A stretch of 64,000 nucleotides of DNA from a virus (Duplodnaviria > Caudoviricetes), in IMG/VR virus record IMGVR_UViG_3300035208_002115. One strand, 5' to 3'. Below, piece after piece: positions 1 to 64,000 of this stretch (within the stretch, counting starts at the first letter, position 1; every line of letters starts with the position of its first letter). Position numbers and translations under genes: made by a program. Under the pieces are notes generated by a model, which was not told the DNA's origin, did not search any database, and was given only the letters and a program-made list of their open reading frames with translations.

Positions 1-20
1 TATCCCCAACAAATATGATA

Positions 21-404
21 TTATCGTATGTCATCGAATAAAGATATTATTTTTGTTTTTCTTTTTTTAGAAATTATATAATTTTTCAACTCTATTGGTT
101 CTTTCATATCGGCCTTGGTAATAAATCCCAAAGTATTTCTACTGTATTTACCATATAATTGTTCTGTGAAATGATTCGAAACCATTATTTGGTATTGGGT
201 ATTATCTGCTAAATAATCATAGAACATTTGGTCAATTATTATTTCAGCATTTGTATTAAGATTTAATATAAACTCTATATAATCAACCCAATCCATAATT
301 ATATCCCCAGATTTAAAATGGTGTATTTTATTTCGATACTTTACAAATAAATAACAATATTCACCTTTTTTGAGATGAATATATAAAGTATTATTATTAT
401 GCAT
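21..404 (-). CDS. hypothetical protein with C-terminal RxxK[IL]xx[IL] motif
   Basis: 127-aa ORF ending KRKTKIISLFDDIR. Confidence 0.7.
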   Translation of the reverse strand: MHNNNTLYIHLKKGEYCYLFVKYRNKIHHFKSGDIIMDWVDYIEFILNLNTNAEIIIDQMFYDYLADNTQYQIMVSNHFTEQLYGKYSRNTLGFITKADMKEPIELKNYIISKKRKTKIISLFDDIR

Positions 405-412
405 ATAATTTT

Positions 413-709
413 TTAATCGACAGTTTCGATGGTAGCTTCTATTTTTCGTTCATTGAGACCACGTTTCATAGGTAACAATAAATCCAAATCCCCTACTTTA
501 GCCTCTGTTTTACCTTTGTGGTGTGCAAGCAAAGCAACTTGTTCAGCCTGTTCTGGTGTGTGGTCACATATGTCACATAATGATTTTACAATCCAGTCGA
601 AGCTATTAACATCGTCATTATGAAGAATCAACCTGTGTGATTTAACAGTCTCATTCTTAATCTCATTAAGAACTTGCTCAATTGTTTTTGTATTTTCGTT
701 TCGTATCAT
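413..709 (-). CDS. clpS: ATP-dependent Clp protease adaptor ClpS (Bacteroidota type)
   Basis: LILHNDDVNSFDWIV...HTPEQAEQVALLAHHKGK matches the ClpS N-degron-binding core. Confidence 0.9.
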   Translation of the reverse strand: MIRNENTKTIEQVLNEIKNETVKSHRLILHNDDVNSFDWIVKSLCDICDHTPEQAEQVALLAHHKGKTEAKVGDLDLLLPMKRGLNERKIEATIETVD

Positions 710-742
710 ATGTTTATATTTTTCGTTTTATAAATTCAACTA

Positions 743-750
743 CAAATATA
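743..750 (-). promoter_or_regulatory. Bacteroidota housekeeping-sigma -7 element (TAnnTTTG) upstream of clpS
   Basis: TATATTTG on the minus strand. The same motif occurs at 1421-1428, 11059-11066, 12272-12279, 13949-13956, 35401-35408, 46491-46498 and 58868-58875 (-), and 46908-46915 and 51372-51379 (+), each at the head of a gene run. Confidence 0.6.
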
Positions 751-808
751 TATTTTAAATAAATTAAAAAAAAATTACAAGGGTTAATATTTTATATTTA
801 AAAAGTCT

Positions 809-1132
809 TTACATCCCGACATTGATATCGTTCCAAATATCTTTAATTTTTTCTTTCCTGAGATAAGGAATAAATTCTTTTTTTGTGACTTTTTCTACAT
901 CACACTTATAATAAATAGTATTAGTGTTGGAATTAGATTCACCGAATATGACATTTTTATATAAATATATGTATTCTTGTCCTCTAACTGTATGATAAAA
1001 AGATTTATATGGGTTTGTTAATTGATAAAATTTGATAAGAGTATAATTATCGTCAAATTTAATTGTTATACCATTTGGACTTTGTGAAATATTATACGCT
1101 AAAGAAACTGTTAATGCCATTAAATCAATCAT
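809..1132 (-). CDS. hypothetical protein with C-terminal RxxK motif
   Basis: ORF; LRKEKIKDIWND. Confidence 0.7.
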   Translation of the reverse strand: MIDLMALTVSLAYNISQSPNGITIKFDDNYTLIKFYQLTNPYKSFYHTVRGQEYIYLYKNVIFGESNSNTNTIYYKCDVEKVTKKEFIPYLRKEKIKDIWNDINVGM

Positions 1133-1421
1133 CTAATATAGTTTTTATTTTAAATAATCTTTCAATTATATTTGATTCTGTTGCATAAACTCTAATATCA
1201 CTCATGTATATGGTATCTGGTGAAATATATTTTAATTTTGCTGATACTTCATAATAAGTTCTAATTTTAAAATTTAATGATGAATATTTAGTTGAATAAA
1301 AATATAATTTATTTTCCATATCAATAAAAGATGACATATCATCAGATTTTTCACCTGAAAATAAACACATCAAATATATTTTATTCCTTTTTTTCATAAA
1401 AAAAAAACACTCCCCATACAC
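1125..1421 (-). CDS. hypothetical protein with C-terminal RxxK motif
   Basis: ORF; ERLFKIKTILDD. True start is probably a downstream ATG. Confidence 0.65.
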   Translation of the reverse strand: MYGECFFFMKKRNKIYLMCLFSGEKSDDMSSFIDMENKLYFYSTKYSSLNFKIRTYYEVSAKLKYISPDTIYMSDIRVYATESNIIERLFKIKTILDD

Positions 1422-1610
1422 AAAGATATGAAAAGTGTGTTAATCATCACTTAAATAAAATGTTTATTTATCCTTGAAAATTTCTTTTAATTCATTCCAT
1501 GAATATTGTACAAATTTTTCTCTTATGAATTTGAATTTTTGTTCGTCTTCAAGATTTTCAACAGGTAAACACCATTGACTTTCACCACATTCACATCTAT
1601 ACGCCATAAT

Positions 1611-2372
1611 TTAACTTTTTAGTGTTTCAATTAATTTAGAAATTTCTTCCTCACCATCAATAATCTTTTCTGTGTATTCACCTCGGTCAAGTATCACTCT
1701 CGGATTTGGTGTTCCTTCATTTATATAAGTGATGGATTTCAAACCATTTCTGAGTAAATCTTCTTTTGTTATATCAAGAGGATATTTTTTCATAGTTTAC
1801 GAATTAATATTTTCAACTGCTTCGGTTAAAGCTAAATCAAAAGATTCTTTATTTTCAACTTTAACCTGTCTGGGACAACTGATATGGTTCTGTAAATCAG
1901 TTTTGTTAACTATATTAACAAACCAAGTTGCATCTGTTATTGATTGACCAGCTTCAAATACAAACCAATCATCGGGCATTTTTGTGTTTTGTGGTTTCAT
2001 ATAAAATGTTTATTAAAATTTAAAAGAATTATTATTAGTAGTTTTTTTCTTACCTGAAAGTTTCACTTCAGCTTTTTGAAGCAATTTAACCTTTTCCGAA
2101 TATTCTTTCTTTTCAGATTTAACATCATTTAAATAAAGAAATTCAGTTATAGTCTCATTATTTTCATTGTTATAGCTGACTGCTATACATGGATATTTAA
2201 GCGGTTTCCCATATTTTCTCAGAATAATATCCTTATATTCTTTATGAATTTTAGCTTTAGGTGTCGAATTATCAGTCAAAATATTATTATCTTTAACCAT
2301 ATAGTTGATATATTCAACTTCGTCTGCGACAATCTGGCCTAATTCAAGTGCTAAAATGACATTTAACTTCAT
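1611..2372 (-). CDS. three small hypothetical proteins (1611-1793, 1797-2000, 2013-2372)
   Basis: Tightly packed co-directional ORFs; no recognisable motif. Confidence 0.6.
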
Positions 2373-2426
2373 GGAAATTATATTTTTTATCTTATATTCT
2401 AAAAAATATATTTAGTTTTAAATTAT

Positions 2427-3662
2427 TTACTTAAATATTTTATTCAGCTTTACTTTTCTGAAATATTGTGAAGTTTGGGGAGATTTGAGCATGTATATAT
2501 AAGCATCTTCTCCGTCAACTTTACTAACAGTATATAGACTATTAAAATCTTTGACAATATAAACAATCATATTATGATATATAGCAGTTTTAATTGTATA
2601 AATTAATTCACTAACTGGTATGTTTATAGCTTGACATGATTTATAAATAGTTTTATCTATATTCAATGAAAATGATTTTGTATCGAAACAATCATTTATA
2701 TTCATAAAAAAGGAAACAGTATCGACAAAGAATATGAAAGGCTCATATGTTTCGCCAATATTATTTATTTTATTTATTTCGAACATCGTCAAATATAGTT
2801 TCTATTTTAATTTTTCGGATATATCTTTCTGTTGATTTATTTTTTAATGATGAAACACTAAATGAACACCTTCTCACATCATTACAATCTAAATTATCAT
2901 CTTGGTGTAAAACCACATTATATGAATCTTGTAAAAGATATACTATTTTATTTTCCTTTACTAAATTCTTAATCATATTATAAAAAACATATACATTTCT
3001 TACAGTATGACTAAATGTGAAATCTTTTCTATAATCGTGATTATCATAAAAATATAGTATATCAATATTATGGTCATTAGAAACGGATGTATCATAAATA
3101 ATATCTGATACATCATTCACATTTCTATAAAAACATTCATTTTCAACAATAAAAACGAATGGGTGGTATCTTTTATCAATATTATTGAAAAAATCATATG
3201 TAGTTATTAAACTCATCTTAAAATCTCTCTAAGTTTAGCTCTACGAATTAGATTTTTATCAGTTTCAAGTGATAAATATATAGTTGCCTTTTTTCTTTTA
3301 AAATCATAATCAATACAGATGTTATTATCCTTTTTTAAAATATAAACAAAATAACCCTTATTTATGAACTTACGTATAAAATATACTAAATTATGTATAT
3401 TGGTATAATAATCAAGCTCGTATTTTTCCCAAAATTCATTATATTTAAAATAAGACCCAGAAGTTAGATACGTTCGACCACTATACACCGACATACCAGT
3501 GGAACGATGTTTTAACATAACTATTTTATATCTTGATGTAATTGATTTGCGTGGTTGAAGTGTATCAATGGTGTAAGGAATATCAATAGATTTTGTTATT
3601 TTTACACAATTAGAATATTCTTTCCCGATTGTTTGTAAAAACTTATCAATTTTAATATTCAT
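2427..3662 (-). CDS. three overlapping, probably paralogous hypothetical proteins (2427-2792, 2770-3216, 3213-3662), all with the C-terminal RxxK motif
   Basis: Shared I(G/D/N)..Y.PF.F.V-like N-termini and K....VY(I/L)(V/L) segments; ends FRKVKLNKIFK, IRKIKIETIFDD, IRRAKLREILR. Confidence 0.7.
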
Positions 3663-3704
3663 TATCGTTTTCTTAGATAAACTACGAAATTAACACCACT
3701 TTTT

Positions 3705-4267
3705 TTAATGCATTAAGGGGACTTCTCTTAAAGTGTTAGTTAATTTAATAACCTCATCTTCCTTCTCCTTTGTAGGTATAAAAATAAATTTACAGTTTTC
3801 ACACTCATCATCATATTTATAAATTGTCATAACATCATATATATGATTCTTGGCTTCTTCTGCTACCATGTTTCCCACATTAATAATAACACAATATAAA
3901 TTATCTGTTGTGTCTAATTTATTTAATATGTGAATTTCTTTATCATCAGAAAAATCAAAAACACAATTCATATCAGAATAAAGAGAATTTAGATGCTCTA
4001 AAACAGATATTCTTCTTTTTTTATCTGGGACTAATATTTTTATTTTCTGTTCCATTTTTATTAAGTATATATTTTATAACCACTAATATCATAAGCTGTC
4101 ATACCTGCGAATATTACACCATCCTCATATTCAATTATGTCTTCATCAGCATGGCATCTTGCAGTTTTTTGCCAATCAGTAAAAGTCAATCCAAACATTT
4201 CTTTGAATTTAATATCAAATTCTACATCTGATTCAGTTTGTTCTAATACTAATAATCTGTTCTTCAT
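3705..4267 (-). CDS. two hypothetical proteins (3705-4055, 4061-4267)
   Basis: Co-directional ORFs in an operon. Confidence 0.6.
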
Positions 4268-4273
4268 TAATTA

Positions 4274-5278
4274 TTATAATTTCAATTTTTTATACTCATC
4301 AAAATATAAATTTATATCTCGTTTAATATGTTCAGCGTTCGTTTCAAAAACATATTTTTCGAAATCTAAATATTCGTAATTTTCTTTTACAAAAATTCTG
4401 AAAGACTGAATAAATGAAACTAATTCTTTTTCTTTTAATCCAGTTAATAGCATTACAATACTCCCATTAAATTTGTCTTTATTCACTTGAATTATATATT
4501 CTTTTTCTTTGATATTTTTTATTTTATTTAAAATATCAACCTCAGTGAAATATTCACCAATAGTTTTGTAAACATAATCCTTATCTAAGAAAAAATTAAT
4601 AGTGTGGTTATGCTGATATTCTTTATCTTTTGAGTATTCAATTATTTCATCATAAATACCACTTCTCTTATTCGACTTTTGTGAAACTGATTCATATATT
4701 TTTGGAATAAAATATTTTGAAGTTATAACTAAATCAAATATATCATTTTTAGTTTCAAACCCCAGTTCAAATTTCTCATAATCCAAACCTACAAATTCTA
4801 ATACTTGTTTGAAATCTAATGATAATAAAATTGTTCCAATATTTCTAAAATGATTATTTATAACAGTATCATATTCGAAATAAAGACCATCCCACCCATA
4901 CTTAATGTTAAATTTTCTATACATTCTACCAAGTAAGATAGATAAATCTACCCAAGAATAATAGTACTTGGTTGTTTCATAATAATTGGGTTTAGTTGTA
5001 ATAAAATCTATTTGATTGTCTTTATAACAAATAGAATGAATATTAGAATTCTGTTTATACTGAGTTTTATTAAACCTGAAAATGTCAATAATATTTTCCC
5101 TACCAAATGGTTTAGGTATAATAATATCCAAATCCCCGAAAGTCTGTTTATCCTTATAATAATAGGGAATGAAAAAATCGACATTGTTTGTTTTTAATAA
5201 TTCAACAACATGATTTTTATATTCTTCGAATTCATGTCTACCAATACGTTTTGTATTGAAAAGATTTCCAGTTGACAT
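4274..5278 (-). CDS. nucleotidyltransferase (Pol-beta superfamily)
   Basis: K.TFGDLDII motif (GDxD) plus downstream QIDFI third Asp; LGRMYRKFNIKYGWDGL is typical of this jumbo-phage family. Confidence 0.7.
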   Translation of the reverse strand: MSTGNLFNTKRIGRHEFEEYKNHVVELLKTNNVDFFIPYYYKDKQTFGDLDIIIPKPFGRENIIDIFRFNKTQYKQNSNIHSICYKDNQIDFITTKPNYYETTKYYYSWVDLSILLGRMYRKFNIKYGWDGLYFEYDTVINNHFRNIGTILLSLDFKQVLEFVGLDYEKFELGFETKNDIFDLVITSKYFIPKIYESVSQKSNKRSGIYDEIIEYSKDKEYQHNHTINFFLDKDYVYKTIGEYFTEVDILNKIKNIKEKEYIIQVNKDKFNGSIVMLLTGLKEKELVSFIQSFRIFVKENYEYLDFEKYVFETNAEHIKRDINLYFDEYKKLKL

Positions 5279-5281
5279 TTT

Positions 5282-5815
5282 TTATTTTTTATCAAAGTTA
5301 TTCAAAAATTTCTTTTCTTCATCATTTAATGACTCATATCCTCTATTTTTTACTTTATCCAATATTTCATCTAAAAAAACTTGTGGTGATTTTTTAGTTT
5401 TTTTAACTTTAACCTGACCACTATTTTCAACAAATTCTAATAACTCATCAATATTATTCATTGTTAAAGCTTGATTATTATATTTTTTTGAATAATCCTC
5501 TGGTGTACCTTTATAAATTTTTAAAATTATATAAGATAACAATTTTTCAACAATATATTTATTATCAATTAATATTTTACTTACATTTTCAATGTATGTT
5601 GCTCGTTCTTTATTTTCAGCTTTAAGTACCAGATAATTGTCCAGATAAGTTTTAGCTTCTGATATTACTTTTTCCTTTTCTTCTATTATAATTTTATTTT
5701 CATTCAATTTAATTTGACTTTTTAATAAAAGACTAAATGTAATTTTATATTTCAAAAGATAATAAAGAAAAAATATTACCAGCGAACCAGTTATTATATA
5801 ATACCAACTTGTCAT
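5282..5815 (-). CDS. membrane-anchored coiled-coil protein with C-terminal DUF6576-like helical hairpin
   Basis: N-terminal TM helix; LDEILDKVKNRGYESLNDEEKKFL. Confidence 0.6.
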   Translation of the reverse strand: MTSWYYIITGSLVIFFLYYLLKYKITFSLLLKSQIKLNENKIIIEEKEKVISEAKTYLDNYLVLKAENKERATYIENVSKILIDNKYIVEKLLSYIILKIYKGTPEDYSKKYNNQALTMNNIDELLEFVENSGQVKVKKTKKSPQVFLDEILDKVKNRGYESLNDEEKKFLNNFDKK

Positions 5816-6189
5816 TATAAATTTATTAATTTATCAATATTTTCGTCAACATTAGTTTTTAACAAATCTAAGGCCAAATAAATTTCATCTACTTTTTCAT
5901 TTACCGAATTTTTAATTTTTTCAGTAGCCTTTCGTTGTACAACCTCATCAAATTGTTTCTGCATTTCTGATAAAGCTTCAAACGGATTCACGACAATTCC
6001 ATTTATGATAATCTGTATTGTGTGTGTACCATCTAATTCACCAGCTTCATCCCGAACTCCTTCTTCAGTTATTTTGTTAATAAATTCTTCTTGTGTTTGA
6101 TTGTCTGGGTTCTTAGAAATAGTTGTTAAAAAAAACCATCTAAAAAAATCATCCATTTGTTCTAAATCAAAGGTATGTTTTTCTTCCAT
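5815..6189 (-). CDS. hypothetical protein
   Basis: 124-aa ORF in an operon. Confidence 0.65.
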   Translation of the reverse strand: MEEKHTFDLEQMDDFFRWFFLTTISKNPDNQTQEEFINKITEEGVRDEAGELDGTHTIQIIINGIVVNPFEALSEMQKQFDEVVQRKATEKIKNSVNEKVDEIYLALDLLKTNVDENIDKLINL

Positions 6190-6237
6190 AAAAATAAATT
6201 ATTTTTTAATTATATGTATAAAAAATACTTTTGTTTT

Positions 6238-6612
6238 TTATTCTTGGAATATTTCTTCTAATTTTTTAATAAGGATATTACTAATGATTGGTTTTCTTAT
6301 ATAATATTTAATTGGAAATAATTCATCATTAAAATTTGGAATTTCATATCTTTCGAGAGCTGTTAATGCGACAATTTTTAAATCTGGTTTAGCAGTTTTA
6401 ATAGCATATGCAGCTTCAACACCATCCATTTCGGGCATCATAATATCCATTAATACTATATCATATTCGTTTTCGAGTGTTTTCTTCACACCATCTGACC
6501 CGTTATTAGCTAAATCAACTTGATACTTAGTATCATCTTTAAGTATCATTTTAATTAAGTTTTGTAATGTTCTATCATCCTCAATATATAATAATTTCAA
6601 TGGATTAATCAA
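6238..6612 (-). CDS. single-domain CheY-like response regulator
   Basis: LYIEDD, DIVLMDIMMPEMDG, ALTA and RKP receiver motifs. Confidence 0.92.
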   Translation of the reverse strand: MINPLKLLYIEDDRTLQNLIKMILKDDTKYQVDLANNGSDGVKKTLENEYDIVLMDIMMPEMDGVEAAYAIKTAKPDLKIVALTALERYEIPNFNDELFPIKYYIRKPIISNILIKKLEEIFQE

Positions 6613-6696
6613 AATGCTTTTTGTTTTTATATATTAAAAATATAATATATTTTGTTTTTAAAAAACAAAATTAATATATAAAAATAAAAATATTAA

Positions 6697-7530
6697 ATGG
6701 GGTTAAAATATTTACAAACTTTTGAACAACATATCTACAACGAAGGAAATATTAATGATAATTTTTGGAAATGGTTTGGTGATTCAAAAACCATAGAAAA
6801 TGGTAACCCTCAAATATTATTTCACGGAACAAAAGAAAAATTTAAATCATTTGATATAAAAAAAATAGGGTATGGTAGCCGAAATTATGGTCATTATGGA
6901 TATGGTTTTTATTTTTCAGATGATATTCGTGAAGCCCAAGTTTATGGTGATAATATTCTTAAATGTTATATCAAAATGGAAAACCCGTTTACTGCAACTG
7001 ACGATGAACTTTTACTATTAAAAAGAAATGGTGTGCGAAACATCCCAGATTTGGTTATTAAATCAATAGATTATGATTCACTATTTAAAGAGATAGAAAA
7101 AATTGATAAAAACGCATCAATATTAATGAATTATATTAAAAAATATAATCTTGAAATAGCTTGGGACAAATTTCATGAAGAAAAACGTGAAATTAAAGAC
7201 TATTATAACGATTTATCAAATTACACCGATGAATATACAACCTTAAATAAAAATTCGGATGGAGTACCTGATTACGTTTTTAAAGATTTATCTGATATTG
7301 GTGTTAACATAAAAAAACTAATTTATAATCAGGGTCTTGAACACCAAACTGCATTTCATTGGATAACTGATTTAGGAAATTATAGTCAAGAAGTCACTGA
7401 AGTTATTAAAAAACTGGGATATGACGGCATTATATATGGTTCAGAATATGTTGTTTTTAATTCTAACTATATCAAATCAGTAGATAATGATGGAACTTGG
7501 GATATAAATGACGATAACATATTTTCTTAA
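6697..7530 (+). CDS. ADP-ribosyltransferase-like protein (ART of polyvalent proteins) with N-terminal capsid-targeting-like peptide
   Basis: NFWKWFGDSK..NGNPQILFHGT, YGYGFYFSD..EAQVYG, GYDGII..SEYVVFNSNYIKS; starts MGLKYLQTFEQHIYNE. Confidence 0.7.
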   Translation: MGLKYLQTFEQHIYNEGNINDNFWKWFGDSKTIENGNPQILFHGTKEKFKSFDIKKIGYGSRNYGHYGYGFYFSDDIREAQVYGDNILKCYIKMENPFTATDDELLLLKRNGVRNIPDLVIKSIDYDSLFKEIEKIDKNASILMNYIKKYNLEIAWDKFHEEKREIKDYYNDLSNYTDEYTTLNKNSDGVPDYVFKDLSDIGVNIKKLIYNQGLEHQTAFHWITDLGNYSQEVTEVIKKLGYDGIIYGSEYVVFNSNYIKSVDNDGTWDINDDNIFS

Positions 7531-7865
7531 TCTCTTAATAATTTATCAATTTGATATTTTTGTTCCAGCCTATCCACATATTTTTTAAGTATTAAACCAT
7601 GACAAAGTTTTGGGAGACACCAACAGCCACATGTCTTAAACATTAGTTCTGGGAGAGATTCCATTAATTCTTTACTGTTTAATAAATATTCTTCGAATTT
7701 TTCAACCGCTTCTTCTCTGGTGGCAACGATAAATTTAGCTAAACTTTTTGGGTCGTGAGAATATGGATTACCCCATTTAGATTCTTCACCAGTTTTTGGA
7801 CAGTTTCCACGACCAATATAAACATCATAATTTTTATTTTTCTTAATGTTTACGAGTTTACACAT
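7527..7865 (-). CDS. DUF4326 family protein
   Basis: YDVYIGRG...SKWGNPY...REEAVEKF...CGCWCLPKLCHG. Confidence 0.85.
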   Translation of the reverse strand: MCKLVNIKKNKNYDVYIGRGNCPKTGEESKWGNPYSHDPKSLAKFIVATREEAVEKFEEYLLNSKELMESLPELMFKTCGCWCLPKLCHGLILKKYVDRLEQKYQIDKLLRD

Positions 7866-8106
7866 TCAATATATCTTTTAATTTTAATATTCTAATGTAT
7901 TCATTGTTTTTAAATCTATTAGCTAAAAATAAATCGCCATCAATTAATACATAATCCATGTTATTATGAACAAAACTATCATTAACTCTATATTTTTTAT
8001 ATAAAATGAGAGATTTCGCTAAATAGTTTTCACACTCAGTACTCCATGATATAACTTGGTTATATACACAAAATATAAAAACGCCTGAATTAATTTTACT
8101 ATTCAA
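7858..8106 (-). CDS. hypothetical protein with C-terminal RxxK motif
   Basis: IRILKLKDILNV. Confidence 0.65.
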   Translation of the reverse strand: MNSKINSGVFIFCVYNQVISWSTECENYLAKSLILYKKYRVNDSFVHNNMDYVLIDGDLFLANRFKNNEYIRILKLKDILNV

Positions 8107-8108
8107 AA

Positions 8109-9065
8109 TTATTTCACAGGTTTATAAGCTATTAATTTACCATCTTCCCCTATTGGTGTTAAATAGGTTTGGAAATAAGCCATTGGGTCTTTTAATTCAT
8201 CATTATATCTTATTTCATAATGTAAGTGGTCACCTGTACTAAGTCCAGTTGAACCGACATATCCTATAACTTGACCTTGGTTAACATATTGACCTTTTCT
8301 AACTTTCATGGATTTCATGTGAGCATATAATGTTTGATACCCATTACCATGATTTATAACGATTTTATTACCATAACCCAAATTAGAAGGTGTAACAATT
8401 TCAACAACTCCAGAAGCAGTAGCAACAATTTTACTACCACTTTTAGCTGATATATCTATTCCATCATGAAATATCACTCGTTTATAAAACGGGTGAAACC
8501 GTAACCCGAACGTTGAAGGGATGTACATTAAATCTTCAGTTCTTATAGGTTGTATTAAAGGAATTTTAGAAAAGGTTGATGTACCTTCTTGTTTCATTAT
8601 TTCTTTTAGTTCACCTTTAGAAACCATCATAGATGCTAATACTTTTGATGCATAAAAATATTTTTTATTCATTTCAGCTACTATTCCAGTATCATCTTTG
8701 TTAATAAATATCCCAACATCATACATATCTTCTCCATAATTTACAGAATCCACGTCTAATAATTCTCTATACATATTATTATCTTCAGCCACTAATAATA
8801 CTATTTGGTTCGAAAGTTCATTATAATTATTGTTTAATTTATTAAGTTTACTTTCCAAATAAATATTTTGAGACAACAAATAGGTTGATGTGTTAGTAAA
8901 TTTGACACCAGAAGAAATAACAGCGATAACAGCGATAATGCCAATGATAGACAAGACGTTTTTTATTGAAGTATATACGGATGAACTTATCTTTCCAAAT
9001 ATACTTTTTAAAAAATTGTTTGTTTTCATATAGTTTTCGTTTTTTTTAGTCCAATAAATATCCAA
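8109..9065 (-). CDS. M23 family peptidase (membrane-anchored murein endopeptidase)
   Basis: N-terminal TM plus coiled coil; HDGIDI, TLYAHM and GSTGLSTGDHLHYE zinc-binding motifs. Confidence 0.92.
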   Translation of the reverse strand: MDIYWTKKNENYMKTNNFLKSIFGKISSSVYTSIKNVLSIIGIIAVIAVISSGVKFTNTSTYLLSQNIYLESKLNKLNNNYNELSNQIVLLVAEDNNMYRELLDVDSVNYGEDMYDVGIFINKDDTGIVAEMNKKYFYASKVLASMMVSKGELKEIMKQEGTSTFSKIPLIQPIRTEDLMYIPSTFGLRFHPFYKRVIFHDGIDISAKSGSKIVATASGVVEIVTPSNLGYGNKIVINHGNGYQTLYAHMKSMKVRKGQYVNQGQVIGYVGSTGLSTGDHLHYEIRYNDELKDPMAYFQTYLTPIGEDGKLIAYKPVK

Positions 9066-9234
9066 TCATTTTTTAAAATGATAGTACATATCAATATTTA
9101 TTAGTACAAATTAATATAAAAAAATATTAAAATCACAACTCTTTTTGAGTAACAGTGCTTTTTTATAAACGTATCTGAGATACTTAGGTATTAATTTTTA
9201 TTATAAGGTATATATTTATATGTTAAAAGTCATT

Positions 9235-10722
9235 TTATTCCAAATTCTTAAATAATATGTCTACTTTCTTGGAAACCAGTTCTCTACCCTTCAAAAGTTG
9301 AGATTTTATCGTAGATAGATTTATACCTAAAGCATTAGAAATCTCTTGATATTGCATACAATCAATTTCTCGCATGATTAATACCTTTTTATATTTTTCA
9401 TGTTTTTTAGGTAATGTATAAATGACATTTCGAATTATTTCAGCTTTTTTATCGATTAAAACCTGTTGATTCAAATCATCCTCACCATAATCATATGGTA
9501 TCAAATTTAATAAATTAACTCCGTAGTCTTCGTCATCGTTTGAATTAGAAGAATTATTATCAATAGGCACAACATTTAATCGTTTTTCATCTTTAAATGA
9601 TTTTTTAACGATATTTTCAGCAATTCTATATAACCAAGTATTAAATTGGGACTTCTCTGGGTTGTAGGATTCTATTTTCTCCAAGGCTTGTATGAATGCT
9701 TCATTAGCAAATTCTTGGGCAGATTCAAGGCTTTTTGTATATTTGGCAAGATGCCAACTTAAATTATTAAAATGTTTATTATAATATTTTTTAAAGACGA
9801 TGCCAACTTTATTTTCAAATAACTTCTCACATTTATTCTGAATATTATTTTCTTCAAATAAAGTGAATAATATTTCTATAATTCTATCTGTTTCACGACA
9901 AACCGCACCAGCATCTTTATTCGAAAACATATCCATATATTGATGGAAAACATCCAAAGCATTAACATTAAAATCTAATCCAGACTCTAAAAACTTTTCT
10001 GGTGTTTTTAATGCTTCTATTAAAATTTCGTCTTTTAAATTTATATTTTTACGAATTCGCCTGTCCAACCCAAGTATTTTTTGTCTTTCACCAAGTTTTA
10101 TTTGTCCCTTAGAATCAAACGCTATTAATTTATTTGAAAGACTTCTATAAGATACTTTCTCATTCTTTAATCTTTCTAACGTGTTAGTTTGTCTCTCGAC
10201 AGCTTTTGTAAATAATTTTAATTTATCTGAAATCTGTTCTATTTTTTTAATATATGAAAATTTACTATGTTTAATTCGATGTGATGTGTGACTATTATTA
10301 TATGTTATAAAAGATTTACTATTATTTTCTCTATATAATAGACCCATATTTAATTGAGTTGATATTTTCCCATTGACCGAATCAGATAAAGAAATATATT
10401 CAACATAATCTTCACCATTAATATACAAACCTTTACACATGAAACTTAATTCATACTGACCATCTTCGTAAAATGTAAGTGAATATAACAGTGGATTAAT
10501 ATTATTTTCTTTTAATTTATTTAGAATTAAATCATTAAATACTGGGTGTTGGAAAAGAAGTTTTTTATGGGTTGATTCACATTTGGCTATTTCAGTATCA
10601 CCAAATTTTATATGTAATATTTTTTCCCCATTTTCAACTTCAATGTTTGTTTTTAAGCTATTCAAAATAAATTTTAATTCTCTGGTATTATATACTCCCG
10701 AACGCTCAAATGACTTTCTCAT
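9235..10722 (-). CDS. ECF-type RNA polymerase sigma factor with a large N-terminal DUF932-like extension
   Basis: C-terminal sigma region 2 (AQEFANEAFIQALEKIESYNPEKSQFNTWLYRIAEN) and region 4 (MQYQEISNALGINLSTIKSQLLKGR); N-terminal ~285 aa resembles 11375-12235. Confidence 0.8.
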   Translation of the reverse strand: MRKSFERSGVYNTRELKFILNSLKTNIEVENGEKILHIKFGDTEIAKCESTHKKLLFQHPVFNDLILNKLKENNINPLLYSLTFYEDGQYELSFMCKGLYINGEDYVEYISLSDSVNGKISTQLNMGLLYRENNSKSFITYNNSHTSHRIKHSKFSYIKKIEQISDKLKLFTKAVERQTNTLERLKNEKVSYRSLSNKLIAFDSKGQIKLGERQKILGLDRRIRKNINLKDEILIEALKTPEKFLESGLDFNVNALDVFHQYMDMFSNKDAGAVCRETDRIIEILFTLFEENNIQNKCEKLFENKVGIVFKKYYNKHFNNLSWHLAKYTKSLESAQEFANEAFIQALEKIESYNPEKSQFNTWLYRIAENIVKKSFKDEKRLNVVPIDNNSSNSNDDEDYGVNLLNLIPYDYGEDDLNQQVLIDKKAEIIRNVIYTLPKKHEKYKKVLIMREIDCMQYQEISNALGINLSTIKSQLLKGRELVSKKVDILFKNLE

Positions 10723-11065
10723 ATAGATTACTTTTTAATTTGGCTTTATCTTGTAGTTTGATTTAAATAAATAGTTTGACTTTTTATAAAAATATTTTTA
10801 TTTTATCATAATATTAAAAATTAATAAAAGGTTATCAATTATAAACACAATTATCTATAACATGTTACCATGCTATCAATTTACTAATAAAAAAATAATA
10901 GATTTTATTTCACCAGTGAAACTTGAAATAAAGATACAAGGTTCATACGAACTTTGTCATTAAACTATATATGTCAGTATGGTATCTTAAATAACAGCCT
11001 CATTAGGTTTTAAAGGGTGAAACAATATGTTAATTCTTTAAGATGGTATCTCTTACTCCAAAGGT

Positions 11066-11104
11066 AAAAAAAAATCCGATTCTCACAACAAGAATCGGAT
11101 TTTT
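11066..11104. terminator. intrinsic terminator
   Basis: AAAAAATCCGATTCT-loop-AGAATCGGATTTTT. Confidence 0.75.
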
Positions 11105-11121
11105 AATATTTTTATTTTTTT

Positions 11122-11397
11122 TTATCTTCTTTTTAATCTGTTATACCTTATTAAAATCGGTATAGTCTCTTTAGTACACATCAGTGCATACATAATAAAT
11201 AATAATCCAAAAAAGATAGCTGGCACATTTATAATCCAGTTCTCATATTCACCATTATCAATTGTTACTACCAGTATACAATACATAACACCAAACCCCA
11301 ACCAAAATAGAAAACATATTGATAAATACTTTAAAAAAACTAATATTTTAGATATTATACTCATAATCTTAAAATTATAATTTATCAATAGCTTCAA
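11122..11397 (-). CDS. small two-TM membrane protein
   Basis: Two hydrophobic helices and a basic C-terminus. Confidence 0.6.
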   Translation of the reverse strand: MKLLINYNFKIMSIISKILVFLKYLSICFLFWLGFGVMYCILVVTIDNGEYENWIINVPAIFFGLLFIMYALMCTKETIPILIRYNRLKRR

Positions 11398-12235
11398 TCA
11401 ATCTACGGCATTCTCTTTCGATGGTTGTGGAATCTCTATAAGAATATATCTCAGTAAAAAGGTTGACAATGTGTTTAGCATTCACTATAATATCGAAAGA
11501 GCTTTTAAACAACTCTTTAGGATGATTAAGCAGGTCGATTTCGTGAGTTGTAATATTCATGATTTCAGGTGTGCGAGATTTTAATAATCTTTTATTCAAC
11601 GCCCTGATGCGTAGCATATCAGATGGTTTAATAACTCCATCTTCATCTTCCCGTAGTAGCTCACGATACAAAGACTTCAAAGAAATTGAACTTTGTTCAA
11701 GTTTTTGCAGATGTGCAACCTGTTTCTCGATGATAATATTAAACTCAGGAAGAACATCGATAAACTGATTTAACCTATCTGGTAAAGATTTGTAAAAATG
11801 ACGACCAGATACCGAAGCGTTTTCATTTTCAACTGATATAATAACTGGAACATTATTGGCCTCACGTACAAGTCCGATGTTCATTTGCAATGCTCGTGAT
11901 TTGTCTGATGAATTAACAAGGTTGAACATTTTGTAATAAATATCACCACCAACTTTTACAATACCCCCAATAAGACGTATTTCCTGTGCGCCCCCATTTA
12001 TACGAAAACTATACTTTTCAGGTGAAAAATACCTATTGATGGTCTTAATGATGTTAGTTGCAAATGTTTTGAAATCAAATGACCAATATTTTTCAGATAC
12101 ATCGACAATAGCTAATACACGATGGTCATACGTTGTTTTAACTGTTAAATTTTTATGGAGAATGTCGAATTTGTCTATTTTACCCAATACATCTTCTTGT
12201 ATATACGGGTATTCAACTGTTTTCTTTGTCCTCAT
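11375..12235 (-). CDS. DUF932/DUF945-like protein
   Basis: VSEKYWSFDF and NLVNSSDKSRALQMNIGLVR resemble the NShDgs..f...Gl.R signature. Confidence 0.5.
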   Translation of the reverse strand: MRTKKTVEYPYIQEDVLGKIDKFDILHKNLTVKTTYDHRVLAIVDVSEKYWSFDFKTFATNIIKTINRYFSPEKYSFRINGGAQEIRLIGGIVKVGGDIYYKMFNLVNSSDKSRALQMNIGLVREANNVPVIISVENENASVSGRHFYKSLPDRLNQFIDVLPEFNIIIEKQVAHLQKLEQSSISLKSLYRELLREDEDGVIKPSDMLRIRALNKRLLKSRTPEIMNITTHEIDLLNHPKELFKSSFDIIVNAKHIVNLFTEIYSYRDSTTIERECRRLIEAIDKL

Positions 12236-12336
12236 ATTGAATATTTTTAGTGGATACTAATATTATCATCACAAAAATATATCAAATTATTCGAATAAAA
12301 AAATATTACAATACTTTTTATTGAGTATAAGAATTA

Positions 12337-12359
12337 AAAAACCGCTTATTTAGCGGTTT
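12337..12359. terminator. intrinsic terminator
   Basis: AAAAACCGCT-TATTT-AGCGGTTT. Confidence 0.65.
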
Positions 12360-12404
12360 CAGTTACAATTGTAGGAACTATTATAATCATAAAAGAAAAT
12401 GATG

Positions 12405-13391
12405 TTATTCATCACAAATATCTTTTAATTTTTCTTTTCGTAAATTTAAAAATAAATTATGAATAACTTTTTTTTCCTGAGTAGTTAAATATTCATTTTG
12501 TCTATTTGGGGATTCGTAATTACCAGTAGAAGTAAAATATAAAAGATTATATATGGAACAAATTGCTCCTTTATAACCTTTTATTAAAAATTTATACTGC
12601 ATCAAACCACCCATCTTCACTCTCTGATATTCATATGGCATAGTTATTTTAATTTTCTTATTTCTTATTTTATTTGTTGTGGTATATTGTTTTAAAACTT
12701 TAATTATGTGGCTGACAAAATCCCCCATATCCATATGAAATGCACTATTACAACAATCTCGACAATATTCAGCAATGAATTTCTCGGTTTTATTATTAAA
12801 TTTACGATTTATTTTAGCCGTATAATAATGCATACCCTTAAAGTATTTATCATCTAAATTCATTCCCAAAAATTTCATTAAGTTTTTTAAATCGTTGAGT
12901 TGAAATGCTGTGAAGTGTTCGTTGTTTTATTAAATTGTAAAACTCATTAACTTTATCATCACCAACAATTTCTAATTCATAAATTGGTATCTCAGTATGA
13001 ACACTGATAATATAATATCTTTCAAATTTCTCTTGTAATGTCATCACTTAAAATGTCTTTAAGTTTTTCCTTTCGTTCTCTTATTTTTTTCTTTTTAGAA
13101 TATTCTTTAGAGATTTCAAGGAATCTATTAATATCATCTACTTCAGTATCAATATAGTTATTCAGATGTTTCGAATTCATCACCAAATATTTCTTTAAGT
13201 TTGTCTTTTCGATGTCCAACTTTTATTTTTCGTTTTGTTTCCTCACTAAATGGTTTCATGGACATTGGATATAACGATTCGAAATCCATTTTCATGATAA
13301 TCGATTTATATACTTTATCTGGCGGTGGTAAAAGTCTTATTTGACCACCTTTATAATTTTTTGGGTCGAAAAATGCTTTCTTCTTTTTCAT
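12405..13391 (-). CDS. four overlapping small proteins (12405-12878, 12850-13047, 13022-13219, 13158-13391), each with the C-terminal RxxK motif
   Basis: LRKEKLKDICDE, QRFKKLNEIFGN, ERKEKLKDILSD, HRKDKLKEIFGD. Confidence 0.7.
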
Positions 13392-13951
13392 TAAATAAAA
13401 GTTTTTAACCCTTTCTTAATCATTTGAACGAATGCTTCGGCACTACCTTTCGCATCATCAATTGGGTGGTGTGTGTGACGGGTTTTTCTCAAATATTTAA
13501 ATCCTTTGAAATATCTCATATTACCAATCATACCTTGGTATACATTATTCAAATTTGTAGAAGTGTGTCCAAATGGATTTTCATTACAATATTCCCAGAA
13601 ATACCAATCCATCCACTGGAAATCAAAACCATTATTATCAGATAAGAAAAGTGGTCTATCACCTAAGTTTGTTTCTTTAATCCAAGTATAACATTTATCC
13701 ATAGTTTTTTGGGGGTCTGGAAATTTAAGGTGTTCTTCTCTGGTGAATCCAGATACTTTTAAAGATTCTGGTATCCACAACTCAGATATAGGTGCAGTCT
13801 GCCCATAAAAAATTTTATCCAGTTTAAATTCTTTATCTACAAAAACGATACCGAAACATACCATTGAGTGTTTTCCAACTTGGCGACCGTCTGTTTCAAC
13901 GTCAATAACAAAATAACTCATGAAAATAAAATTATAATTTTTGTAAAGCAA
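13391..13951 (-). CDS. DEDDh 3'-5' exonuclease (RNase T/Rv2179c-like)
   Basis: VIDVETDG, SDNNGFDFQW, HTHHPIDDA. Confidence 0.85.
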   Translation of the reverse strand: MLYKNYNFIFMSYFVIDVETDGRQVGKHSMVCFGIVFVDKEFKLDKIFYGQTAPISELWIPESLKVSGFTREEHLKFPDPQKTMDKCYTWIKETNLGDRPLFLSDNNGFDFQWMDWYFWEYCNENPFGHTSTNLNNVYQGMIGNMRYFKGFKYLRKTRHTHHPIDDAKGSAEAFVQMIKKGLKTFI

Positions 13952-13996
13952 ATATAAATAAAAAGGGGGAGTTTTTAGCTCCCCAGTTATTCTTTT

Positions 13997-14551
13997 TCAA
14001 ACATTTTCTAACAACTTATAAAAAACTATATTGTAGAAATAAAAATAATCTTCGGATAATTTTCGGGCTGCATAATTTATTTTAGTCTTAGTTTTTCGAG
14101 ATATATCAATAAGACCTAATCCAGCACCACCCTTTTCAGTATAACCAACATCATTCAGTACATATTTATAGTATTCATGTAATTGTTCTTCGTTTAGTGA
14201 ATTTATTTTATCAATTTGAAATTTTAATTTTTCAAAATTGACACTATTAATCACATTACCAGTGAATAACATAATACGGCTATCTTGTTTATGTATCGCA
14301 AACACTGGTTCAACCTTTTTATCACATGTTATATCATGGTGTTTAATAACATTCTGTAATAATTCAACTGCCACATAATTCAATTTCTTCTTATCCTTAG
14401 TTTCATAATCCGATAAAGCATTCTCTATCTCATTATATGGTATGTGGGGGTCAGAAAATAATGCATCATTTTCATAGACGAAAACGCCACCATCAATATG
14501 TTCAGTATATAATTCCTTCTTTAAGAATTCCATATGTTTATTGTATTTCAC
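13997..14551 (-). CDS. SiaB-family (DUF6272) protein kinase / GHKL-like protein
   Basis: VELLQNVIKH and EKGGAGLGLIDISRK. Confidence 0.8.
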   Translation of the reverse strand: MKYNKHMEFLKKELYTEHIDGGVFVYENDALFSDPHIPYNEIENALSDYETKDKKKLNYVAVELLQNVIKHHDITCDKKVEPVFAIHKQDSRIMLFTGNVINSVNFEKLKFQIDKINSLNEEQLHEYYKYVLNDVGYTEKGGAGLGLIDISRKTKTKINYAARKLSEDYFYFYNIVFYKLLENV

Positions 14552-14798
14552 TATTTAATATATTCTTTTTTTCTTATATTCAATATATATTATAATGTTT
14601 TAGTTCCTTTTAGATTTTTTACGTAATTGTAATGATAATGTGAACCAAGTTTTATGAATGTATATATTTTATATGTCAATGTTTGATATTATAAGAGAAA
14701 AAGCGATGATGTTAATCACCAAAAATATACATTCATTAAGTTGTACCTTTTAACAAACTTTGTACATAAATTAGAATATATTTAAAAAAGATTTATTA

Positions 14799-16013
14799 TT
14801 GATGAGAAAACAATTAAAAGAATTTAGAATACTATGTTTTTTACCTGATACATTGAAATATTTAACTGCAACAGATACTATAAATTTTAACGGACAAGAT
14901 TTAAAAACCTCTTATATTGCACATATCATAAATGAAATGATAACTAAGTATACATTTAATGGTGAATATGTGTTTCCTATCTGGTCAAAAATAATGCAGA
15001 GTTTATATGGTAAATTTTATAAAAATTATATCAATTACATAGTTAATACTGGATTCATGCGTGAATTCGAAAAACATAAAATGGGCAATATATCAAAAAG
15101 ATATATGATGGATTTAAATTTTCTTGCAAACTCTAAAATAAAGAGATATCCATTTTATGATATGTTCCTAAGAAGAAAACTTGATGATAAGAATGCCCAT
15201 TACAATTTTACGGATTTAAACCAATCATTAATATTAGAATCCGTTAGAATTAAATTAGTTTCTGATTTATATCGTGTTGATATTGATTCTAAAAAAGCAT
15301 TGGACTATCTCATTGAACTTAAAACCAAAAATATAATAACTGATAATTCTTTTTTAAAAAATCACATATCCATTATGCAATTGATGGAGAGTGATATATT
15401 CTATAAATTTGATGGGTTCGGTAGATTCCATTCTAACTTCACCATCCTAAAAAAAGAACTTAGACATCAATTTATTACAATAGATGGTGAAAATATTTGT
15501 GAAATTGATATTAAAAATTCTCAACCATTATTCCTCGGTGTACTTATTAATGAAGAATATAATTACAATCCACCAAAAAAGTTACAAGATTATATCGATT
15601 TAGTAGAATGCGGTTTGTTGTATGAAGATTTTTTACAGAATTGTGGTGGAAGAATATCCACCAGAGATGAAGTCAAAGTATTTATATTTAAAGTATTATT
15701 TGGTAAAAACAATGAATATTTTAAAGAAAATAAGGTGTTCAAATCGATATACCCAGAGGTTTTCGAATTTGTAAAAAATTATAAAAAGAAAACAGGTTCA
15801 TATAAAAATCTTTCTCATGCTTTGCAGAAAAGAGAAAGTGAATTTATTTATAATAAAGTGGTTAATGAAATATTATTTCGATACCCAGAAATTCATCTTT
15901 TTACTGTACACGATTCCATATCATACCCTCTAATATATAAGGAACAGGTTGACGAAATATTTAATAAATATCGAAATCAACTCTTTATTCAGAAAATATC
16001 TGAGTCAATTTAA
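14799..16013 (+). CDS. minimal family-A-like nucleic acid polymerase domain protein
   Basis: GRFHSNF, motif A EIDIKNSQP, motif B RDEVKVFIFKVLFG, LQKRESE, motif C TVHDSI; no exonuclease domain visible. Confidence 0.6.
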   Translation: MMRKQLKEFRILCFLPDTLKYLTATDTINFNGQDLKTSYIAHIINEMITKYTFNGEYVFPIWSKIMQSLYGKFYKNYINYIVNTGFMREFEKHKMGNISKRYMMDLNFLANSKIKRYPFYDMFLRRKLDDKNAHYNFTDLNQSLILESVRIKLVSDLYRVDIDSKKALDYLIELKTKNIITDNSFLKNHISIMQLMESDIFYKFDGFGRFHSNFTILKKELRHQFITIDGENICEIDIKNSQPLFLGVLINEEYNYNPPKKLQDYIDLVECGLLYEDFLQNCGGRISTRDEVKVFIFKVLFGKNNEYFKENKVFKSIYPEVFEFVKNYKKKTGSYKNLSHALQKRESEFIYNKVVNEILFRYPEIHLFTVHDSISYPLIYKEQVDEIFNKYRNQLFIQKISESI

Positions 16014-16674
16014 ATTTTCTTTGTAATGATATAAATTCGGTTTCCATGAATGAAATAGTTGGAATATTATTAGTGTATTCGAAATAAAAGGCAGTTACCA
16101 TTTCTTTTCTTATATCTATATTAGTATCACGTAAAATTATAACTGAGGTGATGTGTTTATAACATTCCCATTCATTATTTTTTAAATACCCATACATAGC
16201 ATATCCATTTTCGTTATGACATGCTATATCATTTTTTCTCGAAGATTTATGTATATTCCGTATATATGAATCTAATTCATTTAAAAAAATACCATATTTA
16301 ATATCAAAACCTGTACATTTAATGGAATATATGAAATCTCTTAGGTCTGTTAAATTATGACCCAAATTCTTTCCACGACCACTAAATTTTACAAAAACAA
16401 TTGTATCACCATTAATATTTGGGTTGTCAAATTTCAGATGTGATGTCAATATTGGAAAAATATCATTGAAGTATTTTTTTAATTCACCAAAAGATATAAA
16501 CGAACCTTGTGTTTCATGAGTTTTTTTAGTAGTAATTCTAATTCTCCAATAAAATTCAACATACTCTCTAAAGTGTTTTCTGTAAGCACTTTCTTCATTA
16601 AAATAATAATTTTTTTCTTTATTGATTAATTCATTATTAAAGAATCTCAATATAATGGTATCGTAATACATCAT
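15985..16674 (-). CDS. hypothetical protein with C-terminal RxxK motif
   Basis: QRKFKLTQIFSE. Confidence 0.65.
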   Translation of the reverse strand: MMYYDTIILRFFNNELINKEKNYYFNEESAYRKHFREYVEFYWRIRITTKKTHETQGSFISFGELKKYFNDIFPILTSHLKFDNPNINGDTIVFVKFSGRGKNLGHNLTDLRDFIYSIKCTGFDIKYGIFLNELDSYIRNIHKSSRKNDIACHNENGYAMYGYLKNNEWECYKHITSVIILRDTNIDIRKEMVTAFYFEYTNNIPTISFMETEFISLQRKFKLTQIFSE

Positions 16675-16760
16675 AAAAATTTAATTCAGCTAAAATAATA
16701 GAATATTTTTATATAAAAAATTAAATATATAAAAAGAAAAAATTTACTGAATTTTAAATT

Positions 16761-16768
16761 AATATATA
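16761..16768 (+). promoter_or_regulatory. putative late promoter AATATATA upstream of the tail sheath gene
   Basis: Same octamer 15-45 nt before structural and CTS-tagged genes (6673, 20514, 21329, 22698 on +; 6628, 26244, 32053, 34032, 35334, 37358, 51322, 54827 on -); analogous to the T4 late promoter TATAAATA. Confidence 0.55.
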
Positions 16769-16802
16769 CAGTAGAAATAAAATAAAAAATAATTAAAATA
16801 CT

Positions 16803-19800
16803 ATGCCAATTAGAGATTTAGGTAAGTACAAAAGACCCGGTATATTCATCGAAGAATTTGATAACTCATTAGTTGAGCTTCCAGTACAGGATGTTTTAAT
16901 CAATCTTGTGCCCGGTTTTTCTCGAAAAGGAACAATAAATAACCCAGTCTATGTCGATAATTCTAACGATTTTGAAAAGATATTTGGAACACTCGATAAA
17001 CAGTTGGAGAATAAAGGTTCTTTTTTCCATAGAACTGCTTTAAAGATGTTAGAAACTGGCCCGATTTGGGCTTTAAACCTATTAAAAACTGATGCCACTC
17101 GTGATAAATTACAATGGAAATCTGTTTCCGTAACCTCACAATATTTTAATGGTTCATTAAATCAATCTCCTTATGAAAGATTTTTTAATCGTCAAGATTT
17201 TTGGAAAAGGGATGATGAATCGTTTCTTGATGTTGTAAATGACACAAGTGACGACCTTGAAAGACTATTACATATTACAAACATGGGTGATAAAACCATT
17301 ACAACATTTATGTTTAAATCCTCAACAAGAGGTTTTGAAGTAACTGCTGAAAACTGGTATGGTGGTCTGATTAATGTTCCAGAATTTATTAACCCAAAAG
17401 ACCTTATATCAGATTATTTAATTTCTGTTTTGGTTGTTGCTGGTGACTGGACAGATTATAACACATTGAGCGTAGATACTACATACAGTAAATATTTTTC
17501 TTCAACTGGTTTGAAAAAAGATAAAGTACAAGATTTTGTAAACAATAGAAACGTTTCAATATTAGCTAATTACGATGTATCTTTAATACCAAACTTCAAA
17601 GATAAGAGTGGTAGAGATATGTACATTAAAAATGTAATAAATAACGACACTGATAAAACTGGTTTATTCTGTGCATATAACGAAGATTTATTGTTAGGTG
17701 CAGATTATCCAGAAGGTAAGATTGATATCATTGGTAATACCTTAGTTGGTGGAGAACAAACTGAAATTGATTTTCTTTCTTATAAAGAAACTTTAAATGA
17801 AGACGTTACTTACCCACAAAAATATCTTGATAGTTCAGGAAATGTTTTTGGTATGGCTAATATAGTAAGTCCTACATCATCTTATAGAACAGATAGTTTT
17901 AATAAATGGACTACTTATGATTTTAATTATGCATCAGCTACATCTGGTGTAACTAATCATACTATTAAATTTGACGTTATAACAGCCGATGCTTATTATG
18001 TAATCACTGGTTCAAAGATAACATTTACAGGTGTTGGTGGTAATTTATATGATACTTTACTTGACCCACTTACAAACACTGAAGTTAGACGTTATGACCA
18101 CCTTTATTTAACATCTGATAATACTCAGGTAAATGTTATTAAGGGTTCTGAAATACTTTCTGGTGATACATCTACTCTACCATTTTATAATGTAAACAAT
18201 GTGGATACTATTCACCTTGGTTATGTTGAAATATTAAATTCGAGTGGTGTGACCACATTAACCTATCATCCAGTAACAGTTGCTGGGTCTGGTTTTGTAC
18301 CAATTACTACTACTGGTATTGGAAGTGGAACAGCAGGTATTTATGTTTCAGATAGTACTGACCCATTAAATACTGGCGATACCTCAATAACAGTTGAATT
18401 TACTGGTACATTAGGTGTTAAAAGTTTAACGAATTATGATGATTTAAGAATCTATAAAATATATGATGACGTTGCTGAAAATATCCAAAGTGGTAAAGCA
18501 GTTATAATTTCAACTGCTGTAAACAGATTTAAATATACAATTGGTGCTAATTATCTTATCACTGACTGGTCAACTACTGAAAATGCTAAAATAAAAATTT
18601 ATGTTGACACAGTAGCTAATTATGTGACTACTGGTAGTTTATTATTATATTTTGTTGATGATGAATTCATATTAGGTAATAATACCAATCAAGCAACTAC
18701 AAGATATGAAATGTTTACTGGTTCAGATACTATTGGTATTGTAGCTAAATACTCATCATTTTATCAAAATTATGTTGATGGTATTATCAATTCTCTGGAT
18801 TATTTCGTAGTAAATAACGTAGACCCAGCTATGTTTGGGGTAACTAAAGTTTATATAAGACCATATTTAAGAAATGGTTTACTAACTGTACAATTTGCAG
18901 GTTCAAAAGAACCAGATTCAGGTTTAATAACAACAGCAAATTGGTCAACGGCAATGCCAACTGGTTACGGTTCAGAATTAATTATATGGTCAAATAGAGG
19001 AAACTATCAACAAACAATTGAGATAGAAGCTTTTACAGGTACTGATTTTTCGAAAATAACTGAAATAAAAATTGATAAAAACCGTTACTCAGAGATAACT
19101 ATCGGTACTTATTTAGAAGGTTATTATGATGAAAATGATGTTGAAATAGCAGGTGGTTCTGAAATGCCAAGAAAAATGGTAAGAATTATAAAAACAGCTA
19201 TTGATTCAGTTGATTCAAGTCTTAAAATTCTTTATGCTGATTCTCCTATAAAGGTTGTTGATAATGATTTGTCAGGTACAACTGACTATATGACAACTGC
19301 ATATCCATCAATTGATGCTTATGTAACAGAATATAAAGGTGTAGCAATACCACCTTTTAGAATTCACCCAGATTCTATACCTAATGGTACTGAAGTTCGT
19401 CAGGAAGAAATTCTTTCTGTAATTGGTAAAAATGCTGATACTTCTTTATCTAAAGGATTGATTAATAAAAATAAAATTGTTTGGAGATATTTAATAGATT
19501 CATTCGGTCTTGGCTTAGTGGATGGTTCTAAACAAGAATTGATGTCGCTTTGTGGCAAAAAATTAAACTGTTTAGGTTTCCTTAATATGCCATCTGCTCG
19601 TATGTTCAGAAAATCTACCAATCCAAGTTTTGTTAATGATGATGGTTCATTGAGTTTAACTTTCGTAAAACAAGGTGGTGATTTGGATAAAAATCCTTCA
19701 TTCTTATATTCATTCGGCCAAGGTGTTGGTGAATCTTGTGTAGGTTATTTCTTCCCATATGTTAATGATACAACATCTGGTGTTGAAAAATCTTCACCAC

Positions 19801-20381
19801 CTGCTATGTTCGTTGCAACAACATACATGCAGAAACACATCACTTCAACTGCTGGTATTCAGCCTTGGACTATATGTGCAGGTCTAACTAATGGTAAAAT
19901 ATCTGTTGGTGGAACTGAAATGGACTTCACAAATGAAGATTTAGAAGATATGTATGAAATGGGAGCTAACCCAATTATACGTGACATAAGTAATGGATTC
20001 TATATTAATTCAGAAAGTACAGCTCAGATGAATCCTGTAACTTCATTAAGTTATATTCATTCAAGAGAAGTATTAATTGAACTTGAAAATTCATTATACA
20101 ATATGTTATTACGTTACCATTGGAAATTTAATACTCCTACTGTACGTGCCGAGATTAAGTACCGTGCAGATAAGATTTGTAAAGAATTCCTCGATGCTAA
20201 TGCCTTATATGATTATAGAAATGTAATCGATGATAGCAACAATACAAGAGAAGTTATAGACTCTCAAATGGGTGTTCTTGATACCTTCGTTGAAATCGTA
20301 AAAGGTCTTGGAATAATTGTTAATAACATAACAATTCTTAGTACAGGCCAAATTTCTTCTGGCGGTTTCAATGCTGCATAG
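16803..20381 (+). CDS. contractile tail sheath protein (gp18-like)
   Basis: N-terminal RPGIFIEEFD, VPGFSRKG, FEKIFG; C-terminal LSYIHSREVLIELE...FNTPTVRAEIK...VIDDSNNTREVID sheath domain; followed by the tube gene. Confidence 0.92.
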   Translation: MPIRDLGKYKRPGIFIEEFDNSLVELPVQDVLINLVPGFSRKGTINNPVYVDNSNDFEKIFGTLDKQLENKGSFFHRTALKMLETGPIWALNLLKTDATRDKLQWKSVSVTSQYFNGSLNQSPYERFFNRQDFWKRDDESFLDVVNDTSDDLERLLHITNMGDKTITTFMFKSSTRGFEVTAENWYGGLINVPEFINPKDLISDYLISVLVVAGDWTDYNTLSVDTTYSKYFSSTGLKKDKVQDFVNNRNVSILANYDVSLIPNFKDKSGRDMYIKNVINNDTDKTGLFCAYNEDLLLGADYPEGKIDIIGNTLVGGEQTEIDFLSYKETLNEDVTYPQKYLDSSGNVFGMANIVSPTSSYRTDSFNKWTTYDFNYASATSGVTNHTIKFDVITADAYYVITGSKITFTGVGGNLYDTLLDPLTNTEVRRYDHLYLTSDNTQVNVIKGSEILSGDTSTLPFYNVNNVDTIHLGYVEILNSSGVTTLTYHPVTVAGSGFVPITTTGIGSGTAGIYVSDSTDPLNTGDTSITVEFTGTLGVKSLTNYDDLRIYKIYDDVAENIQSGKAVIISTAVNRFKYTIGANYLITDWSTTENAKIKIYVDTVANYVTTGSLLLYFVDDEFILGNNTNQATTRYEMFTGSDTIGIVAKYSSFYQNYVDGIINSLDYFVVNNVDPAMFGVTKVYIRPYLRNGLLTVQFAGSKEPDSGLITTANWSTAMPTGYGSELIIWSNRGNYQQTIEIEAFTGTDFSKITEIKIDKNRYSEITIGTYLEGYYDENDVEIAGGSEMPRKMVRIIKTAIDSVDSSLKILYADSPIKVVDNDLSGTTDYMTTAYPSIDAYVTEYKGVAIPPFRIHPDSIPNGTEVRQEEILSVIGKNADTSLSKGLINKNKIVWRYLIDSFGLGLVDGSKQELMSLCGKKLNCLGFLNMPSARMFRKSTNPSFVNDDGSLSLTFVKQGGDLDKNPSFLYSFGQGVGESCVGYFFPYVNDTTSGVEKSSPPAMFVATTYMQKHITSTAGIQPWTICAGLTNGKISVGGTEMDFTNEDLEDMYEMGANPIIRDISNGFYINSESTAQMNPVTSLSYIHSREVLIELENSLYNMLLRYHWKFNTPTVRAEIKYRADKICKEFLDANALYDYRNVIDDSNNTREVIDSQMGVLDTFVEIVKGLGIIVNNITILSTGQISSGGFNAA

Positions 20382-20403
20382 TGTTTTAATAATAAAAAAA
20401 TTG

Positions 20404-20430
20404 AAAAGGGTTCAGAAATGAACCCTTTTT
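20404..20430 (+). terminator. intrinsic terminator after tail sheath
   Basis: AAAAGGGTTCA-GAAA-TGAACCCTTTTT. Confidence 0.85.
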
Positions 20431-20549
20431 ATTTTATAAAAACGTCAAAAAATGAAAATAAATAAAAAATATATAATGTTACTAACGATTTCTAAAAATT
20501 GATTTTTAATATTAATATATACTATTAAATAAAAAATAATGAGATAAAC

Positions 20550-21113
20550 ATGCCTCTACCACATTTTACAAACGTTCAAAGCCATGTAGCTAATTTTGAA
20601 CCTATACATAAGTCATTATATGAAGTTGACATAATTTTGCCAGCTCCAATTTCTGATTTGCACCCAAACGCAACCAGTTTACTTTTGGAGAATACGATTT
20701 CAATAAATTTCCCAAAATATCCAAAATTGGCTAAACAGGAACAGAGATTTAAATATTCAACAAGATTGTTTACAATGATGCCAGATTCTACATCTATCGA
20801 TGATTTGGCTGTTAAATTCAATCTTAATCAAAACGACCAGAAACAAATATTCAATTTTAGAATGATGAAAGACTGGTACGACCTTGCATGGAATAACGAG
20901 GATGGTTCAGTATCTTATAAGAAAAATATGATAGGAGATATCATCATATATCTTCATGATAAAGAAGGCGCAGTTATAAGAAGGGTAACCTGTCACAATG
21001 CAATGTTAAACAGTTTCGAAGGCATGGAAGATGTTCAATGGTCTGATGTTTCTGCAATCATGGAACTAACCGCACATTTTTATGTCGATTATTGGGAAGA
21101 TTTTTATTATTAA
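20550..21113 (+). CDS. tail tube protein (gp19-like)
   Basis: Follows the sheath gene; MPLPHF start, KDWYDL, KKNMIGDIIIYLHDKEG..IRR, F.VDYWED. Confidence 0.85.
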   Translation: MPLPHFTNVQSHVANFEPIHKSLYEVDIILPAPISDLHPNATSLLLENTISINFPKYPKLAKQEQRFKYSTRLFTMMPDSTSIDDLAVKFNLNQNDQKQIFNFRMMKDWYDLAWNNEDGSVSYKKNMIGDIIIYLHDKEGAVIRRVTCHNAMLNSFEGMEDVQWSDVSAIMELTAHFYVDYWEDFYY

Positions 21114-21139
21114 CAAATAATTTATTATCAATAAGTTAC

Positions 21140-21170
21140 AAAAACTTCAATTTTTAATTGAAGTTTTTCT
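21140..21170 (+). terminator. intrinsic terminator after tail tube
   Basis: AAAAACTTCAAT-TTTTA-ATTGAAGTTTTT. Confidence 0.7.
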
Positions 21171-21357
21171 TTTTATATTAATATGTAATAAATTATAGAA
21201 AAAATTGGATAAAATATTATAATATATAAAGATATAATTTCTAATAAATTAATATTGTTTAAAAACAAAACGTTTTGTATGAATTAACAGGTATAATGAA
21301 AGTTTTTTCATTAGACCCACATTGATATAATATATAATTATACAATTAAAAAATAAT

Positions 21358-22314
21358 TTGTTTATAATGCCAAAGAAAGATGAGAATGAACAAATGGAAT
21401 ACCTTGATGGTTTCTTACAAGATACTGCAAAGGATATAAAAGAAATTAAGGACACTATTAAACAGCAACCAATTTCTAATTCCACATTAAATTTTATTAA
21501 TGTTCCTATTGATATTTTACCAGCAGGTTCATTTTATAAAAAAGGAACTCAAATTAAGATACGTTCAGCAAACGTTTCTGAGGTTCAGGCATATAGTGTG
21601 GTCGATGAAAAAAACTACATTGATATAACTGAAAAAATGAACGAAATGTTATCAGCTTGTGTTAGATATATACATGCTAATGGCACAATTGGGTCATATA
21701 AAAATATAAAAGATGGTGATAGAATATTTTTAATCTTTATGATTAAAGAATTAACATTTCAAAGAGGCAACACACTGGCGAAAGACCATGTATGTGAACA
21801 CTGTAAACACGAATTTAAAATTTCATTTCGTGCCACTCCGAGTGATGCTATGCCAAGAACATTTGTTAATTTCGAAAGACCGAAAGATATAGAAAAGTTT
21901 TATGATTCTAATGAAAAATGTTATGTATTAAATATTAATAACAGCCAGTGGAAAATTGCACCGCCAACTATTGGTATACAAGAGATATTTTATAATAACA
22001 TAAAAACAAAAGTTGGTGACCAGAAAACACCGAATATTTCTCTTTTAAAAATTCTACCATATCTATTATATGATAGAGATAAAATTACCGATGAGGGAAT
22101 AGAAGCTAAAGAAAAAGAATTTAAATCTATGGATATGGAAACATTCCAAATTTTAAATCAATTTGTAGATAAAATGAAATTCGGTATTGAAAAACTAAAA
22201 ACGGTATGTCCAAATTGTAGCCAAGAGGTCTACGCACCGATGAACTTTCAAAGGTACGGAGCTGCGAGTCTTTTCGTTATTCCAGATTTCCTTGATGACT
22301 TTATTGCGAAATAA
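21358..22314 (+). CDS. baseplate hub / tail assembly protein (T4 gp26-like)
   Basis: LPAGSFY, IKIRSA, DRIFLIFMIKELTF, two CxxC motifs (CEHC, CPNC), PPTIG; likely start is ATG 21367. Confidence 0.75.
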   Translation: MFIMPKKDENEQMEYLDGFLQDTAKDIKEIKDTIKQQPISNSTLNFINVPIDILPAGSFYKKGTQIKIRSANVSEVQAYSVVDEKNYIDITEKMNEMLSACVRYIHANGTIGSYKNIKDGDRIFLIFMIKELTFQRGNTLAKDHVCEHCKHEFKISFRATPSDAMPRTFVNFERPKDIEKFYDSNEKCYVLNINNSQWKIAPPTIGIQEIFYNNIKTKVGDQKTPNISLLKILPYLLYDRDKITDEGIEAKEKEFKSMDMETFQILNQFVDKMKFGIEKLKTVCPNCSQEVYAPMNFQRYGAASLFVIPDFLDDFIAK

Positions 22315-22534
22315 GTTTGAGTTCATGGTTCAGACCCATCAACCAACAACAGTAATAGACACTTGGTCATATTGGGAATATGAAGAATATGTCAAATTAT
22401 AAAATGAAAAGAATAAAAAAGAAGAAGAAGATTATAAAAAACAGAATGAAGATGCTGATAGAATGAAACAATCAAGTAGTATTGGCAACTTCTCGATTCC
22501 AAAAATGCCCAATTTTAATTATCCTAAATTTTAA
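22295..22534 (+). pseudogene. gp51-like hub-assembly ORF interrupted by an in-frame TAA
   Basis: Manual translation MTLLRNKFEFMVQTHQPTTVIDTWSYWEYEEYVKL*NEKNKKEEE...PKMPNFNYPKF*, with TAA at 22400-22402; overlaps the hub gene end in the +1 frame. Confidence 0.6.
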
Positions 22535-22558
22535 AACCACCTTATGGTGGTTTTTTTA
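22533..22558 (+). terminator. intrinsic terminator
   Basis: AAAACCACC-TTAT-GGTGGTTTTTTT. Confidence 0.85.
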
Positions 22559-22566
22559 TAGCTAAA

Positions 22567-22643
22567 AGTGCCATATATGATACTTTTTTTTATTTAAAAC
22601 CCATACTTATATAATATCATATGATAGTATCATATATGGCACT
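22567..22643. repeat. perfect 18-bp inverted repeat with a 41-bp spacer
   Basis: AGTGCCATATATGATACT (22567-22584) / AGTATCATATATGGCACT (22626-22643). Confidence 0.9.
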
Positions 22644-22725
22644 ATTCTTTATGATTATATTCTGTTCCTTTTTTAATTTTTAAACCTTTCATTTTTTAAT
22701 ATATAAAGAAAAATATTATGAATCA

Positions 22726-23583
22726 ATGTTAAATAAAGAAATACATTTTTATGATTTAGATAATACCCTGTGGAATATTATTGGTAAGGTGTGGATTATA
22801 TCAAAAAACAATCCAAACAAACCGCTTCTTAAAATAAGTTTCCTTGAATATTTGAATATTAAAAATAAAATGTATATAAATGATAAAATTGAAATTGAAT
22901 ATAATGATTCAACGTATTGGATACCACAGTCTATGTTAGACCGTATTCAAAAAAGAAAAAATATAGACCCAGATTTATTGGGTATATCTAAACGTGAATT
23001 ATTTGACCCCAATTATATTAAAAAAATCAATTTCAATTTGAAGAATATTCTTCATTTAAAAGATAAAAAGGTAGATATAGGAATTCTGACAGGTAGAATG
23101 AATCAGGAGAATGAACAAGAATATCTTAATTTATTACGTGAAAAACTAAAACAACTTAATTTGAATTTAACTAAAATATATTATGTTGGAGAATTCTTAC
23201 ATAATAGTAGTGATAAACGAGCATTTGAAAAAATGAAAGTATTACTTGAACATTTGATAGGCGTTAAAATCTTAGGTGATAAATTTGTTCCCATAAAACA
23301 AGACTGGTATGAAAACGTTTATTTTTATGATGATGAAGTTCAGAATATATATTCAGCTAATAATATTCAGGAATATTTTGAAAATTACATGAAAAACACT
23401 GATGACGAAACTTTTAAATATATTATAGAAAGAATAAAAAATAATGATTTAACATTAATAACAAATCTAATAAGTGGTAATGAAATGAATATGTTTGAAA
23501 CTAAAAAAATTATTATAACAGAACCTGTAAAATATCCTATAAAAGTTGAAAGTTTAGAAATTAAAAAATTTAAAGAGTTTTAA
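22726..23583 (+). CDS. HAD-superfamily phosphatase-like protein
   Basis: FYDLDNTLW, ILTGR, FYDDEVQNI. Confidence 0.7.
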   Translation: MLNKEIHFYDLDNTLWNIIGKVWIISKNNPNKPLLKISFLEYLNIKNKMYINDKIEIEYNDSTYWIPQSMLDRIQKRKNIDPDLLGISKRELFDPNYIKKINFNLKNILHLKDKKVDIGILTGRMNQENEQEYLNLLREKLKQLNLNLTKIYYVGEFLHNSSDKRAFEKMKVLLEHLIGVKILGDKFVPIKQDWYENVYFYDDEVQNIYSANNIQEYFENYMKNTDDETFKYIIERIKNNDLTLITNLISGNEMNMFETKKIIITEPVKYPIKVESLEIKKFKEF

Positions 23584-24764
23584 TGGCTGGTAGTAGTTCA
23601 TATAGTACTGGTGTTCCAGTTGAAATTTCCCCAACACTAACAATTAAATTTCCAGTGGATAAATTGGTAGATGAATTTGTTGCAAATATGTATGATATAC
23701 CTGTTGATTTTAATAAAGAAAGTAAAACTACTATACAAAAACGTCTTTATGAAGAAAATCATATTCCAACGGTCGATGAACCTGGTATTAGCACACTGAT
23801 AGATGCTTTTATTAGATTAATTATCAAAGCTATCGGTACATTCGCTCAACAAGTATTTACTATAACAGATTTAGTAAAAAGATTAAAATTAGCATTAAAA
23901 AATCCAACAGATAAAAGTAATGCATCTTATATCAGTTCCATACCAAATAAGATAAAAGAACTTATGAAAGAAGCAACCCAAATCTTTTCTGACACTGCAA
24001 ATTGGATTATTAAAAAATTTTTAGGTGCTTTGGGTAAAATTAATATTCCAATACCAGCATTTTCATTTGATATATTAGGATTTGAACTTAAAGTTCCAAA
24101 AATAGATAATAAAGGTTTGATTAAAGCTAAATTTACTATACCAGCCAAAGAAAATAGTGAAATTTCTTCTTTACAGATTCAAATAAAAACCGAAAAACTA
24201 AAAGGCAGTAAAGATAAAACGAAATTAAATGAATTAAACCAAAAATTAGATGCAAAAATACAAAGTAATCCAATAGCTGCTTTTACAGATTCTATAAAAA
24301 AATTAATAATAGGTATTATAAAATTTCCAATAGATTTTTTATTTGGTTTATTTAAACAATTGATTGATACATTAACTGGTATATTATCTTTCGATTTTAG
24401 TGGATTTGATAAATTAATAAAAATGATGAAACCAAGTGTAGATAGTGTAAAAAAACTAATTGTAGGGGTATTAGATACTATTATAACAGGGTTTTCTAAA
24501 CTATATGATAATGTAACCAAAAAATTTGGAAAAGGTAAAAAAGATAAAAAAAAGAAAGAAGATATAAATGAACATTTGAGAAAAAATGGGTTGGGTATAA
24601 TGGGTTGGTCGGATACCGAAGAAAATACTAAAAAATTAAATAAATTGATAGCCTTTTTTAATTTAGCCTCGAATGTTACGGATGCATTCTCTCAATTATT
24701 TTTATCATTAGTCATTGAATTGTTTAATTATGCTTTAGACCCAGTTGGTATAAAAGTCGGATAA
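23583..24764 (+). CDS. hypothetical helical protein, possibly a virion component
   Basis: 393-aa ORF in the late region with amphipathic helices. Confidence 0.6.
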   Translation: MAGSSSYSTGVPVEISPTLTIKFPVDKLVDEFVANMYDIPVDFNKESKTTIQKRLYEENHIPTVDEPGISTLIDAFIRLIIKAIGTFAQQVFTITDLVKRLKLALKNPTDKSNASYISSIPNKIKELMKEATQIFSDTANWIIKKFLGALGKINIPIPAFSFDILGFELKVPKIDNKGLIKAKFTIPAKENSEISSLQIQIKTEKLKGSKDKTKLNELNQKLDAKIQSNPIAAFTDSIKKLIIGIIKFPIDFLFGLFKQLIDTLTGILSFDFSGFDKLIKMMKPSVDSVKKLIVGVLDTIITGFSKLYDNVTKKFGKGKKDKKKKEDINEHLRKNGLGIMGWSDTEENTKKLNKLIAFFNLASNVTDAFSQLFLSLVIELFNYALDPVGIKVG

Positions 24765-24800
24765 TAATAATTTATATATAATTTAAAATAAAAATATAAA

Positions 24801-25742
24801 ATGAAATATCTTAAAACCTTTGAAACTTATAATATTACTACTGATGAAGATATTACAAATGAGGGGTTACTTGGCTCATTGAAAGGTTTCCTTGGAAAGT
24901 TATTTCAGAATATTAATAAGATTTTTACAGAACAGGGTGATAAAGTTATCAAAGAAATAGAGGCTAAAAAGAATCCGAAAGATGTATTCAACACTATGAA
25001 AGGGTTCTTAGATGTAAATAAACAAACATTTACTACCGAAATGAACAATTCTGCCTCACTAAATAAAGTGAGAGATGCTGTTTATTCTAATGTAGTATTA
25101 TTAGATGCATCATTCAAGGCAGCTTCAACTAAATTAAATAACAATAAAGTATCATTCGAACAAATATTTGGTAATGAAACCCCGAAAGAATTTCAAAAAA
25201 TATTTAGTCAAAAAGATGAAAAAAATAAACAGGAAATGGTTGTATCTTTTTCAAATTCAATGGTGGAGAATATGGGGAAGGGCATTGGGATACAAAATTT
25301 TGAAGAATTAAAATTAAATATCGGGGAAGAAGCAAAGCCATCTGGCATGACAGCTACCAGTACAACCACTGAAGCACCAACAACAAATCAACCGAATACA
25401 ACACCCGAACAAAATGTAAATACAAGTTACAAATTTATAAATGAGGCTGCAACAGATGACCAATTAAAAAATATAAAAAAAATAATAATAGACTGGTTTA
25501 ATAACAATGTTTATATGAAGATATATAAAAACTTGGCAGAAATTGAAAAAAATACACCGAACACAGCAACAACATCGTTAGACCAACAAATAAATAATAT
25601 CAAAATAACAAATAATAAAGACGGTGTTAAAAAAATGGTTAATGCTATATTAAACTTTGATGATGATAAAAAACTCGGAGATTTAAGAGATGCAATGGTT
25701 AAACTTGGATATATTAATATGAATGATGTAGGAAAATTCTAA
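24801..25742 (+). CDS. putative internal head protein with capsid-targeting-like N-terminus
   Basis: MKYLKTFETY...NEGLLGSLKGFLGKLF; internal SYKFINEA. Confidence 0.6.
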   Translation: MKYLKTFETYNITTDEDITNEGLLGSLKGFLGKLFQNINKIFTEQGDKVIKEIEAKKNPKDVFNTMKGFLDVNKQTFTTEMNNSASLNKVRDAVYSNVVLLDASFKAASTKLNNNKVSFEQIFGNETPKEFQKIFSQKDEKNKQEMVVSFSNSMVENMGKGIGIQNFEELKLNIGEEAKPSGMTATSTTTEAPTTNQPNTTPEQNVNTSYKFINEAATDDQLKNIKKIIIDWFNNNVYMKIYKNLAEIEKNTPNTATTSLDQQINNIKITNNKDGVKKMVNAILNFDDDKKLGDLRDAMVKLGYINMNDVGKF

Positions 25743-25768
25743 AAAAACCACTGAAATTCAGTGGTTTT
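25742..25768. terminator. bidirectional terminator between convergent genes
   Basis: AAAAAACCACTGAA-ATTCAGTGGTTTT. Confidence 0.8.
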
Positions 25769-25801
25769 CTTTTTTACCCAAAGTTGATTTAATTAGCAGT
25801 A

Positions 25802-26212
25802 TTATTTTATGTTTTTAGGTTTCGTAGTTTTCTTTTGTCCAGTTGGTTTTTTAGCACCTGTTGATTTTTTTGTCGATTTAACTTCTGATACTTTTTTAAT
25901 TACCTTTTTAGTTTCTATAATGGATGCCTGTTTTATTTCATCCAATGTTTTATCGATATAAACCTTTTTTTCCTGTATTTTAATTGTTGGAACGTCCTTA
26001 GTTTCTTGAATAATATCTGAATCTGGTAAGAATAATTCATCATATTTATTTAATTCTTCTTTACTTGGTTCTTCGGATGTTTTCCACTCATCACCTATTT
26101 CGGGTGTAGTCCCATCAACTATTTTTTCATTGTCTTTTTTTCTTTTTAAGTAAACATAAACAAATACACCTAAAATTAAAATAAGTACCCCTATAAATAC
26201 ATATGCTCCCAT
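25802..26212 (-). CDS. N-terminally anchored membrane protein with Lys-rich tail
   Basis: TM helix then KRKK; KKSTGAKKPTGQKK tail. Confidence 0.65.
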   Translation of the reverse strand: MGAYVFIGVLILILGVFVYVYLKRKKDNEKIVDGTTPEIGDEWKTSEEPSKEELNKYDELFLPDSDIIQETKDVPTIKIQEKKVYIDKTLDEIKQASIIETKKVIKKVSEVKSTKKSTGAKKPTGQKKTTKPKNIK

Positions 26213-26279
26213 TTTTTCAACTTTATTTTTTATAATATAGAACTATATATTTAAAAAGTTTGGTTCTGTTTAATATTTT

Positions 26280-26753
26280 TCAACAATTATATAATGATTC
26301 AATTTTTTCTTGTCTTTGTATTTTTAATAATATAGAATTAACATATTTTCTAAAATCACCAGTGATGTTACCATTATATCTATCTTTTTGTATAGAAACC
26401 GCATAAATGTCGAATATGTTCCCAGATTCGAAATGAAGATGTAAAGTCAAGTCACTTCTTACTTCATATTTCCTACTAACAGAAAAATCTACAAATTTAC
26501 CATTACCTCTTAAAAATATTGGACATATATACATAAAACTTTCTGGTGTCCAAGAATCAGAATATAATTCATTATTTGTGACTATTTTAGTATCAATTTC
26601 TATTAAACCGAAAATATGTTTCTTTTTCTTAACATTATTTGTAAAATCAGACATTAAATGATTAAAAAATCTTTCTGAATATGGGTGTTCAATATTAATA
26701 TTAATAGCTTTTATTAAAATTCTACTATAATCATTAAAAGGATAATTAATCAT
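26280..26753 (-). CDS. hypothetical protein with C-terminal RxxK motif
   Basis: QRQEKIESLYNC. Confidence 0.65.
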   Translation of the reverse strand: MINYPFNDYSRILIKAININIEHPYSERFFNHLMSDFTNNVKKKKHIFGLIEIDTKIVTNNELYSDSWTPESFMYICPIFLRGNGKFVDFSVSRKYEVRSDLTLHLHFESGNIFDIYAVSIQKDRYNGNITGDFRKYVNSILLKIQRQEKIESLYNC

Positions 26754-27154
26754 ACTAAGTATTTTAATACAATTGTTTGCTTTGGCTTTATTTTATCTTC
26801 GGCTTCTTCTTTTGTAAAAAACCCAAATTTATCCACCTCATCATTTGGGACGATGGACTTATTTATTCTAATATCTTCTGGCCTTATATTAACAATAAAA
26901 TAATAAATATATTTTTTTACATCTTTATTTTTCTTCTTGTAATAAAATATATGCATGTCACTCTCAATATCTTCTGGATTAACGATAACCCCAGTTTCTT
27001 CGTAGGTTTCACGAATAGCTGTTTCCATTATACCGTCTCCTTTCTCAACTGTACCTTTTGGTATTCCCCATGTTTTTTTATTATATTCTCCGTTGGGGTG
27101 TATCAATAATATCTTATTATCGGATATTATAACTAAGCCAGCATTTATTTCCAT
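26750..27154 (-). CDS. NUDIX hydrolase
   Basis: WGIPKGTVEKGDGIMETAIRETYEETGV Nudix box. Confidence 0.92.
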   Translation of the reverse strand: MEINAGLVIISDNKILLIHPNGEYNKKTWGIPKGTVEKGDGIMETAIRETYEETGVIVNPEDIESDMHIFYYKKKNKDVKKYIYYFIVNIRPEDIRINKSIVPNDEVDKFGFFTKEEAEDKIKPKQTIVLKYLV

Positions 27155-27193
27155 AAAGTAATTTTTTGTTATATAAAAATAATAATCTCATTA

Positions 27194-27508
27194 TTAAAAT
27201 TCGCTAACATTAAATAAATTTTTTAATTTTTCGACTCGTTCTATGTTTAAAATTCCACTTTTCATGTTTTCTAAATTCAAATTGCTCGAATTTAAAATAA
27301 AAATATTATTAGTAAAGGAACTATTATCACTAATATATAGTGTCATTTTTTGTGAATCGATGAAAACATATTTTTCTATATTTTTAAAGTAATAAATGTC
27401 ATCAGCACCAATTACAAGACCAATTTTTTGTGCGTTGCTATCTAAGTAATTAATCATTGGTAGATATATACTTAACCAATCTATTCCTTTACTTCCCTTT
27501 ATATACAT
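27194..27508 (-). CDS. hypothetical protein with C-terminal RxxK motif
   Basis: ERVEKLKNLFNV. Confidence 0.65.
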   Translation of the reverse strand: MYIKGSKGIDWLSIYLPMINYLDSNAQKIGLVIGADDIYYFKNIEKYVFIDSQKMTLYISDNSSFTNNIFILNSSNLNLENMKSGILNIERVEKLKNLFNVSEF

Positions 27509-27980
27509 TTAACCATTTATTAAATTCTTTAATTTTATACTTTCTAATAGTATTTTCCAAATCCAATAATAATGATTCTGGAATTACAAGACCAAATTTA
27601 GTAAAGTTTTCTTTAATTTCATCTAAATTAAATAAACATTCCGAAATTCCTTCACTCCACATTTTAACATGAAGACCCCATGATTTCTTCCCTATTATTA
27701 TACCTTTTAGAACGTTCGGGTGTCTGGTTGGTATCCCAGTATTACATAATTCTTCTTTAGAATATTCACCATTATCGAACTTTCTAAAACAAAACTTACC
27801 ATCTTGGCATATTAGATTACCTGATGTTTTTACATCAGACCCACAAAAATCTAAAATACCGTAACGGTAAGATAACAAGAAAAATTGAAAAATTTCATTG
27901 AACTTTTCAGTGTATCTTTTCCTTTTTCTGTCTTTTCTGGATAGGCCACTTACGTGACCATATGTGCTTTTAGCATGTCT
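27489..27980 (-). CDS. hypothetical protein whose frame extends upstream without an in-frame ATG
   Basis: Frame open to ~27980 (RHAKSTYGHVSGLSRKDRKRKRY...); an ATG lies one nt out of frame inside a 10-bp inverted repeat. Confidence 0.5.
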   Translation of the reverse strand, partial: RHAKSTYGHVSGLSRKDRKRKRYTEKFNEIFQFFLLSYRYGILDFCGSDVKTSGNLICQDGKFCFRKFDNGEYSKEELCNTGIPTRHPNVLKGIIIGKKSWGLHVKMWSEGISECLFNLDEIKENFTKFGLVIPESLLLDLENTIRKYKIKEFNKWLNVYKGK

Positions 27981-28017
27981 TTAATTTTTAATTTTTATAA
28001 GACATGCTGGAAAAATA

Positions 28018-28194
28018 TTAATAATCACGTAAAAATCGTTGTAGAAGTAAAACTTTTTCAAATTCATCATTATTAATAAAAAAATCTATCATTATTTCGA
28101 TTTCATTCTTATTAAAATTTGAGTATTCTAAATCGAAATTGAAAAATTTCAATTTCTCATACATTTCATAAACATTATCTGATGTAATTTCCAT
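28018..28194 (-). CDS. small hypothetical protein (not in ORF track)
   Basis: Manual translation MEITSDNVYEMYEKLKFFNFD...FFINNDEFEKVLLLQRFLRDY*. Confidence 0.55.
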   Translation of the reverse strand: MEITSDNVYEMYEKLKFFNFDLEYSNFNKNEIEIMIDFFINNDEFEKVLLLQRFLRDY

Positions 28195-28198
28195 AATA

Positions 28199-28786
28199 TT
28201 AAATGTAACTTTTCATTTCTTTTTTTAGGTTTTCTACATGTGTTTCTTTAAATCTGAAATACATAGCTTTACATGATTCCAAATTAATATTAAACATATC
28301 AGATATCTCTACATATTTAACCCCCATTAAACGAGCCATTACTACATAATACATATTATCATTTTTAATATACTTTCTTAAATTCTTTTTGAGATATTTT
28401 AATTTATTCCGAAATTCACGATTTTCCAGTATTTCAAGTGGGTTTAAGCTTTCATCATCAATTCCTAATTCTTCACGTTCCTCAACTGTATCTTTATTAT
28501 CATCATATTTACCGCCTTCTTTATATAAAGAAACAGAATACATTTTATTTTCTACACTATTTTTTCGTTTCTTATCTATAAAAATGTTGTGCATAATAGA
28601 TAACATCCAAAATTTCATTTCTGATTTTTCGAATTTAAAAAATTCTTTTTTATCTATTGATTTTAAATATGTTTCTTGAACTAAATCTTCATATTCTGTA
28701 ACATTATAGTTACAAAGTTTTTTCGCATAACCCAGCAGTGATTTATGTAAATCTTTCGACTGAATTTCTATAAAAAATTTTTCCAC
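28199..28786 (-). CDS. ECF-type RNA polymerase sigma factor
   Basis: LLGYAKKLC..EYEDLVQETYLK, KFWMLSIMHNIFIDKKRK, GVKYVEISDMFNI. Confidence 0.85.
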   Translation of the reverse strand: MEKFFIEIQSKDLHKSLLGYAKKLCNYNVTEYEDLVQETYLKSIDKKEFFKFEKSEMKFWMLSIMHNIFIDKKRKNSVENKMYSVSLYKEGGKYDDNKDTVEEREELGIDDESLNPLEILENREFRNKLKYLKKNLRKYIKNDNMYYVVMARLMGVKYVEISDMFNINLESCKAMYFRFKETHVENLKKEMKSYI

Positions 28787-28854
28787 TCATTTATCATTAT
28801 TTTTTACCGAGAACGGTACTCATATATAATACCAAAACCTTGAAAAGTTTGAAT

Positions 28855-29634
28855 TTAATTGAGTTTTTTTATATCTTCAACCATAATTTTTTTCCAATAG
28901 TTGAAATCTAATTTTTCGTAATTCCATTCTCTTGTATTAAAATCTTCTAACGTTCTATTTAAAAAACCTTCGGTTATATCTGACCATTTATCAATTTGTA
29001 AAATAGGTAAATCATTAAAATTTTTATATATTTCACTTCTTATAACAATCGGTATAACTCCAGAATATAATGATTCCCATGTTCTAAAAGAATCTTCGGA
29101 TATACCTCTTGGTGATAAATTAAAATAATGATGCTTCATTAAGATTAAATAAAATTCTAACTGTATGGTACAATCTTGATGTGAAACCCAATTCTTATCG
29201 ATAAATAAATTTCTTATTCTTTCACGGATTGGGTGTGTTCTACCCATAGCCATAAGCATCAACTTTTGTTTTTTTATATTTTCATCAGATAAGATATCCT
29301 GAATCATATCTTTGACATTATTAAATACCATAGAATTCCACCCCAGTGGTAGATTTACAATTTTATTTAAATTTAAATTGGCATATACACTATACCACCG
29401 TATTAAATTTTCAGGTAACTTATAGCCTATTTTTTGTATAATAGATAAAAGGTTACCATCTACCCCAGTGGTTAAAATTATAAATTTATAATTCGGTGGA
29501 TTTTTTAATAAATGAATAATTTCCGATTCTTGTGTAAAATTAAAATGAAAAATACGTTCATGTAAATCCTTTAATTCTTTATATTTTTCATAATGTATAA
29601 ATGAATCAATCGGTATATTATGCTTCATAAACAT
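28855..29634 (-). CDS. exostosin/GT47-like glycosyltransferase
   Basis: NLPLGW, HPIRE, FNLSPRGISEDSFRTWESLYSGVIPIV, LPILQIDKWSDI. Confidence 0.7.
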   Translation of the reverse strand: MFMKHNIPIDSFIHYEKYKELKDLHERIFHFNFTQESEIIHLLKNPPNYKFIILTTGVDGNLLSIIQKIGYKLPENLIRWYSVYANLNLNKIVNLPLGWNSMVFNNVKDMIQDILSDENIKKQKLMLMAMGRTHPIRERIRNLFIDKNWVSHQDCTIQLEFYLILMKHHYFNLSPRGISEDSFRTWESLYSGVIPIVIRSEIYKNFNDLPILQIDKWSDITEGFLNRTLEDFNTREWNYEKLDFNYWKKIMVEDIKKLN

Positions 29635-29637
29635 CTT

Positions 29638-30000
29638 TTATTTTTTAGAACGCCATGAGATATGATATATCCCCATTTGTTCTTCAAGCTCTTGAATCGT
29701 CCTCTTTACAACATGACTTAATAACAATTCATCTGGTGTATAATTAGACAATTGTTCAAGATATTTTATATTTAAACGTTCCAGTGACTGATGACACCTA
29801 ATTGAAATATCTATATCATCAATATTTATAACACCATTCTTTGTTTTTTCATCAACATAATCCTTCACCCATACATCAAAAATAGGACAATCTTTTTCGA
29901 GGTCTTGTCCAGTGACTTCATATTGTCCCCTTCTATTTCCAGCTTTAAAACATTCTTCCATATCTTCTATGGTGTATTTATACGGTTCTTTTTTAATCAT
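29638..30000 (-). CDS. protein with RNA polymerase alpha C-terminal domain-like fold
   Basis: INIDDIDISIRCHQSLERLNIKYLEQLSNYTPDELL...KRTIQELEEQM aligns with the alpha-CTD consensus IDELELSVRS.NCL...I..I.DL...TE.ELL...K.SL.EI. Confidence 0.7.
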   Translation of the reverse strand: MIKKEPYKYTIEDMEECFKAGNRRGQYEVTGQDLEKDCPIFDVWVKDYVDEKTKNGVINIDDIDISIRCHQSLERLNIKYLEQLSNYTPDELLLSHVVKRTIQELEEQMGIYHISWRSKK

Positions 30001-30230
30001 ATCTGTTCAGATTTATATAATTTTTCAGCTATTTCTTTAGCACTATATAATGTTTTGGCTTTCTCAATCCATACTCTATGGATAGACATTAATTGTTCAA
30101 TACGTTGGTCTAATATACCAGTCTTTGCATAATTGGTATCTTTATATACCTTTTTCAATTCTGATATTATTTCTTCATCAAAAGCTATACTTTTTTGATT
30201 TTCTTTGTTGAATTCACTATAAGTTTCCAT
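29997..30230 (-). CDS. hypothetical protein
   Basis: 77-aa ORF. Confidence 0.55.
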   Translation of the reverse strand: METYSEFNKENQKSIAFDEEIISELKKVYKDTNYAKTGILDQRIEQLMSIHRVWIEKAKTLYSAKEIAEKLYKSEQI

Positions 30231-30251
30231 ATAAAAATTTATTTTTTAATT

Positions 30252-30324
30252 TGTACTTCGATAGGTTTCGAACCTGTGACCCTCATATTAAATTTGATGC
30301 ACTATTCAATTAATCTACGGGAGC
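30252..30324 (-). pseudogene. degenerate tRNA gene (possibly derived from Lys-UUU)
   Basis: GCTCCCG-TA-GATTAATTGAATAGTGC-A-TCAAA-TTTAA-TATGA-GGGTC-ACAGG-TTCGAAA-CCTAT; acceptor and D stems broken, anticodon loop 2 nt short. Confidence 0.65.
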
Positions 30325-30334
30325 ATGAAAATAA

Positions 30335-31040
30335 CTAAAAAAATTGGCTTTCAAAAATCTCTTTTAATTTTTCAGACCTACTGAGAGTACTATTTATATA
30401 TATTTCTAATAAAATTTTATAAATAGTTCGCTTTATTCTAATTCCAAATTTAAAATTTTTACCTCGTTCTAACCCACCGAACCCGAAATCACCAGAACGA
30501 CCACACACTCTCAATTTATTATGTTTTTGTTTATTACCAACCCAATATATTGGTTTTAAATAAATATTAACAGACAGCATAAAATCATTATATACTATAT
30601 TAGTATTTAAATTCCTTCTTTCAAGTGATAAAAATGATTCCTGAAGTAGTTTACTACAATCTGCTCTTATTATAAGATTGGCAAATTTTCGAGATATATA
30701 TAATGAACCATTCTTATAGAAAATATCATCATTTTCGAATATTTCATTACTATTAAACTTCAAATTATTTAATCTTTCGACTATCATCTGTTTTAGATAA
30801 AGCTTCTTTTTTAATACTACTTGCACCACCTAACATATCACTCAAAAAAAAATATATATTAGGTATTTTTTTTTCAATTTCTTTTACAGCATCATTTATT
30901 GATGAAAATTCATTTAAGAATGGAATCTCACTCGATTGTGGTTTATTACGTATTTGAGACCATTCAACGACTTTATTGCATAATATTTCTTGTTTTATTC
31001 TAAGATTCCTATGTAATATTATTGTCTTTATAATATTCAT
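30335..31040 (-). CDS. two hypothetical proteins (30335-30829 with C-terminal RxxK motif; 30765-31040)
   Basis: SRSEKLKEIFES in the first ORF. Confidence 0.6.
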
Positions 31041-31051
31041 TTTTATCGATT

Positions 31052-32026
31052 TTAAATTTCAGGGCAAGGTAGTGATTTATGTTTAGAACTCTTAAATTTT
31101 ATCTCAGGAAAAATATAAGATACTGTTATTTCATGTGTTCCAGATGTTGAACCATATAAATTTGAAATTATAAAATCATAAGAATACCCAACATGAAAAT
31201 TATCCATTCTAAGACCAACCATACCAATTATTGCATCTGGATTAACTTTATTTATATTTTCAAAAATTGGAAAACCTCTATACCAAATACCAAATGTAAT
31301 TGGTTTATATTCCCAATACACACCTAAATCTAATTGATTGTAATTTCCCTGTCGTTTATATAAAAATGTTAAATAATAATAATTTGAATTTTTAAATACG
31401 TTTGGATTAGTAGATAATTTTAAACCTCCAAAAAATTTATATTGTATGGGAAGTCTGGAACTTTCTCGTGCAGTCAACGCATATTCGGGACGTAAAAGAT
31501 GGTCAGTAGACAGACCAGTCCAAAATTTATTACCATATATAATCCAACCTGAAGAAACATCGAAAAACTTAACTGTCGTTATAGGAGTCTCAATTGTACC
31601 ACCCGAATGTGTTTGTATTTGGTCATTGAATATTAATTTAAAAAAATCAACACCTATTTGTGTGTAATTTCCTTGTAACCCGAATGTTGAATAAACATTT
31701 CCACGAATATGTATTCTGTAAGAATATATTATATTTGCAGAATATGTATTATATGTTTCATAACCAGCAGCATCACCAACAAATAAAGCACCAATACCAC
31801 TATTAAATTTATCAAAATATGTATCAAAAGATGCACTGTATGTATTATAATTAACCAGACCCATGTATTGGTTTCGATAATTCATAAAAAGTCGTGGTGC
31901 ATTATCAGTACCAGCAAATGATGGTGATAAATATAATTTATTCGCATAGTACTGTGAGAATTGTGGTTCTTGACAGAATATAGATATATTAATAAAAAAT
32001 ATTAAAATACTAATAAGATATTTCAT
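31052..32026 (-). CDS. PorP/SprF family type IX secretion system outer-membrane beta-barrel
   Basis: Signal peptide; QEPQFSQYYANKLYLSPSFAG, NYRNQY, GYSYDFIISNL...SGTHEITVSY, LPCPEI C-terminus. Confidence 0.92.
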   Translation of the reverse strand: MKYLISILIFFINISIFCQEPQFSQYYANKLYLSPSFAGTDNAPRLFMNYRNQYMGLVNYNTYSASFDTYFDKFNSGIGALFVGDAAGYETYNTYSANIIYSYRIHIRGNVYSTFGLQGNYTQIGVDFFKLIFNDQIQTHSGGTIETPITTVKFFDVSSGWIIYGNKFWTGLSTDHLLRPEYALTARESSRLPIQYKFFGGLKLSTNPNVFKNSNYYYLTFLYKRQGNYNQLDLGVYWEYKPITFGIWYRGFPIFENINKVNPDAIIGMVGLRMDNFHVGYSYDFIISNLYGSTSGTHEITVSYIFPEIKFKSSKHKSLPCPEI

Positions 32027-32124
32027 ATAACTTTCAAAGTTCTTTTAAGTTATATATATTCTAAAAGCAAAAATGTTCTTATTTTTAATAATTTTATTTA
32101 GAAAAACATAAAATTCTCTAATTT

Positions 32125-32448
32125 TTAAATCAGTGAATTGATTTTAGTTACATATTTTTCTTTTGGATTAGCACCAATTATTCTGTCTACTACTTCACCA
32201 TCTTGTATAAAAAGTACAGCAGGTATATTTCGTATACCATATTTTTCTGCAACGAATCCTAAATCATCAACATCACATTTTGCAACCACTATATCATCAC
32301 CAAATTCTTCGGCAAGTGAATCTATAATAGGAGATACCATTCTACATGGGCTACACCATTCTGCCCAGAAATCTATTATAGTTAATTTATCACTATTAAT
32401 AACTTCATTGAAATTACCCTCTGTAATTGTTACAACCTTTTCACTCAT
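32125..32448 (-). CDS. trxA: thioredoxin
   Basis: DFWAEWCSPCRM, YGIRNIPA. Confidence 0.93.
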   Translation of the reverse strand: MSEKVVTITEGNFNEVINSDKLTIIDFWAEWCSPCRMVSPIIDSLAEEFGDDIVVAKCDVDDLGFVAEKYGIRNIPAVLFIQDGEVVDRIIGANPKEKYVTKINSLI

Positions 32449-32516
32449 AATTAATAATTCTTTTTTTCAGTGAACGATAAAATGTTTTGTTGGTTGCAGA
32501 TTATAATAAAATTTTG

Positions 32517-32589
32517 AGAGATAAATTGGATTCGAACCAACGTCCTCGGCTTGGCAAGCCGATGCACTAACCAACTGTGCTATTATCTC
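32517..32589 (-). tRNA. tRNA-Gly(GCC)
   Basis: Cloverleaf; anticodon arm TCGGC-TTGCCAA-GCCGA; U73. Confidence 0.9.
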
Positions 32590-32595
32590 GAAAAG

Positions 32596-32666
32596 AATTC
32601 CCACTGGGAGTCGAACCCAAATTGTGGGTTTAGAAAACCCGTGTTCTTCCATTGAACTATGGGAAC
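32596..32666 (-). tRNA. tRNA-Arg(TCT)
   Basis: Anticodon loop TTTCTAA; T arm TTGGG-TTCGACT-CCCAG; C27.A43 mismatch, U73. Confidence 0.8.
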
Positions 32667-32672
32667 ATATTG

Positions 32673-32744
32673 TATCTTCACTGGGAGTCGAACCCAAATT
32701 TCAAGTTTAGGAAACTCACGTTCTGTCCATTGAACTATGAAGAC
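32673..32744 (-). tRNA. tRNA-Arg(CCT)
   Basis: Anticodon arm TGAGT-TTCCTAA-ACTTG; near-duplicate of the adjacent Arg(TCT) gene. Confidence 0.85.
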
Positions 32745-32825
32745 GTTTTATTTACTGTCAGAATTTGAGTAAACAGTAAAAAAATAATTTTTTGATGTTT
32801 GGATATTATTTTTGTTTATAATAAT

Positions 32826-33341
32826 TTATTTAACTTTAATCTGAAAATTATGTTTAATAATTAACTGTCTTAGATGAATAATCAAAGTTTTTAAAAATAT
32901 GTTAACTATCTTATCAAAATTATCTATAACTTCTCTATCATAAATAAATGCATTATTTATTTTATTTATATCTAATAACGTGTTAAAGCATTTTTTAAAA
33001 ATTAAATAAATATTAACTTCAATTTCATCTATTTTATAATAACCAAGTTCTAATATTTTACATTTTAATTCATTCAGATATTCTTTCTCAATTTCTTCTT
33101 GTATAATATAAAAAATTTCTATAATATTTATATCAGTACATTCATCGACCAAACCAACGAAAAAAGAAACATCGTTAAATAATTTATCATTTAAAGTTGT
33201 AAATATTTTTTGATAGTCAATTTCTTTATTAAAACCATAAATTTTTAAATTTGGGCTTTTATCGAGGTTACAATAAATTTTATTGTTATTGTTATCGAAT
33301 CTAACTGGGGGTTCTTCTTCTATCAAATCCATTATACTCAT
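32826..33341 (-). CDS. hypothetical protein within the tRNA array
   Basis: 171-aa ORF. Confidence 0.6.
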   Translation of the reverse strand: MSIMDLIEEEPPVRFDNNNNKIYCNLDKSPNLKIYGFNKEIDYQKIFTTLNDKLFNDVSFFVGLVDECTDINIIEIFYIIQEEIEKEYLNELKCKILELGYYKIDEIEVNIYLIFKKCFNTLLDINKINNAFIYDREVIDNFDKIVNIFLKTLIIHLRQLIIKHNFQIKVK

Positions 33342-33359
33342 AATATATATATTTTTTAT

Positions 33360-34022
33360 TTAATTAGTCATATTATATTTTTGTCTATTCTTTCTACCAT
33401 TACCTTTATTAGCACCTTTATATGTTGGTGTTAAACTATGACAATTTGGACATATTAAATCTAAATTTTCTTCTTTATTATTTAAATAATTACCATCTAT
33501 GTGTTCAACTTCAAGTGGTGTGTTTCCAGTATAAAGATTTTTTTCAGACCACCCACATCTACTACATCTGTTATTAAATTTAATAAATAAATATCTAATT
33601 ATATGTAATGATATTTGATATTTACCTCTTAATCCTGACACCATATTCTTTTTCCACTTTTCAATGTAAATTAAATATGCATTATAACTACCATCAAATT
33701 TATTATTTACCTTTTTATCAATTTTAATATTAATTGTTTTTCTTTTCTTGTTATTAAATGTAGCAGAACATCTACATGAACAAAATTTTCGCTTATTACA
33801 TTTTAAATCTTTTATTTCTTCTCCACAATTTAAACAAAATTTAATTTCATTACAATTTATGTGTTTATAATCTGATGATTTATATCCATTTTTTTTCAAT
33901 TTTTCTCTTACACTTCTTGGTGTTTTATTTAAAACGATTCCAATTTCATTATATGAATACCCAGATAATAACAAATTAATTGATTTTTGTAATTCTTCAT
34001 TTCCCCACTTTAACATATACAT
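33360..34022 (-). mobile_element. free-standing HNH homing endonuclease inside the tRNA array
   Basis: N-terminal HTH, CLNCG..KFCSCRCS zinc finger, CSRCGW...LEVEHIDGNYLNNKEENLDLICPNCHSLT. Confidence 0.88.
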
Positions 34023-34116
34023 TTTTATTAGTATATATTAAAATAGAGCGTAACAAAATAGTTGAATATTATAAAATTGCTGTTTTCCAACTTTTCAACT
34101 ACTCGTTATTATTTTA

Positions 34117-34182
34117 TTGACTCTAAAAGAATTGAACTACATCGATATATAATGTTATATACTATCCATTACATTAAGTTAA
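34117..34182 (-). pseudogene. possible heavily decayed tRNA remnant
   Basis: Minus strand has D-arm-like TGTAATGGATAGTAT and T-loop-like GTTCAATTC at tRNA spacing; stems lost. Confidence 0.3.
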
Positions 34183-34187
34183 TTAAG

Positions 34188-34258
34188 AGCATCCTATTGG
34201 ACTCGAACCACATTTCCAAATTACAAATTTGGCACTTTACCATTAAGTTATAGGATGC
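34188..34258 (-). tRNA. tRNA-Thr(TGT)
   Basis: Acceptor GCATCCT/AGGATGC; CCAAA-TTTGTAA-TTTGG. Confidence 0.85.
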
Positions 34259-34281
34259 ATTATAATATTAAATTTAATTCG

Positions 34282-34358
34282 TGGAACTTGTGGAGAACGA
34301 TTCCACCTGCTTTTCTCTGTGCAAGAGAGACAACCACTCCAATGCAGTCCCAAGCCCC
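34282..34358 (-). tRNA. tRNA-Ala(TGC), non-canonical D and T loops
   Basis: G3.U70, A73; TCTCT-CTTGCAC-AGAGA; T loop ATCGTTC. Confidence 0.8.
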
Positions 34359-34375
34359 ATTAATTTAAAAATTAG

Positions 34376-34448
34376 TCGAAAGTGTCCGACTCGAACGGCA
34401 TCTAAATGTCCCAAACATCTTATGTTACCAAATTACAACACACTCTCG
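34376..34448 (-). tRNA. tRNA-Pro(TGG)
   Basis: C1-G72, A73; AGATG-TTTGGGA-CATTT. Confidence 0.85.
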
Positions 34449-34461
34449 ATATTCATTTTTG

Positions 34462-34532
34462 CTGACCTGAAAAGACTCGAACTTCTACAACAACATCCAG
34501 AGTGTTGGGTGCTACCATTACACCACAGGTCA
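34462..34532 (-). tRNA. tRNA-Gln(CTG)
   Basis: U1-A72, G73; CAACA-CTCTGGA-TGTTG. Confidence 0.88.
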
Positions 34533-34535
34533 AAA

Positions 34536-34624
34536 TGGTCGGGAAAGAAGGATTCGAACCTTCGAGAGGTTACCCCACTCGCTTCCAGGGCGAGACCGCT
34601 ACCTGACTACGGAGCTATTTCCCG
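34536..34624 (-). tRNA. tRNA-Pro(TGG) with long variable arm and C33
   Basis: CGGGAAA/TTTCCCG-ACCA; CTCGC-CCTGGAA-GCGAG; variable region TGGGGTAACCTCTC. Confidence 0.8.
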
Positions 34625-34632
34625 ATATATTG

Positions 34633-34719
34633 CTGCCCCCGTAGGACTCGAACCTACAAGCCATGATTATGGCATCAGCTCCAAAGGCTGACGTGTTTAG
34701 CCAATTCCACCAGAGGGCA
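34633..34719 (-). tRNA. tRNA-Gln(TTG) with long variable arm and Leu-like D arm
   Basis: TGCCCTC/GGGGGCA-G; TCAGC-CTTTGGA-GCTGA; variable arm TGCCATAATCATGGCTT. Confidence 0.82.
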
Positions 34720-34729
34720 ATTTAAAAAG

Positions 34730-34803
34730 TGGAGAAGATGGGAGTCAAACCCACGACCTTCTGAGTGCAAATCAGACGCTCTATTCAACTGAGCTACATC
34801 CCC
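34730..34803 (-). tRNA. tRNA-Ala(TGC)
   Basis: GGGGATG acceptor with G3.U70; TCTGA-TTTGCAC-TCAGA; T loop TTTGACT. Confidence 0.88.
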
Positions 34804-34806
34804 ATT

Positions 34807-34885
34807 TGGTGCGAGTACAGGGATTCAAACCCTGAACCTACTGATTGGAAGTCAGTCGCTCTAATCAATTAGGAGCTACACTCGC
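34807..34885 (-). tRNA. tRNA-Gly(TCC)
   Basis: GCGAGTG/TACTCGC-ACCA; ACTGA-CTTCCAA-TCAGT; A73 and a D loop lacking GG. Confidence 0.82.
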
Positions 34886-34937
34886 AAATTTGATGTGGTA
34901 AAAATATACCACATCGTATTTCAATATAAAACCATTT

Positions 34938-35010
34938 CCAACATGTCAAAGAACTCGATTATATCCCTGTGGGGTTATAATCTTGGAATATATCCTTGCA
35001 GGGTTATATT
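34938..35010 (-). promoter_or_regulatory. rrn-type antitermination site: two boxB-like hairpins followed by boxA
   Basis: Minus strand: AATATAACCCTGCAAGGATATATT, ATTATAACCCCACAGGGATATAAT, then AGTTCTTTGACATGTTGG. Confidence 0.6.
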
Positions 35011-35016
35011 TTTCTG

Positions 35017-35089
35017 AGCCGATAGTAGGCTACGACCCCACGACCTTCATCTTACAAGGATGTTGCTCTACCAACTGAGCTATATCAGC
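35017..35089 (-). tRNA. tRNA-Thr(TGT), non-canonical T loop
   Basis: GCTGATA/TATCGGC; ACATC-CTTGTAA-GATGA; T loop GTCGTAG. Confidence 0.82.
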
Positions 35090-35105
35090 ATTTCAAAACA
35101 CGTAT

Positions 35106-35141
35106 AAAACAAAAAATCCACTCAACTTTTACGCTGAGTGG
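35106..35141 (-). terminator. attenuator terminator immediately upstream of the tRNA array
   Basis: Minus strand CCACTCAGC-GTAAAA-GTTGAGTGG-ATTTTTTGTTTT. Confidence 0.85.
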
Positions 35142-35172
35142 GTTTTTGTAACTTCCTTTTAATGAGAAGTGG

Positions 35173-35307
35173 CTATATATTTGGTGAAATAAAGCCGATA
35201 TACAAAATACACTCAGCGTACAAACCTCTTGGTTGTGCTGTTCTGCCCTGACCTGCTCCCTGTTGGGGGGCGGTTGTTGCTGTCGTGTATGTTGTGTTCC
35301 TCATCAT
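35173..35307 (-). CDS. leader peptide (Thr/Ala/Pro/Gln/Gly/Arg-rich) of the tRNA-array attenuator
   Basis: Manual translation MMRNTTYTTATTAPQQGAGQGRTAQPRGLYAECILYIGFISPNI*; contains antiterminator strand TACGCTGAGTG (35210-35220), complementary to terminator 5' arm CACTCAGCGTA (35130-35140). Confidence 0.85.
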   Translation of the reverse strand: MMRNTTYTTATTAPQQGAGQGRTAQPRGLYAECILYIGFISPNI

Positions 35308-35400
35308 AATTAAAAAAATATCTTTGTTTCAGTTATATATTACAACAAAAATGTCGTTTTTTTCCAATTCTTTAACCTACTTTTAATAGGAATTATTTTG

Positions 35401-35431
35401 CAAATGTAATTATACTTACGATAAAAACAAA
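35401..35431 (-). promoter_or_regulatory. Bacteroidota sigma-A-type promoter for the leader/tRNA transcript
   Basis: TTTG-N19-TACATTTG fits the -33/-7 consensus; a second AATATATA element lies at 35334-35341. Confidence 0.7.
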
Positions 35432-35443
35432 TAAAAGTTTAAA

Positions 35444-35950
35444 TTATTTTATAGGTCTTATACTAAAAGCTTGAACTTCATCATGATTAAATACATAATT
35501 TAATGCTTTGTGAAATGTTAATTCTGCACCATGAGTCACAATATCACCATCATTAGATTTTAATTCTTCTGGTAAATTATCATTATATAAAGCCTCACCA
35601 TTAACAACAATTGTAATAGCGACTGGTGCATTACTAAATTCCAATTTATCTTTTAGATTGACCAGTTTTCCAAAAACAGACCCACTATCTTTGGTATAAT
35701 CATAAACGAATAAAAATGTGTTTCCGATTTCATTTGCCAAGTTTTGTGGAATAGCAGAATCAACACCTGTATAATTTTTACCATATGCCATTATCATAAG
35801 GTCGCCTTTTGTAAGGTGTCCATTGTTATATTTAATAAAAAAATTAAACATAGAATCCCAGTCATTCTTATTTTTATCTCTAACTATTTCGTCATCCTGA
35901 GTATAATCCTCATTCATTTTAAATGATTCATATGTTTTTAAATGTTTCAT
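35444..35950 (-). CDS. putative virion-packaged protein with CTS-like N-terminus
   Basis: Likely start ATG 35950: MKHLKTYESFKMNE. Confidence 0.7.
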   Translation of the reverse strand: MKHLKTYESFKMNEDYTQDDEIVRDKNKNDWDSMFNFFIKYNNGHLTKGDLMIMAYGKNYTGVDSAIPQNLANEIGNTFLFVYDYTKDSGSVFGKLVNLKDKLEFSNAPVAITIVVNGEALYNDNLPEELKSNDGDIVTHGAELTFHKALNYVFNHDEVQAFSIRPIK

Positions 35951-35960
35951 TTTTATATTT

Positions 35961-36302
35961 TTATTTTTTAACATTATTAAATAAGTCATCAATAGCATCT
36001 ATTAACATGTTTTGTTCATTATTATCAAGTTCGAAATGTTGAGTTAAATCCATATTTTTAGAATCAACTTGAATAACCAATGTTTCATTAGATTTCCAAG
36101 CAGTTACTATTTGGGTATCATGTGACATTTTATATTTAGTTATTTCACCAATCATAATATCTATTAAATTATCTAAATCTTCAATAACAATTTCAGCTAT
36201 ACTCTCATTTTTATTAATTGTTATTGTCCCAGCATCTTCATTAACATTAAAATAAATGGTAGGTGTGCCATACCTTTCGAACGTTTTAACATGATTCATC
36301 AC
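35961..36302 (-). CDS. putative virion-packaged protein with CTS-like N-terminus
   Basis: MNHVKTFERY. Confidence 0.65.
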   Translation of the reverse strand: MMNHVKTFERYGTPTIYFNVNEDAGTITINKNESIAEIVIEDLDNLIDIMIGEITKYKMSHDTQIVTAWKSNETLVIQVDSKNMDLTQHFELDNNEQNMLIDAIDDLFNNVKK

Positions 36303-36370
36303 ACTATACTAATTTTTTAAACTTAGCCCCACAGCCCTATAATCGAAGATTATAGCCTTATAGACCTTCA

Positions 36371-36793
36371 TTATATATATTCACTTACTGCACCAATTAA
36401 TGATTTTTTAACATCTTCGGAATCTATTTCAGTCCAATCCGAAAAATCGTCAACTATATCTTCATCTTCATCATCATTACTACTTCTATTTTCTGGATTA
36501 GTTGTTGTAACTTCATCTGTATCATAACAATAATAAATAGTATCAACATCGAGTTCATCTAATAAATCTCTCAATTCGGCTAATGTTTTATCCCAACCTT
36601 TATAATCTTCGTATTGAGAACTGGCATAAACACCGCCTTCTTGAATATCTAAATTTAACATAGCAGCCAGTTTTTTAATTTTAACCAGTTTTTCTTGGTC
36701 TAATTGTTCTTTATAAATAGATATCGCCTTGACTACATTCTTACTATAATCTTCGTTCAATTTAAACGTATTATATGTTTTTAAGTGTTTCAT
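36371..36793 (-). CDS. acidic protein with CTS-like N-terminus
   Basis: MKHLKTYNTFKLNE. Confidence 0.7.
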   Translation of the reverse strand: MKHLKTYNTFKLNEDYSKNVVKAISIYKEQLDQEKLVKIKKLAAMLNLDIQEGGVYASSQYEDYKGWDKTLAELRDLLDELDVDTIYYCYDTDEVTTTNPENRSSNDDEDEDIVDDFSDWTEIDSEDVKKSLIGAVSEYI

Positions 36794-36809
36794 TTTTTTA
36801 TTTTTATTT

Positions 36810-37340
36810 TTATGATATCAAATCAAGCCATCTTTTATATGAGCCTTTATCAGCACCATTTACAAAAGAATCAACGTTTCTTGCATAATTCCAATCATGT
36901 GAATTAATTTTTCCTTCAATTTCTTCATCAGATATTTTTTTCACATCAGATGCCACGAAATATTTATTACCAGCCGAATCTGTATAAAATTCATAACTAT
37001 ATTTAAGATAACCATCTGGTTTATTAAACTGAGAATATGTTGGGTATTCAGTCCAAACATAAAAAAGTGGGTTATCATCAAAATCTATATCAGAATCTAC
37101 AACAAAAACATCACCAATTTTTCTTTCCCCTTTCACATATGGTTCGTGTTCTTTATTAAATGGTATTTCATCTTGAATATCATCTTGAATATCATCTTGA
37201 ATATCATCTTGAATATCATCTTGAATATCATCTTGAATATCATCTTGAATATCATCTTGAATATCATCTTGAATATCATCTTGTATTTCATCTTGTATTT
37301 CATCTTCTTGAAAAGATTCGAACTTTTTTAAATATTTCAT
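36810..37340 (-). CDS. protein with CTS-like N-terminus and (D/E)IQD repeat
   Basis: MKYLKKFESFQE followed by about 12 tetrapeptide repeats. Confidence 0.7.
   Translation of the reverse strand: MKYLKKFESFQEDEIQDEIQDDIQDDIQDDIQDDIQDDIQDDIQDDIQDDIQDDIQDEIPFNKEHEPYVKGERKIGDVFVVDSDIDFDDNPLFYVWTEYPTYSQFNKPDGYLKYSYEFYTDSAGNKYFVASDVKKISDEEIEGKINSHDWNYARNVDSFVNGADKGSYKRWLDLIS
37165..37308. repeat. 12-bp coding tandem repeat (ATATCATCTTGA)n
   Basis: About 12 units encoding DIQD/EIQD. Confidence 0.95.
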
Positions 37341-37363
37341 TTTTATATTTTTATTTTTATATA

Positions 37364-37741
37364 TTATTTTTCTAAATCATAAAATCCCATATTATCAACC
37401 ATAAACATACCATCTTTGTTTCTTATGATATCACCTACTGACATTGATGTGTGTCCTACATCTTTTGATTTTAATATATCATTAGTTGTTTTACCTTCTG
37501 ACCAAAATTCACCCTGCATTTTATTATATATTATATCCAAATCTAAAGTGTCAAATTTACCGATAAATGCATGAGTCGCTTCTAAATTATTTGGGTCTGG
37601 TAATTCGACACCATCTGGTAAATTATCTGAACCAAGAATATAATCTCTGAAATATTTATTTTTAACATACCACACATCAGATGTTACACCTTCATCAATT
37701 GATTCGTTAATAAAATCTAAAAAATTCTTCACTGTTTTCAT
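37364..37741 (-). CDS. YodL-like domain protein with CTS-like N-terminus
   Basis: MKTVKNFLDFINES; LDIIYNKMQ...GHTSMSVGDII...FMVDNMGF. Confidence 0.65.
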   Translation of the reverse strand: MKTVKNFLDFINESIDEGVTSDVWYVKNKYFRDYILGSDNLPDGVELPDPNNLEATHAFIGKFDTLDLDIIYNKMQGEFWSEGKTTNDILKSKDVGHTSMSVGDIIRNKDGMFMVDNMGFYDLEK

Positions 37742-38145
37742 TATGTATATTTTAATTTATTATAACCATAATATATATCAACCACTCTACATTTTAATGT
37801 TCCAGTCACAGATTGGTTGTATGACGTTGTTGCGTTTGGTTTTTTTAATATGGCTGTTAACCAAATAATATCACCACGTTTCATTTCTTTTGCGACAATA
37901 TCCGAAGATAAATTAAAACCACCAGAAAAAGCTTCCAGTTTTTTTATTTCATCTTCATCTTTTATAATATCTATTATTTGAACTATTTCAACAGGCTCAG
38001 TAATCTTTTCATATTCTCCATTATCTAATTTCCTTAAAACAGTAATATCATCAGCTAACTGATTATATTCTCCTTTTTTGGTTTGTTTCTTAGCCTGTTC
38101 CTCTTTAAACTTGTGGAAACTTTTTGTTATTTTATCGTTTTCCAT
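37741..38145 (-). CDS. hypothetical late protein
   Basis: MENDKITKSFHKFKEE start; KRGDIIWLTAIL...LKCRVVDIYYG. Confidence 0.65.
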   Translation of the reverse strand: MENDKITKSFHKFKEEQAKKQTKKGEYNQLADDITVLRKLDNGEYEKITEPVEIVQIIDIIKDEDEIKKLEAFSGGFNLSSDIVAKEMKRGDIIWLTAILKKPNATTSYNQSVTGTLKCRVVDIYYGYNKLKYT

Positions 38146-38967
38146 TTAATGACCTTTTAATTTATTTAAAGTTTCTTTATTTTGTTTAACATATTTATTC
38201 AACCCAGATGCTGCTGATTGCATACCATGTAATAAAATTGCATATGATTTATCTTGTTTCCATGCTAAATCATCATTTATATCCACCATTAATTGTTTTT
38301 CTGTGGCTTCTTCTACATTTTTAACTACCTCAACATACTTTAAATTATATTGTTTAATTAACTCATCGTTTGTTCCACCAACAGATGCATTTAATTTTAA
38401 GTTTGATGGTATATCTTTTAATCTATTAATCCAATATTTTAATGATTTGGTGTATGTATAAAATATAGTATTTGGTAGTTCTTTAGCAACTTCAACCCAT
38501 GCATCAAAATATTCCTGAGAGAAGAAATCTCCACTTTCATGTAATCTAAACACTGGAACACCGAATGGAAATTTATAAACAATAGAACGTTTTATTAAAC
38601 TCGTCATTTCATCGACACCTTTACAAGTTTTTAATAATTCAAAATTTGACATATTTCTTTTTCTTGTATTCGGAAATGTTTTTTCCTGATTAGCAGCGTA
38701 ACAAGTAAAATCCCCGAACGTTCTTAATTTAGGTCTACCAGTTTCTTTATCATCTTGAACTCTTGATTTACAATCTTTAGCAAACGGACATGTATAACCT
38801 GCTGGAAGTGATAAATATGGATGTGCTATTTTAGCATTTCCAGTAGCAGTTATATTTAAAAGACATACATCTTTAGTTTTACTTTCAGGTTGTTCTTCAG
38901 TTTGTTTTGTTTTCAAATGCGAAAACGGGTCGAATTCGTTATATTCCAGTATTAAATATCGCCTCAT
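38146..38967 (-). CDS. GP88-like (radical-SAM-related) phage protein
   Basis: LSLPAGYTCPFAKDC...CYAA, FRLHESGDFFSQEY, FYTYTKS, NLKLNASVGG. Confidence 0.75.
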   Translation of the reverse strand: MRRYLILEYNEFDPFSHLKTKQTEEQPESKTKDVCLLNITATGNAKIAHPYLSLPAGYTCPFAKDCKSRVQDDKETGRPKLRTFGDFTCYAANQEKTFPNTRKRNMSNFELLKTCKGVDEMTSLIKRSIVYKFPFGVPVFRLHESGDFFSQEYFDAWVEVAKELPNTIFYTYTKSLKYWINRLKDIPSNLKLNASVGGTNDELIKQYNLKYVEVVKNVEEATEKQLMVDINDDLAWKQDKSYAILLHGMQSAASGLNKYVKQNKETLNKLKGH

Positions 38968-39026
38968 TATTAAACATTTTATTTTATTCTATATATAAAA
39001 AATATAAATTGAAATAATTTAGTATA

Positions 39027-39374
39027 ATGAAATTAGCAATAGTTGGGTCACGGGATTTTAACGATTTTGAATACTTAAAAAAGGTATTAGAACCAATTAA
39101 GAACAAAGTAACACTTGTCGTTTCTGGTGGTGCTAAAGGTGCTGATTCACTTGGAGAACGATGGGCTAAAGAAAATAATATACTTACTCAAATATTTTAT
39201 CCAGATTGGAATAAATTTGGAAAATCGGCTGGTTATAGAAGAAACGTTGATATTGTTAATAACAGTGATGCTGTTGTTGCTTTTCAAATAAATGATAGTA
39301 AAGGCACACAACACACAATCGATATAGCAATGGAGAAAAATAAAAAAGTGAAGGTATTTAAACTTTATACTTAA
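39027..39374 (+). CDS. DUF2493 / SLOG-superfamily (YspA-like) protein
   Basis: LAIVGSRDF, VVSGGAKGADSLGE, GKSAGYRRN, SKGTQHTI. Confidence 0.88.
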   Translation: MKLAIVGSRDFNDFEYLKKVLEPIKNKVTLVVSGGAKGADSLGERWAKENNILTQIFYPDWNKFGKSAGYRRNVDIVNNSDAVVAFQINDSKGTQHTIDIAMEKNKKVKVFKLYT

Positions 39375-39470
39375 CCGAATATAATATTAACTATTATACA
39401 AATTATTAAAATAGGTGAAAATATTATTAATAATATAAGTCCTGTTAATCTGGTTAACATAATTGATGTT

Positions 39471-40037
39471 TTAATGGTCGATATTAAATTTTCCTTCTAT
39501 TTTAATGGTGTTTGTTGGTACAATCAAATATAATTCATTATAATTTTTTTCCCAATATCCAATAGTTTCTTTCCGATTCCAAAACCATCTGGATTTAAAA
39601 GCTTTTTGTACGTCCCTTTTATAATAATTTTTAATTTTAGGTACTTCCGAATCACTTCTATTTAGATATGTATTATAAGCATCCAGTTTTATTCTTTTCA
39701 AGCTAACCTCATTATTATTTCCATCGGTTTTGTATTTACCATATGTTATATAATAATCATCGACACTCCCGTTAATAGAACCACAACCCAGAAAGAAACT
39801 ACCATTTAATTTAAATTTTTCATCTTGTGTTAATGATGCTATAAGAATGGATTTATATTCTGTTGAATTTAAATTATTTTCGGTAGCATAATTTATCCTT
39901 AATATTACAACAACAATTAGATAAATTATGACAGAGACTACAACTGTACCAGCAACATCTGAGCCATCTTCTTGTATTTTATAAGCTATTATACCAGCAA
40001 GAATAGTTGCTACAATCCAAATTAAAAGTAAATACAT
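39471..40037 (-). CDS. two-TM membrane protein
   Basis: Two N-terminal TM helices; GSFFLGCGSI. Confidence 0.65.
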   Translation of the reverse strand: MYLLLIWIVATILAGIIAYKIQEDGSDVAGTVVVSVIIYLIVVVILRINYATENNLNSTEYKSILIASLTQDEKFKLNGSFFLGCGSINGSVDDYYITYGKYKTDGNNNEVSLKRIKLDAYNTYLNRSDSEVPKIKNYYKRDVQKAFKSRWFWNRKETIGYWEKNYNELYLIVPTNTIKIEGKFNIDH

Positions 40038-40223
40038 AATATTATTTTTTATTTTTATAATGATTTTGAAATCTCTCGTTTTCTTCTTTAGTTAGATTAC
40101 CACCCACCCAATCCAATATACCCAAGTTCTTATCAATTTCCCACTGTCTTTCGGGAGACAATTTAAAAAAATTGCTTGGTCTTTGGAACGATGCTTCGAA
40201 CATTTCTTTTTGATTCATGGTTT

Positions 40224-40859
40224 TTATTTTGTTATAACATCGTCATCATCACCGAATATTGTATAAATTTTATACGCCCTGATGAACTGAATCATACCTT
40301 TGTTAATGTTTTTAACAGAATCAGAATAGTGAAATTTCCTTTTCAGGTCATTCATAGCATCATCTAAACGTAATAAAAAGTGTTCAGGTGTATCCATAGT
40401 TCTGATATTATTGACAGTCTTTCCGTCTAACAATCTTTTCATGAAAAAAGACTGTTCAATAGAATCCAGAACTTCTTTTGATTTTTCATCGATATTTCGA
40501 ATTAATTCCATTGTTTTTTCATTACATGAAATTAATTCGAATTCTATTTTATTAACATCACTCAGTTTTGCCCAGAAACGAACGCCAGCGTATATATGTT
40601 TTTTATTTTTATCTTTTGGTATTCTAAATGTCAGTGAACTGAAATCACTAACACCTTTTCGGATATATACCCTGTCAACAGTCAAAATAGTATCTATTGG
40701 TATCGTAACTAAATAGTTTTTTTCACCACTTCGACTCCAACTAAATGTACCACCGATTTTTTCAATCATAGTTTTATTACGATATTCTGAATAAAGTATA
40801 AAATTCCAATCTTTAGTCAATTGTAACTGGCTTCCTATTTCGGGTAAAAATAAGTTCAT
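40224..40859 (-). CDS. conserved jumbo-phage hypothetical protein with C-terminal RxxK motif
   Basis: LFLPEIG..L.L..DW.F.LY.E.RN, VDRVYIRKG..DFSSLTF, RFWAKL.DVN; ends IRAYKIYTIFGD. Confidence 0.7.
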   Translation of the reverse strand: MNLFLPEIGSQLQLTKDWNFILYSEYRNKTMIEKIGGTFSWSRSGEKNYLVTIPIDTILTVDRVYIRKGVSDFSSLTFRIPKDKNKKHIYAGVRFWAKLSDVNKIEFELISCNEKTMELIRNIDEKSKEVLDSIEQSFFMKRLLDGKTVNNIRTMDTPEHFLLRLDDAMNDLKRKFHYSDSVKNINKGMIQFIRAYKIYTIFGDDDDVITK

Positions 40860-40864
40860 GATTT

Positions 40865-41695
40865 TTAAGTTAGAGTGTTAAAGTCGTGGTCAATTTCCTT
40901 GACATATTCAATGAATTTCATTGTATTTTTTACATCTGGTGTTCTATGACCTAAATTAATACTATAATCTTTTAAAATTTTAGTTGGAGAACCACCCAAT
41001 ATGATAATACGGTTAGATAAATAAACAGCCTCGGAAATGTCATGAGTTACTAAAAGAAATGTTATGTCTATTTCTGTATTGTAAAATAAAGTTAGTAAAA
41101 GACTTCTGATTTCATTTTTAGTTATGATATCCAGTGCAGACATAGGTTCATCCAATAAAAGTATTTGTGGATTAGAAACCAAATTTCTGGCAATAGCAAC
41201 TCTCTGTAATTGTCCACCAGAAAGCTGGCCTTGTTTTGCCCATTTATATTCATGACCAGATAAACCAACGAAATCTATCATTTTGATAGCTTTTTCTTCT
41301 GCTTCTTTTTTGTTTGCCCCCTTTAAAATTAAAGGTAACGATACGTTTTGTAGAACGGTGTACCAAGGAAATGATGAATATTCTTGGAATATCATCGGTA
41401 TACGATTATCAGCAGAATGTTTTTTGCCATATATTAGAATTTCACCAGAAGTTGGTGTTTGTAAATCTGATAAATACTTTAGTAACTGTGATTTTCCACA
41501 TCCAGAACGACCAATAATTGTTGTAAATTGTCCTTCATTTTCAATATCATCAATTGCTAAATTGAAGTTATCAAATAACACACGACCATTTTCAAATTTT
41601 TGAGTTATATTAATATAATCAATAACATGAACCCCATTTGTAATAGTTGGGTCTGGTTGTATATTCGTTTTTATATTTTCATCAAAATAATTCAT
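40865..41695 (-). CDS. ABC transporter ATP-binding protein (TauB/SsuB/NrtD-like)
   Basis: GRSGCGKS, LSGGQLQRVAIAR, LLLDEP, VTHDISEAVYLS. Confidence 0.95.
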   Translation of the reverse strand: MNYFDENIKTNIQPDPTITNGVHVIDYINITQKFENGRVLFDNFNLAIDDIENEGQFTTIIGRSGCGKSQLLKYLSDLQTPTSGEILIYGKKHSADNRIPMIFQEYSSFPWYTVLQNVSLPLILKGANKKEAEEKAIKMIDFVGLSGHEYKWAKQGQLSGGQLQRVAIARNLVSNPQILLLDEPMSALDIITKNEIRSLLLTLFYNTEIDITFLLVTHDISEAVYLSNRIIILGGSPTKILKDYSINLGHRTPDVKNTMKFIEYVKEIDHDFNTLT

Positions 41696-41696
41696 A

Positions 41697-42908
41697 TTAT
41701 TTTACAAGATTTAGTTTTTGTAAAAATGTTTTCTTTGTTTGTGGCGGTGTAGTCGGATTGTTTGGTGGTGACTTTATTATATTTTTCTTACGATAAATAT
41801 TATAATCATGAGGAAACATAAGTTTATGACTTAAATAAAATAAAACATCTTGTAACATTCCAACAACAATTATTATAATCAAAACTGACATAATAATATC
41901 AGTTCTACTTGTTTTTTCACCATTAAATATCATAGCACCAACACCGCCTTCTTTATTTATAAGTTCGGCTACAATGATATAAGTCCAAGATATAGCAACA
42001 AGTAATCTAACATCTTTCCAAAATTTTGGCATGGTAGATTTCCAATATACGTATATGAATTTCTGCCATTTTGATGCACCTAATGTATGTATAATTTGTT
42101 TATGAATACTATCAATATCATCAACCCTCTGAATCATTGCAGGTAAAAGATAAATTAATATAGAAAATCCCATAAAGTAAATTTTCATATCGAATTTAAT
42201 TCCAAACCATGCTATAAAAAGACCCGTTACGGCTGTGAGGGGTAAATAACGAGAAGCATTAATATTTGCACTAAACAAACCCCTAAATGCAGGGAATAGC
42301 GAAATAGCGAAACCAAATGGTATAGTAATCAACATTGCTGTTAAATAACCTGATAAATTCAATTTAACAGAATACCAAATGTTTATATAAGTATTACTTT
42401 GATGTAAAAGTTCTTTAAGTGTTATTAGTACTGTAAATGGTGATGGAAGTATTTGAGGTTTATTAAACTGACATAAAACTATCCAAGTCAATAAAAAACC
42501 TATAACACCAAGTACAGAAAGAAATAAATGAATTTTGTTATTAACTTTTCCATCCATTTCATAAATACCGTATTTCTTCATATAAACAAGAATTCCGATA
42601 TATAATGCAATACTGGATAATAATATTTTATTTAAACCAAACAGTCCTTTGAAAAAATGAAAGATTACTGAATGAAAACATATAAATAAAAAAATAGTTA
42701 TACCTATTTTTATTATTAACAGCCTCGTCTTCTTATTCAAATTTTTCATATAGAATAGTACCCCGATACCTATCACTATAATAAATACCAATATTTTACT
42801 CAAAATAGGTAAATCTCTTAAAAAATGAAGTATGGTTACGGGAAAACAAATAAAACCTATAAGCATCACACTGATACTTATAATTATCCACATAGTTTTT
42901 TTACTCAT
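41697..42908 (-). CDS. ABC transporter permease (TauC/SsuC-like) with extra N-terminal TM helices
   Basis: ILPSP, RYLPLTA, TLGASKWQ EAA-loop, SWTYIIVAEL. Confidence 0.9.
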   Translation of the reverse strand: MSKKTMWIIISISVMLIGFICFPVTILHFLRDLPILSKILVFIIVIGIGVLFYMKNLNKKTRLLIIKIGITIFLFICFHSVIFHFFKGLFGLNKILLSSIALYIGILVYMKKYGIYEMDGKVNNKIHLFLSVLGVIGFLLTWIVLCQFNKPQILPSPFTVLITLKELLHQSNTYINIWYSVKLNLSGYLTAMLITIPFGFAISLFPAFRGLFSANINASRYLPLTAVTGLFIAWFGIKFDMKIYFMGFSILIYLLPAMIQRVDDIDSIHKQIIHTLGASKWQKFIYVYWKSTMPKFWKDVRLLVAISWTYIIVAELINKEGGVGAMIFNGEKTSRTDIIMSVLIIIIVVGMLQDVLFYLSHKLMFPHDYNIYRKKNIIKSPPNNPTTPPQTKKTFLQKLNLVK

Positions 42909-42910
42909 TA

Positions 42911-43093
42911 TTATTGTTTTTTAGAAAATCTTCTATTCAAATATATACCAAAACCAATACCAAGCCCAATCAGTAATAAAAAGAAGAAGCCAATCAATGC
43001 TTTTAAAGCACCAACTATAAAAGGAAATATAAAATACCCAGCACCACCAAGTATAATTATAACCAGTAATATAATAAATAACACCCTATTCAT
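42911..43093 (-). CDS. small two-TM protein
   Basis: 60 aa, highly hydrophobic. Confidence 0.65.
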   Translation of the reverse strand: MNRVLFIILLVIIILGGAGYFIFPFIVGALKALIGFFFLLLIGLGIGFGIYLNRRFSKKQ

Positions 43094-43175
43094 AATTTTA
43101 ATTTTTTATATGATATTTAAAGAGAGGATGGTGATTTCTCACCATCCACTCAATCCAAATAAACAATACAACAAT

Positions 43176-44738
43176 TTAATTGATAACTTCAAAGTCAGTT
43201 CTACGATAATTTTCATTAGAACCAACACTTCCATCAGCAATAGCTTCCATAGACCCATTTCCAATTATAATAAATTTGTTTGGGTCAAAATTACCTTCTT
43301 TCACTAAGAAATTAGCAACGGCTTGCGCTCTTTTTTGAGATAATGTTTTATTATAGGCTGCATTACCAACGTTATCGGTATTTCCTTTAATACGAATACG
43401 TGCATCTCTTAATGATTTTGCTATACCGAAAAATTCTTTTTTGATGATGTATTTAGCATCTTCATCTAATTCGTAAGAGTTAGTAGCAAAATTGATAGAG
43501 GCTTTAATATTAGAAATAGCAGGTGCAGTAGACATTTCTTTAGTAATTGGTTCGAATTTTGGTGCTACTTCTGCTATTTGCTTAGAATCACTGGATAAAT
43601 CGATAGCTTGTATTATTGAAATATCAGATACACTTCTCCAAGGAAGTGGTGACTTTGTTTGTCCAAGATTAGAATATATAACAGACATTTTTGTATACAT
43701 TTCATCACCTGTTACACCAGTATAACTTGGATTTAACCCGAAAAAGTTTACATTATCACCATAAGTGCAAAATCTAACCGCACCTAACATATCATAAGCT
43801 AAACCTGCATCAGATTCGTTACCTAAAAAATCTCTTGCAAAAACCTTTGCTACATGTTGTTTAGCTGTTTCACTATAAGTAACTTCAGCATTACCAATCA
43901 TCCAAGCGGTAACTAACTTTTCAATAGCTTCTCTCTTTTTATTAATAGTTTCTTCAGAGAATAACATACCATCAGATACAATATTAGATGCCATTTTAGT
44001 ATTAATAAGCTCTTTTGCGCCAGCAATTGCTTTTATACAATCAACATTATCTGGATACCACACCATTGCAGCAGGTACAGAACCAGCTTTAAACATGCGA
44101 GAAGCTTCAATACCATCACGACATTCAATGATATTTATATCTTTCAAGGTCATTTTGTTCAACTCCAAAAATTTAATTAAAGCTGTTTGTGAGGCTGTAC
44201 CCATAGCAACAGCTACATCTTTACCTTTTAAATCTGAAATCTTTTTTATTGAAGGGTCAACAACCAGTGCATCAGCACCACGACTGATATTAACTGAAAA
44301 TACTTGTTTTGCTTTTACCATTGAAACTGTACTTCCAGCACCCATATCAATAGATAATGCATCAGTTGTACAATAAACACCATCAATTTCACCAGAAGTT
44401 AAAGAACTACGACTATTAGATACAACATCTTGAATATTTATAGTAAGTAATATTCCATATTCTTTGTACAATCTGGAATCTTTATTTGGAACGATACCAT
44501 CATTCATTTCTAACATACCTGCACAACCAATGAATGTGTTGTAAGTAATGGTTAGTTTGACTCCAGATGAAAAGATATCTGAAATACCACCACCAGAAGA
44601 TTTTTTTTCTGTTGATGTAGATTTAGAACCCGAATCTTTAATATTGGGTTTAATTACGAAAATAAAAAGAGCTGCTAATGCTGCTGCTATAATTATAGCA
44701 GCAGTAGCTTTACCTGCATTTGTTAATCCTGATAACAT
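43176..44738 (-). CDS. ABC substrate-binding (NMT1/SsuA-like) protein fused to a C-terminal OmpA peptidoglycan-binding domain
   Basis: N-terminal TM; SRGADALV, DLKGKDVA; INFATNS...IKGNTDNVGNAAYNKTLSQKRAQAV...RRTDF. Confidence 0.88.
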   Translation of the reverse strand: MLSGLTNAGKATAAIIIAAALAALFIFVIKPNIKDSGSKSTSTEKKSSGGGISDIFSSGVKLTITYNTFIGCAGMLEMNDGIVPNKDSRLYKEYGILLTINIQDVVSNSRSSLTSGEIDGVYCTTDALSIDMGAGSTVSMVKAKQVFSVNISRGADALVVDPSIKKISDLKGKDVAVAMGTASQTALIKFLELNKMTLKDINIIECRDGIEASRMFKAGSVPAAMVWYPDNVDCIKAIAGAKELINTKMASNIVSDGMLFSEETINKKREAIEKLVTAWMIGNAEVTYSETAKQHVAKVFARDFLGNESDAGLAYDMLGAVRFCTYGDNVNFFGLNPSYTGVTGDEMYTKMSVIYSNLGQTKSPLPWRSVSDISIIQAIDLSSDSKQIAEVAPKFEPITKEMSTAPAISNIKASINFATNSYELDEDAKYIIKKEFFGIAKSLRDARIRIKGNTDNVGNAAYNKTLSQKRAQAVANFLVKEGNFDPNKFIIIGNGSMEAIADGSVGSNENYRRTDFEVIN

Positions 44739-44764
44739 AGTTGTATGTTTTAATTGGTTAATAA

Positions 44765-45790
44765 TTAATTTTCATCGAAATATTTGTTACTGACCGAATT
44801 ACCAGTCGAAATTGGAGCAAAATTGGCAGTTTGAAAAATAGGAGTTGGCTGATTTTTCCCTGAAGGTAATTCTTTAAATTTATCTAAAATACCATCAAGT
44901 CCAAGTTTTTCATATTTTTCAAGTAATTGACTACCTTGAATAGACATAACTTCTTTCCTAACATCAAGTTTACCAATAATGCCATTGGTTTCGTTAAGAA
45001 CGAGTTCCATTTCACCTAATTTTGAACTAATATCATCAGACATTTTATCAATAGCAGATTGGAACAGTGCATTTTCGTCTGGGTCTCCACTCATAGCAGA
45101 CATAGCTGCTTTATAGGCATTATATGACATAGCAGCAATTTTATATCTTTCTTTTATTGCTTCTACTTCATTCTTAGCATCTTCAACGGTTAGTTTAGCC
45201 ATATCTAATAACTTTTTCAATGTCGTATACCACTTACTAACACTATTGAGTGTTTCGATATACATATTGGCTAAATCAGTTTGTCGAATCATTTCACGTT
45301 TAGCAATTAAAGCTCGGTCTGTGTCACCCTCTTTTTCAAACACCAACGCTACATCAGCTTGGTCTTTAATTAGCTTTCTTTTTGTTTTTATTTTACCTTC
45401 AATATCACTTTTAATACCGCCTAAGTTACCAGTGCATCTTTCACTCTTAGCAATATTATTTTCCATTTGCTCAATTCTTCGGTCGAGAATTTTATCTGGT
45501 GCTATTTGTACAAATATACCATATATTTTTTTCATTAAAATATAATAACCAACACTAAGCCCCATACGGAATTTTTTGTCAGTTAAGAGAAATAATACTA
45601 CACCAATACCACAAAGGGTTAAAATCGCATATAAAGTACTCTGGAATAGGAATAGTAGTTTTGGTGATAATAATATAAAAGTTATTATACCACCAACTAA
45701 TAATACTGTGGCAAATCCACCGCCTTTTTGTTTCCATAAAGGTTTACGTTCCCCATTCTGCATAGATGGGGGTAAAAAATTATTTATCAT
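44765..45790 (-). CDS. membrane-anchored PspA/IM30-like coiled-coil protein
   Basis: Two TM helices then long heptad helices; P..IL...I..ME pattern. Confidence 0.55.
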   Translation of the reverse strand: MINNFLPPSMQNGERKPLWKQKGGGFATVLLVGGIITFILLSPKLLFLFQSTLYAILTLCGIGVVLFLLTDKKFRMGLSVGYYILMKKIYGIFVQIAPDKILDRRIEQMENNIAKSERCTGNLGGIKSDIEGKIKTKRKLIKDQADVALVFEKEGDTDRALIAKREMIRQTDLANMYIETLNSVSKWYTTLKKLLDMAKLTVEDAKNEVEAIKERYKIAAMSYNAYKAAMSAMSGDPDENALFQSAIDKMSDDISSKLGEMELVLNETNGIIGKLDVRKEVMSIQGSQLLEKYEKLGLDGILDKFKELPSGKNQPTPIFQTANFAPISTGNSVSNKYFDEN

Positions 45791-45801
45791 AGTTATTATT
45801 T

Positions 45802-46449
45802 TTATTGGATGAATTGTGTGATTTTTACCTTATCTGCTTCCATAGTTCCTAAAATGTGAGCCATAGTAGCATCGAAATTGGATTCGACTTGTTTGAGTTT
45901 CAATTCCTCTTGTTGAGCCTTTTGAGATTCTTCAATGATGAACTGATTCAGAGTTGTTTGTTCTTTCTGTAAATCCAGAAGTTTTTGTTGGGCATCGGCA
46001 ACCGCTTTAGTTTTGTTACCAACGGATTCATTAAAACGCTTTTTTAAATCAGCAGAAAAACTTTCTTTTTCTTTATTCAATAATTGAATATAAGTGTCAA
46101 TAGAACTAAGCAGTTTTTCTTTTGAGATGTCGGGAGCTGATGTTTTAATAGTTGAAAATGCTGCGAGCATTCTTGTCTTTTCATCAGGAATGATATTAGA
46201 CAGTTGTCCAACTGCTAATGATAATTCATAATAATCAGCCCCAGCTATGTTATTTCTTTCAATAACTTCTTTTAGGCTTTGTAATATTTTTTCATTAATC
46301 ATTCCTTGAACACCAGCCGAATAAATTGGCTGAATGTTTTGTTGGTTCACAGGTTGCTGAACGGGATTAGAAGCAGCACCCTTTACTTCAGAAGATTTTT
46401 TCTCATCTTCTTTGATAAAAATAGATTTAAATTTACTCATGTCGTACAA
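45802..46449 (-). CDS. coiled-coil protein, first gene of the ABC/OmpA operon
   Basis: N..GADYYEL motif, long coiled coil. Confidence 0.65.
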   Translation of the reverse strand: MYDMSKFKSIFIKEDEKKSSEVKGAASNPVQQPVNQQNIQPIYSAGVQGMINEKILQSLKEVIERNNIAGADYYELSLAVGQLSNIIPDEKTRMLAAFSTIKTSAPDISKEKLLSSIDTYIQLLNKEKESFSADLKKRFNESVGNKTKAVADAQQKLLDLQKEQTTLNQFIIEESQKAQQEELKLKQVESNFDATMAHILGTMEADKVKITQFIQ

Positions 46450-46939
46450 TTTTAATTGTATTATTTATTTGAAATATTTATTTGAGGTAACAAAGCTAAT
46501 AACATTTTTTATATAACAAAAAAATTGTAGAAGATATTTTTTAAATATTTAATATTTTTTGATTAAATAAACTAATAGATGTATTAAATTTATATGAAAT
46601 GTACTGAAGATATGTGAATTATGTAATATAATAATAAAATTATGTAATATTTCTATTATATAAAAGGTATAATTTTGGTCATGTTTATTATTCTAAATGA
46701 ACAATATCACACAAAACATGTTTATCTAATAAGTATAAACAATATATAACATGAAAAATATAAAAATACCATCCGCTTATAATTTAATTTTTTATATTTT
46801 TATTCTCCACCATAGATATAAATGATTTTAATCATATAATATAGGTGATATTCAATATATTTAATCAAATATGTGTGTTTAAAATCATTATATGTTATAT
46901 TTTTATTTACTTTTGTATCAAATTTAATAATTAAAATTT

Positions 46940-49447
46940 TTGTGTGTTATGAAAAGCCAAGAGAATTATTTAACAGATAAAAAAACAAAAAATTCTGTTA
47001 ATAAAAGAAACCGTGTAATTGGCAAAAAGGTTTCATTAAAAAAATCATCAAAAAGGGTTATTAGAAAATCCAATATAATTGGTGAGTCAATATCCAATGA
47101 AGAAACTACTAAAGTCACTTTGCGTAAAAATAAAAAAGGTAACGTGAAGAAAATTTTAGATGGAAAAAAAATAACTGGAAAATTACATAAAAGTGATATT
47201 TCAGTCATTAATGTAGAAAAATCTGAAAGTAAACGTGGTAGGGGTAGACCAACAGGTAGTTTAAATAAAAAAACATTACTCAAATTATCTTCTACACCCC
47301 AAATTTCAAAAATAAAACGGGAACGGGGTAGACCCAAAGGAAGTCTTAATAAGAAAACTTTAGAAAATCTGGAAAAGAATATTCCAGAAATTAAGGTGAT
47401 GCGAGATAGGGGAAGACCTAAAGGTAGTCTTAACAAAAAAACTATCGAAAAATTGAAATCAGAACCTGTCGTGATGAAGGTGAAACGAGACAAAGGAAGA
47501 CCTAAAGGGTCATTGAATAAAAAAACAATTCTTAAAATGCAAAACCCTGAAACAATAAATAAGGAAAAACGTGAAAGGGGTAGACCAAAGGGAAGTTTAA
47601 ATAAAAAAACTTTATTGTCTAAAAAATCAGAAACAATTAAAATGGGTTACATGCGCCCACCAGAAAGTATTATTAAAAAGCATGTTTTATTACCTGTTAT
47701 TGAAGAAAAAACTCGTACTTTACTTTCTGAATCAATTCACATCCCAAAGAAATCATTATCTGTTGATTTAATAGATAAACTTAATGAATTGGAAGATTAT
47801 TCTAAGGCTCATTTCATTCAATCTGTTTCTTTTTCGCAAAAACAAGTCATGTCATTATTTAATGATTCAATCACCTTTGATTATTATCAGAGAGAATATG
47901 TCTGGGGAAAAGATGAGATTGATGTTTATATTGATTCATTGATAAAGAATTATAGATATAAACGAATTACAAATATTGGTTCTATCGTAATTGATAAGAA
48001 AAATGATAAGCTGTCTATTATTGATGGGCAACAAAGATTGACGACTCAGCTCTTAATTTATGTTATTCAATTTAATTATTTGAATAAGATAAAGAACACT
48101 ATTAATAGTGAAGAATTCAAAACTTTTTCTATTATATATGGTATCTTGAATAAAATATTAACGAACCTTAATTTCGTTAAAAATCAAGACCAAAAGGTTT
48201 ACACCGATGTGTTTAAATACATCAATGAAAACTACGAACAAATAGTTCTTCTAAATGATTACGGTAAATTCAGTGACTACTATTATAAAGATTTTTCAGT
48301 TTATAATATTTTAAATAAACTGAATTTTATTTGTAATGAATATGGGAACAAAATATTGGACTTGAAATTCATTTTTTATAGTTTAATGAATATATCATGT
48401 GAAGCTGGTGTATTAGACGAAAGCATCAATGCTAATGATGTTTTTATTACATTGAATACCTCAACTAAAAAATTGAACAATTATGAGTTGACCAAATCAA
48501 TATTACTTAATCATTTTAATGATGAACCAGAGTTACAAAAAGAAATAAGCCATAAATTTTATCAGGCTTCTTCGTATTTGAACATTCTCGGAAAGACCTC
48601 ATCCATTCAGGATTCATCAGAATTGACATTTCAATATTTTTTACGGATGCGCTATAAAATAAAAGGTAGTAACTACCGTGAACATTTGGAAAACTTAATT
48701 GATGATGGCGGTAAAAAATTTATCATAAAACTTATTGATGAGTATTTTATTGTTTCTACCTACATCAAATCTATTTTTGAAGATTCTAAGAATAGGTCTA
48801 TTAAAATAACCTTAGAAATTATCAAACGTGTTTTTGGTGGTAGTTCGAATATCCACATGAATCTTCCTATTGCTGTTTCACTTTATTTCTATGACCATGA
48901 TATAGAAATGAAGGACATTACAAATATTCAAAGAAAAGAATTGAAAGAATTATATCTTTATTTCCTTGAATACACAGTAATTATGGGTTTATGTGCCGTT
49001 GGTATCAGAGACCACCACAAGGATAAAAACAATGAAGTTGTAGCATATTCTCAAAATATTCTCAAAAAAGGAATTATGGGGGGTGTAAACTACTTCAAGA
49101 AAAAAATACAAGAGAACACACAGGATGTCATTGATGATTATGTAGATAACAAAAAATCATCCATATATTTGAAGTCAAAAAACGTCAAATTTAAACTCGG
49201 TGAAAAAACACTTGACCCGAAATTATATGACATTTTAACTTCATTTCAAAATATCGACAATAAAATCACATTGGATGTAATGGTATCTAACATATTGAAA
49301 ATGATGGTTGATAAGTCATCTGAAAAAGAAATTTCTAAACATAATGTAAAACAAAGTTTGGAACTTTCGAAGATTAATGAAAATTTTTCTACATTTGTTA
49401 GGGAGTTTAATAATATAAAAGACTTCAATGGAAAAATCATCATTTAA
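46940..49447 (+). CDS. multi-AT-hook protein fused to a DUF262 (GmrSD/ParB-like) domain
   Basis: Five R(E/D/G)(R/K)GRP(K/T)GSLNKKT repeats; YQREYVW, IIDGQQRLTT, VFITLNT...L..YELTKS. Confidence 0.82.
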   Translation: MCVMKSQENYLTDKKTKNSVNKRNRVIGKKVSLKKSSKRVIRKSNIIGESISNEETTKVTLRKNKKGNVKKILDGKKITGKLHKSDISVINVEKSESKRGRGRPTGSLNKKTLLKLSSTPQISKIKRERGRPKGSLNKKTLENLEKNIPEIKVMRDRGRPKGSLNKKTIEKLKSEPVVMKVKRDKGRPKGSLNKKTILKMQNPETINKEKRERGRPKGSLNKKTLLSKKSETIKMGYMRPPESIIKKHVLLPVIEEKTRTLLSESIHIPKKSLSVDLIDKLNELEDYSKAHFIQSVSFSQKQVMSLFNDSITFDYYQREYVWGKDEIDVYIDSLIKNYRYKRITNIGSIVIDKKNDKLSIIDGQQRLTTQLLIYVIQFNYLNKIKNTINSEEFKTFSIIYGILNKILTNLNFVKNQDQKVYTDVFKYINENYEQIVLLNDYGKFSDYYYKDFSVYNILNKLNFICNEYGNKILDLKFIFYSLMNISCEAGVLDESINANDVFITLNTSTKKLNNYELTKSILLNHFNDEPELQKEISHKFYQASSYLNILGKTSSIQDSSELTFQYFLRMRYKIKGSNYREHLENLIDDGGKKFIIKLIDEYFIVSTYIKSIFEDSKNRSIKITLEIIKRVFGGSSNIHMNLPIAVSLYFYDHDIEMKDITNIQRKELKELYLYFLEYTVIMGLCAVGIRDHHKDKNNEVVAYSQNILKKGIMGGVNYFKKKIQENTQDVIDDYVDNKKSSIYLKSKNVKFKLGEKTLDPKLYDILTSFQNIDNKITLDVMVSNILKMMVDKSSEKEISKHNVKQSLELSKINENFSTFVREFNNIKDFNGKIII

Positions 49448-49465
49448 TCTTAATCATGTGTCTTT

Positions 49466-49945
49466 ATGGAAAATACTGGCAACACTATCATCAAGTTGTT
49501 AAATTATCTAAACGAGCGTGACGAAAACTCACGCTCGTTTCTCAACAACCGACCTAAACAAAATCAAAACACTGAAACCCTGTTAGATGTATTAAAAAAA
49601 GAAAAATTTCTTATTGACTTTACCCCTAAAAACAGGATTATCAATTCTTGGTTAAAAACCCAAGGAATCGTTAAACCCGACTTACTTGTTCTAAAAAACA
49701 GTGTATTATTTCCAACTTACACTAAGTTTTCTAAATTATGTTACTTCACTAATCTAAATCTGGATTATCAAATTATCGATTTCTATTTAATAGTACCGCT
49801 TTTCCTTCTTAAAAAAGAAGTGGAAATAGCGGATGATATTATAGGTAATTTACATATTGCTCGTTTAGAAAATTTAATTGGTATACTTGATTGTTGGGTG
49901 AATAGGAAGGATATAATTCTGCAAAAGTTTTATAATCAAAATTAA
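49466..49945 (+). CDS. hypothetical protein
   Basis: 159-aa ORF downstream of the DUF262 gene. Confidence 0.55.
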   Translation: MENTGNTIIKLLNYLNERDENSRSFLNNRPKQNQNTETLLDVLKKEKFLIDFTPKNRIINSWLKTQGIVKPDLLVLKNSVLFPTYTKFSKLCYFTNLNLDYQIIDFYLIVPLFLLKKEVEIADDIIGNLHIARLENLIGILDCWVNRKDIILQKFYNQN

Positions 49946-50784
49946 CCTTTTAAAAAAGCATTGTATTCTGGTGTATTATAATCACCAGTTTTATAATTAT
50001 TCTCACAAAAATTTTCTGGATGGGTAGCAGGTATTGTTACCCATTCTAATTTTTTAATAGAATCTTTAAAGATACCATAACTGGTGTGACCAAAATTTCC
50101 CATATCATCTATTTGAGCAAAATCGTTTATTATAATACCATCATACCCCTTATCTTGTACTGATTTAAACCAATCTAATTTATGATAATCTAAATCGGTT
50201 AAATCGCCTTCTCTTTCACCTCCTAATGTTGTATCATAAAATTTAATAGGTTCTTTAGCTGTTAATATAAACAGTCTACCATAATTTTTTTCTGATGGTA
50301 ATAAAATTTTATTTTTATTTTTACTACTGGCATAAATTATCCAAAAATCATAATTTTTTTCTTGGAATTCCTTTTCTTTTAATAATTGATAAATTTCTTC
50401 TTCTGTTGGTAATGAAGCTTTCCCATGCCAACCTTTTGGTGCATAAAAAGATTTAGGTCGATTTATTTCATCCCATTCAACTTTATTCATGTTATATTCA
50501 AATCCGAGATGTTTTTGTAAATCTTGAATAATTTCATTTTTAGATGGATTGGCAACCGTTCTTGATGATACATAAATAGTCAGGCCAGCTTTTGGTATAT
50601 AAGATTGTGCAATAGCTGGTTCTTTTGTTGTCCACAAAATTTTATCATAACCACCAACTGTTAAATCAGCTTCAATAAAATTTTCGAGCGAACCATGAAA
50701 TAATCTTCCACCTTTTGGGATTGTCGCAACATGCGAAATTTCCTCATTTATATAACATTTAAAAGATTTCATGTTATCTTCCAA
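49942..50784 (-). CDS. ADP-ribosyltransferase-like protein with CTS-like N-terminus
   Basis: MKSFKCYINEE; LFHGS, ILWTT.E..IAQSY, GYDGIIINDF..H.SYGIF. Confidence 0.55.
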   Translation of the reverse strand: MEDNMKSFKCYINEEISHVATIPKGGRLFHGSLENFIEADLTVGGYDKILWTTKEPAIAQSYIPKAGLTIYVSSRTVANPSKNEIIQDLQKHLGFEYNMNKVEWDEINRPKSFYAPKGWHGKASLPTEEEIYQLLKEKEFQEKNYDFWIIYASSKNKNKILLPSEKNYGRLFILTAKEPIKFYDTTLGGEREGDLTDLDYHKLDWFKSVQDKGYDGIIINDFAQIDDMGNFGHTSYGIFKDSIKKLEWVTIPATHPENFCENNYKTGDYNTPEYNAFLKG

Positions 50785-51284
50785 TTATTATTTTTAAGAT
50801 AACTTTTATAAATAAAAATAATTTTATCAATAAGTGTGTTTTCGGTATAAGTTTCATGTATCAAATCAAACACCACCACATCATTTAATTCTATTTTAAT
50901 ATTGGAATTTTTTTTGATATCTAATGTGTATGTACCTTTAATTATATCTGATGTGTTCATTTGTATTATTAATTCGGTATATTTTAATAAATAAGTATCT
51001 TCTTTATTAAAAAAACCCTTTATCGAAACTGGTCGGATGTTTTTTGTTTTATATTTTTTAGCCAATAAAGTTAACTCATCTTTTAATTTATTAATTAATT
51101 CATCATCCGCACCATCAACAGTGACAACTATATATTTAGGTAATTTAACACTTTTATCAATAGTCATAGTAATATCGGGTTCTATTTGAACTTGCGTTGT
51201 ACCCGATTGAACTTGCGTTGTACCCGATTGAACTTGGACTAATTCACTTTCAAATATTCTAAAAGATTTTATTGTGTTAAACAT
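50769..51284 (-). CDS. hypothetical late protein with CTS-like N-terminus and QVQSGTT repeat
   Basis: MFNTIKSFRIFESE; 21-bp tandem repeat at ~51186-51236. Confidence 0.65.
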   Translation of the reverse strand: MFNTIKSFRIFESELVQVQSGTTQVQSGTTQVQIEPDITMTIDKSVKLPKYIVVTVDGADDELINKLKDELTLLAKKYKTKNIRPVSIKGFFNKEDTYLLKYTELIIQMNTSDIIKGTYTLDIKKNSNIKIELNDVVVFDLIHETYTENTLIDKIIFIYKSYLKNNNWKIT

Positions 51285-51407
51285 TATAATATAACATATT
51301 TTTTTGAGTCTCGTATAAGCTTATATATTAAAATAAATGTTGTACAATTTTTTTTATAATATTTATAGTATTATTTTTGACCTATAAACCAATAAAAAAT
51401 ATTTAAT

Positions 51408-52859
51408 ATGAATAAAAATTTAATCCTTATCGTCTTCACAATGATTATAGTAGCTCTCGTTTCTATATCATGTGAAAAGGATTTTGATGATATATCAAAT
51501 CCGAAAGTTCCTGAAGATTCTACTATTGTTGTTATCAATCCTATTGATACAATAACTATTGATACTACTCCTGTTATTACAATCGTACCTAAAGTATTTG
51601 TACCTGCCCGAAAACTTTCTATTGGTAATTCATTTGCTTTAGTTGGTTATAGTAAATCAATGTTTAAAAGCGCAAATGACATTATAGACGAAACTGGTAG
51701 TGCCGATGGTTTATTCCAATTAATTTATGATAATGCTGGAAACCCAATTGCTGATACCGTTTATACTTTAGGTGAAAATGACAGTATATCTGTTGGTAAT
51801 GAAATTTATGTTTCCGATATTTTGGATTTAAATAATGGACACGTTTTATTAAAAGGTTCATTTAAATTCGTTCTTGATACCCTTGGTAATACTAAATCAA
51901 AACATGACCTTATCGTAAGAAAAAGTGATGGTTATATTGTTAACTATGATGATAATGACCAAGAATATATTATCGATAAACAGTTTAAGAATGAAAAAGT
52001 AAGAAATCTATCTAATGGCGATGTTCTTTATTCATCTTTCGATAACACCAGTTTTACAATTGATAAACTCGAAATCGGTTCAGAAAATATTAATACCGAA
52101 TCTGTTGTTAATGATTATACATGGTATTTTTCCACCGACAATAATAACAATGTAGTGTATTATGAAGAATACACATATAATCTTAAAATAAAACACGCCA
52201 ATGGTTTAATTGAATTAGTTGGTAACAGACAAGATGCCGTTAATGATACTTTAAGATATTGGGATTTCTATACTAACGATTTAAATGAGATATATCTTAT
52301 AGCTTTCACTGGAAACATTAATATGCATTATTATATTTACAAAATAAATATAGCCAGTAACTCATATAGTCTTGAATTGGTTAACAATTTCAATGCTGAA
52401 CAGAATCTGGCTAATGTTTCTTTCCAGAACAATGGTGGTTCAAATTTAGTTTATAATCTAAGTAAAGGTGATGCCACTACTTTTGTAACCTATGACGAAT
52501 CAAATATTGTATGGGTCAATGCTCACAATAACGCATGGGAAAAAAGAGTTCTATTCAATCTTACAACTATATCTGAAAAGATTATAACTGTAAACTCTGA
52601 TGATTTTGTTTATATGACTATAAATAATAGCGTATTAAAAATTTCTATATCAACAGGTAATAAAACAAATGATTATTTTCATAACTCAGATTATACCATT
52701 ACTTCAATTTCGACAACTTCTGACGATTATTTAACGATAGCTTCTGTAAGGAATTCAGACAATGCAAATGTTGTTTGGTCTGTTTCTCCAAGTGGTTCGG
52801 CTGAAATAGTTAGCGAAGTTCTTGTCAATGTTGTAAGTGCTGTTGAAAACATTGAATAA
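51408..52859 (+). CDS. Bacteroidota-type surface lipoprotein (beta-rich)
   Basis: Signal peptide with lipobox VSISC followed by acidic EKDFDD export-signal-like residues; own promoter and terminator. Confidence 0.75.
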   Translation: MNKNLILIVFTMIIVALVSISCEKDFDDISNPKVPEDSTIVVINPIDTITIDTTPVITIVPKVFVPARKLSIGNSFALVGYSKSMFKSANDIIDETGSADGLFQLIYDNAGNPIADTVYTLGENDSISVGNEIYVSDILDLNNGHVLLKGSFKFVLDTLGNTKSKHDLIVRKSDGYIVNYDDNDQEYIIDKQFKNEKVRNLSNGDVLYSSFDNTSFTIDKLEIGSENINTESVVNDYTWYFSTDNNNNVVYYEEYTYNLKIKHANGLIELVGNRQDAVNDTLRYWDFYTNDLNEIYLIAFTGNINMHYYIYKINIASNSYSLELVNNFNAEQNLANVSFQNNGGSNLVYNLSKGDATTFVTYDESNIVWVNAHNNAWEKRVLFNLTTISEKIITVNSDDFVYMTINNSVLKISISTGNKTNDYFHNSDYTITSISTTSDDYLTIASVRNSDNANVVWSVSPSGSAEIVSEVLVNVVSAVENIE

Positions 52860-52897
52860 ACCAAAAGAAATCCGTTTTTAGTATCCGTTTTTAAATG

Positions 52898-52928
52898 AAA
52901 AAACCAGTCGCTATTGACTGGTTTTTTT
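52898..52928. terminator. bidirectional terminator
   Basis: AAAAAACCAGTC-GCTATT-GACTGGTTTTTTT. Confidence 0.85.
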
Positions 52929-53404
52929 TATCGGTTTAATATATCAATCCCTACTTCCACATCTTCACTCGTTAAACCATAATTATCATCCACCGCTATG
53001 AAATTCTTTAGTTCTATATCTTCATCATCATATATTAAATGTCTATCAGGTTCACCATTTTTTGCCACCCATTGCATTATTTCTTCACTTCTATCGGCTT
53101 TTAATGTAACGGGTGTAATTCCAATAATATTACCTTTAATTCCCCGTGAATTAAATAATTCTTGTAAATAAGCCAATCCTTCGATTCTATTAGATGAGGT
53201 CACTACTATATCAGCTTGTGTATTATCTATCAATTTATTGATGTTATTAACGCAAATAGGGTCAAAATAAATTCCCATACTATCACTCATAAAACTAACT
53301 TTAGATTTATCAGTGAATATTTTACTTAGAATAAAATCGTAAGTCTTTTTAAAATTCTTACTAATTAATACACCATCAATATCCAAAAATACTATTTTCT
53401 TCAC
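52928..53404 (-). CDS. HAD domain protein (Swiss-Army-knife RNA repair type)
   Basis: IVFLDIDGVL, IVVTSSNR, IGITP, RSEEI..W, IYDDE, GLT. Confidence 0.85.
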   Translation of the reverse strand: MKKIVFLDIDGVLISKNFKKTYDFILSKIFTDKSKVSFMSDSMGIYFDPICVNNINKLIDNTQADIVVTSSNRIEGLAYLQELFNSRGIKGNIIGITPVTLKADRSEEIMQWVAKNGEPDRHLIYDDEDIELKNFIAVDDNYGLTSEDVEVGIDILNR

Positions 53405-53430
53405 GTAATTAAAATTATTTTTTGTTACGT

Positions 53431-53853
53431 CTATTTATGACGTTTATTTTTAATAATGTTTATATAATTTTCAAATGGTTTAAATAAATTATCAGGTAAT
53501 TCATTAATATCACAAAAATCCCATTCACCAATTTTATCTGGTTCTTTTGTTTCTGGAATGCCACTCCATTTTTTAGCAATAAAATATAATGTTATATAAT
53601 GTTTATTTGTTTCTGTAAAAAAATTATTTACAAAGATATCTGGTTTAAGAGATTCTATAATAATACCTGTTTCTTCTTTAGTTTCTCTAATGACACAATC
53701 TTCTGGCGTTTCAAATTTTTCGAGGTGTCCGCCCGGTATTGACCATGTTCCCTGACCATGCTCTGATACTCTACGACCAATTAATATCTTACCTGTTTTA
53801 TCTTTAATAATAACAGCTACACCGACTCGTGGATATATAAAATCATCAAACAT
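53431..53853 (-). CDS. NUDIX hydrolase (MutT/NUDT15-like)
   Basis: PRVGVAV, WSIPGGHLEKFETPEDCVIRETKEETG, HYIT, EPDK. Confidence 0.93.
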   Translation of the reverse strand: MFDDFIYPRVGVAVIIKDKTGKILIGRRVSEHGQGTWSIPGGHLEKFETPEDCVIRETKEETGIIIESLKPDIFVNNFFTETNKHYITLYFIAKKWSGIPETKEPDKIGEWDFCDINELPDNLFKPFENYINIIKNKRHK

Positions 53854-53858
53854 TTTAA

Positions 53859-54266
53859 CTATTCTATTTCAATTGTTTCTAATTCAGAAAAATATTCTTT
53901 GTAATGTTCAACGAGTTCTTCAAGAGAATAAAATATTGGTTTTTCCCACTCAGTAGCCCAGACAACTTCCCTATCTGCACCATCAGATTTACCACCCAAT
54001 CTTAAAAGACAATCAGATTTGAAAACATGTATCTTATCAATTTGCATCCAAATTTCATATGTCAGGGGATAAACTATTTGTTGTAAATGTGGATGTAATG
54101 GGGAAATTGGGAAAAATCCTAATTTTAATAAATCGTTGAAAACATCCATTTGGAATTTAACATTGTACGTCACATCTCCAGTTGTGTATGGAGAAGCAAT
54201 ATACACTTGAATATTCTTAGATAAGTCTTTTATAAATCTCATTATACTTGTTTGTTTTGATATCAT
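53859..54266 (-). CDS. DUF1937/DUF4406 nucleoside-deoxyribosyltransferase-like protein
   Basis: VYIASPYT, PISP, SDCLLRLGGKSDGADREV. Confidence 0.75.
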   Translation of the reverse strand: MISKQTSIMRFIKDLSKNIQVYIASPYTTGDVTYNVKFQMDVFNDLLKLGFFPISPLHPHLQQIVYPLTYEIWMQIDKIHVFKSDCLLRLGGKSDGADREVVWATEWEKPIFYSLEELVEHYKEYFSELETIEIE

Positions 54267-54295
54267 ATATAACCCAAAACAAAAAAAGTTGTGAT

Positions 54296-54484
54296 TTACT
54301 CACAACTTTTTCCAAATATTTCTTCTATTTTCTTTTTTCGCTCAAATGAAATGTTTTTCTTCTCAAATTTCTTTTCGAGTTTTTCTAAATATTTATAAGC
54401 TTCGACTTGGGTTCTAAAATAATTATCACCAAAAACCCACAAACCACAATCCGAATTATATTCAACATAACTATAATCAAACAT
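54296..54484 (-). CDS. small protein with C-terminal RxxK motif
   Basis: ERKKKIEEIFGK. Confidence 0.65.
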   Translation of the reverse strand: MFDYSYVEYNSDCGLWVFGDNYFRTQVEAYKYLEKLEKKFEKKNISFERKKKIEEIFGKSCE

Positions 54485-54812
54485 ATTTTTTCCAAGTATA
54501 TATTTTTCTACTATTTAAATAATCCAAATCCTTTTCATTTAATTTGGCTTCTTTTTCAAATGGAATAGCTCGATAGGCCACCGTATTGTTAACGAAATAT
54601 TTTCTCAATTTAAAAAAATAATAAACATATAAAATATAAAACCCAATGAGTAATAATTCTTTTTGTTGAACTAAATGTATTTTTTCATGGTTTAATAATA
54701 TTTTATTATCTAAGTCCTCTTTATGTCGTATTAATATAAAAGGATAGAATGTTATAGCTCTGGCAAACCCAGATGTTATAAATTTAACAAAACGTTCAGC
54801 GTAAATTATCAT
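54477..54812 (-). CDS. HExxH-containing putative metallopeptidase
   Basis: AITFYPFI, LNHEKIHLVQQKE, AYRAIPFEKEA. Confidence 0.75.
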   Translation of the reverse strand: MIIYAERFVKFITSGFARAITFYPFILIRHKEDLDNKILLNHEKIHLVQQKELLLIGFYILYVYYFFKLRKYFVNNTVAYRAIPFEKEAKLNEKDLDYLNSRKIYTWKKYV

Positions 54813-54832
54813 AATAGTTTTTATACTATATA

Positions 54833-55327
54833 TTATTCAAATAAATTTTCTATTTTAATAATATTCTGTGGACTTCTTCTCTCATCAAATATTTCAGATA
54901 TCTTATCCATTCTAACTTTTTTGATGTCTTTATCATTGAAATATTCAAACCCAGAACATGTGTAAATAACTTTAGTATATCTTATATCACTGCTTTTACT
55001 ATAATCCAAATCGAAAAATCCAGAATATCCAGTGAAACAAAATTCATGAACTATAAAATAGTACATTATACTCCCGTCTTTTTGATGAAAATTAATTTTA
55101 ACACCAATAGGTTTATCAATATATTTATTAAGTATTTCAAATGGATAATAAATATTATTTTTAGTGTCATAATTTTCATTAAACATATAATTATGAGACA
55201 TTTTAGTTAGTGAGCTTGACAATTTATCACCGTCATCTATACTAAATATAACATCAAAAATATTAGCATATATAGGGTCACCATATCCAAAGCTTGCACC
55301 AACACTACTAAAATGAGGTAATGGCAT
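54833..55327 (-). CDS. diverged tail-tube paralog with RxxK motif
   Basis: MPLPHFSS...DPIYANIFDVIF vs tube MPLPHFTN...EPIHKSLYEVDI; INFHQKDG vs IYLHDKEG; VRMDKISEIF. Confidence 0.65.
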   Translation of the reverse strand: MPLPHFSSVGASFGYGDPIYANIFDVIFSIDDGDKLSSSLTKMSHNYMFNENYDTKNNIYYPFEILNKYIDKPIGVKINFHQKDGSIMYYFIVHEFCFTGYSGFFDLDYSKSSDIRYTKVIYTCSGFEYFNDKDIKKVRMDKISEIFDERRSPQNIIKIENLFE

Positions 55328-55330
55328 ATT

Positions 55331-55942
55331 TTAATCCACTTTTTTTAATTCAAATTTTTCATCGAAAATTTGAATAACTTCTTTTCCAACAAAATGATTA
55401 ACATCCTTAGAATCCGTTATGTCATCAATTTTATCCATTCTGGCTCTGTTAATATCACAATTTTCAAATACAAAACCTGAGAATGTATAAAATACTTTTA
55501 TATCTTCTCTATTATCATCATTTATATAATTAAATAGATTACTTTTTATATTTTTTAATTCTTCTTCATCTTCGATTTTTATATCTCTATCATCACATTC
55601 ATCAAGTATAGTATCATTGAAGAACCCAAATAAATTAAGATAAGATGTAAATTTGAAATTTTTTAGATGAATTTTAAACATTGGTTCTTCTTCACCATCG
55701 TTAAAATATTCAAAATATACATCAATATCTTTATTAAGAACATTATTAATAAGTTCAAATGGTATAATTATTTTTTTCTCATTACAATAACCAAATTTGA
55801 ACTTAAACCATTTTGAAGTATGTCCAATACAAGCCAATGATAATAAATCACCATCATCTATATCAAATCTAACATTATATTTATCTATTTCTCCGATGTC
55901 ATATTTTTCATCATTGACATTATAATCTGGTAAAAACTCCAT
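55331..55942 (-). CDS. paralog of the adjacent tube-like protein with RxxK motif
   Basis: Shared IDDGD.LS, PFE..N, F.FT.Y, KV.YT.SGF and RMDKI motifs. Confidence 0.65.
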   Translation of the reverse strand: MEFLPDYNVNDEKYDIGEIDKYNVRFDIDDGDLLSLACIGHTSKWFKFKFGYCNEKKIIIPFELINNVLNKDIDVYFEYFNDGEEEPMFKIHLKNFKFTSYLNLFGFFNDTILDECDDRDIKIEDEEELKNIKSNLFNYINDDNREDIKVFYTFSGFVFENCDINRARMDKIDDITDSKDVNHFVGKEVIQIFDEKFELKKVD

Positions 55943-55946
55943 AATT

Positions 55947-56477
55947 TTATAATTTTAAATGTTTATTCACTCTATAATATAAAACATAAACCAGTGGGTC
56001 TTCTGCCTTATCAACATTCTTTGACCAAACACATTCAGCCTTTCTTTCCAATTCAGAACCATCCCCCTTTGCTATTTCACGTTTTAAATCAGACACATCA
56101 ACTGTAAAATAATAATAAACTGTATCTGAACTTTTAGAACCAAATGATGTACCCAGAGCAACTAAATCTTTTTGAGATACTGTGTAACCAGCTTCCTCTA
56201 AAATTTCATGTTGAGCCGTTTCTAATACATCATCCTTTTCAACTCCACCAGTTATACTGGAAATAATTTGTTTGTCTGTATGCCAAGGTGGTGTGACTTC
56301 TTTTCTCAATAGGTATTCCACACCATCTTTGGTTTTTTTATAAGGCATGATTGAAACAATCTTGCCACCACATCTCTTTTCATGGGAATATACATATCCA
56401 TTTATATCTTTTTCTGGATATTTCAAAAGGTTTAATGTTAACCATTCGTTGTCCTTTAATACTTCTATACTTTTCAC
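55947..56477 (-). CDS. NUDIX hydrolase
   Basis: ITGGVEKDDVLETAQHEILEEAGY. Confidence 0.85.
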   Translation of the reverse strand: MKSIEVLKDNEWLTLNLLKYPEKDINGYVYSHEKRCGGKIVSIMPYKKTKDGVEYLLRKEVTPPWHTDKQIISSITGGVEKDDVLETAQHEILEEAGYTVSQKDLVALGTSFGSKSSDTVYYYFTVDVSDLKREIAKGDGSELERKAECVWSKNVDKAEDPLVYVLYYRVNKHLKL

Positions 56478-56552
56478 GCATAATATATTGTTTTTTATAC
56501 TATAAATCTAATCAATTATAGTTTTTTGTATATATAATGATGTATAGGTTCT

Positions 56553-56720
56553 TTAATCATTACAAGAACAAAATTTTTTAAACCCAATTGGTTCATATGG
56601 ACTACTTCTTCTATCAATTTCCAAACCACACCTCGGACAAGGTTGATTTAAACCCATACCGAGTTGACTCAAATCATATGGATTATGATATGTTTTACCT
56701 GTTAGTTTATTCCGTTTCAT
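56553..56720 (-). CDS. small zinc-finger-like protein (not in ORF track)
   Basis: Manual translation ...QPCPRCGLEIDRRSSPYEPIGFKKFCSCND*. Confidence 0.5.
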   Translation of the reverse strand: MKRNKLTGKTYHNPYDLSQLGMGLNQPCPRCGLEIDRRSSPYEPIGFKKFCSCND

Positions 56721-57100
56721 AATATATCGTTAAATATTTCTTTTATTTTTTCTTTTCTTATATCAGATACAGTAACCATATAGTCTGTTATTACGGTCTC
56801 ATTTTGTTTTTCAATATATCTTCTTAATTGATATAAACAATTCCGAACAACTGTATCAAAACATGAACCACCCATTAAACAAACGGTTTCATCTGAAACT
56901 TCTTTTTTCAGAATCTCAATTCCATCTTGTTCAAATAATAAAACTTTATCAGATTCCACATTATACAAAACATATTTATGTTTATTAGATTGAATTATAT
57001 GGAGAATGTTTAATTTCTTTTCTGAAGAAGTATTAATCCTGTAAGGAAGTTTATACAATTTTTTTAATAAATTAATCATTTTCTGGTTTAACATTACCAT
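56717..57100 (-). CDS. hypothetical protein with C-terminal RxxK motif
   Basis: IRKEKIKEIFND. Confidence 0.65.
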   Translation of the reverse strand: MVMLNQKMINLLKKLYKLPYRINTSSEKKLNILHIIQSNKHKYVLYNVESDKVLLFEQDGIEILKKEVSDETVCLMGGSCFDTVVRNCLYQLRRYIEKQNETVITDYMVTVSDIRKEKIKEIFNDIL

Positions 57101-57360
57101 GTTCGTCTACCTGTATGATATTACCAAATTCATCTTTAGATGTAAACCACGCTCCACTTGTTCTATAAATATGGTCGTATTCTGTATCGGAAATTATATT
57201 CCCCCATTCGTCTTTTGGCATAGTATTAGTCTTTATAATTTTTCGCTTCCCAAATTGTATTATATATACCTAATTCTTTTATTTCGGCTAAAATGATTAA
57301 AGGTTCTTTTCTTACCCCTCTTTTTCGCCCCGTCTTAGAATCTTTATTACTTACCATATC

Positions 57361-58497
57361 TCAAATTAGTTGATATACCGATTCAACATGTTTTTCCAAC
57401 TCATATTTAGATGTGTGAGCTATAAACTTTTTTAATTTATCTTTACTTTCAAATAAAGAATTAAAAGTGGTGGGTGTGAACGTATAAGTTTTTTCAACAC
57501 CAAAATCAAACTTAATTGTTATGGTATGGTCATCTGAATTATCTTTAAAAGATAAAACATTTAGACTTTTTAACAAAATACTTGATATTTTCATAATAGT
57601 TCTATTTAATTGTTTTCTCTTTTTCTAATTTTTCGTTGATAGCATCAATAATCCATTGACCTAAATTATCCTGAAAGGCTTCCGCTTTTTCCATATCGAT
57701 ACGTCCACCATTGAGCATGAAAAGATTCTGGATAGCACCCCAGCCTCTTAAATCTGCTATCAATTGATGACTACCATGTTTATTTACACCAAATATCATT
57801 TGACCCATTTGGTCATAAATGACTTTTTCACCTATAAATTCTGTTATTGTAGCCATATAAATTATTTTTTAGAATGGTTAATAAACAAATCTGTCATCTT
57901 ATCCATTAAATCATCGAAGAAATAATAATTGAAATTATCAGTATTTATCTCACTGATAATGATATTATGTTTCATTCGCATATATGAGATAAATGTATTA
58001 TAAAGGAATTCATTAGTATTTCCTTCAAAAAATTCTATTTTCTGATTTGAATTTTTAGATTTTTCAGATAATTTAAGACAGATACGTATACTATCAACAC
58101 TATCCAACCCATAAAAATCAATATGTTTTTTATCTGCCGTAGCCAAAGCCATTATTTCTTTTTCAGATAATTCTTTTAATATTTCTTCATAATTATCGGG
58201 ATTCCATTTCTTTATAAGATATAATCCTTTGTCTTGAAGTTGTTTTTTAGATGGTTTTTTCTCAATCTTCTGAGAAGAATAACTATTTATTAATTTAACA
58301 ATCTGTTCAAAGGTGTCTATCCCATCACTATTTATAACATCTGGATTTATTGAACCAAGAACTGCTAAATTATAAGGTTCTATTCTCTCTATGATTTTTT
58401 TATATATTTTCGGATGCCATTTTTCAAGCAAAACTTGTCCTTTTTTACATCTTTCCTCGAAAATATATTTATTCTTTAATTCATCGTCAAAAAACAT
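57361..58497 (-). CDS. three hypothetical proteins (57361-57594, 57602-57856, 57862-58497)
   Basis: Co-directional ORFs; 57862-58497 has an internal duplication (KG..L.KKW.P..Y..I). Confidence 0.6.
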
Positions 58498-58500
58498 ATC

Positions 58501-58856
58501 TTAATCCTTTAATATTTCTTCAATTTTTAATTTTCGTAATTTATTTCTATTCACCGTTTCATAAACACCATTTCTACGTATAATAATTTCATTGTTTGAT
58601 ACGTGAATATCAGCGTTCCAATCGTACTCATCTGGTGAATAATATTTCTTTTTTTTACTCATTCTACTTTAAACAATGGGTCATAATCATCACAAAAATT
58701 ATCCAGACAATATAAACCACGACCATCATCTCCATAATCAACTAAAATATTATGCACATCTGAACACTCAGTAATCACACCTGTGATTCCATCACCATCT
58801 ATAACTTTCATCCCATTATAGATATCTTCTATTGATAATTCTTTTTTATTATTCAT
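58501..58856 (-). CDS. two small proteins (58501-58662 with RxxK motif, not in track; 58659-58856)
   Basis: Manual translation MSKKKKYYSPDEYDW...NKLRKLKIEEILKD*. Confidence 0.6.
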
Positions 58857-58897
58857 AATGATACTAACAAATATATTAAAAAATCAATTACTACTTA

Positions 58898-60196
58898 TTA
58901 AAACATCACATTTTTATGAATGTCTGATTTAGCATCCAAATTAAATATTTCATGTATAGCAATATCCGCATTATTATTCTTTAAACAAATATTTTGAATT
59001 TTACTCATAGAATATTCATTATTATATTTAACATCTTTCAAGAAACCATTTAATTTCACTTCGTAAAACAGTTCAATATATTCTTGAATTAAATATTTAT
59101 CTGGATTATCAATTTCAATTTTAACATCCATCCGTCCGTCTCTTAATAAAGCTGAATCCAATTTGCTAAAGAAATTAGTGGTTACTATAACAATTAAACC
59201 GTCTTGTGAAAGAACGCCATCTAAACATTGAAGAAAATTAGAAAATGTCAAATTTTTTAAAATGGAATCTCTACCATCAAATATAGCATCAATATCTTCA
59301 ATAAGTAATACTGCATCATTATCCATTTTATTCAAAGCATATCGTAAGTCACCGTCTTTTAAATCATTCATAGCTAACATATATAATTTTTTATTATATT
59401 TTCGAGCTATTGCCAATGCAGTAGAGGTTTTCCCATTGCCGGGTGTCCCATGTAATAAGTATCCTCTTTTATAGGGTATACACCTTCTTGAATACCATTC
59501 TCTGTTATTTGAGAACCGTTCTAAATCATTTATGATTAAATCTTTTTTATCTTTATTAAGAATAATATGATTTATATCTTTTGGCTTAATGGTTTTACTA
59601 TCCCGTGTATACCAATCACCATAATTATTGTTAACGTATACATTGATTATACCAGAATCTATTGCTGGTTTAAATTGTTGATTATACTCAACAATTTCAT
59701 TTAATAACATTGTTAATTTATTTTTATAAAAAAATATTTTTAATTTATAAGAACCAAAAAATAAAGAAAATAAATCCTTGGCGTGTTCAATTTTATCTCT
59801 ATTTTTAGATATTGTTATTAAAGATTTTTTATATCGTATAAAAATAACATCAGCATATTGTCTATAATATATTTTATCTTCTTTTATTTTTTCACTATTA
59901 TAATATGGGGTCTCATTTTGGGGATTTTGACCTGTTAATAATTGTCTTTCTGATAACGATGCAACCACATTTCTATATTGTTTTGGATAATTAAAATTCA
60001 ACCACCTTTCAAAATAAGTATATAATTCATCAGTTTCTTCAATTGAAATTTCAAATACAACCTTTCGAGTAATTCTTTTCCAAAGAAACAAACCGAAATT
60101 TTTGAATATTAAAAATACCCCAGCCAACGAGGATAATATTAAACCAGCACTTAGAAATTGATTCTGTAATAATTGTAAAAGGCTCGCTTTATCCAT
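58898..60196 (-). CDS. BCS1-like membrane-anchored AAA+ ATPase
   Basis: N-terminal TM; IPYKRGYLLHGTPGNGKTS, LLIEDIDA, LTFSNFLQCLDG, TTN..KLDSALLRDGRMD. Confidence 0.9.
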   Translation of the reverse strand: MDKASLLQLLQNQFLSAGLILSSLAGVFLIFKNFGLFLWKRITRKVVFEISIEETDELYTYFERWLNFNYPKQYRNVVASLSERQLLTGQNPQNETPYYNSEKIKEDKIYYRQYADVIFIRYKKSLITISKNRDKIEHAKDLFSLFFGSYKLKIFFYKNKLTMLLNEIVEYNQQFKPAIDSGIINVYVNNNYGDWYTRDSKTIKPKDINHIILNKDKKDLIINDLERFSNNREWYSRRCIPYKRGYLLHGTPGNGKTSTALAIARKYNKKLYMLAMNDLKDGDLRYALNKMDNDAVLLIEDIDAIFDGRDSILKNLTFSNFLQCLDGVLSQDGLIVIVTTNFFSKLDSALLRDGRMDVKIEIDNPDKYLIQEYIELFYEVKLNGFLKDVKYNNEYSMSKIQNICLKNNNADIAIHEIFNLDAKSDIHKNVMF

Positions 60197-60208
60197 GTTT
60201 TCTTATTT

Positions 60209-62191
60209 TTATATTATATTCTTAAAATAATTTATTGTTTTAATTAATCCTTCTTCTAATGTTATTTTCGGTGTCCAGTTATCTAACTCTCTGTAAGCGA
60301 GTGATATATCAGGTTTTCTTTTTATTGGGTCATCTGATGGTAAAGGTAAATTAATTATTTTAGAATCGGAATTGGTTAATTGAATTATTTTTTCTGCTAA
60401 TTTTTTTATATTTATTTCATTCGGATTTCCTATATTGACTGGCCCGATGAAGCTTTCAGGTGTATTCATCATACGTATCATACCTTCAATTAAATCATCA
60501 ATATATTGAAAACTTCGTGTTTGAGAACCATTTCCATAAATGGTTATATTTTCATTTTTTAATGCCTGAATAATAAAATTAGATACTACTCGACCATCAT
60601 TTTTTTGCATGTTGATGCCATACGTATTAAATATTCTTATTATTTTAATTTTAGTATTATATTGACGATGATAATCCACGAAAAGTGTTTCAGCACAACG
60701 TTTTCCTTCATCGTAACAATTACCACAAAATACTGCTTTACCGTTTCTCCTAACATAAATTATATGGTTTTTAACATTTACACAGTATACATATCCTTCA
60801 TACTTTTTAATTGTAGGTTTTGAATATTGGTGTGATTTTTCATTATTTATACAGGTCATACTTTTAGTTTTTCTACCAGTTGGGGTATTCTGTATATTAC
60901 CATAACGACCTATTTTTAATAATAATTCTTGAACACCATCTAATAATTTATCTGAAATAGAATAATAAATATGAGATGATTGAGTTGTAGTAATTTTAGA
61001 AGCATCACCATCCATCATCGCTTCATATAAAATATTTAATTGTCTCTTAGACAAATTTAAAAACTCTCTTGGTATAAATTTATCCTTTGATTTACCGAAT
61101 GTTGATAAATATGTAAACAATTGTTTATTTTGAAAAACAAAATAACTATTTCCAGATTTCGATATAGAATATTTTATATTTAATCGTGCTAAACAATTTT
61201 TAATTTTTTCAAAAACGATTGGATTCTTTAACTTTGATTGCGAAATTTGGATTCTATATTTTTTAGTATGATAAGTTTTATTATTAACTATTTTAATAGC
61301 CTTTTGAAGATAAGTACAACCCTCAGTTAAAAAATATCCCATAAATTCTAACCAATCATCCATTCTAACTTTATCCATAATTGGTATTTTACAATATTTT
61401 AAATTCTTAGTGTATTCTGGAAAATAAAAATATTCTTGTCCAATACCATCCCATTCACATGTTTTTAATAAATTCACATGTCTAAAATCATGTAAATATT
61501 CGGCCTTTTGAAACACAAATTCTTCATTTTGTCTATATTTAACATACATATTATGATTTGGTGTAACAGATAAATCAATATTCCAATTTTTAAATGTATA
61601 AATATCACCTTCATATTGTTCTTTAATAATTTCATATGGTTGGTAGTACTCTAATTTTTTTGTAATAGGATTTAAAGTTGCAATTTCATCCGTAGAATTT
61701 AAATGAGTAAAATATTTCCATCCAGTATTAGTTAATATTTCAGTATCATCTGTATAGCAACTTCTAACACCGACTGGATTCACATTTCCCCAATAACTTT
61801 CAACTTGTGGGTGTATAAGAGGGTCACCATACACTTCACTTGTAGAAGCTTGTAATATGGTGGCATTAACTTCTTTCGCCAAATTAAGCATATTAATAGC
61901 ACCTAAAATTGAAGTATTTATAGTCTTAACTGGGTTGTATTGATAATGAACAGGTGATGCTGGACAGGCTAAGTTGTATATTTGGTCTACTTCAGCATGA
62001 TATGGAATTGTAATATCATGTCTAACTAATTCAAACCTTGGATTATTTAATAAATTAAAAATATTTTTTTTATTACCAGTAAAAAAATTATCTAAACATA
62101 TAACTTCATGACCTTGGTCAATTAATTTACTACACAAATTAGAGCCAATAAACCCAGCTCCACCAGTAACTAAAATTTTTCTTAAAATCAT
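60209..62191 (-). CDS. uxs: UDP-glucuronate decarboxylase (UDP-xylose synthase) containing an intein
   Basis: VTGGAGFIGS, NLACPASPVHYQ, ASTSEVYGDP, GVRS|CYDEGKRCAE, RIFNTYG, DGRVVSNFI; 313 aa after removing the intein. Confidence 0.92.
   Translation of the reverse strand: MILRKILVTGGAGFIGSNLCSKLIDQGHEVICLDNFFTGNKKNIFNLLNNPRFELVRHDITIPYHAEVDQIYNLACPASPVHYQYNPVKTINTSILGAINMLNLAKEVNATILQASTSEVYGDPLIHPQVESYWGNVNPVGVRSCYTDDTEILTNTGWKYFTHLNSTDEIATLNPITKKLEYYQPYEIIKEQYEGDIYTFKNWNIDLSVTPNHNMYVKYRQNEEFVFQKAEYLHDFRHVNLLKTCEWDGIGQEYFYFPEYTKNLKYCKIPIMDKVRMDDWLEFMGYFLTEGCTYLQKAIKIVNNKTYHTKKYRIQISQSKLKNPIVFEKIKNCLARLNIKYSISKSGNSYFVFQNKQLFTYLSTFGKSKDKFIPREFLNLSKRQLNILYEAMMDGDASKITTTQSSHIYYSISDKLLDGVQELLLKIGRYGNIQNTPTGRKTKSMTCINNEKSHQYSKPTIKKYEGYVYCVNVKNHIIYVRRNGKAVFCGNCYDEGKRCAETLFVDYHRQYNTKIKIIRIFNTYGINMQKNDGRVVSNFIIQALKNENITIYGNGSQTRSFQYIDDLIEGMIRMMNTPESFIGPVNIGNPNEINIKKLAEKIIQLTNSDSKIINLPLPSDDPIKRKPDISLAYRELDNWTPKITLEEGLIKTINYFKNII
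60719..61759 (-). mobile_element. intein with LAGLIDADG homing endonuclease (347 aa)
   Basis: Starts CYTDDTEILT, block B VTPNHNM, FMGYFLTEG and LYEAMMDGDA LAGLIDADG-like motifs, ends VYCVNV..H..YVRRNGKAVFCGN, +1 Cys. Confidence 0.92.
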
Positions 62192-62274
62192 TCATAAAAA
62201 CGTCTTTTTTGAACCGACACATATTAATATATAATTGTTTATATTTAAATGTCGATTTTCGCAATATTATATTA

Positions 62275-62730
62275 CTATACTAATTTCAATTCTTCAATCT
62301 TTTTCTTTCTTATATATCTTTTGTATTCATAATCATTCATAGTAACCCATTTACCATCAATTTCAAGGCAGAATGTAAAATCTTTTGTTGTAATATAAAC
62401 ACCAGATTTTTTATATTTAATCTTTTTCATCGAAAACATTCAGTTCTTTTAGTTTTTGTTTCCTACTGTATTTTTTATATTCATGTTCATACATCCATAC
62501 ATATTTGTCACCTACTCGAACACAAAAAATGTTATATCTTTTTCTTTCCTCAATCAATCTGAATATATCATCTAATAATTCTTTTTTAATCATACTAATT
62601 CGAGTTGTTCTATTTTAAGTTTTCTTATATATTGATTAAATTCAGTATAATTCATCACCACTGGTTTTCCTTTGATATCAACTATAATTCTATGTGAATA
62701 ATATATATCACGAACTTCAACATTTGGCAT
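62275..62730 (-). CDS. three tandem paralogous mini-proteins (62275-62430, 62417-62593, 62590-62730) with C-terminal RxxK motif, not in ORF track
   Basis: Manual translations end IDGKWVTMNDYEYKRYIRKKKIEELKLV, VGDKYVWMYEHEYKKYSRKQKLKELNVF and IKGKPVVMNYTEFNQYIRKLKIEQLELV. Confidence 0.7.
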
Positions 62731-62746
62731 AGTTATTTTATTGTTT

Positions 62747-63460
62747 TCATTCATATATAGTCTCTATTTTTTTCATTCGTTCCTTATCTATCGAATATAA
62801 TCCATATTTTTTTTCCATTCTTTCTAACACTTGTTGAAAAGTTTCACCCTTTTCATATTTTACTGAAATATCAGTTATACCACCTTTATAAGAACCTCTA
62901 CCTTTTCCAATATCAGTGGAAAAACTAACTGATAAATCTTTATGTATTATAGGGAAAAATTTTAACCATTTAATTATTTTATATCTCCATTCTCTTTCTT
63001 CAACAGTTATAACAGCATCTACATCTATACTATTTCCGTTTTCTATTTTATATTTATATTTTATAACCAATTTCCATAAACTATTCATGTCATAATCATC
63101 TCTGTTAGTTTTATTATTATTAAACCACGTATTGTCTATTAATAAATAACTGGTTCTAACCCATGTTTTATCCCAAAACATGTGTACAACTCTATTTTTT
63201 TCCCCAATACAAAACCACACCCCATTATCATGATAATATATACCATATTTTGGTGATTTATGACTATATATTTTGGAATTAAACGGAAGATGAATAAACA
63301 ATTGACCAATTAGTGTGATTTGAATACATGGTCTTGCATCAAAATATCCAGCCTTTTCATATATTAAAGCAAATCCACAAATAAATGGATAATAAGTTAA
63401 CCATTTGGTTTTATATTCTTTTGGTTCACCGTATTTATCTATTCTGAAATTTTTACCCAT
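62747..63460 (-). CDS. hypothetical protein with C-terminal RxxK motif
   Basis: VEEREWR, DIGKGRGSYKGG; ERMKKIETIYE. Confidence 0.7.
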   Translation of the reverse strand: MGKNFRIDKYGEPKEYKTKWLTYYPFICGFALIYEKAGYFDARPCIQITLIGQLFIHLPFNSKIYSHKSPKYGIYYHDNGVWFCIGEKNRVVHMFWDKTWVRTSYLLIDNTWFNNNKTNRDDYDMNSLWKLVIKYKYKIENGNSIDVDAVITVEEREWRYKIIKWLKFFPIIHKDLSVSFSTDIGKGRGSYKGGITDISVKYEKGETFQQVLERMEKKYGLYSIDKERMKKIETIYE

Positions 63461-63993
63461 TTTAAATCTTTTCTATTATCAATTTGACTATGACAAGTCT
63501 TACAAATAGTAGATATCCAAACTTTGGTGTGTCCAACATTTTTAGTTGTACCACAATATTCACATGTCATAAATGATTGGTGTTCAGCTAATGAAACCAT
63601 ACCATCTATTTCATCGTCACCGCCATCAAAATAAAAACATAAACACCCAAATTTTTCTTTTATTTGTGTAACCCTAATAGATAAATGTGGCGTTTCTTTT
63701 CGTGATATTTTAAATAATAAATTACCAAAAAATTTTAAATATTTTTTTCGGTGATATTTTATTTTTTGAACGTACCGTCTCAAAATATAATTTTTTATTT
63801 GTGGACGACTATATTTATTGTGGTTATCAATATAACTTTTTATAGTACCCATTAAAGAGTCCAAAATAAAATACCAGCCTTCTCCACATTCAAATCCGAA
63901 CTGCATCGGTACGACCATCTTTTTTTGTTTGGATAATTTTTTAACACTATCAATGATATCATCAGATGTATAAATCGGTGTATCTTTATCCAT
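63439..63993 (-). CDS. conserved phage zinc-binding protein
   Basis: FECGEGW, QIKEKFGCLCFY, TCEYCG...WISTICKTC. Confidence 0.75.
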   Translation of the reverse strand: MDKDTPIYTSDDIIDSVKKLSKQKKMVVPMQFGFECGEGWYFILDSLMGTIKSYIDNHNKYSRPQIKNYILRRYVQKIKYHRKKYLKFFGNLLFKISRKETPHLSIRVTQIKEKFGCLCFYFDGGDDEIDGMVSLAEHQSFMTCEYCGTTKNVGHTKVWISTICKTCHSQIDNRKDLKWVKISE

Positions 63994-64000
63994 ATGGGTG

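Follow-up and report, generated by a model that had tools for sequence, protein, structure and literature searches.

Why should a set of otherwise unrelated phage proteins end in nearly the same short peptide? This question is raised by a 64,000-nucleotide stretch (the window) of the 675,678 bp genome of an uncultured megaphage (G000, 676-kb), where the initial annotation had described a shared C-terminal tag, R-x-x-K-[IL]-x-x-[IL], on about 25 proteins. All 24 distinct peptides that it listed were found in the window, and both copies of RKEKLKDI are real. The window contains 25 strict tags and one variant (Table 1), none of them further than 28 residues from the stop codon. The distance to the stop is 10 residues or less in 22 of the 25 strict tags and at most 28 in the remaining three, and the ORFs of the window gene set contain no copy of the motif at a greater distance.

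Table 1. Tagged ORFs of the window, and the MoxR/vWA operon found elsewhere in the G000 genome.
Feature	Position	Strand	ORF	Length (aa)	Remarks
RKTKIISL	39..62	-	21-404	127	
RKEKIKDI	836..859	-	809-1132	107	
RLFKIKTI	1137..1160	-	1125-1421	98	
RKVKLNKI	2436..2459	-	2427-2792	121	
RKIKIETI	2794..2817	-	2770-3216	148	
RRAKLREI	3222..3245	-	3213-3662	149	
RILKLKDI	7870..7893	-	7858-8106	82	
RKEKLKDI (first copy)	12417..12440	-	12405-12878	157	first in run of four tagged small ORFs
RFKKLNEI	12871..12894	-	12850-13047	65	
RKEKLKDI (second copy)	13052..13075	-	13022-13219	65	
RKDKLKEI	13188..13211	-	13158-13391	77	weak sub-threshold DNA_pol_B fragment match
RKFKLTQI	15997..16020	-	15985-16674	229	
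RQEKIESL	26292..26315	-	26280-26753	157	
RVEKLKNL	27215..27238	-	27194-27508	104	
RKYKIKEF (variant)	27522..27545	-	27489-27878	129	Phe at position 8
RSEKLKEI	30356..30379	-	30335-30829	164	
RAYKIYTI	40257..40280	-	40224-40859	211	phrog_22676, function unknown
RKKKIEEI	54317..54340	-	54296-54484	62	
RMDKISEI	54890..54913	-	54833-55327	164	stop 18 residues after tag
RMDKIDDI	55418..55441	-	55331-55942	203	stop 28 residues after tag
RKEKIKEI	56735..56758	-	56717-57100	127	
RKLKIEEI	58513..58536	-	58501-58662	53	
RKKKIEEL	62287..62310	-	62275-62439	54	
RKQKLKEL	62441..62464	-	62417-62593	58	
RKLKIEQL	62602..62625	-	62590-62754	54	
RMKKIETI	62756..62779	-	62747-63460	237	Acb3-family (CBASS inhibitor) protein
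MoxR-like AAA+ / DUF2201 metallopeptidase-vWA operon, three genes	G000 184,817-189,010				outside window

A scan of 1,137 ORFs of the whole genome found 166 (about 15%, or roughly one protein in seven) in which the motif lies no more than 30 residues from the stop, 153 of them within 10 residues, with a spacing between tag and stop that varies from 0 to 28 residues. Internal copies numbered 22. Shuffling of whole proteins gave an expectation of 4.2 C-terminal and 17 internal copies, shuffling of the tails only gave 6.3 C-terminal copies, and the reversed motif occurs three times at C-termini. The comparison of C-termini with shuffled and internal positions, which the initial annotation had proposed as a check, shows that the C-terminal enrichment is real (166 vs 4-6 expected) and that internal copies are not enriched (22 vs 17). 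One 412-aa protein contains a conserved internal copy, which implies that terminal placement is not strictly necessary. Tag carriers are spread across the entire genome, with 86 tagged genes on the plus and 80 on the minus strand; the minus-strand bias previously noticed is local to the window.

These peptides could also be no protein tag at all, being instead a DNA or RNA signal for the downstream gene, a Lys/Ile-rich artefact, the trace of one hyper-diverged paralogue family or a nascent-chain termination signal. The genome has 27% G+C with a K/I/E-rich proteome, and tagged genes lie directly against their downstream neighbours (median gap -1 nt), as such explanations would have it. The shuffle and reversed-motif counts speak against them, as do the variable stop spacing and the bodies, which range from 45 to 527 aa and include the beta-rich Acb3 fold. 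All six Arg codons are used at position 1 (AGA 78, CGA 35, AGG 27, CGT 12, CGG 8 and CGC 6, near genome usage), I and L interchange at the hydrophobic positions, and the two RKEKLKDI copies differ at four synonymous sites in their DNA. Selection is on the protein and not on the DNA, as the annotation had maintained, and a signal without a protein tag, already largely refuted, is hardly credible.

The extended consensus of the tag, here called RK, is [K/I/L]-x-x-[I/E/L]-R-K-x-K-[I/L]-x-E-[I/L]-[F/L]-[D/E/N]-[D/E]. Arg1 and Lys4 are near-invariant, with Lys in place of Arg1 in 15 cases and Arg in place of Lys4 in two, vs 157 canonical tags, which is the expectation for a specific pocket. In an AF2 model of the Acb3-family carrier (mean pLDDT 91.5) the tail forms a helix at 224-236, and the tag is predicted to be helical, with Arg1, Lys4, [IL]5 and [IL]8 sharing one face.

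The bodies to which the tag is attached are unrelated, forming 159 BLAST clusters among the 166, and are mostly small. TM-like segments were found in 3.6% of the tagged bodies and 11.4% of the untagged ones. A Pfam scan of 20 window carriers yielded only one that passed the curated cut-off, and six further window carriers tried against PHROGs had no family match. The exception matches PF25187 (Acb3) with 90.1 bits (cut-off 27) over profile positions 20-241 of 245 and, judged by this match, is a homologue of the CBASS inhibitor Acb3; the motif, described earlier as absent from the recognisable enzymes and structural genes, does therefore occur in a recognisable family. Acb3 proteins inhibit CD-NTases (10.1101/2025.07.23.666291). 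The tag occupies residues 228-235, shortly after the end of the family domain near residue 218-221. A family search returned 517 matches; among the 150 listed, nearly all stop at query residue ~218, and the tag-bearing extra tail was present in four of 151 retrieved proteins, all within this phage group. As far as these alignments indicate, the tag is a module appended onto a known family.

Comparison with related phages showed how the tag is maintained. The 640-kb sister genome has 112 tags; it contains orthologs of 109 tagged G000 proteins, and 99 of these orthologs keep the tag. The median identity between the two genomes is 59% for tagged and 77% for untagged proteins; tagged proteins evolve faster, yet the tag is kept. 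The published genome LR756502.1 uses the dialect R-D-x-K-L-x-x-I-L/G: position 2 is K/R in 67% of the G000 tags and D/E/N in 84% of those of LR756502.1. In a third clade, L is found at position 5 in 97% and N at position 9 in 44%. The cargo set of LR756502.1 is almost wholly different, with a G000 homologue for three of its 114 tagged proteins vs 158 of its 873 untagged ones; together with the cluster count, this supports the interchangeable cargo proposed initially. In the two tagged orthologous pairs the dialect was converted while the cargo remained unchanged. Such genome-wide dialect shifts are a prediction of one co-evolving reader, and could alternatively come from tag-tag pairing or from host-specific readers.

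Pairing would dispense with a separate reader, the carriers co-assembling through antiparallel helices in which the basic N-half of one tag meets the acidic C-half of another. The G000 tag is zwitterionic with a hydrophobic stripe in its centre, and concerted dialect change would follow naturally from this arrangement. However, the acidic positions are conserved in only 27-50%, as opposed to the near-invariant Arg1 and Lys4, and the LR756502.1 dialect has no acidic tail, making mutual pairing very unlikely.

A different tag was found in LR756501.1 (735 kb), where the RK motif occurs once at a C-terminus vs 15 times internally, indicating that the RK tag is absent. This genome has 40 C-terminal DPYGEExW tags, with about half of its DPYGEExW copies being internal, and forms a clade with G003 and the complete 243-kb G002. 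Like the RK tag, DPYGEExW occurs in this phage family, is mostly C-terminal and has small, unrelated carriers of a similar class, but its sequence is entirely different, acidic and aromatic rather than a basic helix, and it co-occurs with an M14-like carboxypeptidase, an enzyme that RK-tag genomes lack. It appears to be a replacement address for the RK tag in its clade, and the switch between both is one evolutionary event in the sheath tree.

The timing of expression was approached through promoter classes. The TTAATATATA motif, found 25-30 nt before the ATG of tail-tube and neighbouring genes (late-type), lies directly upstream of 2.3% of tagged vs 16.6% of untagged genes (Fisher p = 1.6e-8), and a Bacteroidota-type TAnnTTTG site is met walking up the operon for 57% of tagged vs 33% of untagged genes, both classes being consensus matches and not transcript data. 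The host-type promoters noted before several tagged genes are statistically borne out, and by promoter consensus tagged genes are mostly early-type.

These classes bear on the possibility that the tag is a capsid-targeting signal, by which tagged proteins would enter the giant head and leave it together with the DNA. Packaged anti-defence proteins have a precedent in T4 IPI*, HK97-fold shells are known to take up cargo through C-terminal peptides, and an Acb3 homologue would benefit from being present at time zero. The T4 CTS (IPI-III, Alt) is likewise a short portable peptide on unrelated fast-evolving accessory proteins, including an anti-defence one, but it is N-terminal, cleaved by the prohead protease and restricted to a handful of late-made basic proteins, whereas the RK tag is C-terminal and occurs on about 166 proteins, mostly early-type and ordinary in pI (median 6.8 for tagged bodies vs 6.5 for untagged, and so not more basic). 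Genome-wide, no conserved protease site adjoins the C-terminal copies, and the prohead-protease-like [LI]-x-E formed inside the tag by [IL]5-x-E7 fits only 43% of copies. Encapsulin cargo-loading peptides and the C-terminal coat-binding helix of the P22 scaffolding protein share with the tag as proposed a C-terminal position, essential basic residues and interchangeable cargo on one partner; nevertheless, the RK consensus (R-K-x-K-[IL]-x-E-[IL]-F) is not of the GSLxIGSLK type, no shell gene is adjacent, and, judged by promoter class, the tagged genes are not expected to be expressed together with structural genes. With 166 different cargos, far more than in any known case, and depletion of the late-type motif, capsid targeting is unlikely.

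We consider it probable that the RK tag is a C-terminal linear docking motif, plugging more than 160 unrelated proteins into one common co-evolving reader. The tag is appended to soluble, mostly small, fast-evolving and mostly early-type proteins, including the Acb3-type CBASS inhibitor, and a single reader would accommodate it through a hydrophobic groove and a pocket that takes Arg1/Lys4. As a speculative best guess, docking would lead to hand-over to a proteolytic or remodelling machine, so that early effectors would either be removed or processed at a set time or deliver whatever they have bound. The amphipathic docking helix with one common partner that the annotation had suggested is in keeping with the predicted helix, the near-invariant Arg1/Lys4 and the concerted dialects; the AAA ATPase of the window (58898-60196, BCS1-like), named there as a candidate partner, was rejected, as its copy in the 640-kb sister genome has decayed to a 70-residue remnant with stops while the 112 tags are kept.

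The reader could be a host hub (a protease-unfoldase, clamp, RNAP, ribosome or chaperone), with dialects that track Bacteroidota hosts. Early-type genes are the class that deals with host machinery, dialects vary among phages of different samples, and no phage gene was cleanly RK-only, the best candidates being ordinary families, e.g. DUF932. To our knowledge, however, the tag matches no known bacterial docking consensus, including QL[SD]LF, ssrA LAA, MuA RRKKAI and SspB LRVVK. Clamp-binding tails (T4 gp43, gp33, gp55) and the PIP-box also bring unrelated proteins to one hub through a terminal hydrophobic peptide, but they lack the invariant Arg and Lys, the Gln position of Q-x-x-[LIM]-x-x-[FY]-[FY] or QL[SD]LF is missing from the RK tag, and a clamp has only a few clients in replication and transcription, far from 15% of a proteome. 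A host hub is a possible but doubtful reader.

A phage-encoded reader, with the tag as a degron or processing handle, is offered equally tentatively by the MoxR-like AAA+ and DUF2201 metallopeptidase-vWA proteins. Their operon accompanies the tag in G000, G001, G004, G006, G007, G008, G009, G013 and LR756502.1, and no other gene set was shared by all five tblastn-profiled RK-tag contig fragments and the complete sister genome G001. The complete G002, of DPYGEExW type, lacks the operon, and the partial contigs G003 and G010 yielded no copy. Both the MoxR and the vWA-peptidase genes are preceded by TAnnTTTG-like sites. MoxR identity to G000 is 82% in the sister G001, 48-55% in other RK clades and only 36% for the DPYGEExW-genome copy, unlike the sheath, with about 48% identity to all those genomes. 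A degron read by this pair would predict that the operon is missing wherever the tag is absent, but the operon is present in LR756501.1, with its DPYGEExW tags and no RK tag. The pair is also widespread in group 2.2 jumbo phages, where its role is thought to be in virion assembly (PMC7824862). The sheath tree shows one change of tag type only, so that the agreement between operon and tag across the phylogeny counts as one observation (n = 1).

By analogy, the adaptor logic favoured for the RK tag is that of poxvirus ankyrin/PRANC (F-box-like) proteins and SspB XB/adaptor tethers, in which a variable body binds the target and a constant C-terminal handle brings in a degradation machine. PRANC, unlike the short RK tag, is a folded domain, about 40-50 residues long, with eukaryotic Skp1 as its partner; the SspB XB consensus, LRVVK, is also different. 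In its most extended form, which we regard as rather unlikely, Mahaphage-type giant phages would possess proteome-scale addressing with exchangeable tag-reader pairs. Effectors made early for anti-defence and host takeover would dock onto a dedicated peptidase machine encoded by the phage, RK and its dialects (most clades) leading to the MoxR/vWA-metallopeptidase and DPYGEExW (735-kb phage clade) to the M14-like carboxypeptidase; the machine would remove effectors on schedule or destroy captured host proteins, as a counterpart of viral F-box/SOCS-box adaptors.

The RK tag, for which we found no mention in the literature, behaves like an undescribed plug-in address label. In some of the largest known phages a single portable peptide is present on about 15% of the proteins, the published genomes concerned being LR756502.1, with an RK dialect, and the 735-kb LR756501.1, with a different tag. 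It groups hundreds of ORFans as one class, early, soluble and of fast turnover, with at least one immune inhibitor, and offers an immediate way to search for anti-defence genes and for the hub on which they rely. The tag-reader pair could serve as an orthogonal tool. Should the reader prove to be a remodelling or proteolysis machine of the phage itself, the system would add a new level of post-translational control to phage infection.

Twenty-four ORFs in the window were found to match R-x-x-K-[IL]-x-x-[IL] (RK tag), a short, predicted-helical motif near the C-terminus, in a regex scan of the non-overlapping ORF set. The second RKEKLKDI copy listed in the initial annotation proved to be real, in an ORF outside this set, and the window contains 25 strict RK tags plus one Phe-8 variant. 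All window tags lie at most 28 residues from the stop, and no ORF of the set has a remoter copy. The window corresponds to G000:C1:573,370-637,369 of a 675,678-bp IMG/VR virus record (G000), which has 27% G+C, is ~93% coding (table 11) and is 98% complete (CheckV). Across the whole genome, the tag lies no more than 30 residues from the stop in 166 of 1,137 ORFs (no more than 10 in 153 of them), and there are 22 internal copies. A check run of 100 whole-protein shuffles gave 4.2 +/- 2.0 C-terminal and 17 internal copies, confirming the C-terminal enrichment; 6.3 C-terminal copies were expected when shuffling was restricted to the last 38 residues, and three were obtained with the reversed motif. 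The minus-strand bias described for the carriers does not extend to the whole genome, where 86 plus-strand and 80 minus-strand carriers are spread along its length.

The extended logo in G000 is [K/I/L]-x-x-[I/E/L]-R-K-[L/E/K]-K-[I/L]-[K/E]-E-[I/L]-[F/L]-[D/E/N]-[D/E], with the stop usually 1-7 residues beyond tag position 8. All six codons are used for Arg1 in roughly genomic proportions, Ile and Leu codons vary at positions 5 and 8, and the two RKEKLKDI copies differ by four synonymous changes, indicating that conservation acts on the protein and not on the DNA, as had been proposed. Variants are rare, with K for Arg1 in 15 tails and R for Lys4 in two, versus 157 canonical tags; this strictness points to recognition by a putative specific pocket rather than to membrane affinity or an unspecific charge effect. 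The sister genome (G001; 640 kb, complete), whose sheath is 93% identical, has tags on 112 of its 985 ORFs. Tagged proteins have a median identity of 59% between the two genomes, versus 77% for untagged ones, and the tag is kept in 99 of 109 tagged orthologues, the apparent losses being mostly I-to-M changes.

A sheath search recovered 76 related loci, from which trees were built, and the comparison covered entire contigs and two published genomes that are complete. RK tags were found in the G000 clade, in a 19-member clade with the variant spelling (dialect) I-R-K-x-K-L-x-K-I-N (34/464 ORFs) and in an outgroup contig (15/141 ORFs). In the published genome LR756502.1, 106 of 987 ORFs are tagged, with the dialect R-[D/N/E]-x-K-[L/I]-x-x-[I/L]-[L/G]-[I]-stop, so that position 2 changes from 67% K/R in G000 to 84% D/E/N across ~100 genes. 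Homologues in G000 were detected for only 3 of 114 tagged versus 158 of 873 untagged LR756502.1 proteins, and in two tagged orthologous pairs the cargo is the same and the dialect is converted. Given the dialect shift and this cargo turnover, each genome therefore spells the tag in its own way on a cargo set of its own, the signature that would be expected of one co-evolving binding partner (reader).

The RK tag is missing in one clade, formed by G002 (243 kb, CheckV 100%), LR756501.1 (735 kb) and G003, which appears to be a near-identical fragment of LR756501.1. Proteins of this clade instead carry a C-terminal DPYGEExW with acidic residues after it (~13 in G002, 20 in G003 and 40 in LR756501.1), and the change from RK to DPYGEExW is a single switch in the sheath tree. 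Tag swapping on orthologous cargo was sought between RK and DPYGEExW genomes; three RK-tagged proteins have a homologue there, none of them DPYGEExW-tagged. An M14/AstE-like carboxypeptidase is 78-79% identical across the DPYGEExW clade (ranking 14th among 152 shared proteins, median 63%) and is not found in RK genomes. Six DPYGEExW copies occur within one 673-aa ORF of G002, about 100-117 residues apart.

After removal of the tag, the 166 G000 protein bodies fall into 159 BLAST clusters; tagged proteins range from 45 to 527 aa (median 115). For nearly all scanned window carriers no family was found (20 against Pfam, ten against PHROGs), the exception being one ORF that matches the Acb3 CBASS inhibitor (Pfam PF25187, 90 bits), described as a CD-NTase inhibitor (10.1101/2025.07.23.666291). 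An exhaustive HMMER search found 517 Acb3 relatives, and in nearly all of the best 150 of them the alignment stops at about query residue 218, where the protein ends. The extra tail with the tag was found in only 4 of 151 retrieved family members, all four from this phage group, which makes the RK tag an add-on module. In the AF2 model the Acb3 domain has a pLDDT of 91.5 and tail residues 224-236 form a helix; a Foldseek search of the model against the PDB gave nothing significant. Tagged bodies have normal pI and rare TM-like segments (3.6% vs 11.4% of untagged proteins), and for these reasons look soluble. That tagged proteins are pieces of larger phage proteins was rejected, with BLAST support for a few G000 genes outside the window and none inside it. 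Residues 10-43 of a tagged 77-aa micro-protein weakly match DNA_pol_B just under the cut-off (E 5.4e-5), and this product may derive from a core protein, as a fragment bearing the tag.

The motif TTAATATATA was found at a fixed distance of 25-30 nt upstream of the ATG of 108 G000 genes, including tail genes; within the window it stands before the tail-tube-like gene and adjacent genes. The phage probably uses it as a late-type promoter of its own. It lies immediately upstream of 2.3% of tagged versus 16.6% of untagged genes (Fisher p = 1.6e-8). TAnnTTTG, a Bacteroidota-type -7 element, is enriched 20-50 nt 5' of start codons, and on walking upstream through operons it is met first for 57% of tagged versus 33% of untagged genes, in agreement with the host-type promoters initially noticed at tagged genes. 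Judging from these promoter consensus matches, with TTAATATATA depleted and TAnnTTTG favoured, tagged genes would be mostly early. Together with the PorP/SprF and NMT1-like/OmpA-domain proteins, the TAnnTTTG promoters point to a Bacteroidota host and envelope remodelling. A megablast search with the window as query gave no match in the phage collection. The LAGLIDADG_3 domain inside the epimerase/dehydratase resembles an inserted intein or homing endonuclease.

Location of features in the window, in the whole genome (G000) and in related genomes
Feature	Location	Strand	Remarks
Tail sheath (1,192 aa) and tail-tube-like gene	window
Sigma-70-family protein, 495 aa	window 9235-10722	-	N-terminal extension of 300 residues
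M23 peptidase	window
DUF932 protein	window 11375-12235	-
Second RKEKLKDI	window 13052-13075	-	ORF 13022-13219
Tagged 77-aa micro-protein	window 13158-13391	-
PorP/SprF type IX secretion outer-membrane protein	window 31052-32026	-	E 6.7e-58
tRNA genes, 11, clustered	window 32516-35089	-	Gly x2, Arg x2, Thr x2, Pro x2, Gln x2, Ala
Protein with N-terminal motif	window 36810-37340	-
NMT1-like plus OmpA-domain protein	window 43176-44738	-
835-aa protein with GmrSD_N (DUF262) domain	window 46940-49447	+	restriction-type nuclease module
BCS1-like AAA	window 58898-60196	-	Pfam BCS1_N plus AAA
NAD-dependent epimerase/dehydratase, 660 aa	window 60209-62191	-	Pfam match in two stretches flanking LAGLIDADG_3 (residues ~394-448)
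Acb3-family ORF	window 62747-63460		tag RMKKIETI
TTAATATATA motif	window, before 6697, 20550, 21358, 22726, 24801, 31052(-), 38146(-) and others
394-aa AAA	G000 164,883-166,067
MoxR operon	G000 184.8-189.0 kb		DUF2201_N plus DUF2201, second DUF2201 protein, MoxR-like AAA
412-aa protein	G000 565419-566657 (L180:2419-3657)	-	8 kb before the window
M14/AstE-like carboxypeptidase	G002 227777-228631
DPYGEExW-tagged loci	G002 (L117-L129), G003 (L158-L165), LR756501.1 (L187-L223)

Several genes were considered as the reader. The window AAA ATPase, suggested at first as a tag partner, was rejected because in G001, which still has its 112 tagged ORFs, the BCS1-like gene has decayed to a 70-residue remnant with stops, which shows an accessory gene in the process of being lost. 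The 394-aa AAA was discarded as it is also present in a DPYGEExW genome; no PDB entry is related in sequence to it or to the MoxR-like protein. The DUF932 protein, found only in RK genomes, is an ordinary DUF932, syntenic with the sheath, and its absence from DPYGEExW genomes may be a detection failure, since it is fast-evolving. A MoxR/vWA-metallopeptidase operon was the sole gene set present in all five RK-tag contigs fetched whole and profiled, with none in G002, and its MoxR protein is 36% identical to that of G000 in the DPYGEExW genome versus 48-55% for the remaining RK clades, the sheaths being equally distant. Necessity thus holds for this operon, but specificity fails, because it also occurs in the DPYGEExW-only 735-kb LR756501.1 and because group 2.2 jumbo phages without the tag often carry the pair, which in them has been given a role in virion assembly (PMC7824862); we consider it an unlikely reader. 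A single-protein scan for MoxR loci matched only the sister genome. A phyletic profile of three complete RK versus two complete DPYGEExW genomes yielded 32 RK-only candidates, none compelling. The vWA-metallopeptidase of G000 is 44-50% identical to genes of LR756501-04 and LR745206, which we take for the huge-phage genomes reported by Al-Shayeb et al. 2020, the 735-kb one included.

Two further observations concern other motif-bearing proteins. A 412-aa protein has an internal tag copy, LRSKKLQELFGFE, at residue 169, kept in its G001 counterpart as RIRKIQELFEF; a Rosetta-stone reading of this copy was rejected, the protein having no paralogue and no family and being a single ORF in G001 too. 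An N-terminal motif, M-K-[HY]-[LI]-K-[LT]-F-E-[ED]-F, is shared by at least 19 G000 proteins, none of which has a C-terminal RK tag.

Nothing on the RK tag was found in the searchable literature. The RK tag is real and strongly selected, and we infer that it serves early accessory proteins of these phages as a modular docking motif.

Follow-up and report, generated by a model that had tools for sequence, protein, structure and literature searches.

A probable ribosome-mediated attenuator upstream of a tRNA gene array in a 676-kb phage genome

Introduction

The locus described here raises the question of whether a phage can make transcription of its tRNA genes depend on how well ribosomes read the codons that these tRNAs decode. 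It lies in the window, a 64,000-nucleotide stretch of a 676-kb phage genome, in which a tRNA array is preceded by a short leader ORF and an intrinsic terminator. In enterobacteria, multivalent leader attenuators respond to Thr/Ile (thrL) or to Ile/Leu/Val (ilvL of ilvGMEDA), and hisL, trpL, pheL and leuL are further examples. The mechanism of his attenuation has been described (PMC11805395), and leader-peptide attenuation is reported upstream of amino-acid operons in one Bacteroidota species (PMC9723704). The reason that phages carry tRNAs has been an open question for >50 years (PMC10264068). An earlier note on this DNA proposed that the leader is an attenuator, and knew of no described leader-peptide attenuator on a phage tRNA operon. 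A literature search agrees with the latter statement: no published attenuator on tRNA genes was found, mostly without recourse to subscription papers such as the 2025 Trends Microbiol phage-tRNA review.

Results

Organization of the locus

The features are listed in order of transcription.

35401-35431, minus strand: Bacteroidota sigma-A-type promoter, -33 TTTG / -7 TAnnTTTG, by sequence motif (consensus, PMC9723704)
35334-35365, minus strand: phage-type promoter-like motif (GGAAAAAA..GAC..TTTT..AATATATA), upstream of 5/5 homologous leaders
35173-35307, minus strand: leader ORF, 44 codons (44 aa), with homologs in four relatives that have in-frame sensor indels
35224-35301, minus strand: sensor run, codons 3-28, 24/26 codons for Thr/Ala/Pro/Gln/Gly/Arg(AGR)
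35201-35220, minus strand: antiterminator 5' strand, codons 30-36, with a CTGAGTG core that is unchanged across five homologs
35130-35150, minus strand: antiterminator 3' strand including the terminator 5' arm, pairing with 35201-35220
35106-35141, minus strand: intrinsic terminator, 31 nt past the leader stop codon
35016-35089, minus strand: tRNA-Thr(UGU), ARAGORN and Rfam
34946-34954, minus strand: boxA-like GTTCTTTGA in a conserved structured spacer, from enrichment at tRNA clusters
34807-34885, minus strand: tRNA-Gly(UCC), ARAGORN and Rfam
34729-34803, minus strand: tRNA-Ala(UGC), ARAGORN and Rfam
34632-34719, minus strand: tRNA-Gln(UUG), long variable arm, Gln-type acceptor end (U1-A72, G73), ARAGORN
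34536-34624, minus strand: tRNA-Pro(UGG), long variable arm, C1-G72/A73, unusual C33 and A37, ARAGORN
34461-34532, minus strand: tRNA-Gln(CUG), ARAGORN and Rfam
34375-34448, minus strand: tRNA-Pro(UGG), ARAGORN and Rfam
34281-34358, minus strand: divergent tRNA-Ala(UGC), G3-U70 retained, low score, lowered threshold
34187-34258, minus strand: tRNA-Thr(UGU), ARAGORN and Rfam
33360-34039, minus strand: array insertion, HNH endonuclease gene (33360-34022) preceded by its AATATATA motif (34032-34039), a possible internal promoter
32826-33353, minus strand: 171-aa ORF without a Pfam family, AATATATA motif upstream at 33346-33353
32672-32744, minus strand: tRNA-Arg(CCU), ARAGORN and Rfam
32595-32666, minus strand: tRNA-Arg(UCU), ARAGORN and Rfam
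32516-32589, minus strand: tRNA-Gly(GCC), ARAGORN and Rfam

All 12 tRNA genes of the earlier note are present. ARAGORN recovers 11 by default, and the twelfth, the second Ala-UGC gene, appears only at a lowered ARAGORN threshold and is missed by Rfam. Each amino acid is served by two unlike tRNA bodies, and the amino acids of this block are rare in the phage proteome. Two assemblies of public runs, from which the DNA possibly derives, showed zero differences from it, a comparison that confirms the DNA sequence only.

The leader spells out the amino acids of its array

Re-derivation of coordinates and counts returned the same ORF and the same 24/26 matched sensor codons as before, composed of Thr (7), Ala (4), Pro (2), Gln (4), Gly (4) and Arg (3). 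These six amino acids make up ~22% of phage codons, giving a binomial p of ~2e-13 for leader codons 2-28; base-shuffling of the same stretch gave p ~1e-5 for the six-amino-acid content. The leader ranks first among short ORFs genome-wide, the runner-up reaching 15/26. Frame +1 of the stretch has 15/23 codons in the same set.

The match lies mostly at the amino-acid level. The codon-level correspondence claimed previously holds in part: the leader also contains ACC (Thr), GCC (Ala) and CCC (Pro), which were left off the list and whose G34 tRNAs are missing from the array. The claim that no CGN codon is used is true, but is weak evidence by itself because AGA/AGG already form ~70% of phage Arg codons; it gains weight only because a sister leader pairs CGC with Arg-ACG. 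Codons ending in G or C are in excess in this leader (10 vs 4.4 expected, p 0.007), an excess that neither sister leader shows (p 0.76 and 0.22). Counting the leader's decoding classes, to see whether all isoacceptors are sampled, gave no significant increase (p 0.09).

Terminator and antiterminator are mutually exclusive

The terminator proposed earlier is borne out by a stem at 35118-35141 (9 pairs, -14.2 kcal/mol) and a U-tract that reaches 35106. The 11-nt complement to it is exact, 35210-35220 being the reverse complement of 35130-35140, but only 9 nt belong to the terminator 5' arm and the other 2 to the loop. The pairing extends as described before (35201-35207 with 35144-35150). The predicted antiterminator duplex amounts to -21.9 kcal/mol compared to a shuffle mean of -9.3 (p 3e-4).

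The folding check suggested in the earlier note was performed with a ribosome-mask model, in which RNA downstream of the modelled ribosome was allowed to fold while the 3' arm was still incomplete, with an assumed 12-nt downstream footprint. The antiterminator had a value of 0.89 with the ribosome at codons 2-27 and was lost from codon 29 onwards, so that it toggles where the sensor run ends. In the sister leaders the modelled switch fell at codons 18 and 24, one codon past or at the last sensor codon. When the terminator stem is complete, equilibrium folding prefers the terminator in several homologs at any ribosome position, and therefore the switch must be kinetic. There was no clean switch when pairs were permitted across the ribosome: with it parked on the stop codon, the antiterminator formed anyway. 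A pairing resembling an anti-antiterminator is present in the full-length fold, whereas in the partial transcript the antiterminator outcompetes it.

T-box riboswitches are marked by a Stem I specifier loop and a T-box antiterminator bulge. This class was rejected for the leader, as no Rfam T-box match was obtained up to E 5; no other Rfam cis-regulatory family matches either.

Sister cassettes tile the genetic code

The tRNA genes of the phage are arranged in three blocks with a leader upstream of each. As the earlier note's check at other clusters anticipated, the remaining two have an identical promoter-leader-terminator layout and composition-matched leaders (16/16 and 22/23 own-tRNA codons). 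Jointly, 62/66 sensor codons match (random-partition p 5e-7) and the blocks serve all 20 amino acids. Both sister leaders are AT-rich and fit the likewise AT-rich amino-acid sets of their own blocks (base-shuffle p ~1e-5 each). In most cassettes the Arg codon class tracks the Arg anticodon, AGR with Arg-UCU/CCU and CGN with Arg-ACG. Among 105 terminators predicted genome-wide, 20 have a short upstream ORF, and the three leaders rank 1-3 among these 20 for pairing between leader and 5' arm. A fourth cassette, for example ahead of RtcB, was not found in the genome-wide scan. The phage encodes a CCA-adding enzyme and RtcB; a phage-encoded RNA polymerase beta subunit was not found, and host transcription-translation coupling would therefore apply.

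Leaders follow reshuffled arrays in related phages

Comparable leaders occur in seven related megaphage contigs, one metagenome contig and four published genomes of 634-735 kb, in whose deposited records they are present but unannotated. The T4-like capsid protein is 50-62% identical to those of the 634-735 kb genomes. For 25 leader-array pairs from five phages, with codons counted from codon 6 on, 261/377 codons fell in the set of their own array compared to 80 under permutation (p<1e-5), and 97% of array amino acids were represented in the leader compared to 36% permuted (p 5e-6). The co-variation that the earlier note sought in related phages is thus evident. The leader/terminator duplex was likewise stronger for own pairs (-17.1 vs -9.8 kcal/mol, p 1e-5). 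In 25/25 pairs the antiterminator follows 1-4 codons after the last match, and the gap between stop codon and terminator is 22-36 nt in 23/25.

Where arrays are partitioned differently, leader composition shifts along with the partition. In a relative whose corresponding block has gained Val and lost Gln, the leader has five Val and zero Gln codons, and Gln shows up in the leader of the block that now holds Gln. A leader in LR756501 that was at first overlooked turned up on closer reading and bears the predicted Tyr/Asn/Asp/Cys/Ile run. An intron-split Arg tRNA and a missed Asn tRNA were located where a leader called for them. One 'Tyr' tRNA call in a relative is more likely a Thr-UGU with C33, and for this reason the leader's single Tyr codon was left uncounted as a match. 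Nested leaders occur in relatives, and some tRNAs there have no leader.

The peptide sequence is not conserved: only 8/47 leader columns are invariant among five homologs, sensor indels preserve the reading frame, and the 3' part shifts frame while its RNA stays, leaving the CTGAGTG core unchanged in different reading frames. Terminator stems and antiterminator strands vary in concert across related phages. The compensatory changes looked for since the earlier note were seen as a C-G to U-A exchange between the Ser/Arg leaders of LR756502 and LR745206, but were absent within this leader's own family, where the helix core is invariant.

Degenerate motif matches in viral contigs L095-L105 were discarded as chance or repeats, as were at least 9/14 of the metagenome motif matches. 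The sensor motif was not found in bacterial genomes, a result that is barely informative given an exact-pattern search.

Promoters and a boxA-like site

The Bacteroidota-type promoter noticed earlier is present as a motif, with TTTG at 35428-35431, a 19-nt spacer and TACATTTG at 35401-35408. It also occurs upstream of both sister leaders, but is absent upstream of this leader in two close relatives; the conserved promoter is instead the phage-type motif at 35334-35365, which the leader has in common with the major capsid gene. AATATATA[AC] lies ≤80 nt upstream of ORF starts in 104/264 occurrences compared to 10.8 expected. On these motifs, the phage-type element rather than the host-type one is probably the main leader promoter. 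The final three tRNA genes follow after another 1.4 kb, beyond the HNH gene and the two internal promoter-like motifs, which may drive these genes and bypass the switch for them.

A rrn-type boxA sits early in an untranslated stable-RNA transcript and is bound by NusB/S10. GTTCTTTGA at 34946-34954, which we take to resemble boxA, has 8/20 of its genome copies inside the three tRNA clusters (p 1e-10), and in related loci 26 copies lie on the tRNA strand compared to 0 on the opposite strand. The site is a candidate for rrn-type Nus antitermination.

Discussion

A short leader ORF lies between promoter and downstream genes, it is enriched for codons tied to the function of those genes (p<1e-5), an intrinsic terminator precedes the first tRNA gene, antiterminator and terminator are mutually exclusive, and both the footprint model and the spacing fit a geometry in which stalling frees the antiterminator and passage blocks it. 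Layout, co-variation and masked folding together strongly support the attenuator proposed in the earlier note, and on sequence grounds we put at about 0.9 the probability that this is a ribosome-mediated transcription attenuator with a tRNA output, fed by shortage of those tRNAs. The downstream genes comprise tRNAs, the HNH gene and the unassigned 171-aa ORF rather than enzyme, transport or synthetase genes as in known attenuators, and hence the locus would be a new variant outside the named operon families.

In the proposed mechanism, host RNA polymerase would initiate upstream of the leader and a trailing ribosome would translate it. With normal decoding the ribosome would pass codons 28-44, cover or split the antiterminator strand and rest on the stop codon, whereupon the terminator hairpin would form and no tRNAs would be made. 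A lag anywhere in codons 2-27 would let codons 30-36 pair with the emerging terminator 5' arm, and polymerase would read through into the tRNAs that decode the sensor codons, the boxA-like site then probably protecting the untranslated transcript. The new tRNAs would end the stalling and so complete a negative feedback loop, and with three cassettes tiling the code the phage would monitor functional tRNA supply by family. We infer leader translation, kinetic switching in vivo and the loop from this arrangement; each tRNA set is probably made only when ribosomes read its codons slowly.

Enterobacterial attenuators likewise have a short ORF rich in sensed codons, an exclusive antiterminator and intrinsic terminator, and a ribosome trailing polymerase. 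In contrast to them, the present system is phage-borne and yields tRNA instead of enzymes. Each leader would sense 6-8 amino acids, and the three cassettes together the whole code; the antiterminator strand is within the ORF, whose stop codon falls close to the antiterminator apex. Unlike in his, the anti-antiterminator is predicted by folding to be weak, and an untranslated leader may read through. Attenuators of synthetase genes (E. coli pheST; Streptomyces trpS and leuS, which are candidates (PMC1262725)) similarly replenish a component of translation through which charged tRNA is restored, but sense a single amino acid, have a protein output and are chromosomal. T-box riboswitches also set a terminator/antiterminator switch by tRNA status, but bind uncharged tRNA directly and have no leader ORF. 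The T4-like capsid protein, large tRNA sets and predicted Bacteroidota hosts recall the Mahaphage clade of huge phages (PMC7162821), with landfill members in PMC12607003; the main texts of both papers do not mention attenuation.

TnaC- and ErmCL-type arrest leaders act from the exit tunnel through a conserved C-terminal arrest sequence. A nascent-peptide arrest leader was rejected given the few invariant columns and the frame changes over constant RNA. That the leader and the alternative helices are real while an RNA-binding protein, Rho or the peptide is the agent, rather than codon-specific stalling, is improbable: look-alike leaders of Streptomyces ilvB and leuA failed codon-swap tests and behave non-classically (PMC1262725), and equilibrium folding by itself yields no clean switch, but composition follows the array where the peptide is not conserved, and the sensor stops exactly one ribosome footprint ahead of the antiterminator. 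Scarcely credible is the absence of any switch, in which case the ORF would have arisen incidentally from structured RNA of higher GC content or from degenerate tRNA-like sequence, and the terminator would simply limit tRNA expression. Gly, Ala, Arg and Pro codons are GC-rich and frame +1 partly shares the composition, but AT-rich leaders match AT-rich sets, and leaders tracking reshuffled arrays, with in-frame sensor indels, contradict an incidental origin.

As for what the attenuator serves, our tentative preference, held at somewhat under even odds, is counter-defence, in which leaders detect anti-phage cleavage or modification of host tRNAs and release resistant replacements. It is established that host tRNAs are destroyed and that phage tRNAs can make up for the loss: T5 tRNA-Lys counters PARIS (PMC11464382) and T5 tRNAs counter retron effectors (PMC11555353), and an anticodon-nuclease hypothesis exists for phage tRNAs (PMC10264068). 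Those arrays, like the present one, could replace damaged host tRNAs; the accessible parts concern tRNA action, and neither sensing nor conditional array transcription was found described there. RtcB, the CCA-adding enzyme and duplicate anticodons on divergent, often long-arm bodies fit this purpose, as does the G/C-ending excess, as if several host isoacceptors were sampled, although the sister leaders and the decoding classes do not follow suit. The promoter motif common with the capsid gene suits late-infection demand equally. Such demand is a possible, if less favoured, purpose: massive late translation of 27% GC mRNA, or host tRNA decay, would drain tRNA families that the cassettes top up. 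Coverage of all 20 amino acids, the capsid-type promoter motif and the finer control allowed by nested leaders agree with general supply control, but the odd tRNA bodies, the reshuffling of partitions between lineages and the rarity of this block's amino acids in the proteome are left unexplained. A starvation sensor, through which the phage would follow host nutrition and produce tRNAs when charging is low, is unlikely. Classical attenuators sense charged tRNA and cannot separate starvation from tRNA loss (PMC11805395), and the match is mainly at the amino-acid level; however, the output is tRNA instead of a biosynthetic enzyme or synthetase, and the Arg split by codon class points to tRNA species. 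Since extra tRNA cannot cure amino-acid lack, we infer that host tRNA loss or competition is the usual trigger.

A leader that spells out the cargo of its array implies tRNA synthesis on demand, in response to failing decoding. Codon compensation, host tRNA decay and anti-nuclease rescue would become separable by asking which stress opens which cassette. Textbook attenuation would extend from biosynthetic enzymes to tRNA genes and viruses; the attenuators would explain the grouping of tRNA arrays in these genomes, the leaders help to assign odd or missed tRNAs, and the cassettes offer ready-made multi-codon translation-stress sensors for Bacteroidota. It is conceivable, again at slightly less than an even chance, that the attenuators conduct a code-wide surveillance, detecting host tRNAs destroyed or disabled by immunity and switching on only the matching resistant block. 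If so, the leaders and the array partition would be a record of the tRNAs that Bacteroidota defences attack together.

Leader B matches the tRNA array that it precedes

The promoter, short open reading frame (leader B), terminator and tRNA genes that the earlier note had described on the minus strand were each found at the claimed positions, and the twelfth tRNA of the array is a divergent Ala-UGC (34281-34358). Leader B is the richest short ORF of the genome in Thr, Ala, Pro, Gln, Gly and Arg codons, with 24 of 26 compared to 15 for the runner-up, a composition that was not reproduced by base shuffling (p about 1e-5). The match proposed at the level of individual codons stood only in part, as the list left out ACC, GCC and CCC, which the U34 tRNAs of the array would reach only by extended wobble.

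Leaders and tRNA clusters of the phage genome (C1, whole-genome contig; other coordinates, window)
35173-35307, minus strand: leader B, 44 codons, sensor codons 3-28
35210-35220, minus strand: antiterminator strand within leader B
35106-35141, minus strand: terminator of leader B
C1:131354-131440: leader A, 28 codons
C1:647973-648092: leader C, 39 codons
Cluster A: Leu/Asp/Asn/Met/Glu/Tyr/Cys
Cluster B (window): Thr/Ala/Pro/Gln/Gly/Arg
Cluster C: Ser/Trp/Ile/Val/His/Phe/Lys/Arg-ACG

Two unlike tRNA bodies serve each amino acid. The tRNA-Gln(UUG) (34632-34719, minus strand) and tRNA-Pro(UGG) (34536-34624, minus strand) genes have long class-II-like variable arms with Gln-type and Pro-type acceptor ends, respectively, and the latter has C33. 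Relatives also possess long-arm Gln, Pro and Thr tRNAs, and the Thr-UGU of one relative seems to have C33. A segment at 34120-34147 (minus strand), just ahead of the promoter motif of an HNH gene, resembles the 5' fragment of a tRNA gene and is a possible insertion remnant. Elsewhere in the window, ORF 36810-37340 (minus strand) contains a four-residue unit rich in Asp, Ile and Gln that is repeated in tandem about 11 times, several unrelated ORFs (35444-38967, minus strand, and many others) share an MKHLKTYESF-like N-terminal motif, and other ORFs end in RxxK[IL]xx[IL].

Three cassettes divide the amino acids

Except for an ochre-type suppressor, the tRNA genes lie in three clusters among which the amino acids are divided. 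Clusters A and C, at which the earlier note had suggested looking for the same arrangement, also have composition-matched leaders, with the same promoter pair as cluster B and a terminator 32-33 nt past the stop codon. All 16 sensor codons of leader A belong to its own set and none to set B or C, 22 of 23 in leader C belong to set C, and every amino acid of each of these arrays is represented in its own leader. The distinction extends to Arg codon class: the single Arg codon of leader C is CGC, and those of leader B are AGA or AGG. When a fixed window of codons 2-18 was applied, the three leaders gave 16/17, 14/17 and 16/17 matching codons, and none of two million random amino-acid partitions equalled the observed match. 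A short ORF ends immediately before 20 of the 105 predicted terminators, and when these were ranked by pairing between the ORF and the terminator 5' arm, the three tRNA leaders came first to third.

The suppressor, with a UUA anticodon (C1:37754-37827, minus strand), lies outside the attenuated clusters and could influence leader stop codons. An RRXRR/HNH IscB-like gene and a CRISPR array are immediately upstream of cluster A (L001:710-3000; C1:128709-130880), and a PTH2-family peptidyl-tRNA hydrolase gene is ~2.5 kb from leader C (L002:12629-13033; C1 about 650600-651000).

Modeled position of the switch

The full leader B fold, with the terminator formed, was more stable than shuffled sequences (z -4.4). 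The decisive moment was modeled with the terminator 5' arm emerged and the 3' arm incomplete, folding only RNA downstream of the ribosome. As the earlier note had anticipated, the outcome depended on ribosome position: antiterminator probability was 0.89 with the A site at codons 2-27, fell to 0.52 at codon 28 and was close to 0 across codons 29-43. The modeled switch fell at codon 18 in leader A and codon 24 in leader C, and at codon 28 in three of four leader B homologs and codon 31 in the longer one; the last sensor codons are 28 (B), 17 (A) and 24 (C). Once the stem is complete the terminator is favored at equilibrium in several homologs and thus, in the model, the antiterminator would have to act as a kinetic trap. 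The narrow gap between stop codon and terminator would be consistent with a ribosome that stays at the stop as polymerase synthesizes the terminator.

Leaders in related phages

Three viral contigs and a metagenome contig each have a leader B homolog, with sensor indels in multiples of three. Leaders in relatives were selected blind to composition, as an ORF ending shortly upstream of a terminator that precedes a tRNA; the longer ORF was used where two qualified. Co-variation between leader and array, which the earlier note had proposed as a check, was borne out in a 345-kb contig (65% capsid identity) whose leaders track an altered partition in which Val sits in a Pro/Thr/Gly/Arg/Ala block and Gln in an Asp/Cys/Leu/Ile/Glu/Asn/Met block. 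Four deposited huge genomes showed further partitions and nested leaders within long arrays, including a block of Gln tRNAs only, preceded by seven consecutive Gln codons, and one of Lys tRNAs only, preceded by four Lys codons. Across 25 leader-array pairs from five phages, with the closest duplicates excluded and residual kinship raising the null, the tests of composition, of coverage and of the duplex each beat all permutations. Codons 2-7 are mostly Asn/Ile/Thr/Leu/Lys irrespective of array, probably reflecting an initiation constraint. Two apparent mismatches were explained by a probable group I intron interrupting the anticodon of an Arg-UCU gene (G005, L055:6070-6360) and by an Asn-GUU gene missed initially. 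Exceptions that lack a leader are suppressor tRNAs, a few tRNA genes standing singly and one of the clusters on the 345-kb contig.

Compensatory change was partly evident: homologous cassettes differ in their terminator stems, which the antiterminator strand tracks, with one clean compensatory change, but in leader B homologs the core CTGAGTG is invariant despite being read in two frames.

In LR756501 (about 187700-188500, minus strand; L078), an ORF that by eye resembles L7/L12 lies between the leader-terminator and the tRNA block and so would share the attenuator. Three relatives have a tRNA-Gly with an ACC anticodon (A34; L042:2730, L055:2185, L060:849), unusual for bacterial-type tRNAs. 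Relative G003 has a GC-richer, apparently non-coding stretch of ~1.2 kb (L051:1700-2900), possibly a large structured RNA, in which a CUA-anticodon tRNA-like element is embedded.

Phage, predicted host and promoters

The window corresponds to C1:573370-637369 in a single-contig virus record of 675,678 bp (27% GC). Sequencing runs from landfill and groundwater metagenomes match it best and may be its source. The phage encodes a Gp23-like capsid protein, terminase, CCA-adding enzyme and RtcB and lacks an RNA polymerase beta subunit. Its capsid protein shares 50-62% identity with the capsid proteins of the huge genomes LR756501, LR756502, LR745206 and LR756504. In PMC12607003, landfill megaphages >600 kb were grouped with these genomes in the Mahaphages, for which Bacteroidetes hosts were predicted; TAnnTTTG promoters and a PorP/SprF gene are in keeping with hosts of this kind. 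The latter, a phage-borne type IX secretion membrane protein gene (31052-32026, minus strand; Pfam E 7e-58), adjoins thioredoxin (32125-32448).

A second promoter-like motif (35334-35365) between the host-type promoter and leader B is common to the capsid gene upstream region and all five homologous leaders; the host-type promoter is missing at the homologous leader in two close relatives. The core AATATATA is ten-fold enriched ahead of ORF starts. Further copies occur at 34039 and 33353, and so Arg-CCU, Arg-UCU and Gly-GCC may be expressed by a second route. A boxA-like 9-mer is concentrated in tRNA clusters of this genome and its relatives. The spacer between the first two tRNAs (34886-35015, minus strand), containing two short repeated hairpin units, the 9-mer and a 9-bp hairpin, is kept in relative G001 although the first tRNA is lost there.

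Discussion

Judged by sequence, the leader, terminator and tRNA cassettes are very probably (about 0.9) ribosome-mediated transcription attenuators with tRNA as output. Their anatomy is that of classical attenuation as known from his (PMC11805395), and there are indications of leader-peptide attenuation in Flavobacterium (PMC9723704); confidence is held at this level because certain Streptomyces leaders failed codon-swap tests (PMC1262725). The type of switch is already known, but the literature searched yielded no instance of its use on tRNA genes, in phages and with code-wide coverage.

Two triggers can be envisaged for these attenuators, and sequence cannot tell them apart. Host nucleases acting on tRNA (PMC11464382, PMC11555353, PMC10264068) are a tentative candidate at somewhat below even odds: an excess of G/C-ending codons in leader B is suggestive of isoacceptor sampling, but sister leaders A and C do not show it. 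Late-infection demand for tRNA is also plausible, if slightly less probable. As the product of each cassette is tRNA, the useful signal would be a shortage of working tRNA.
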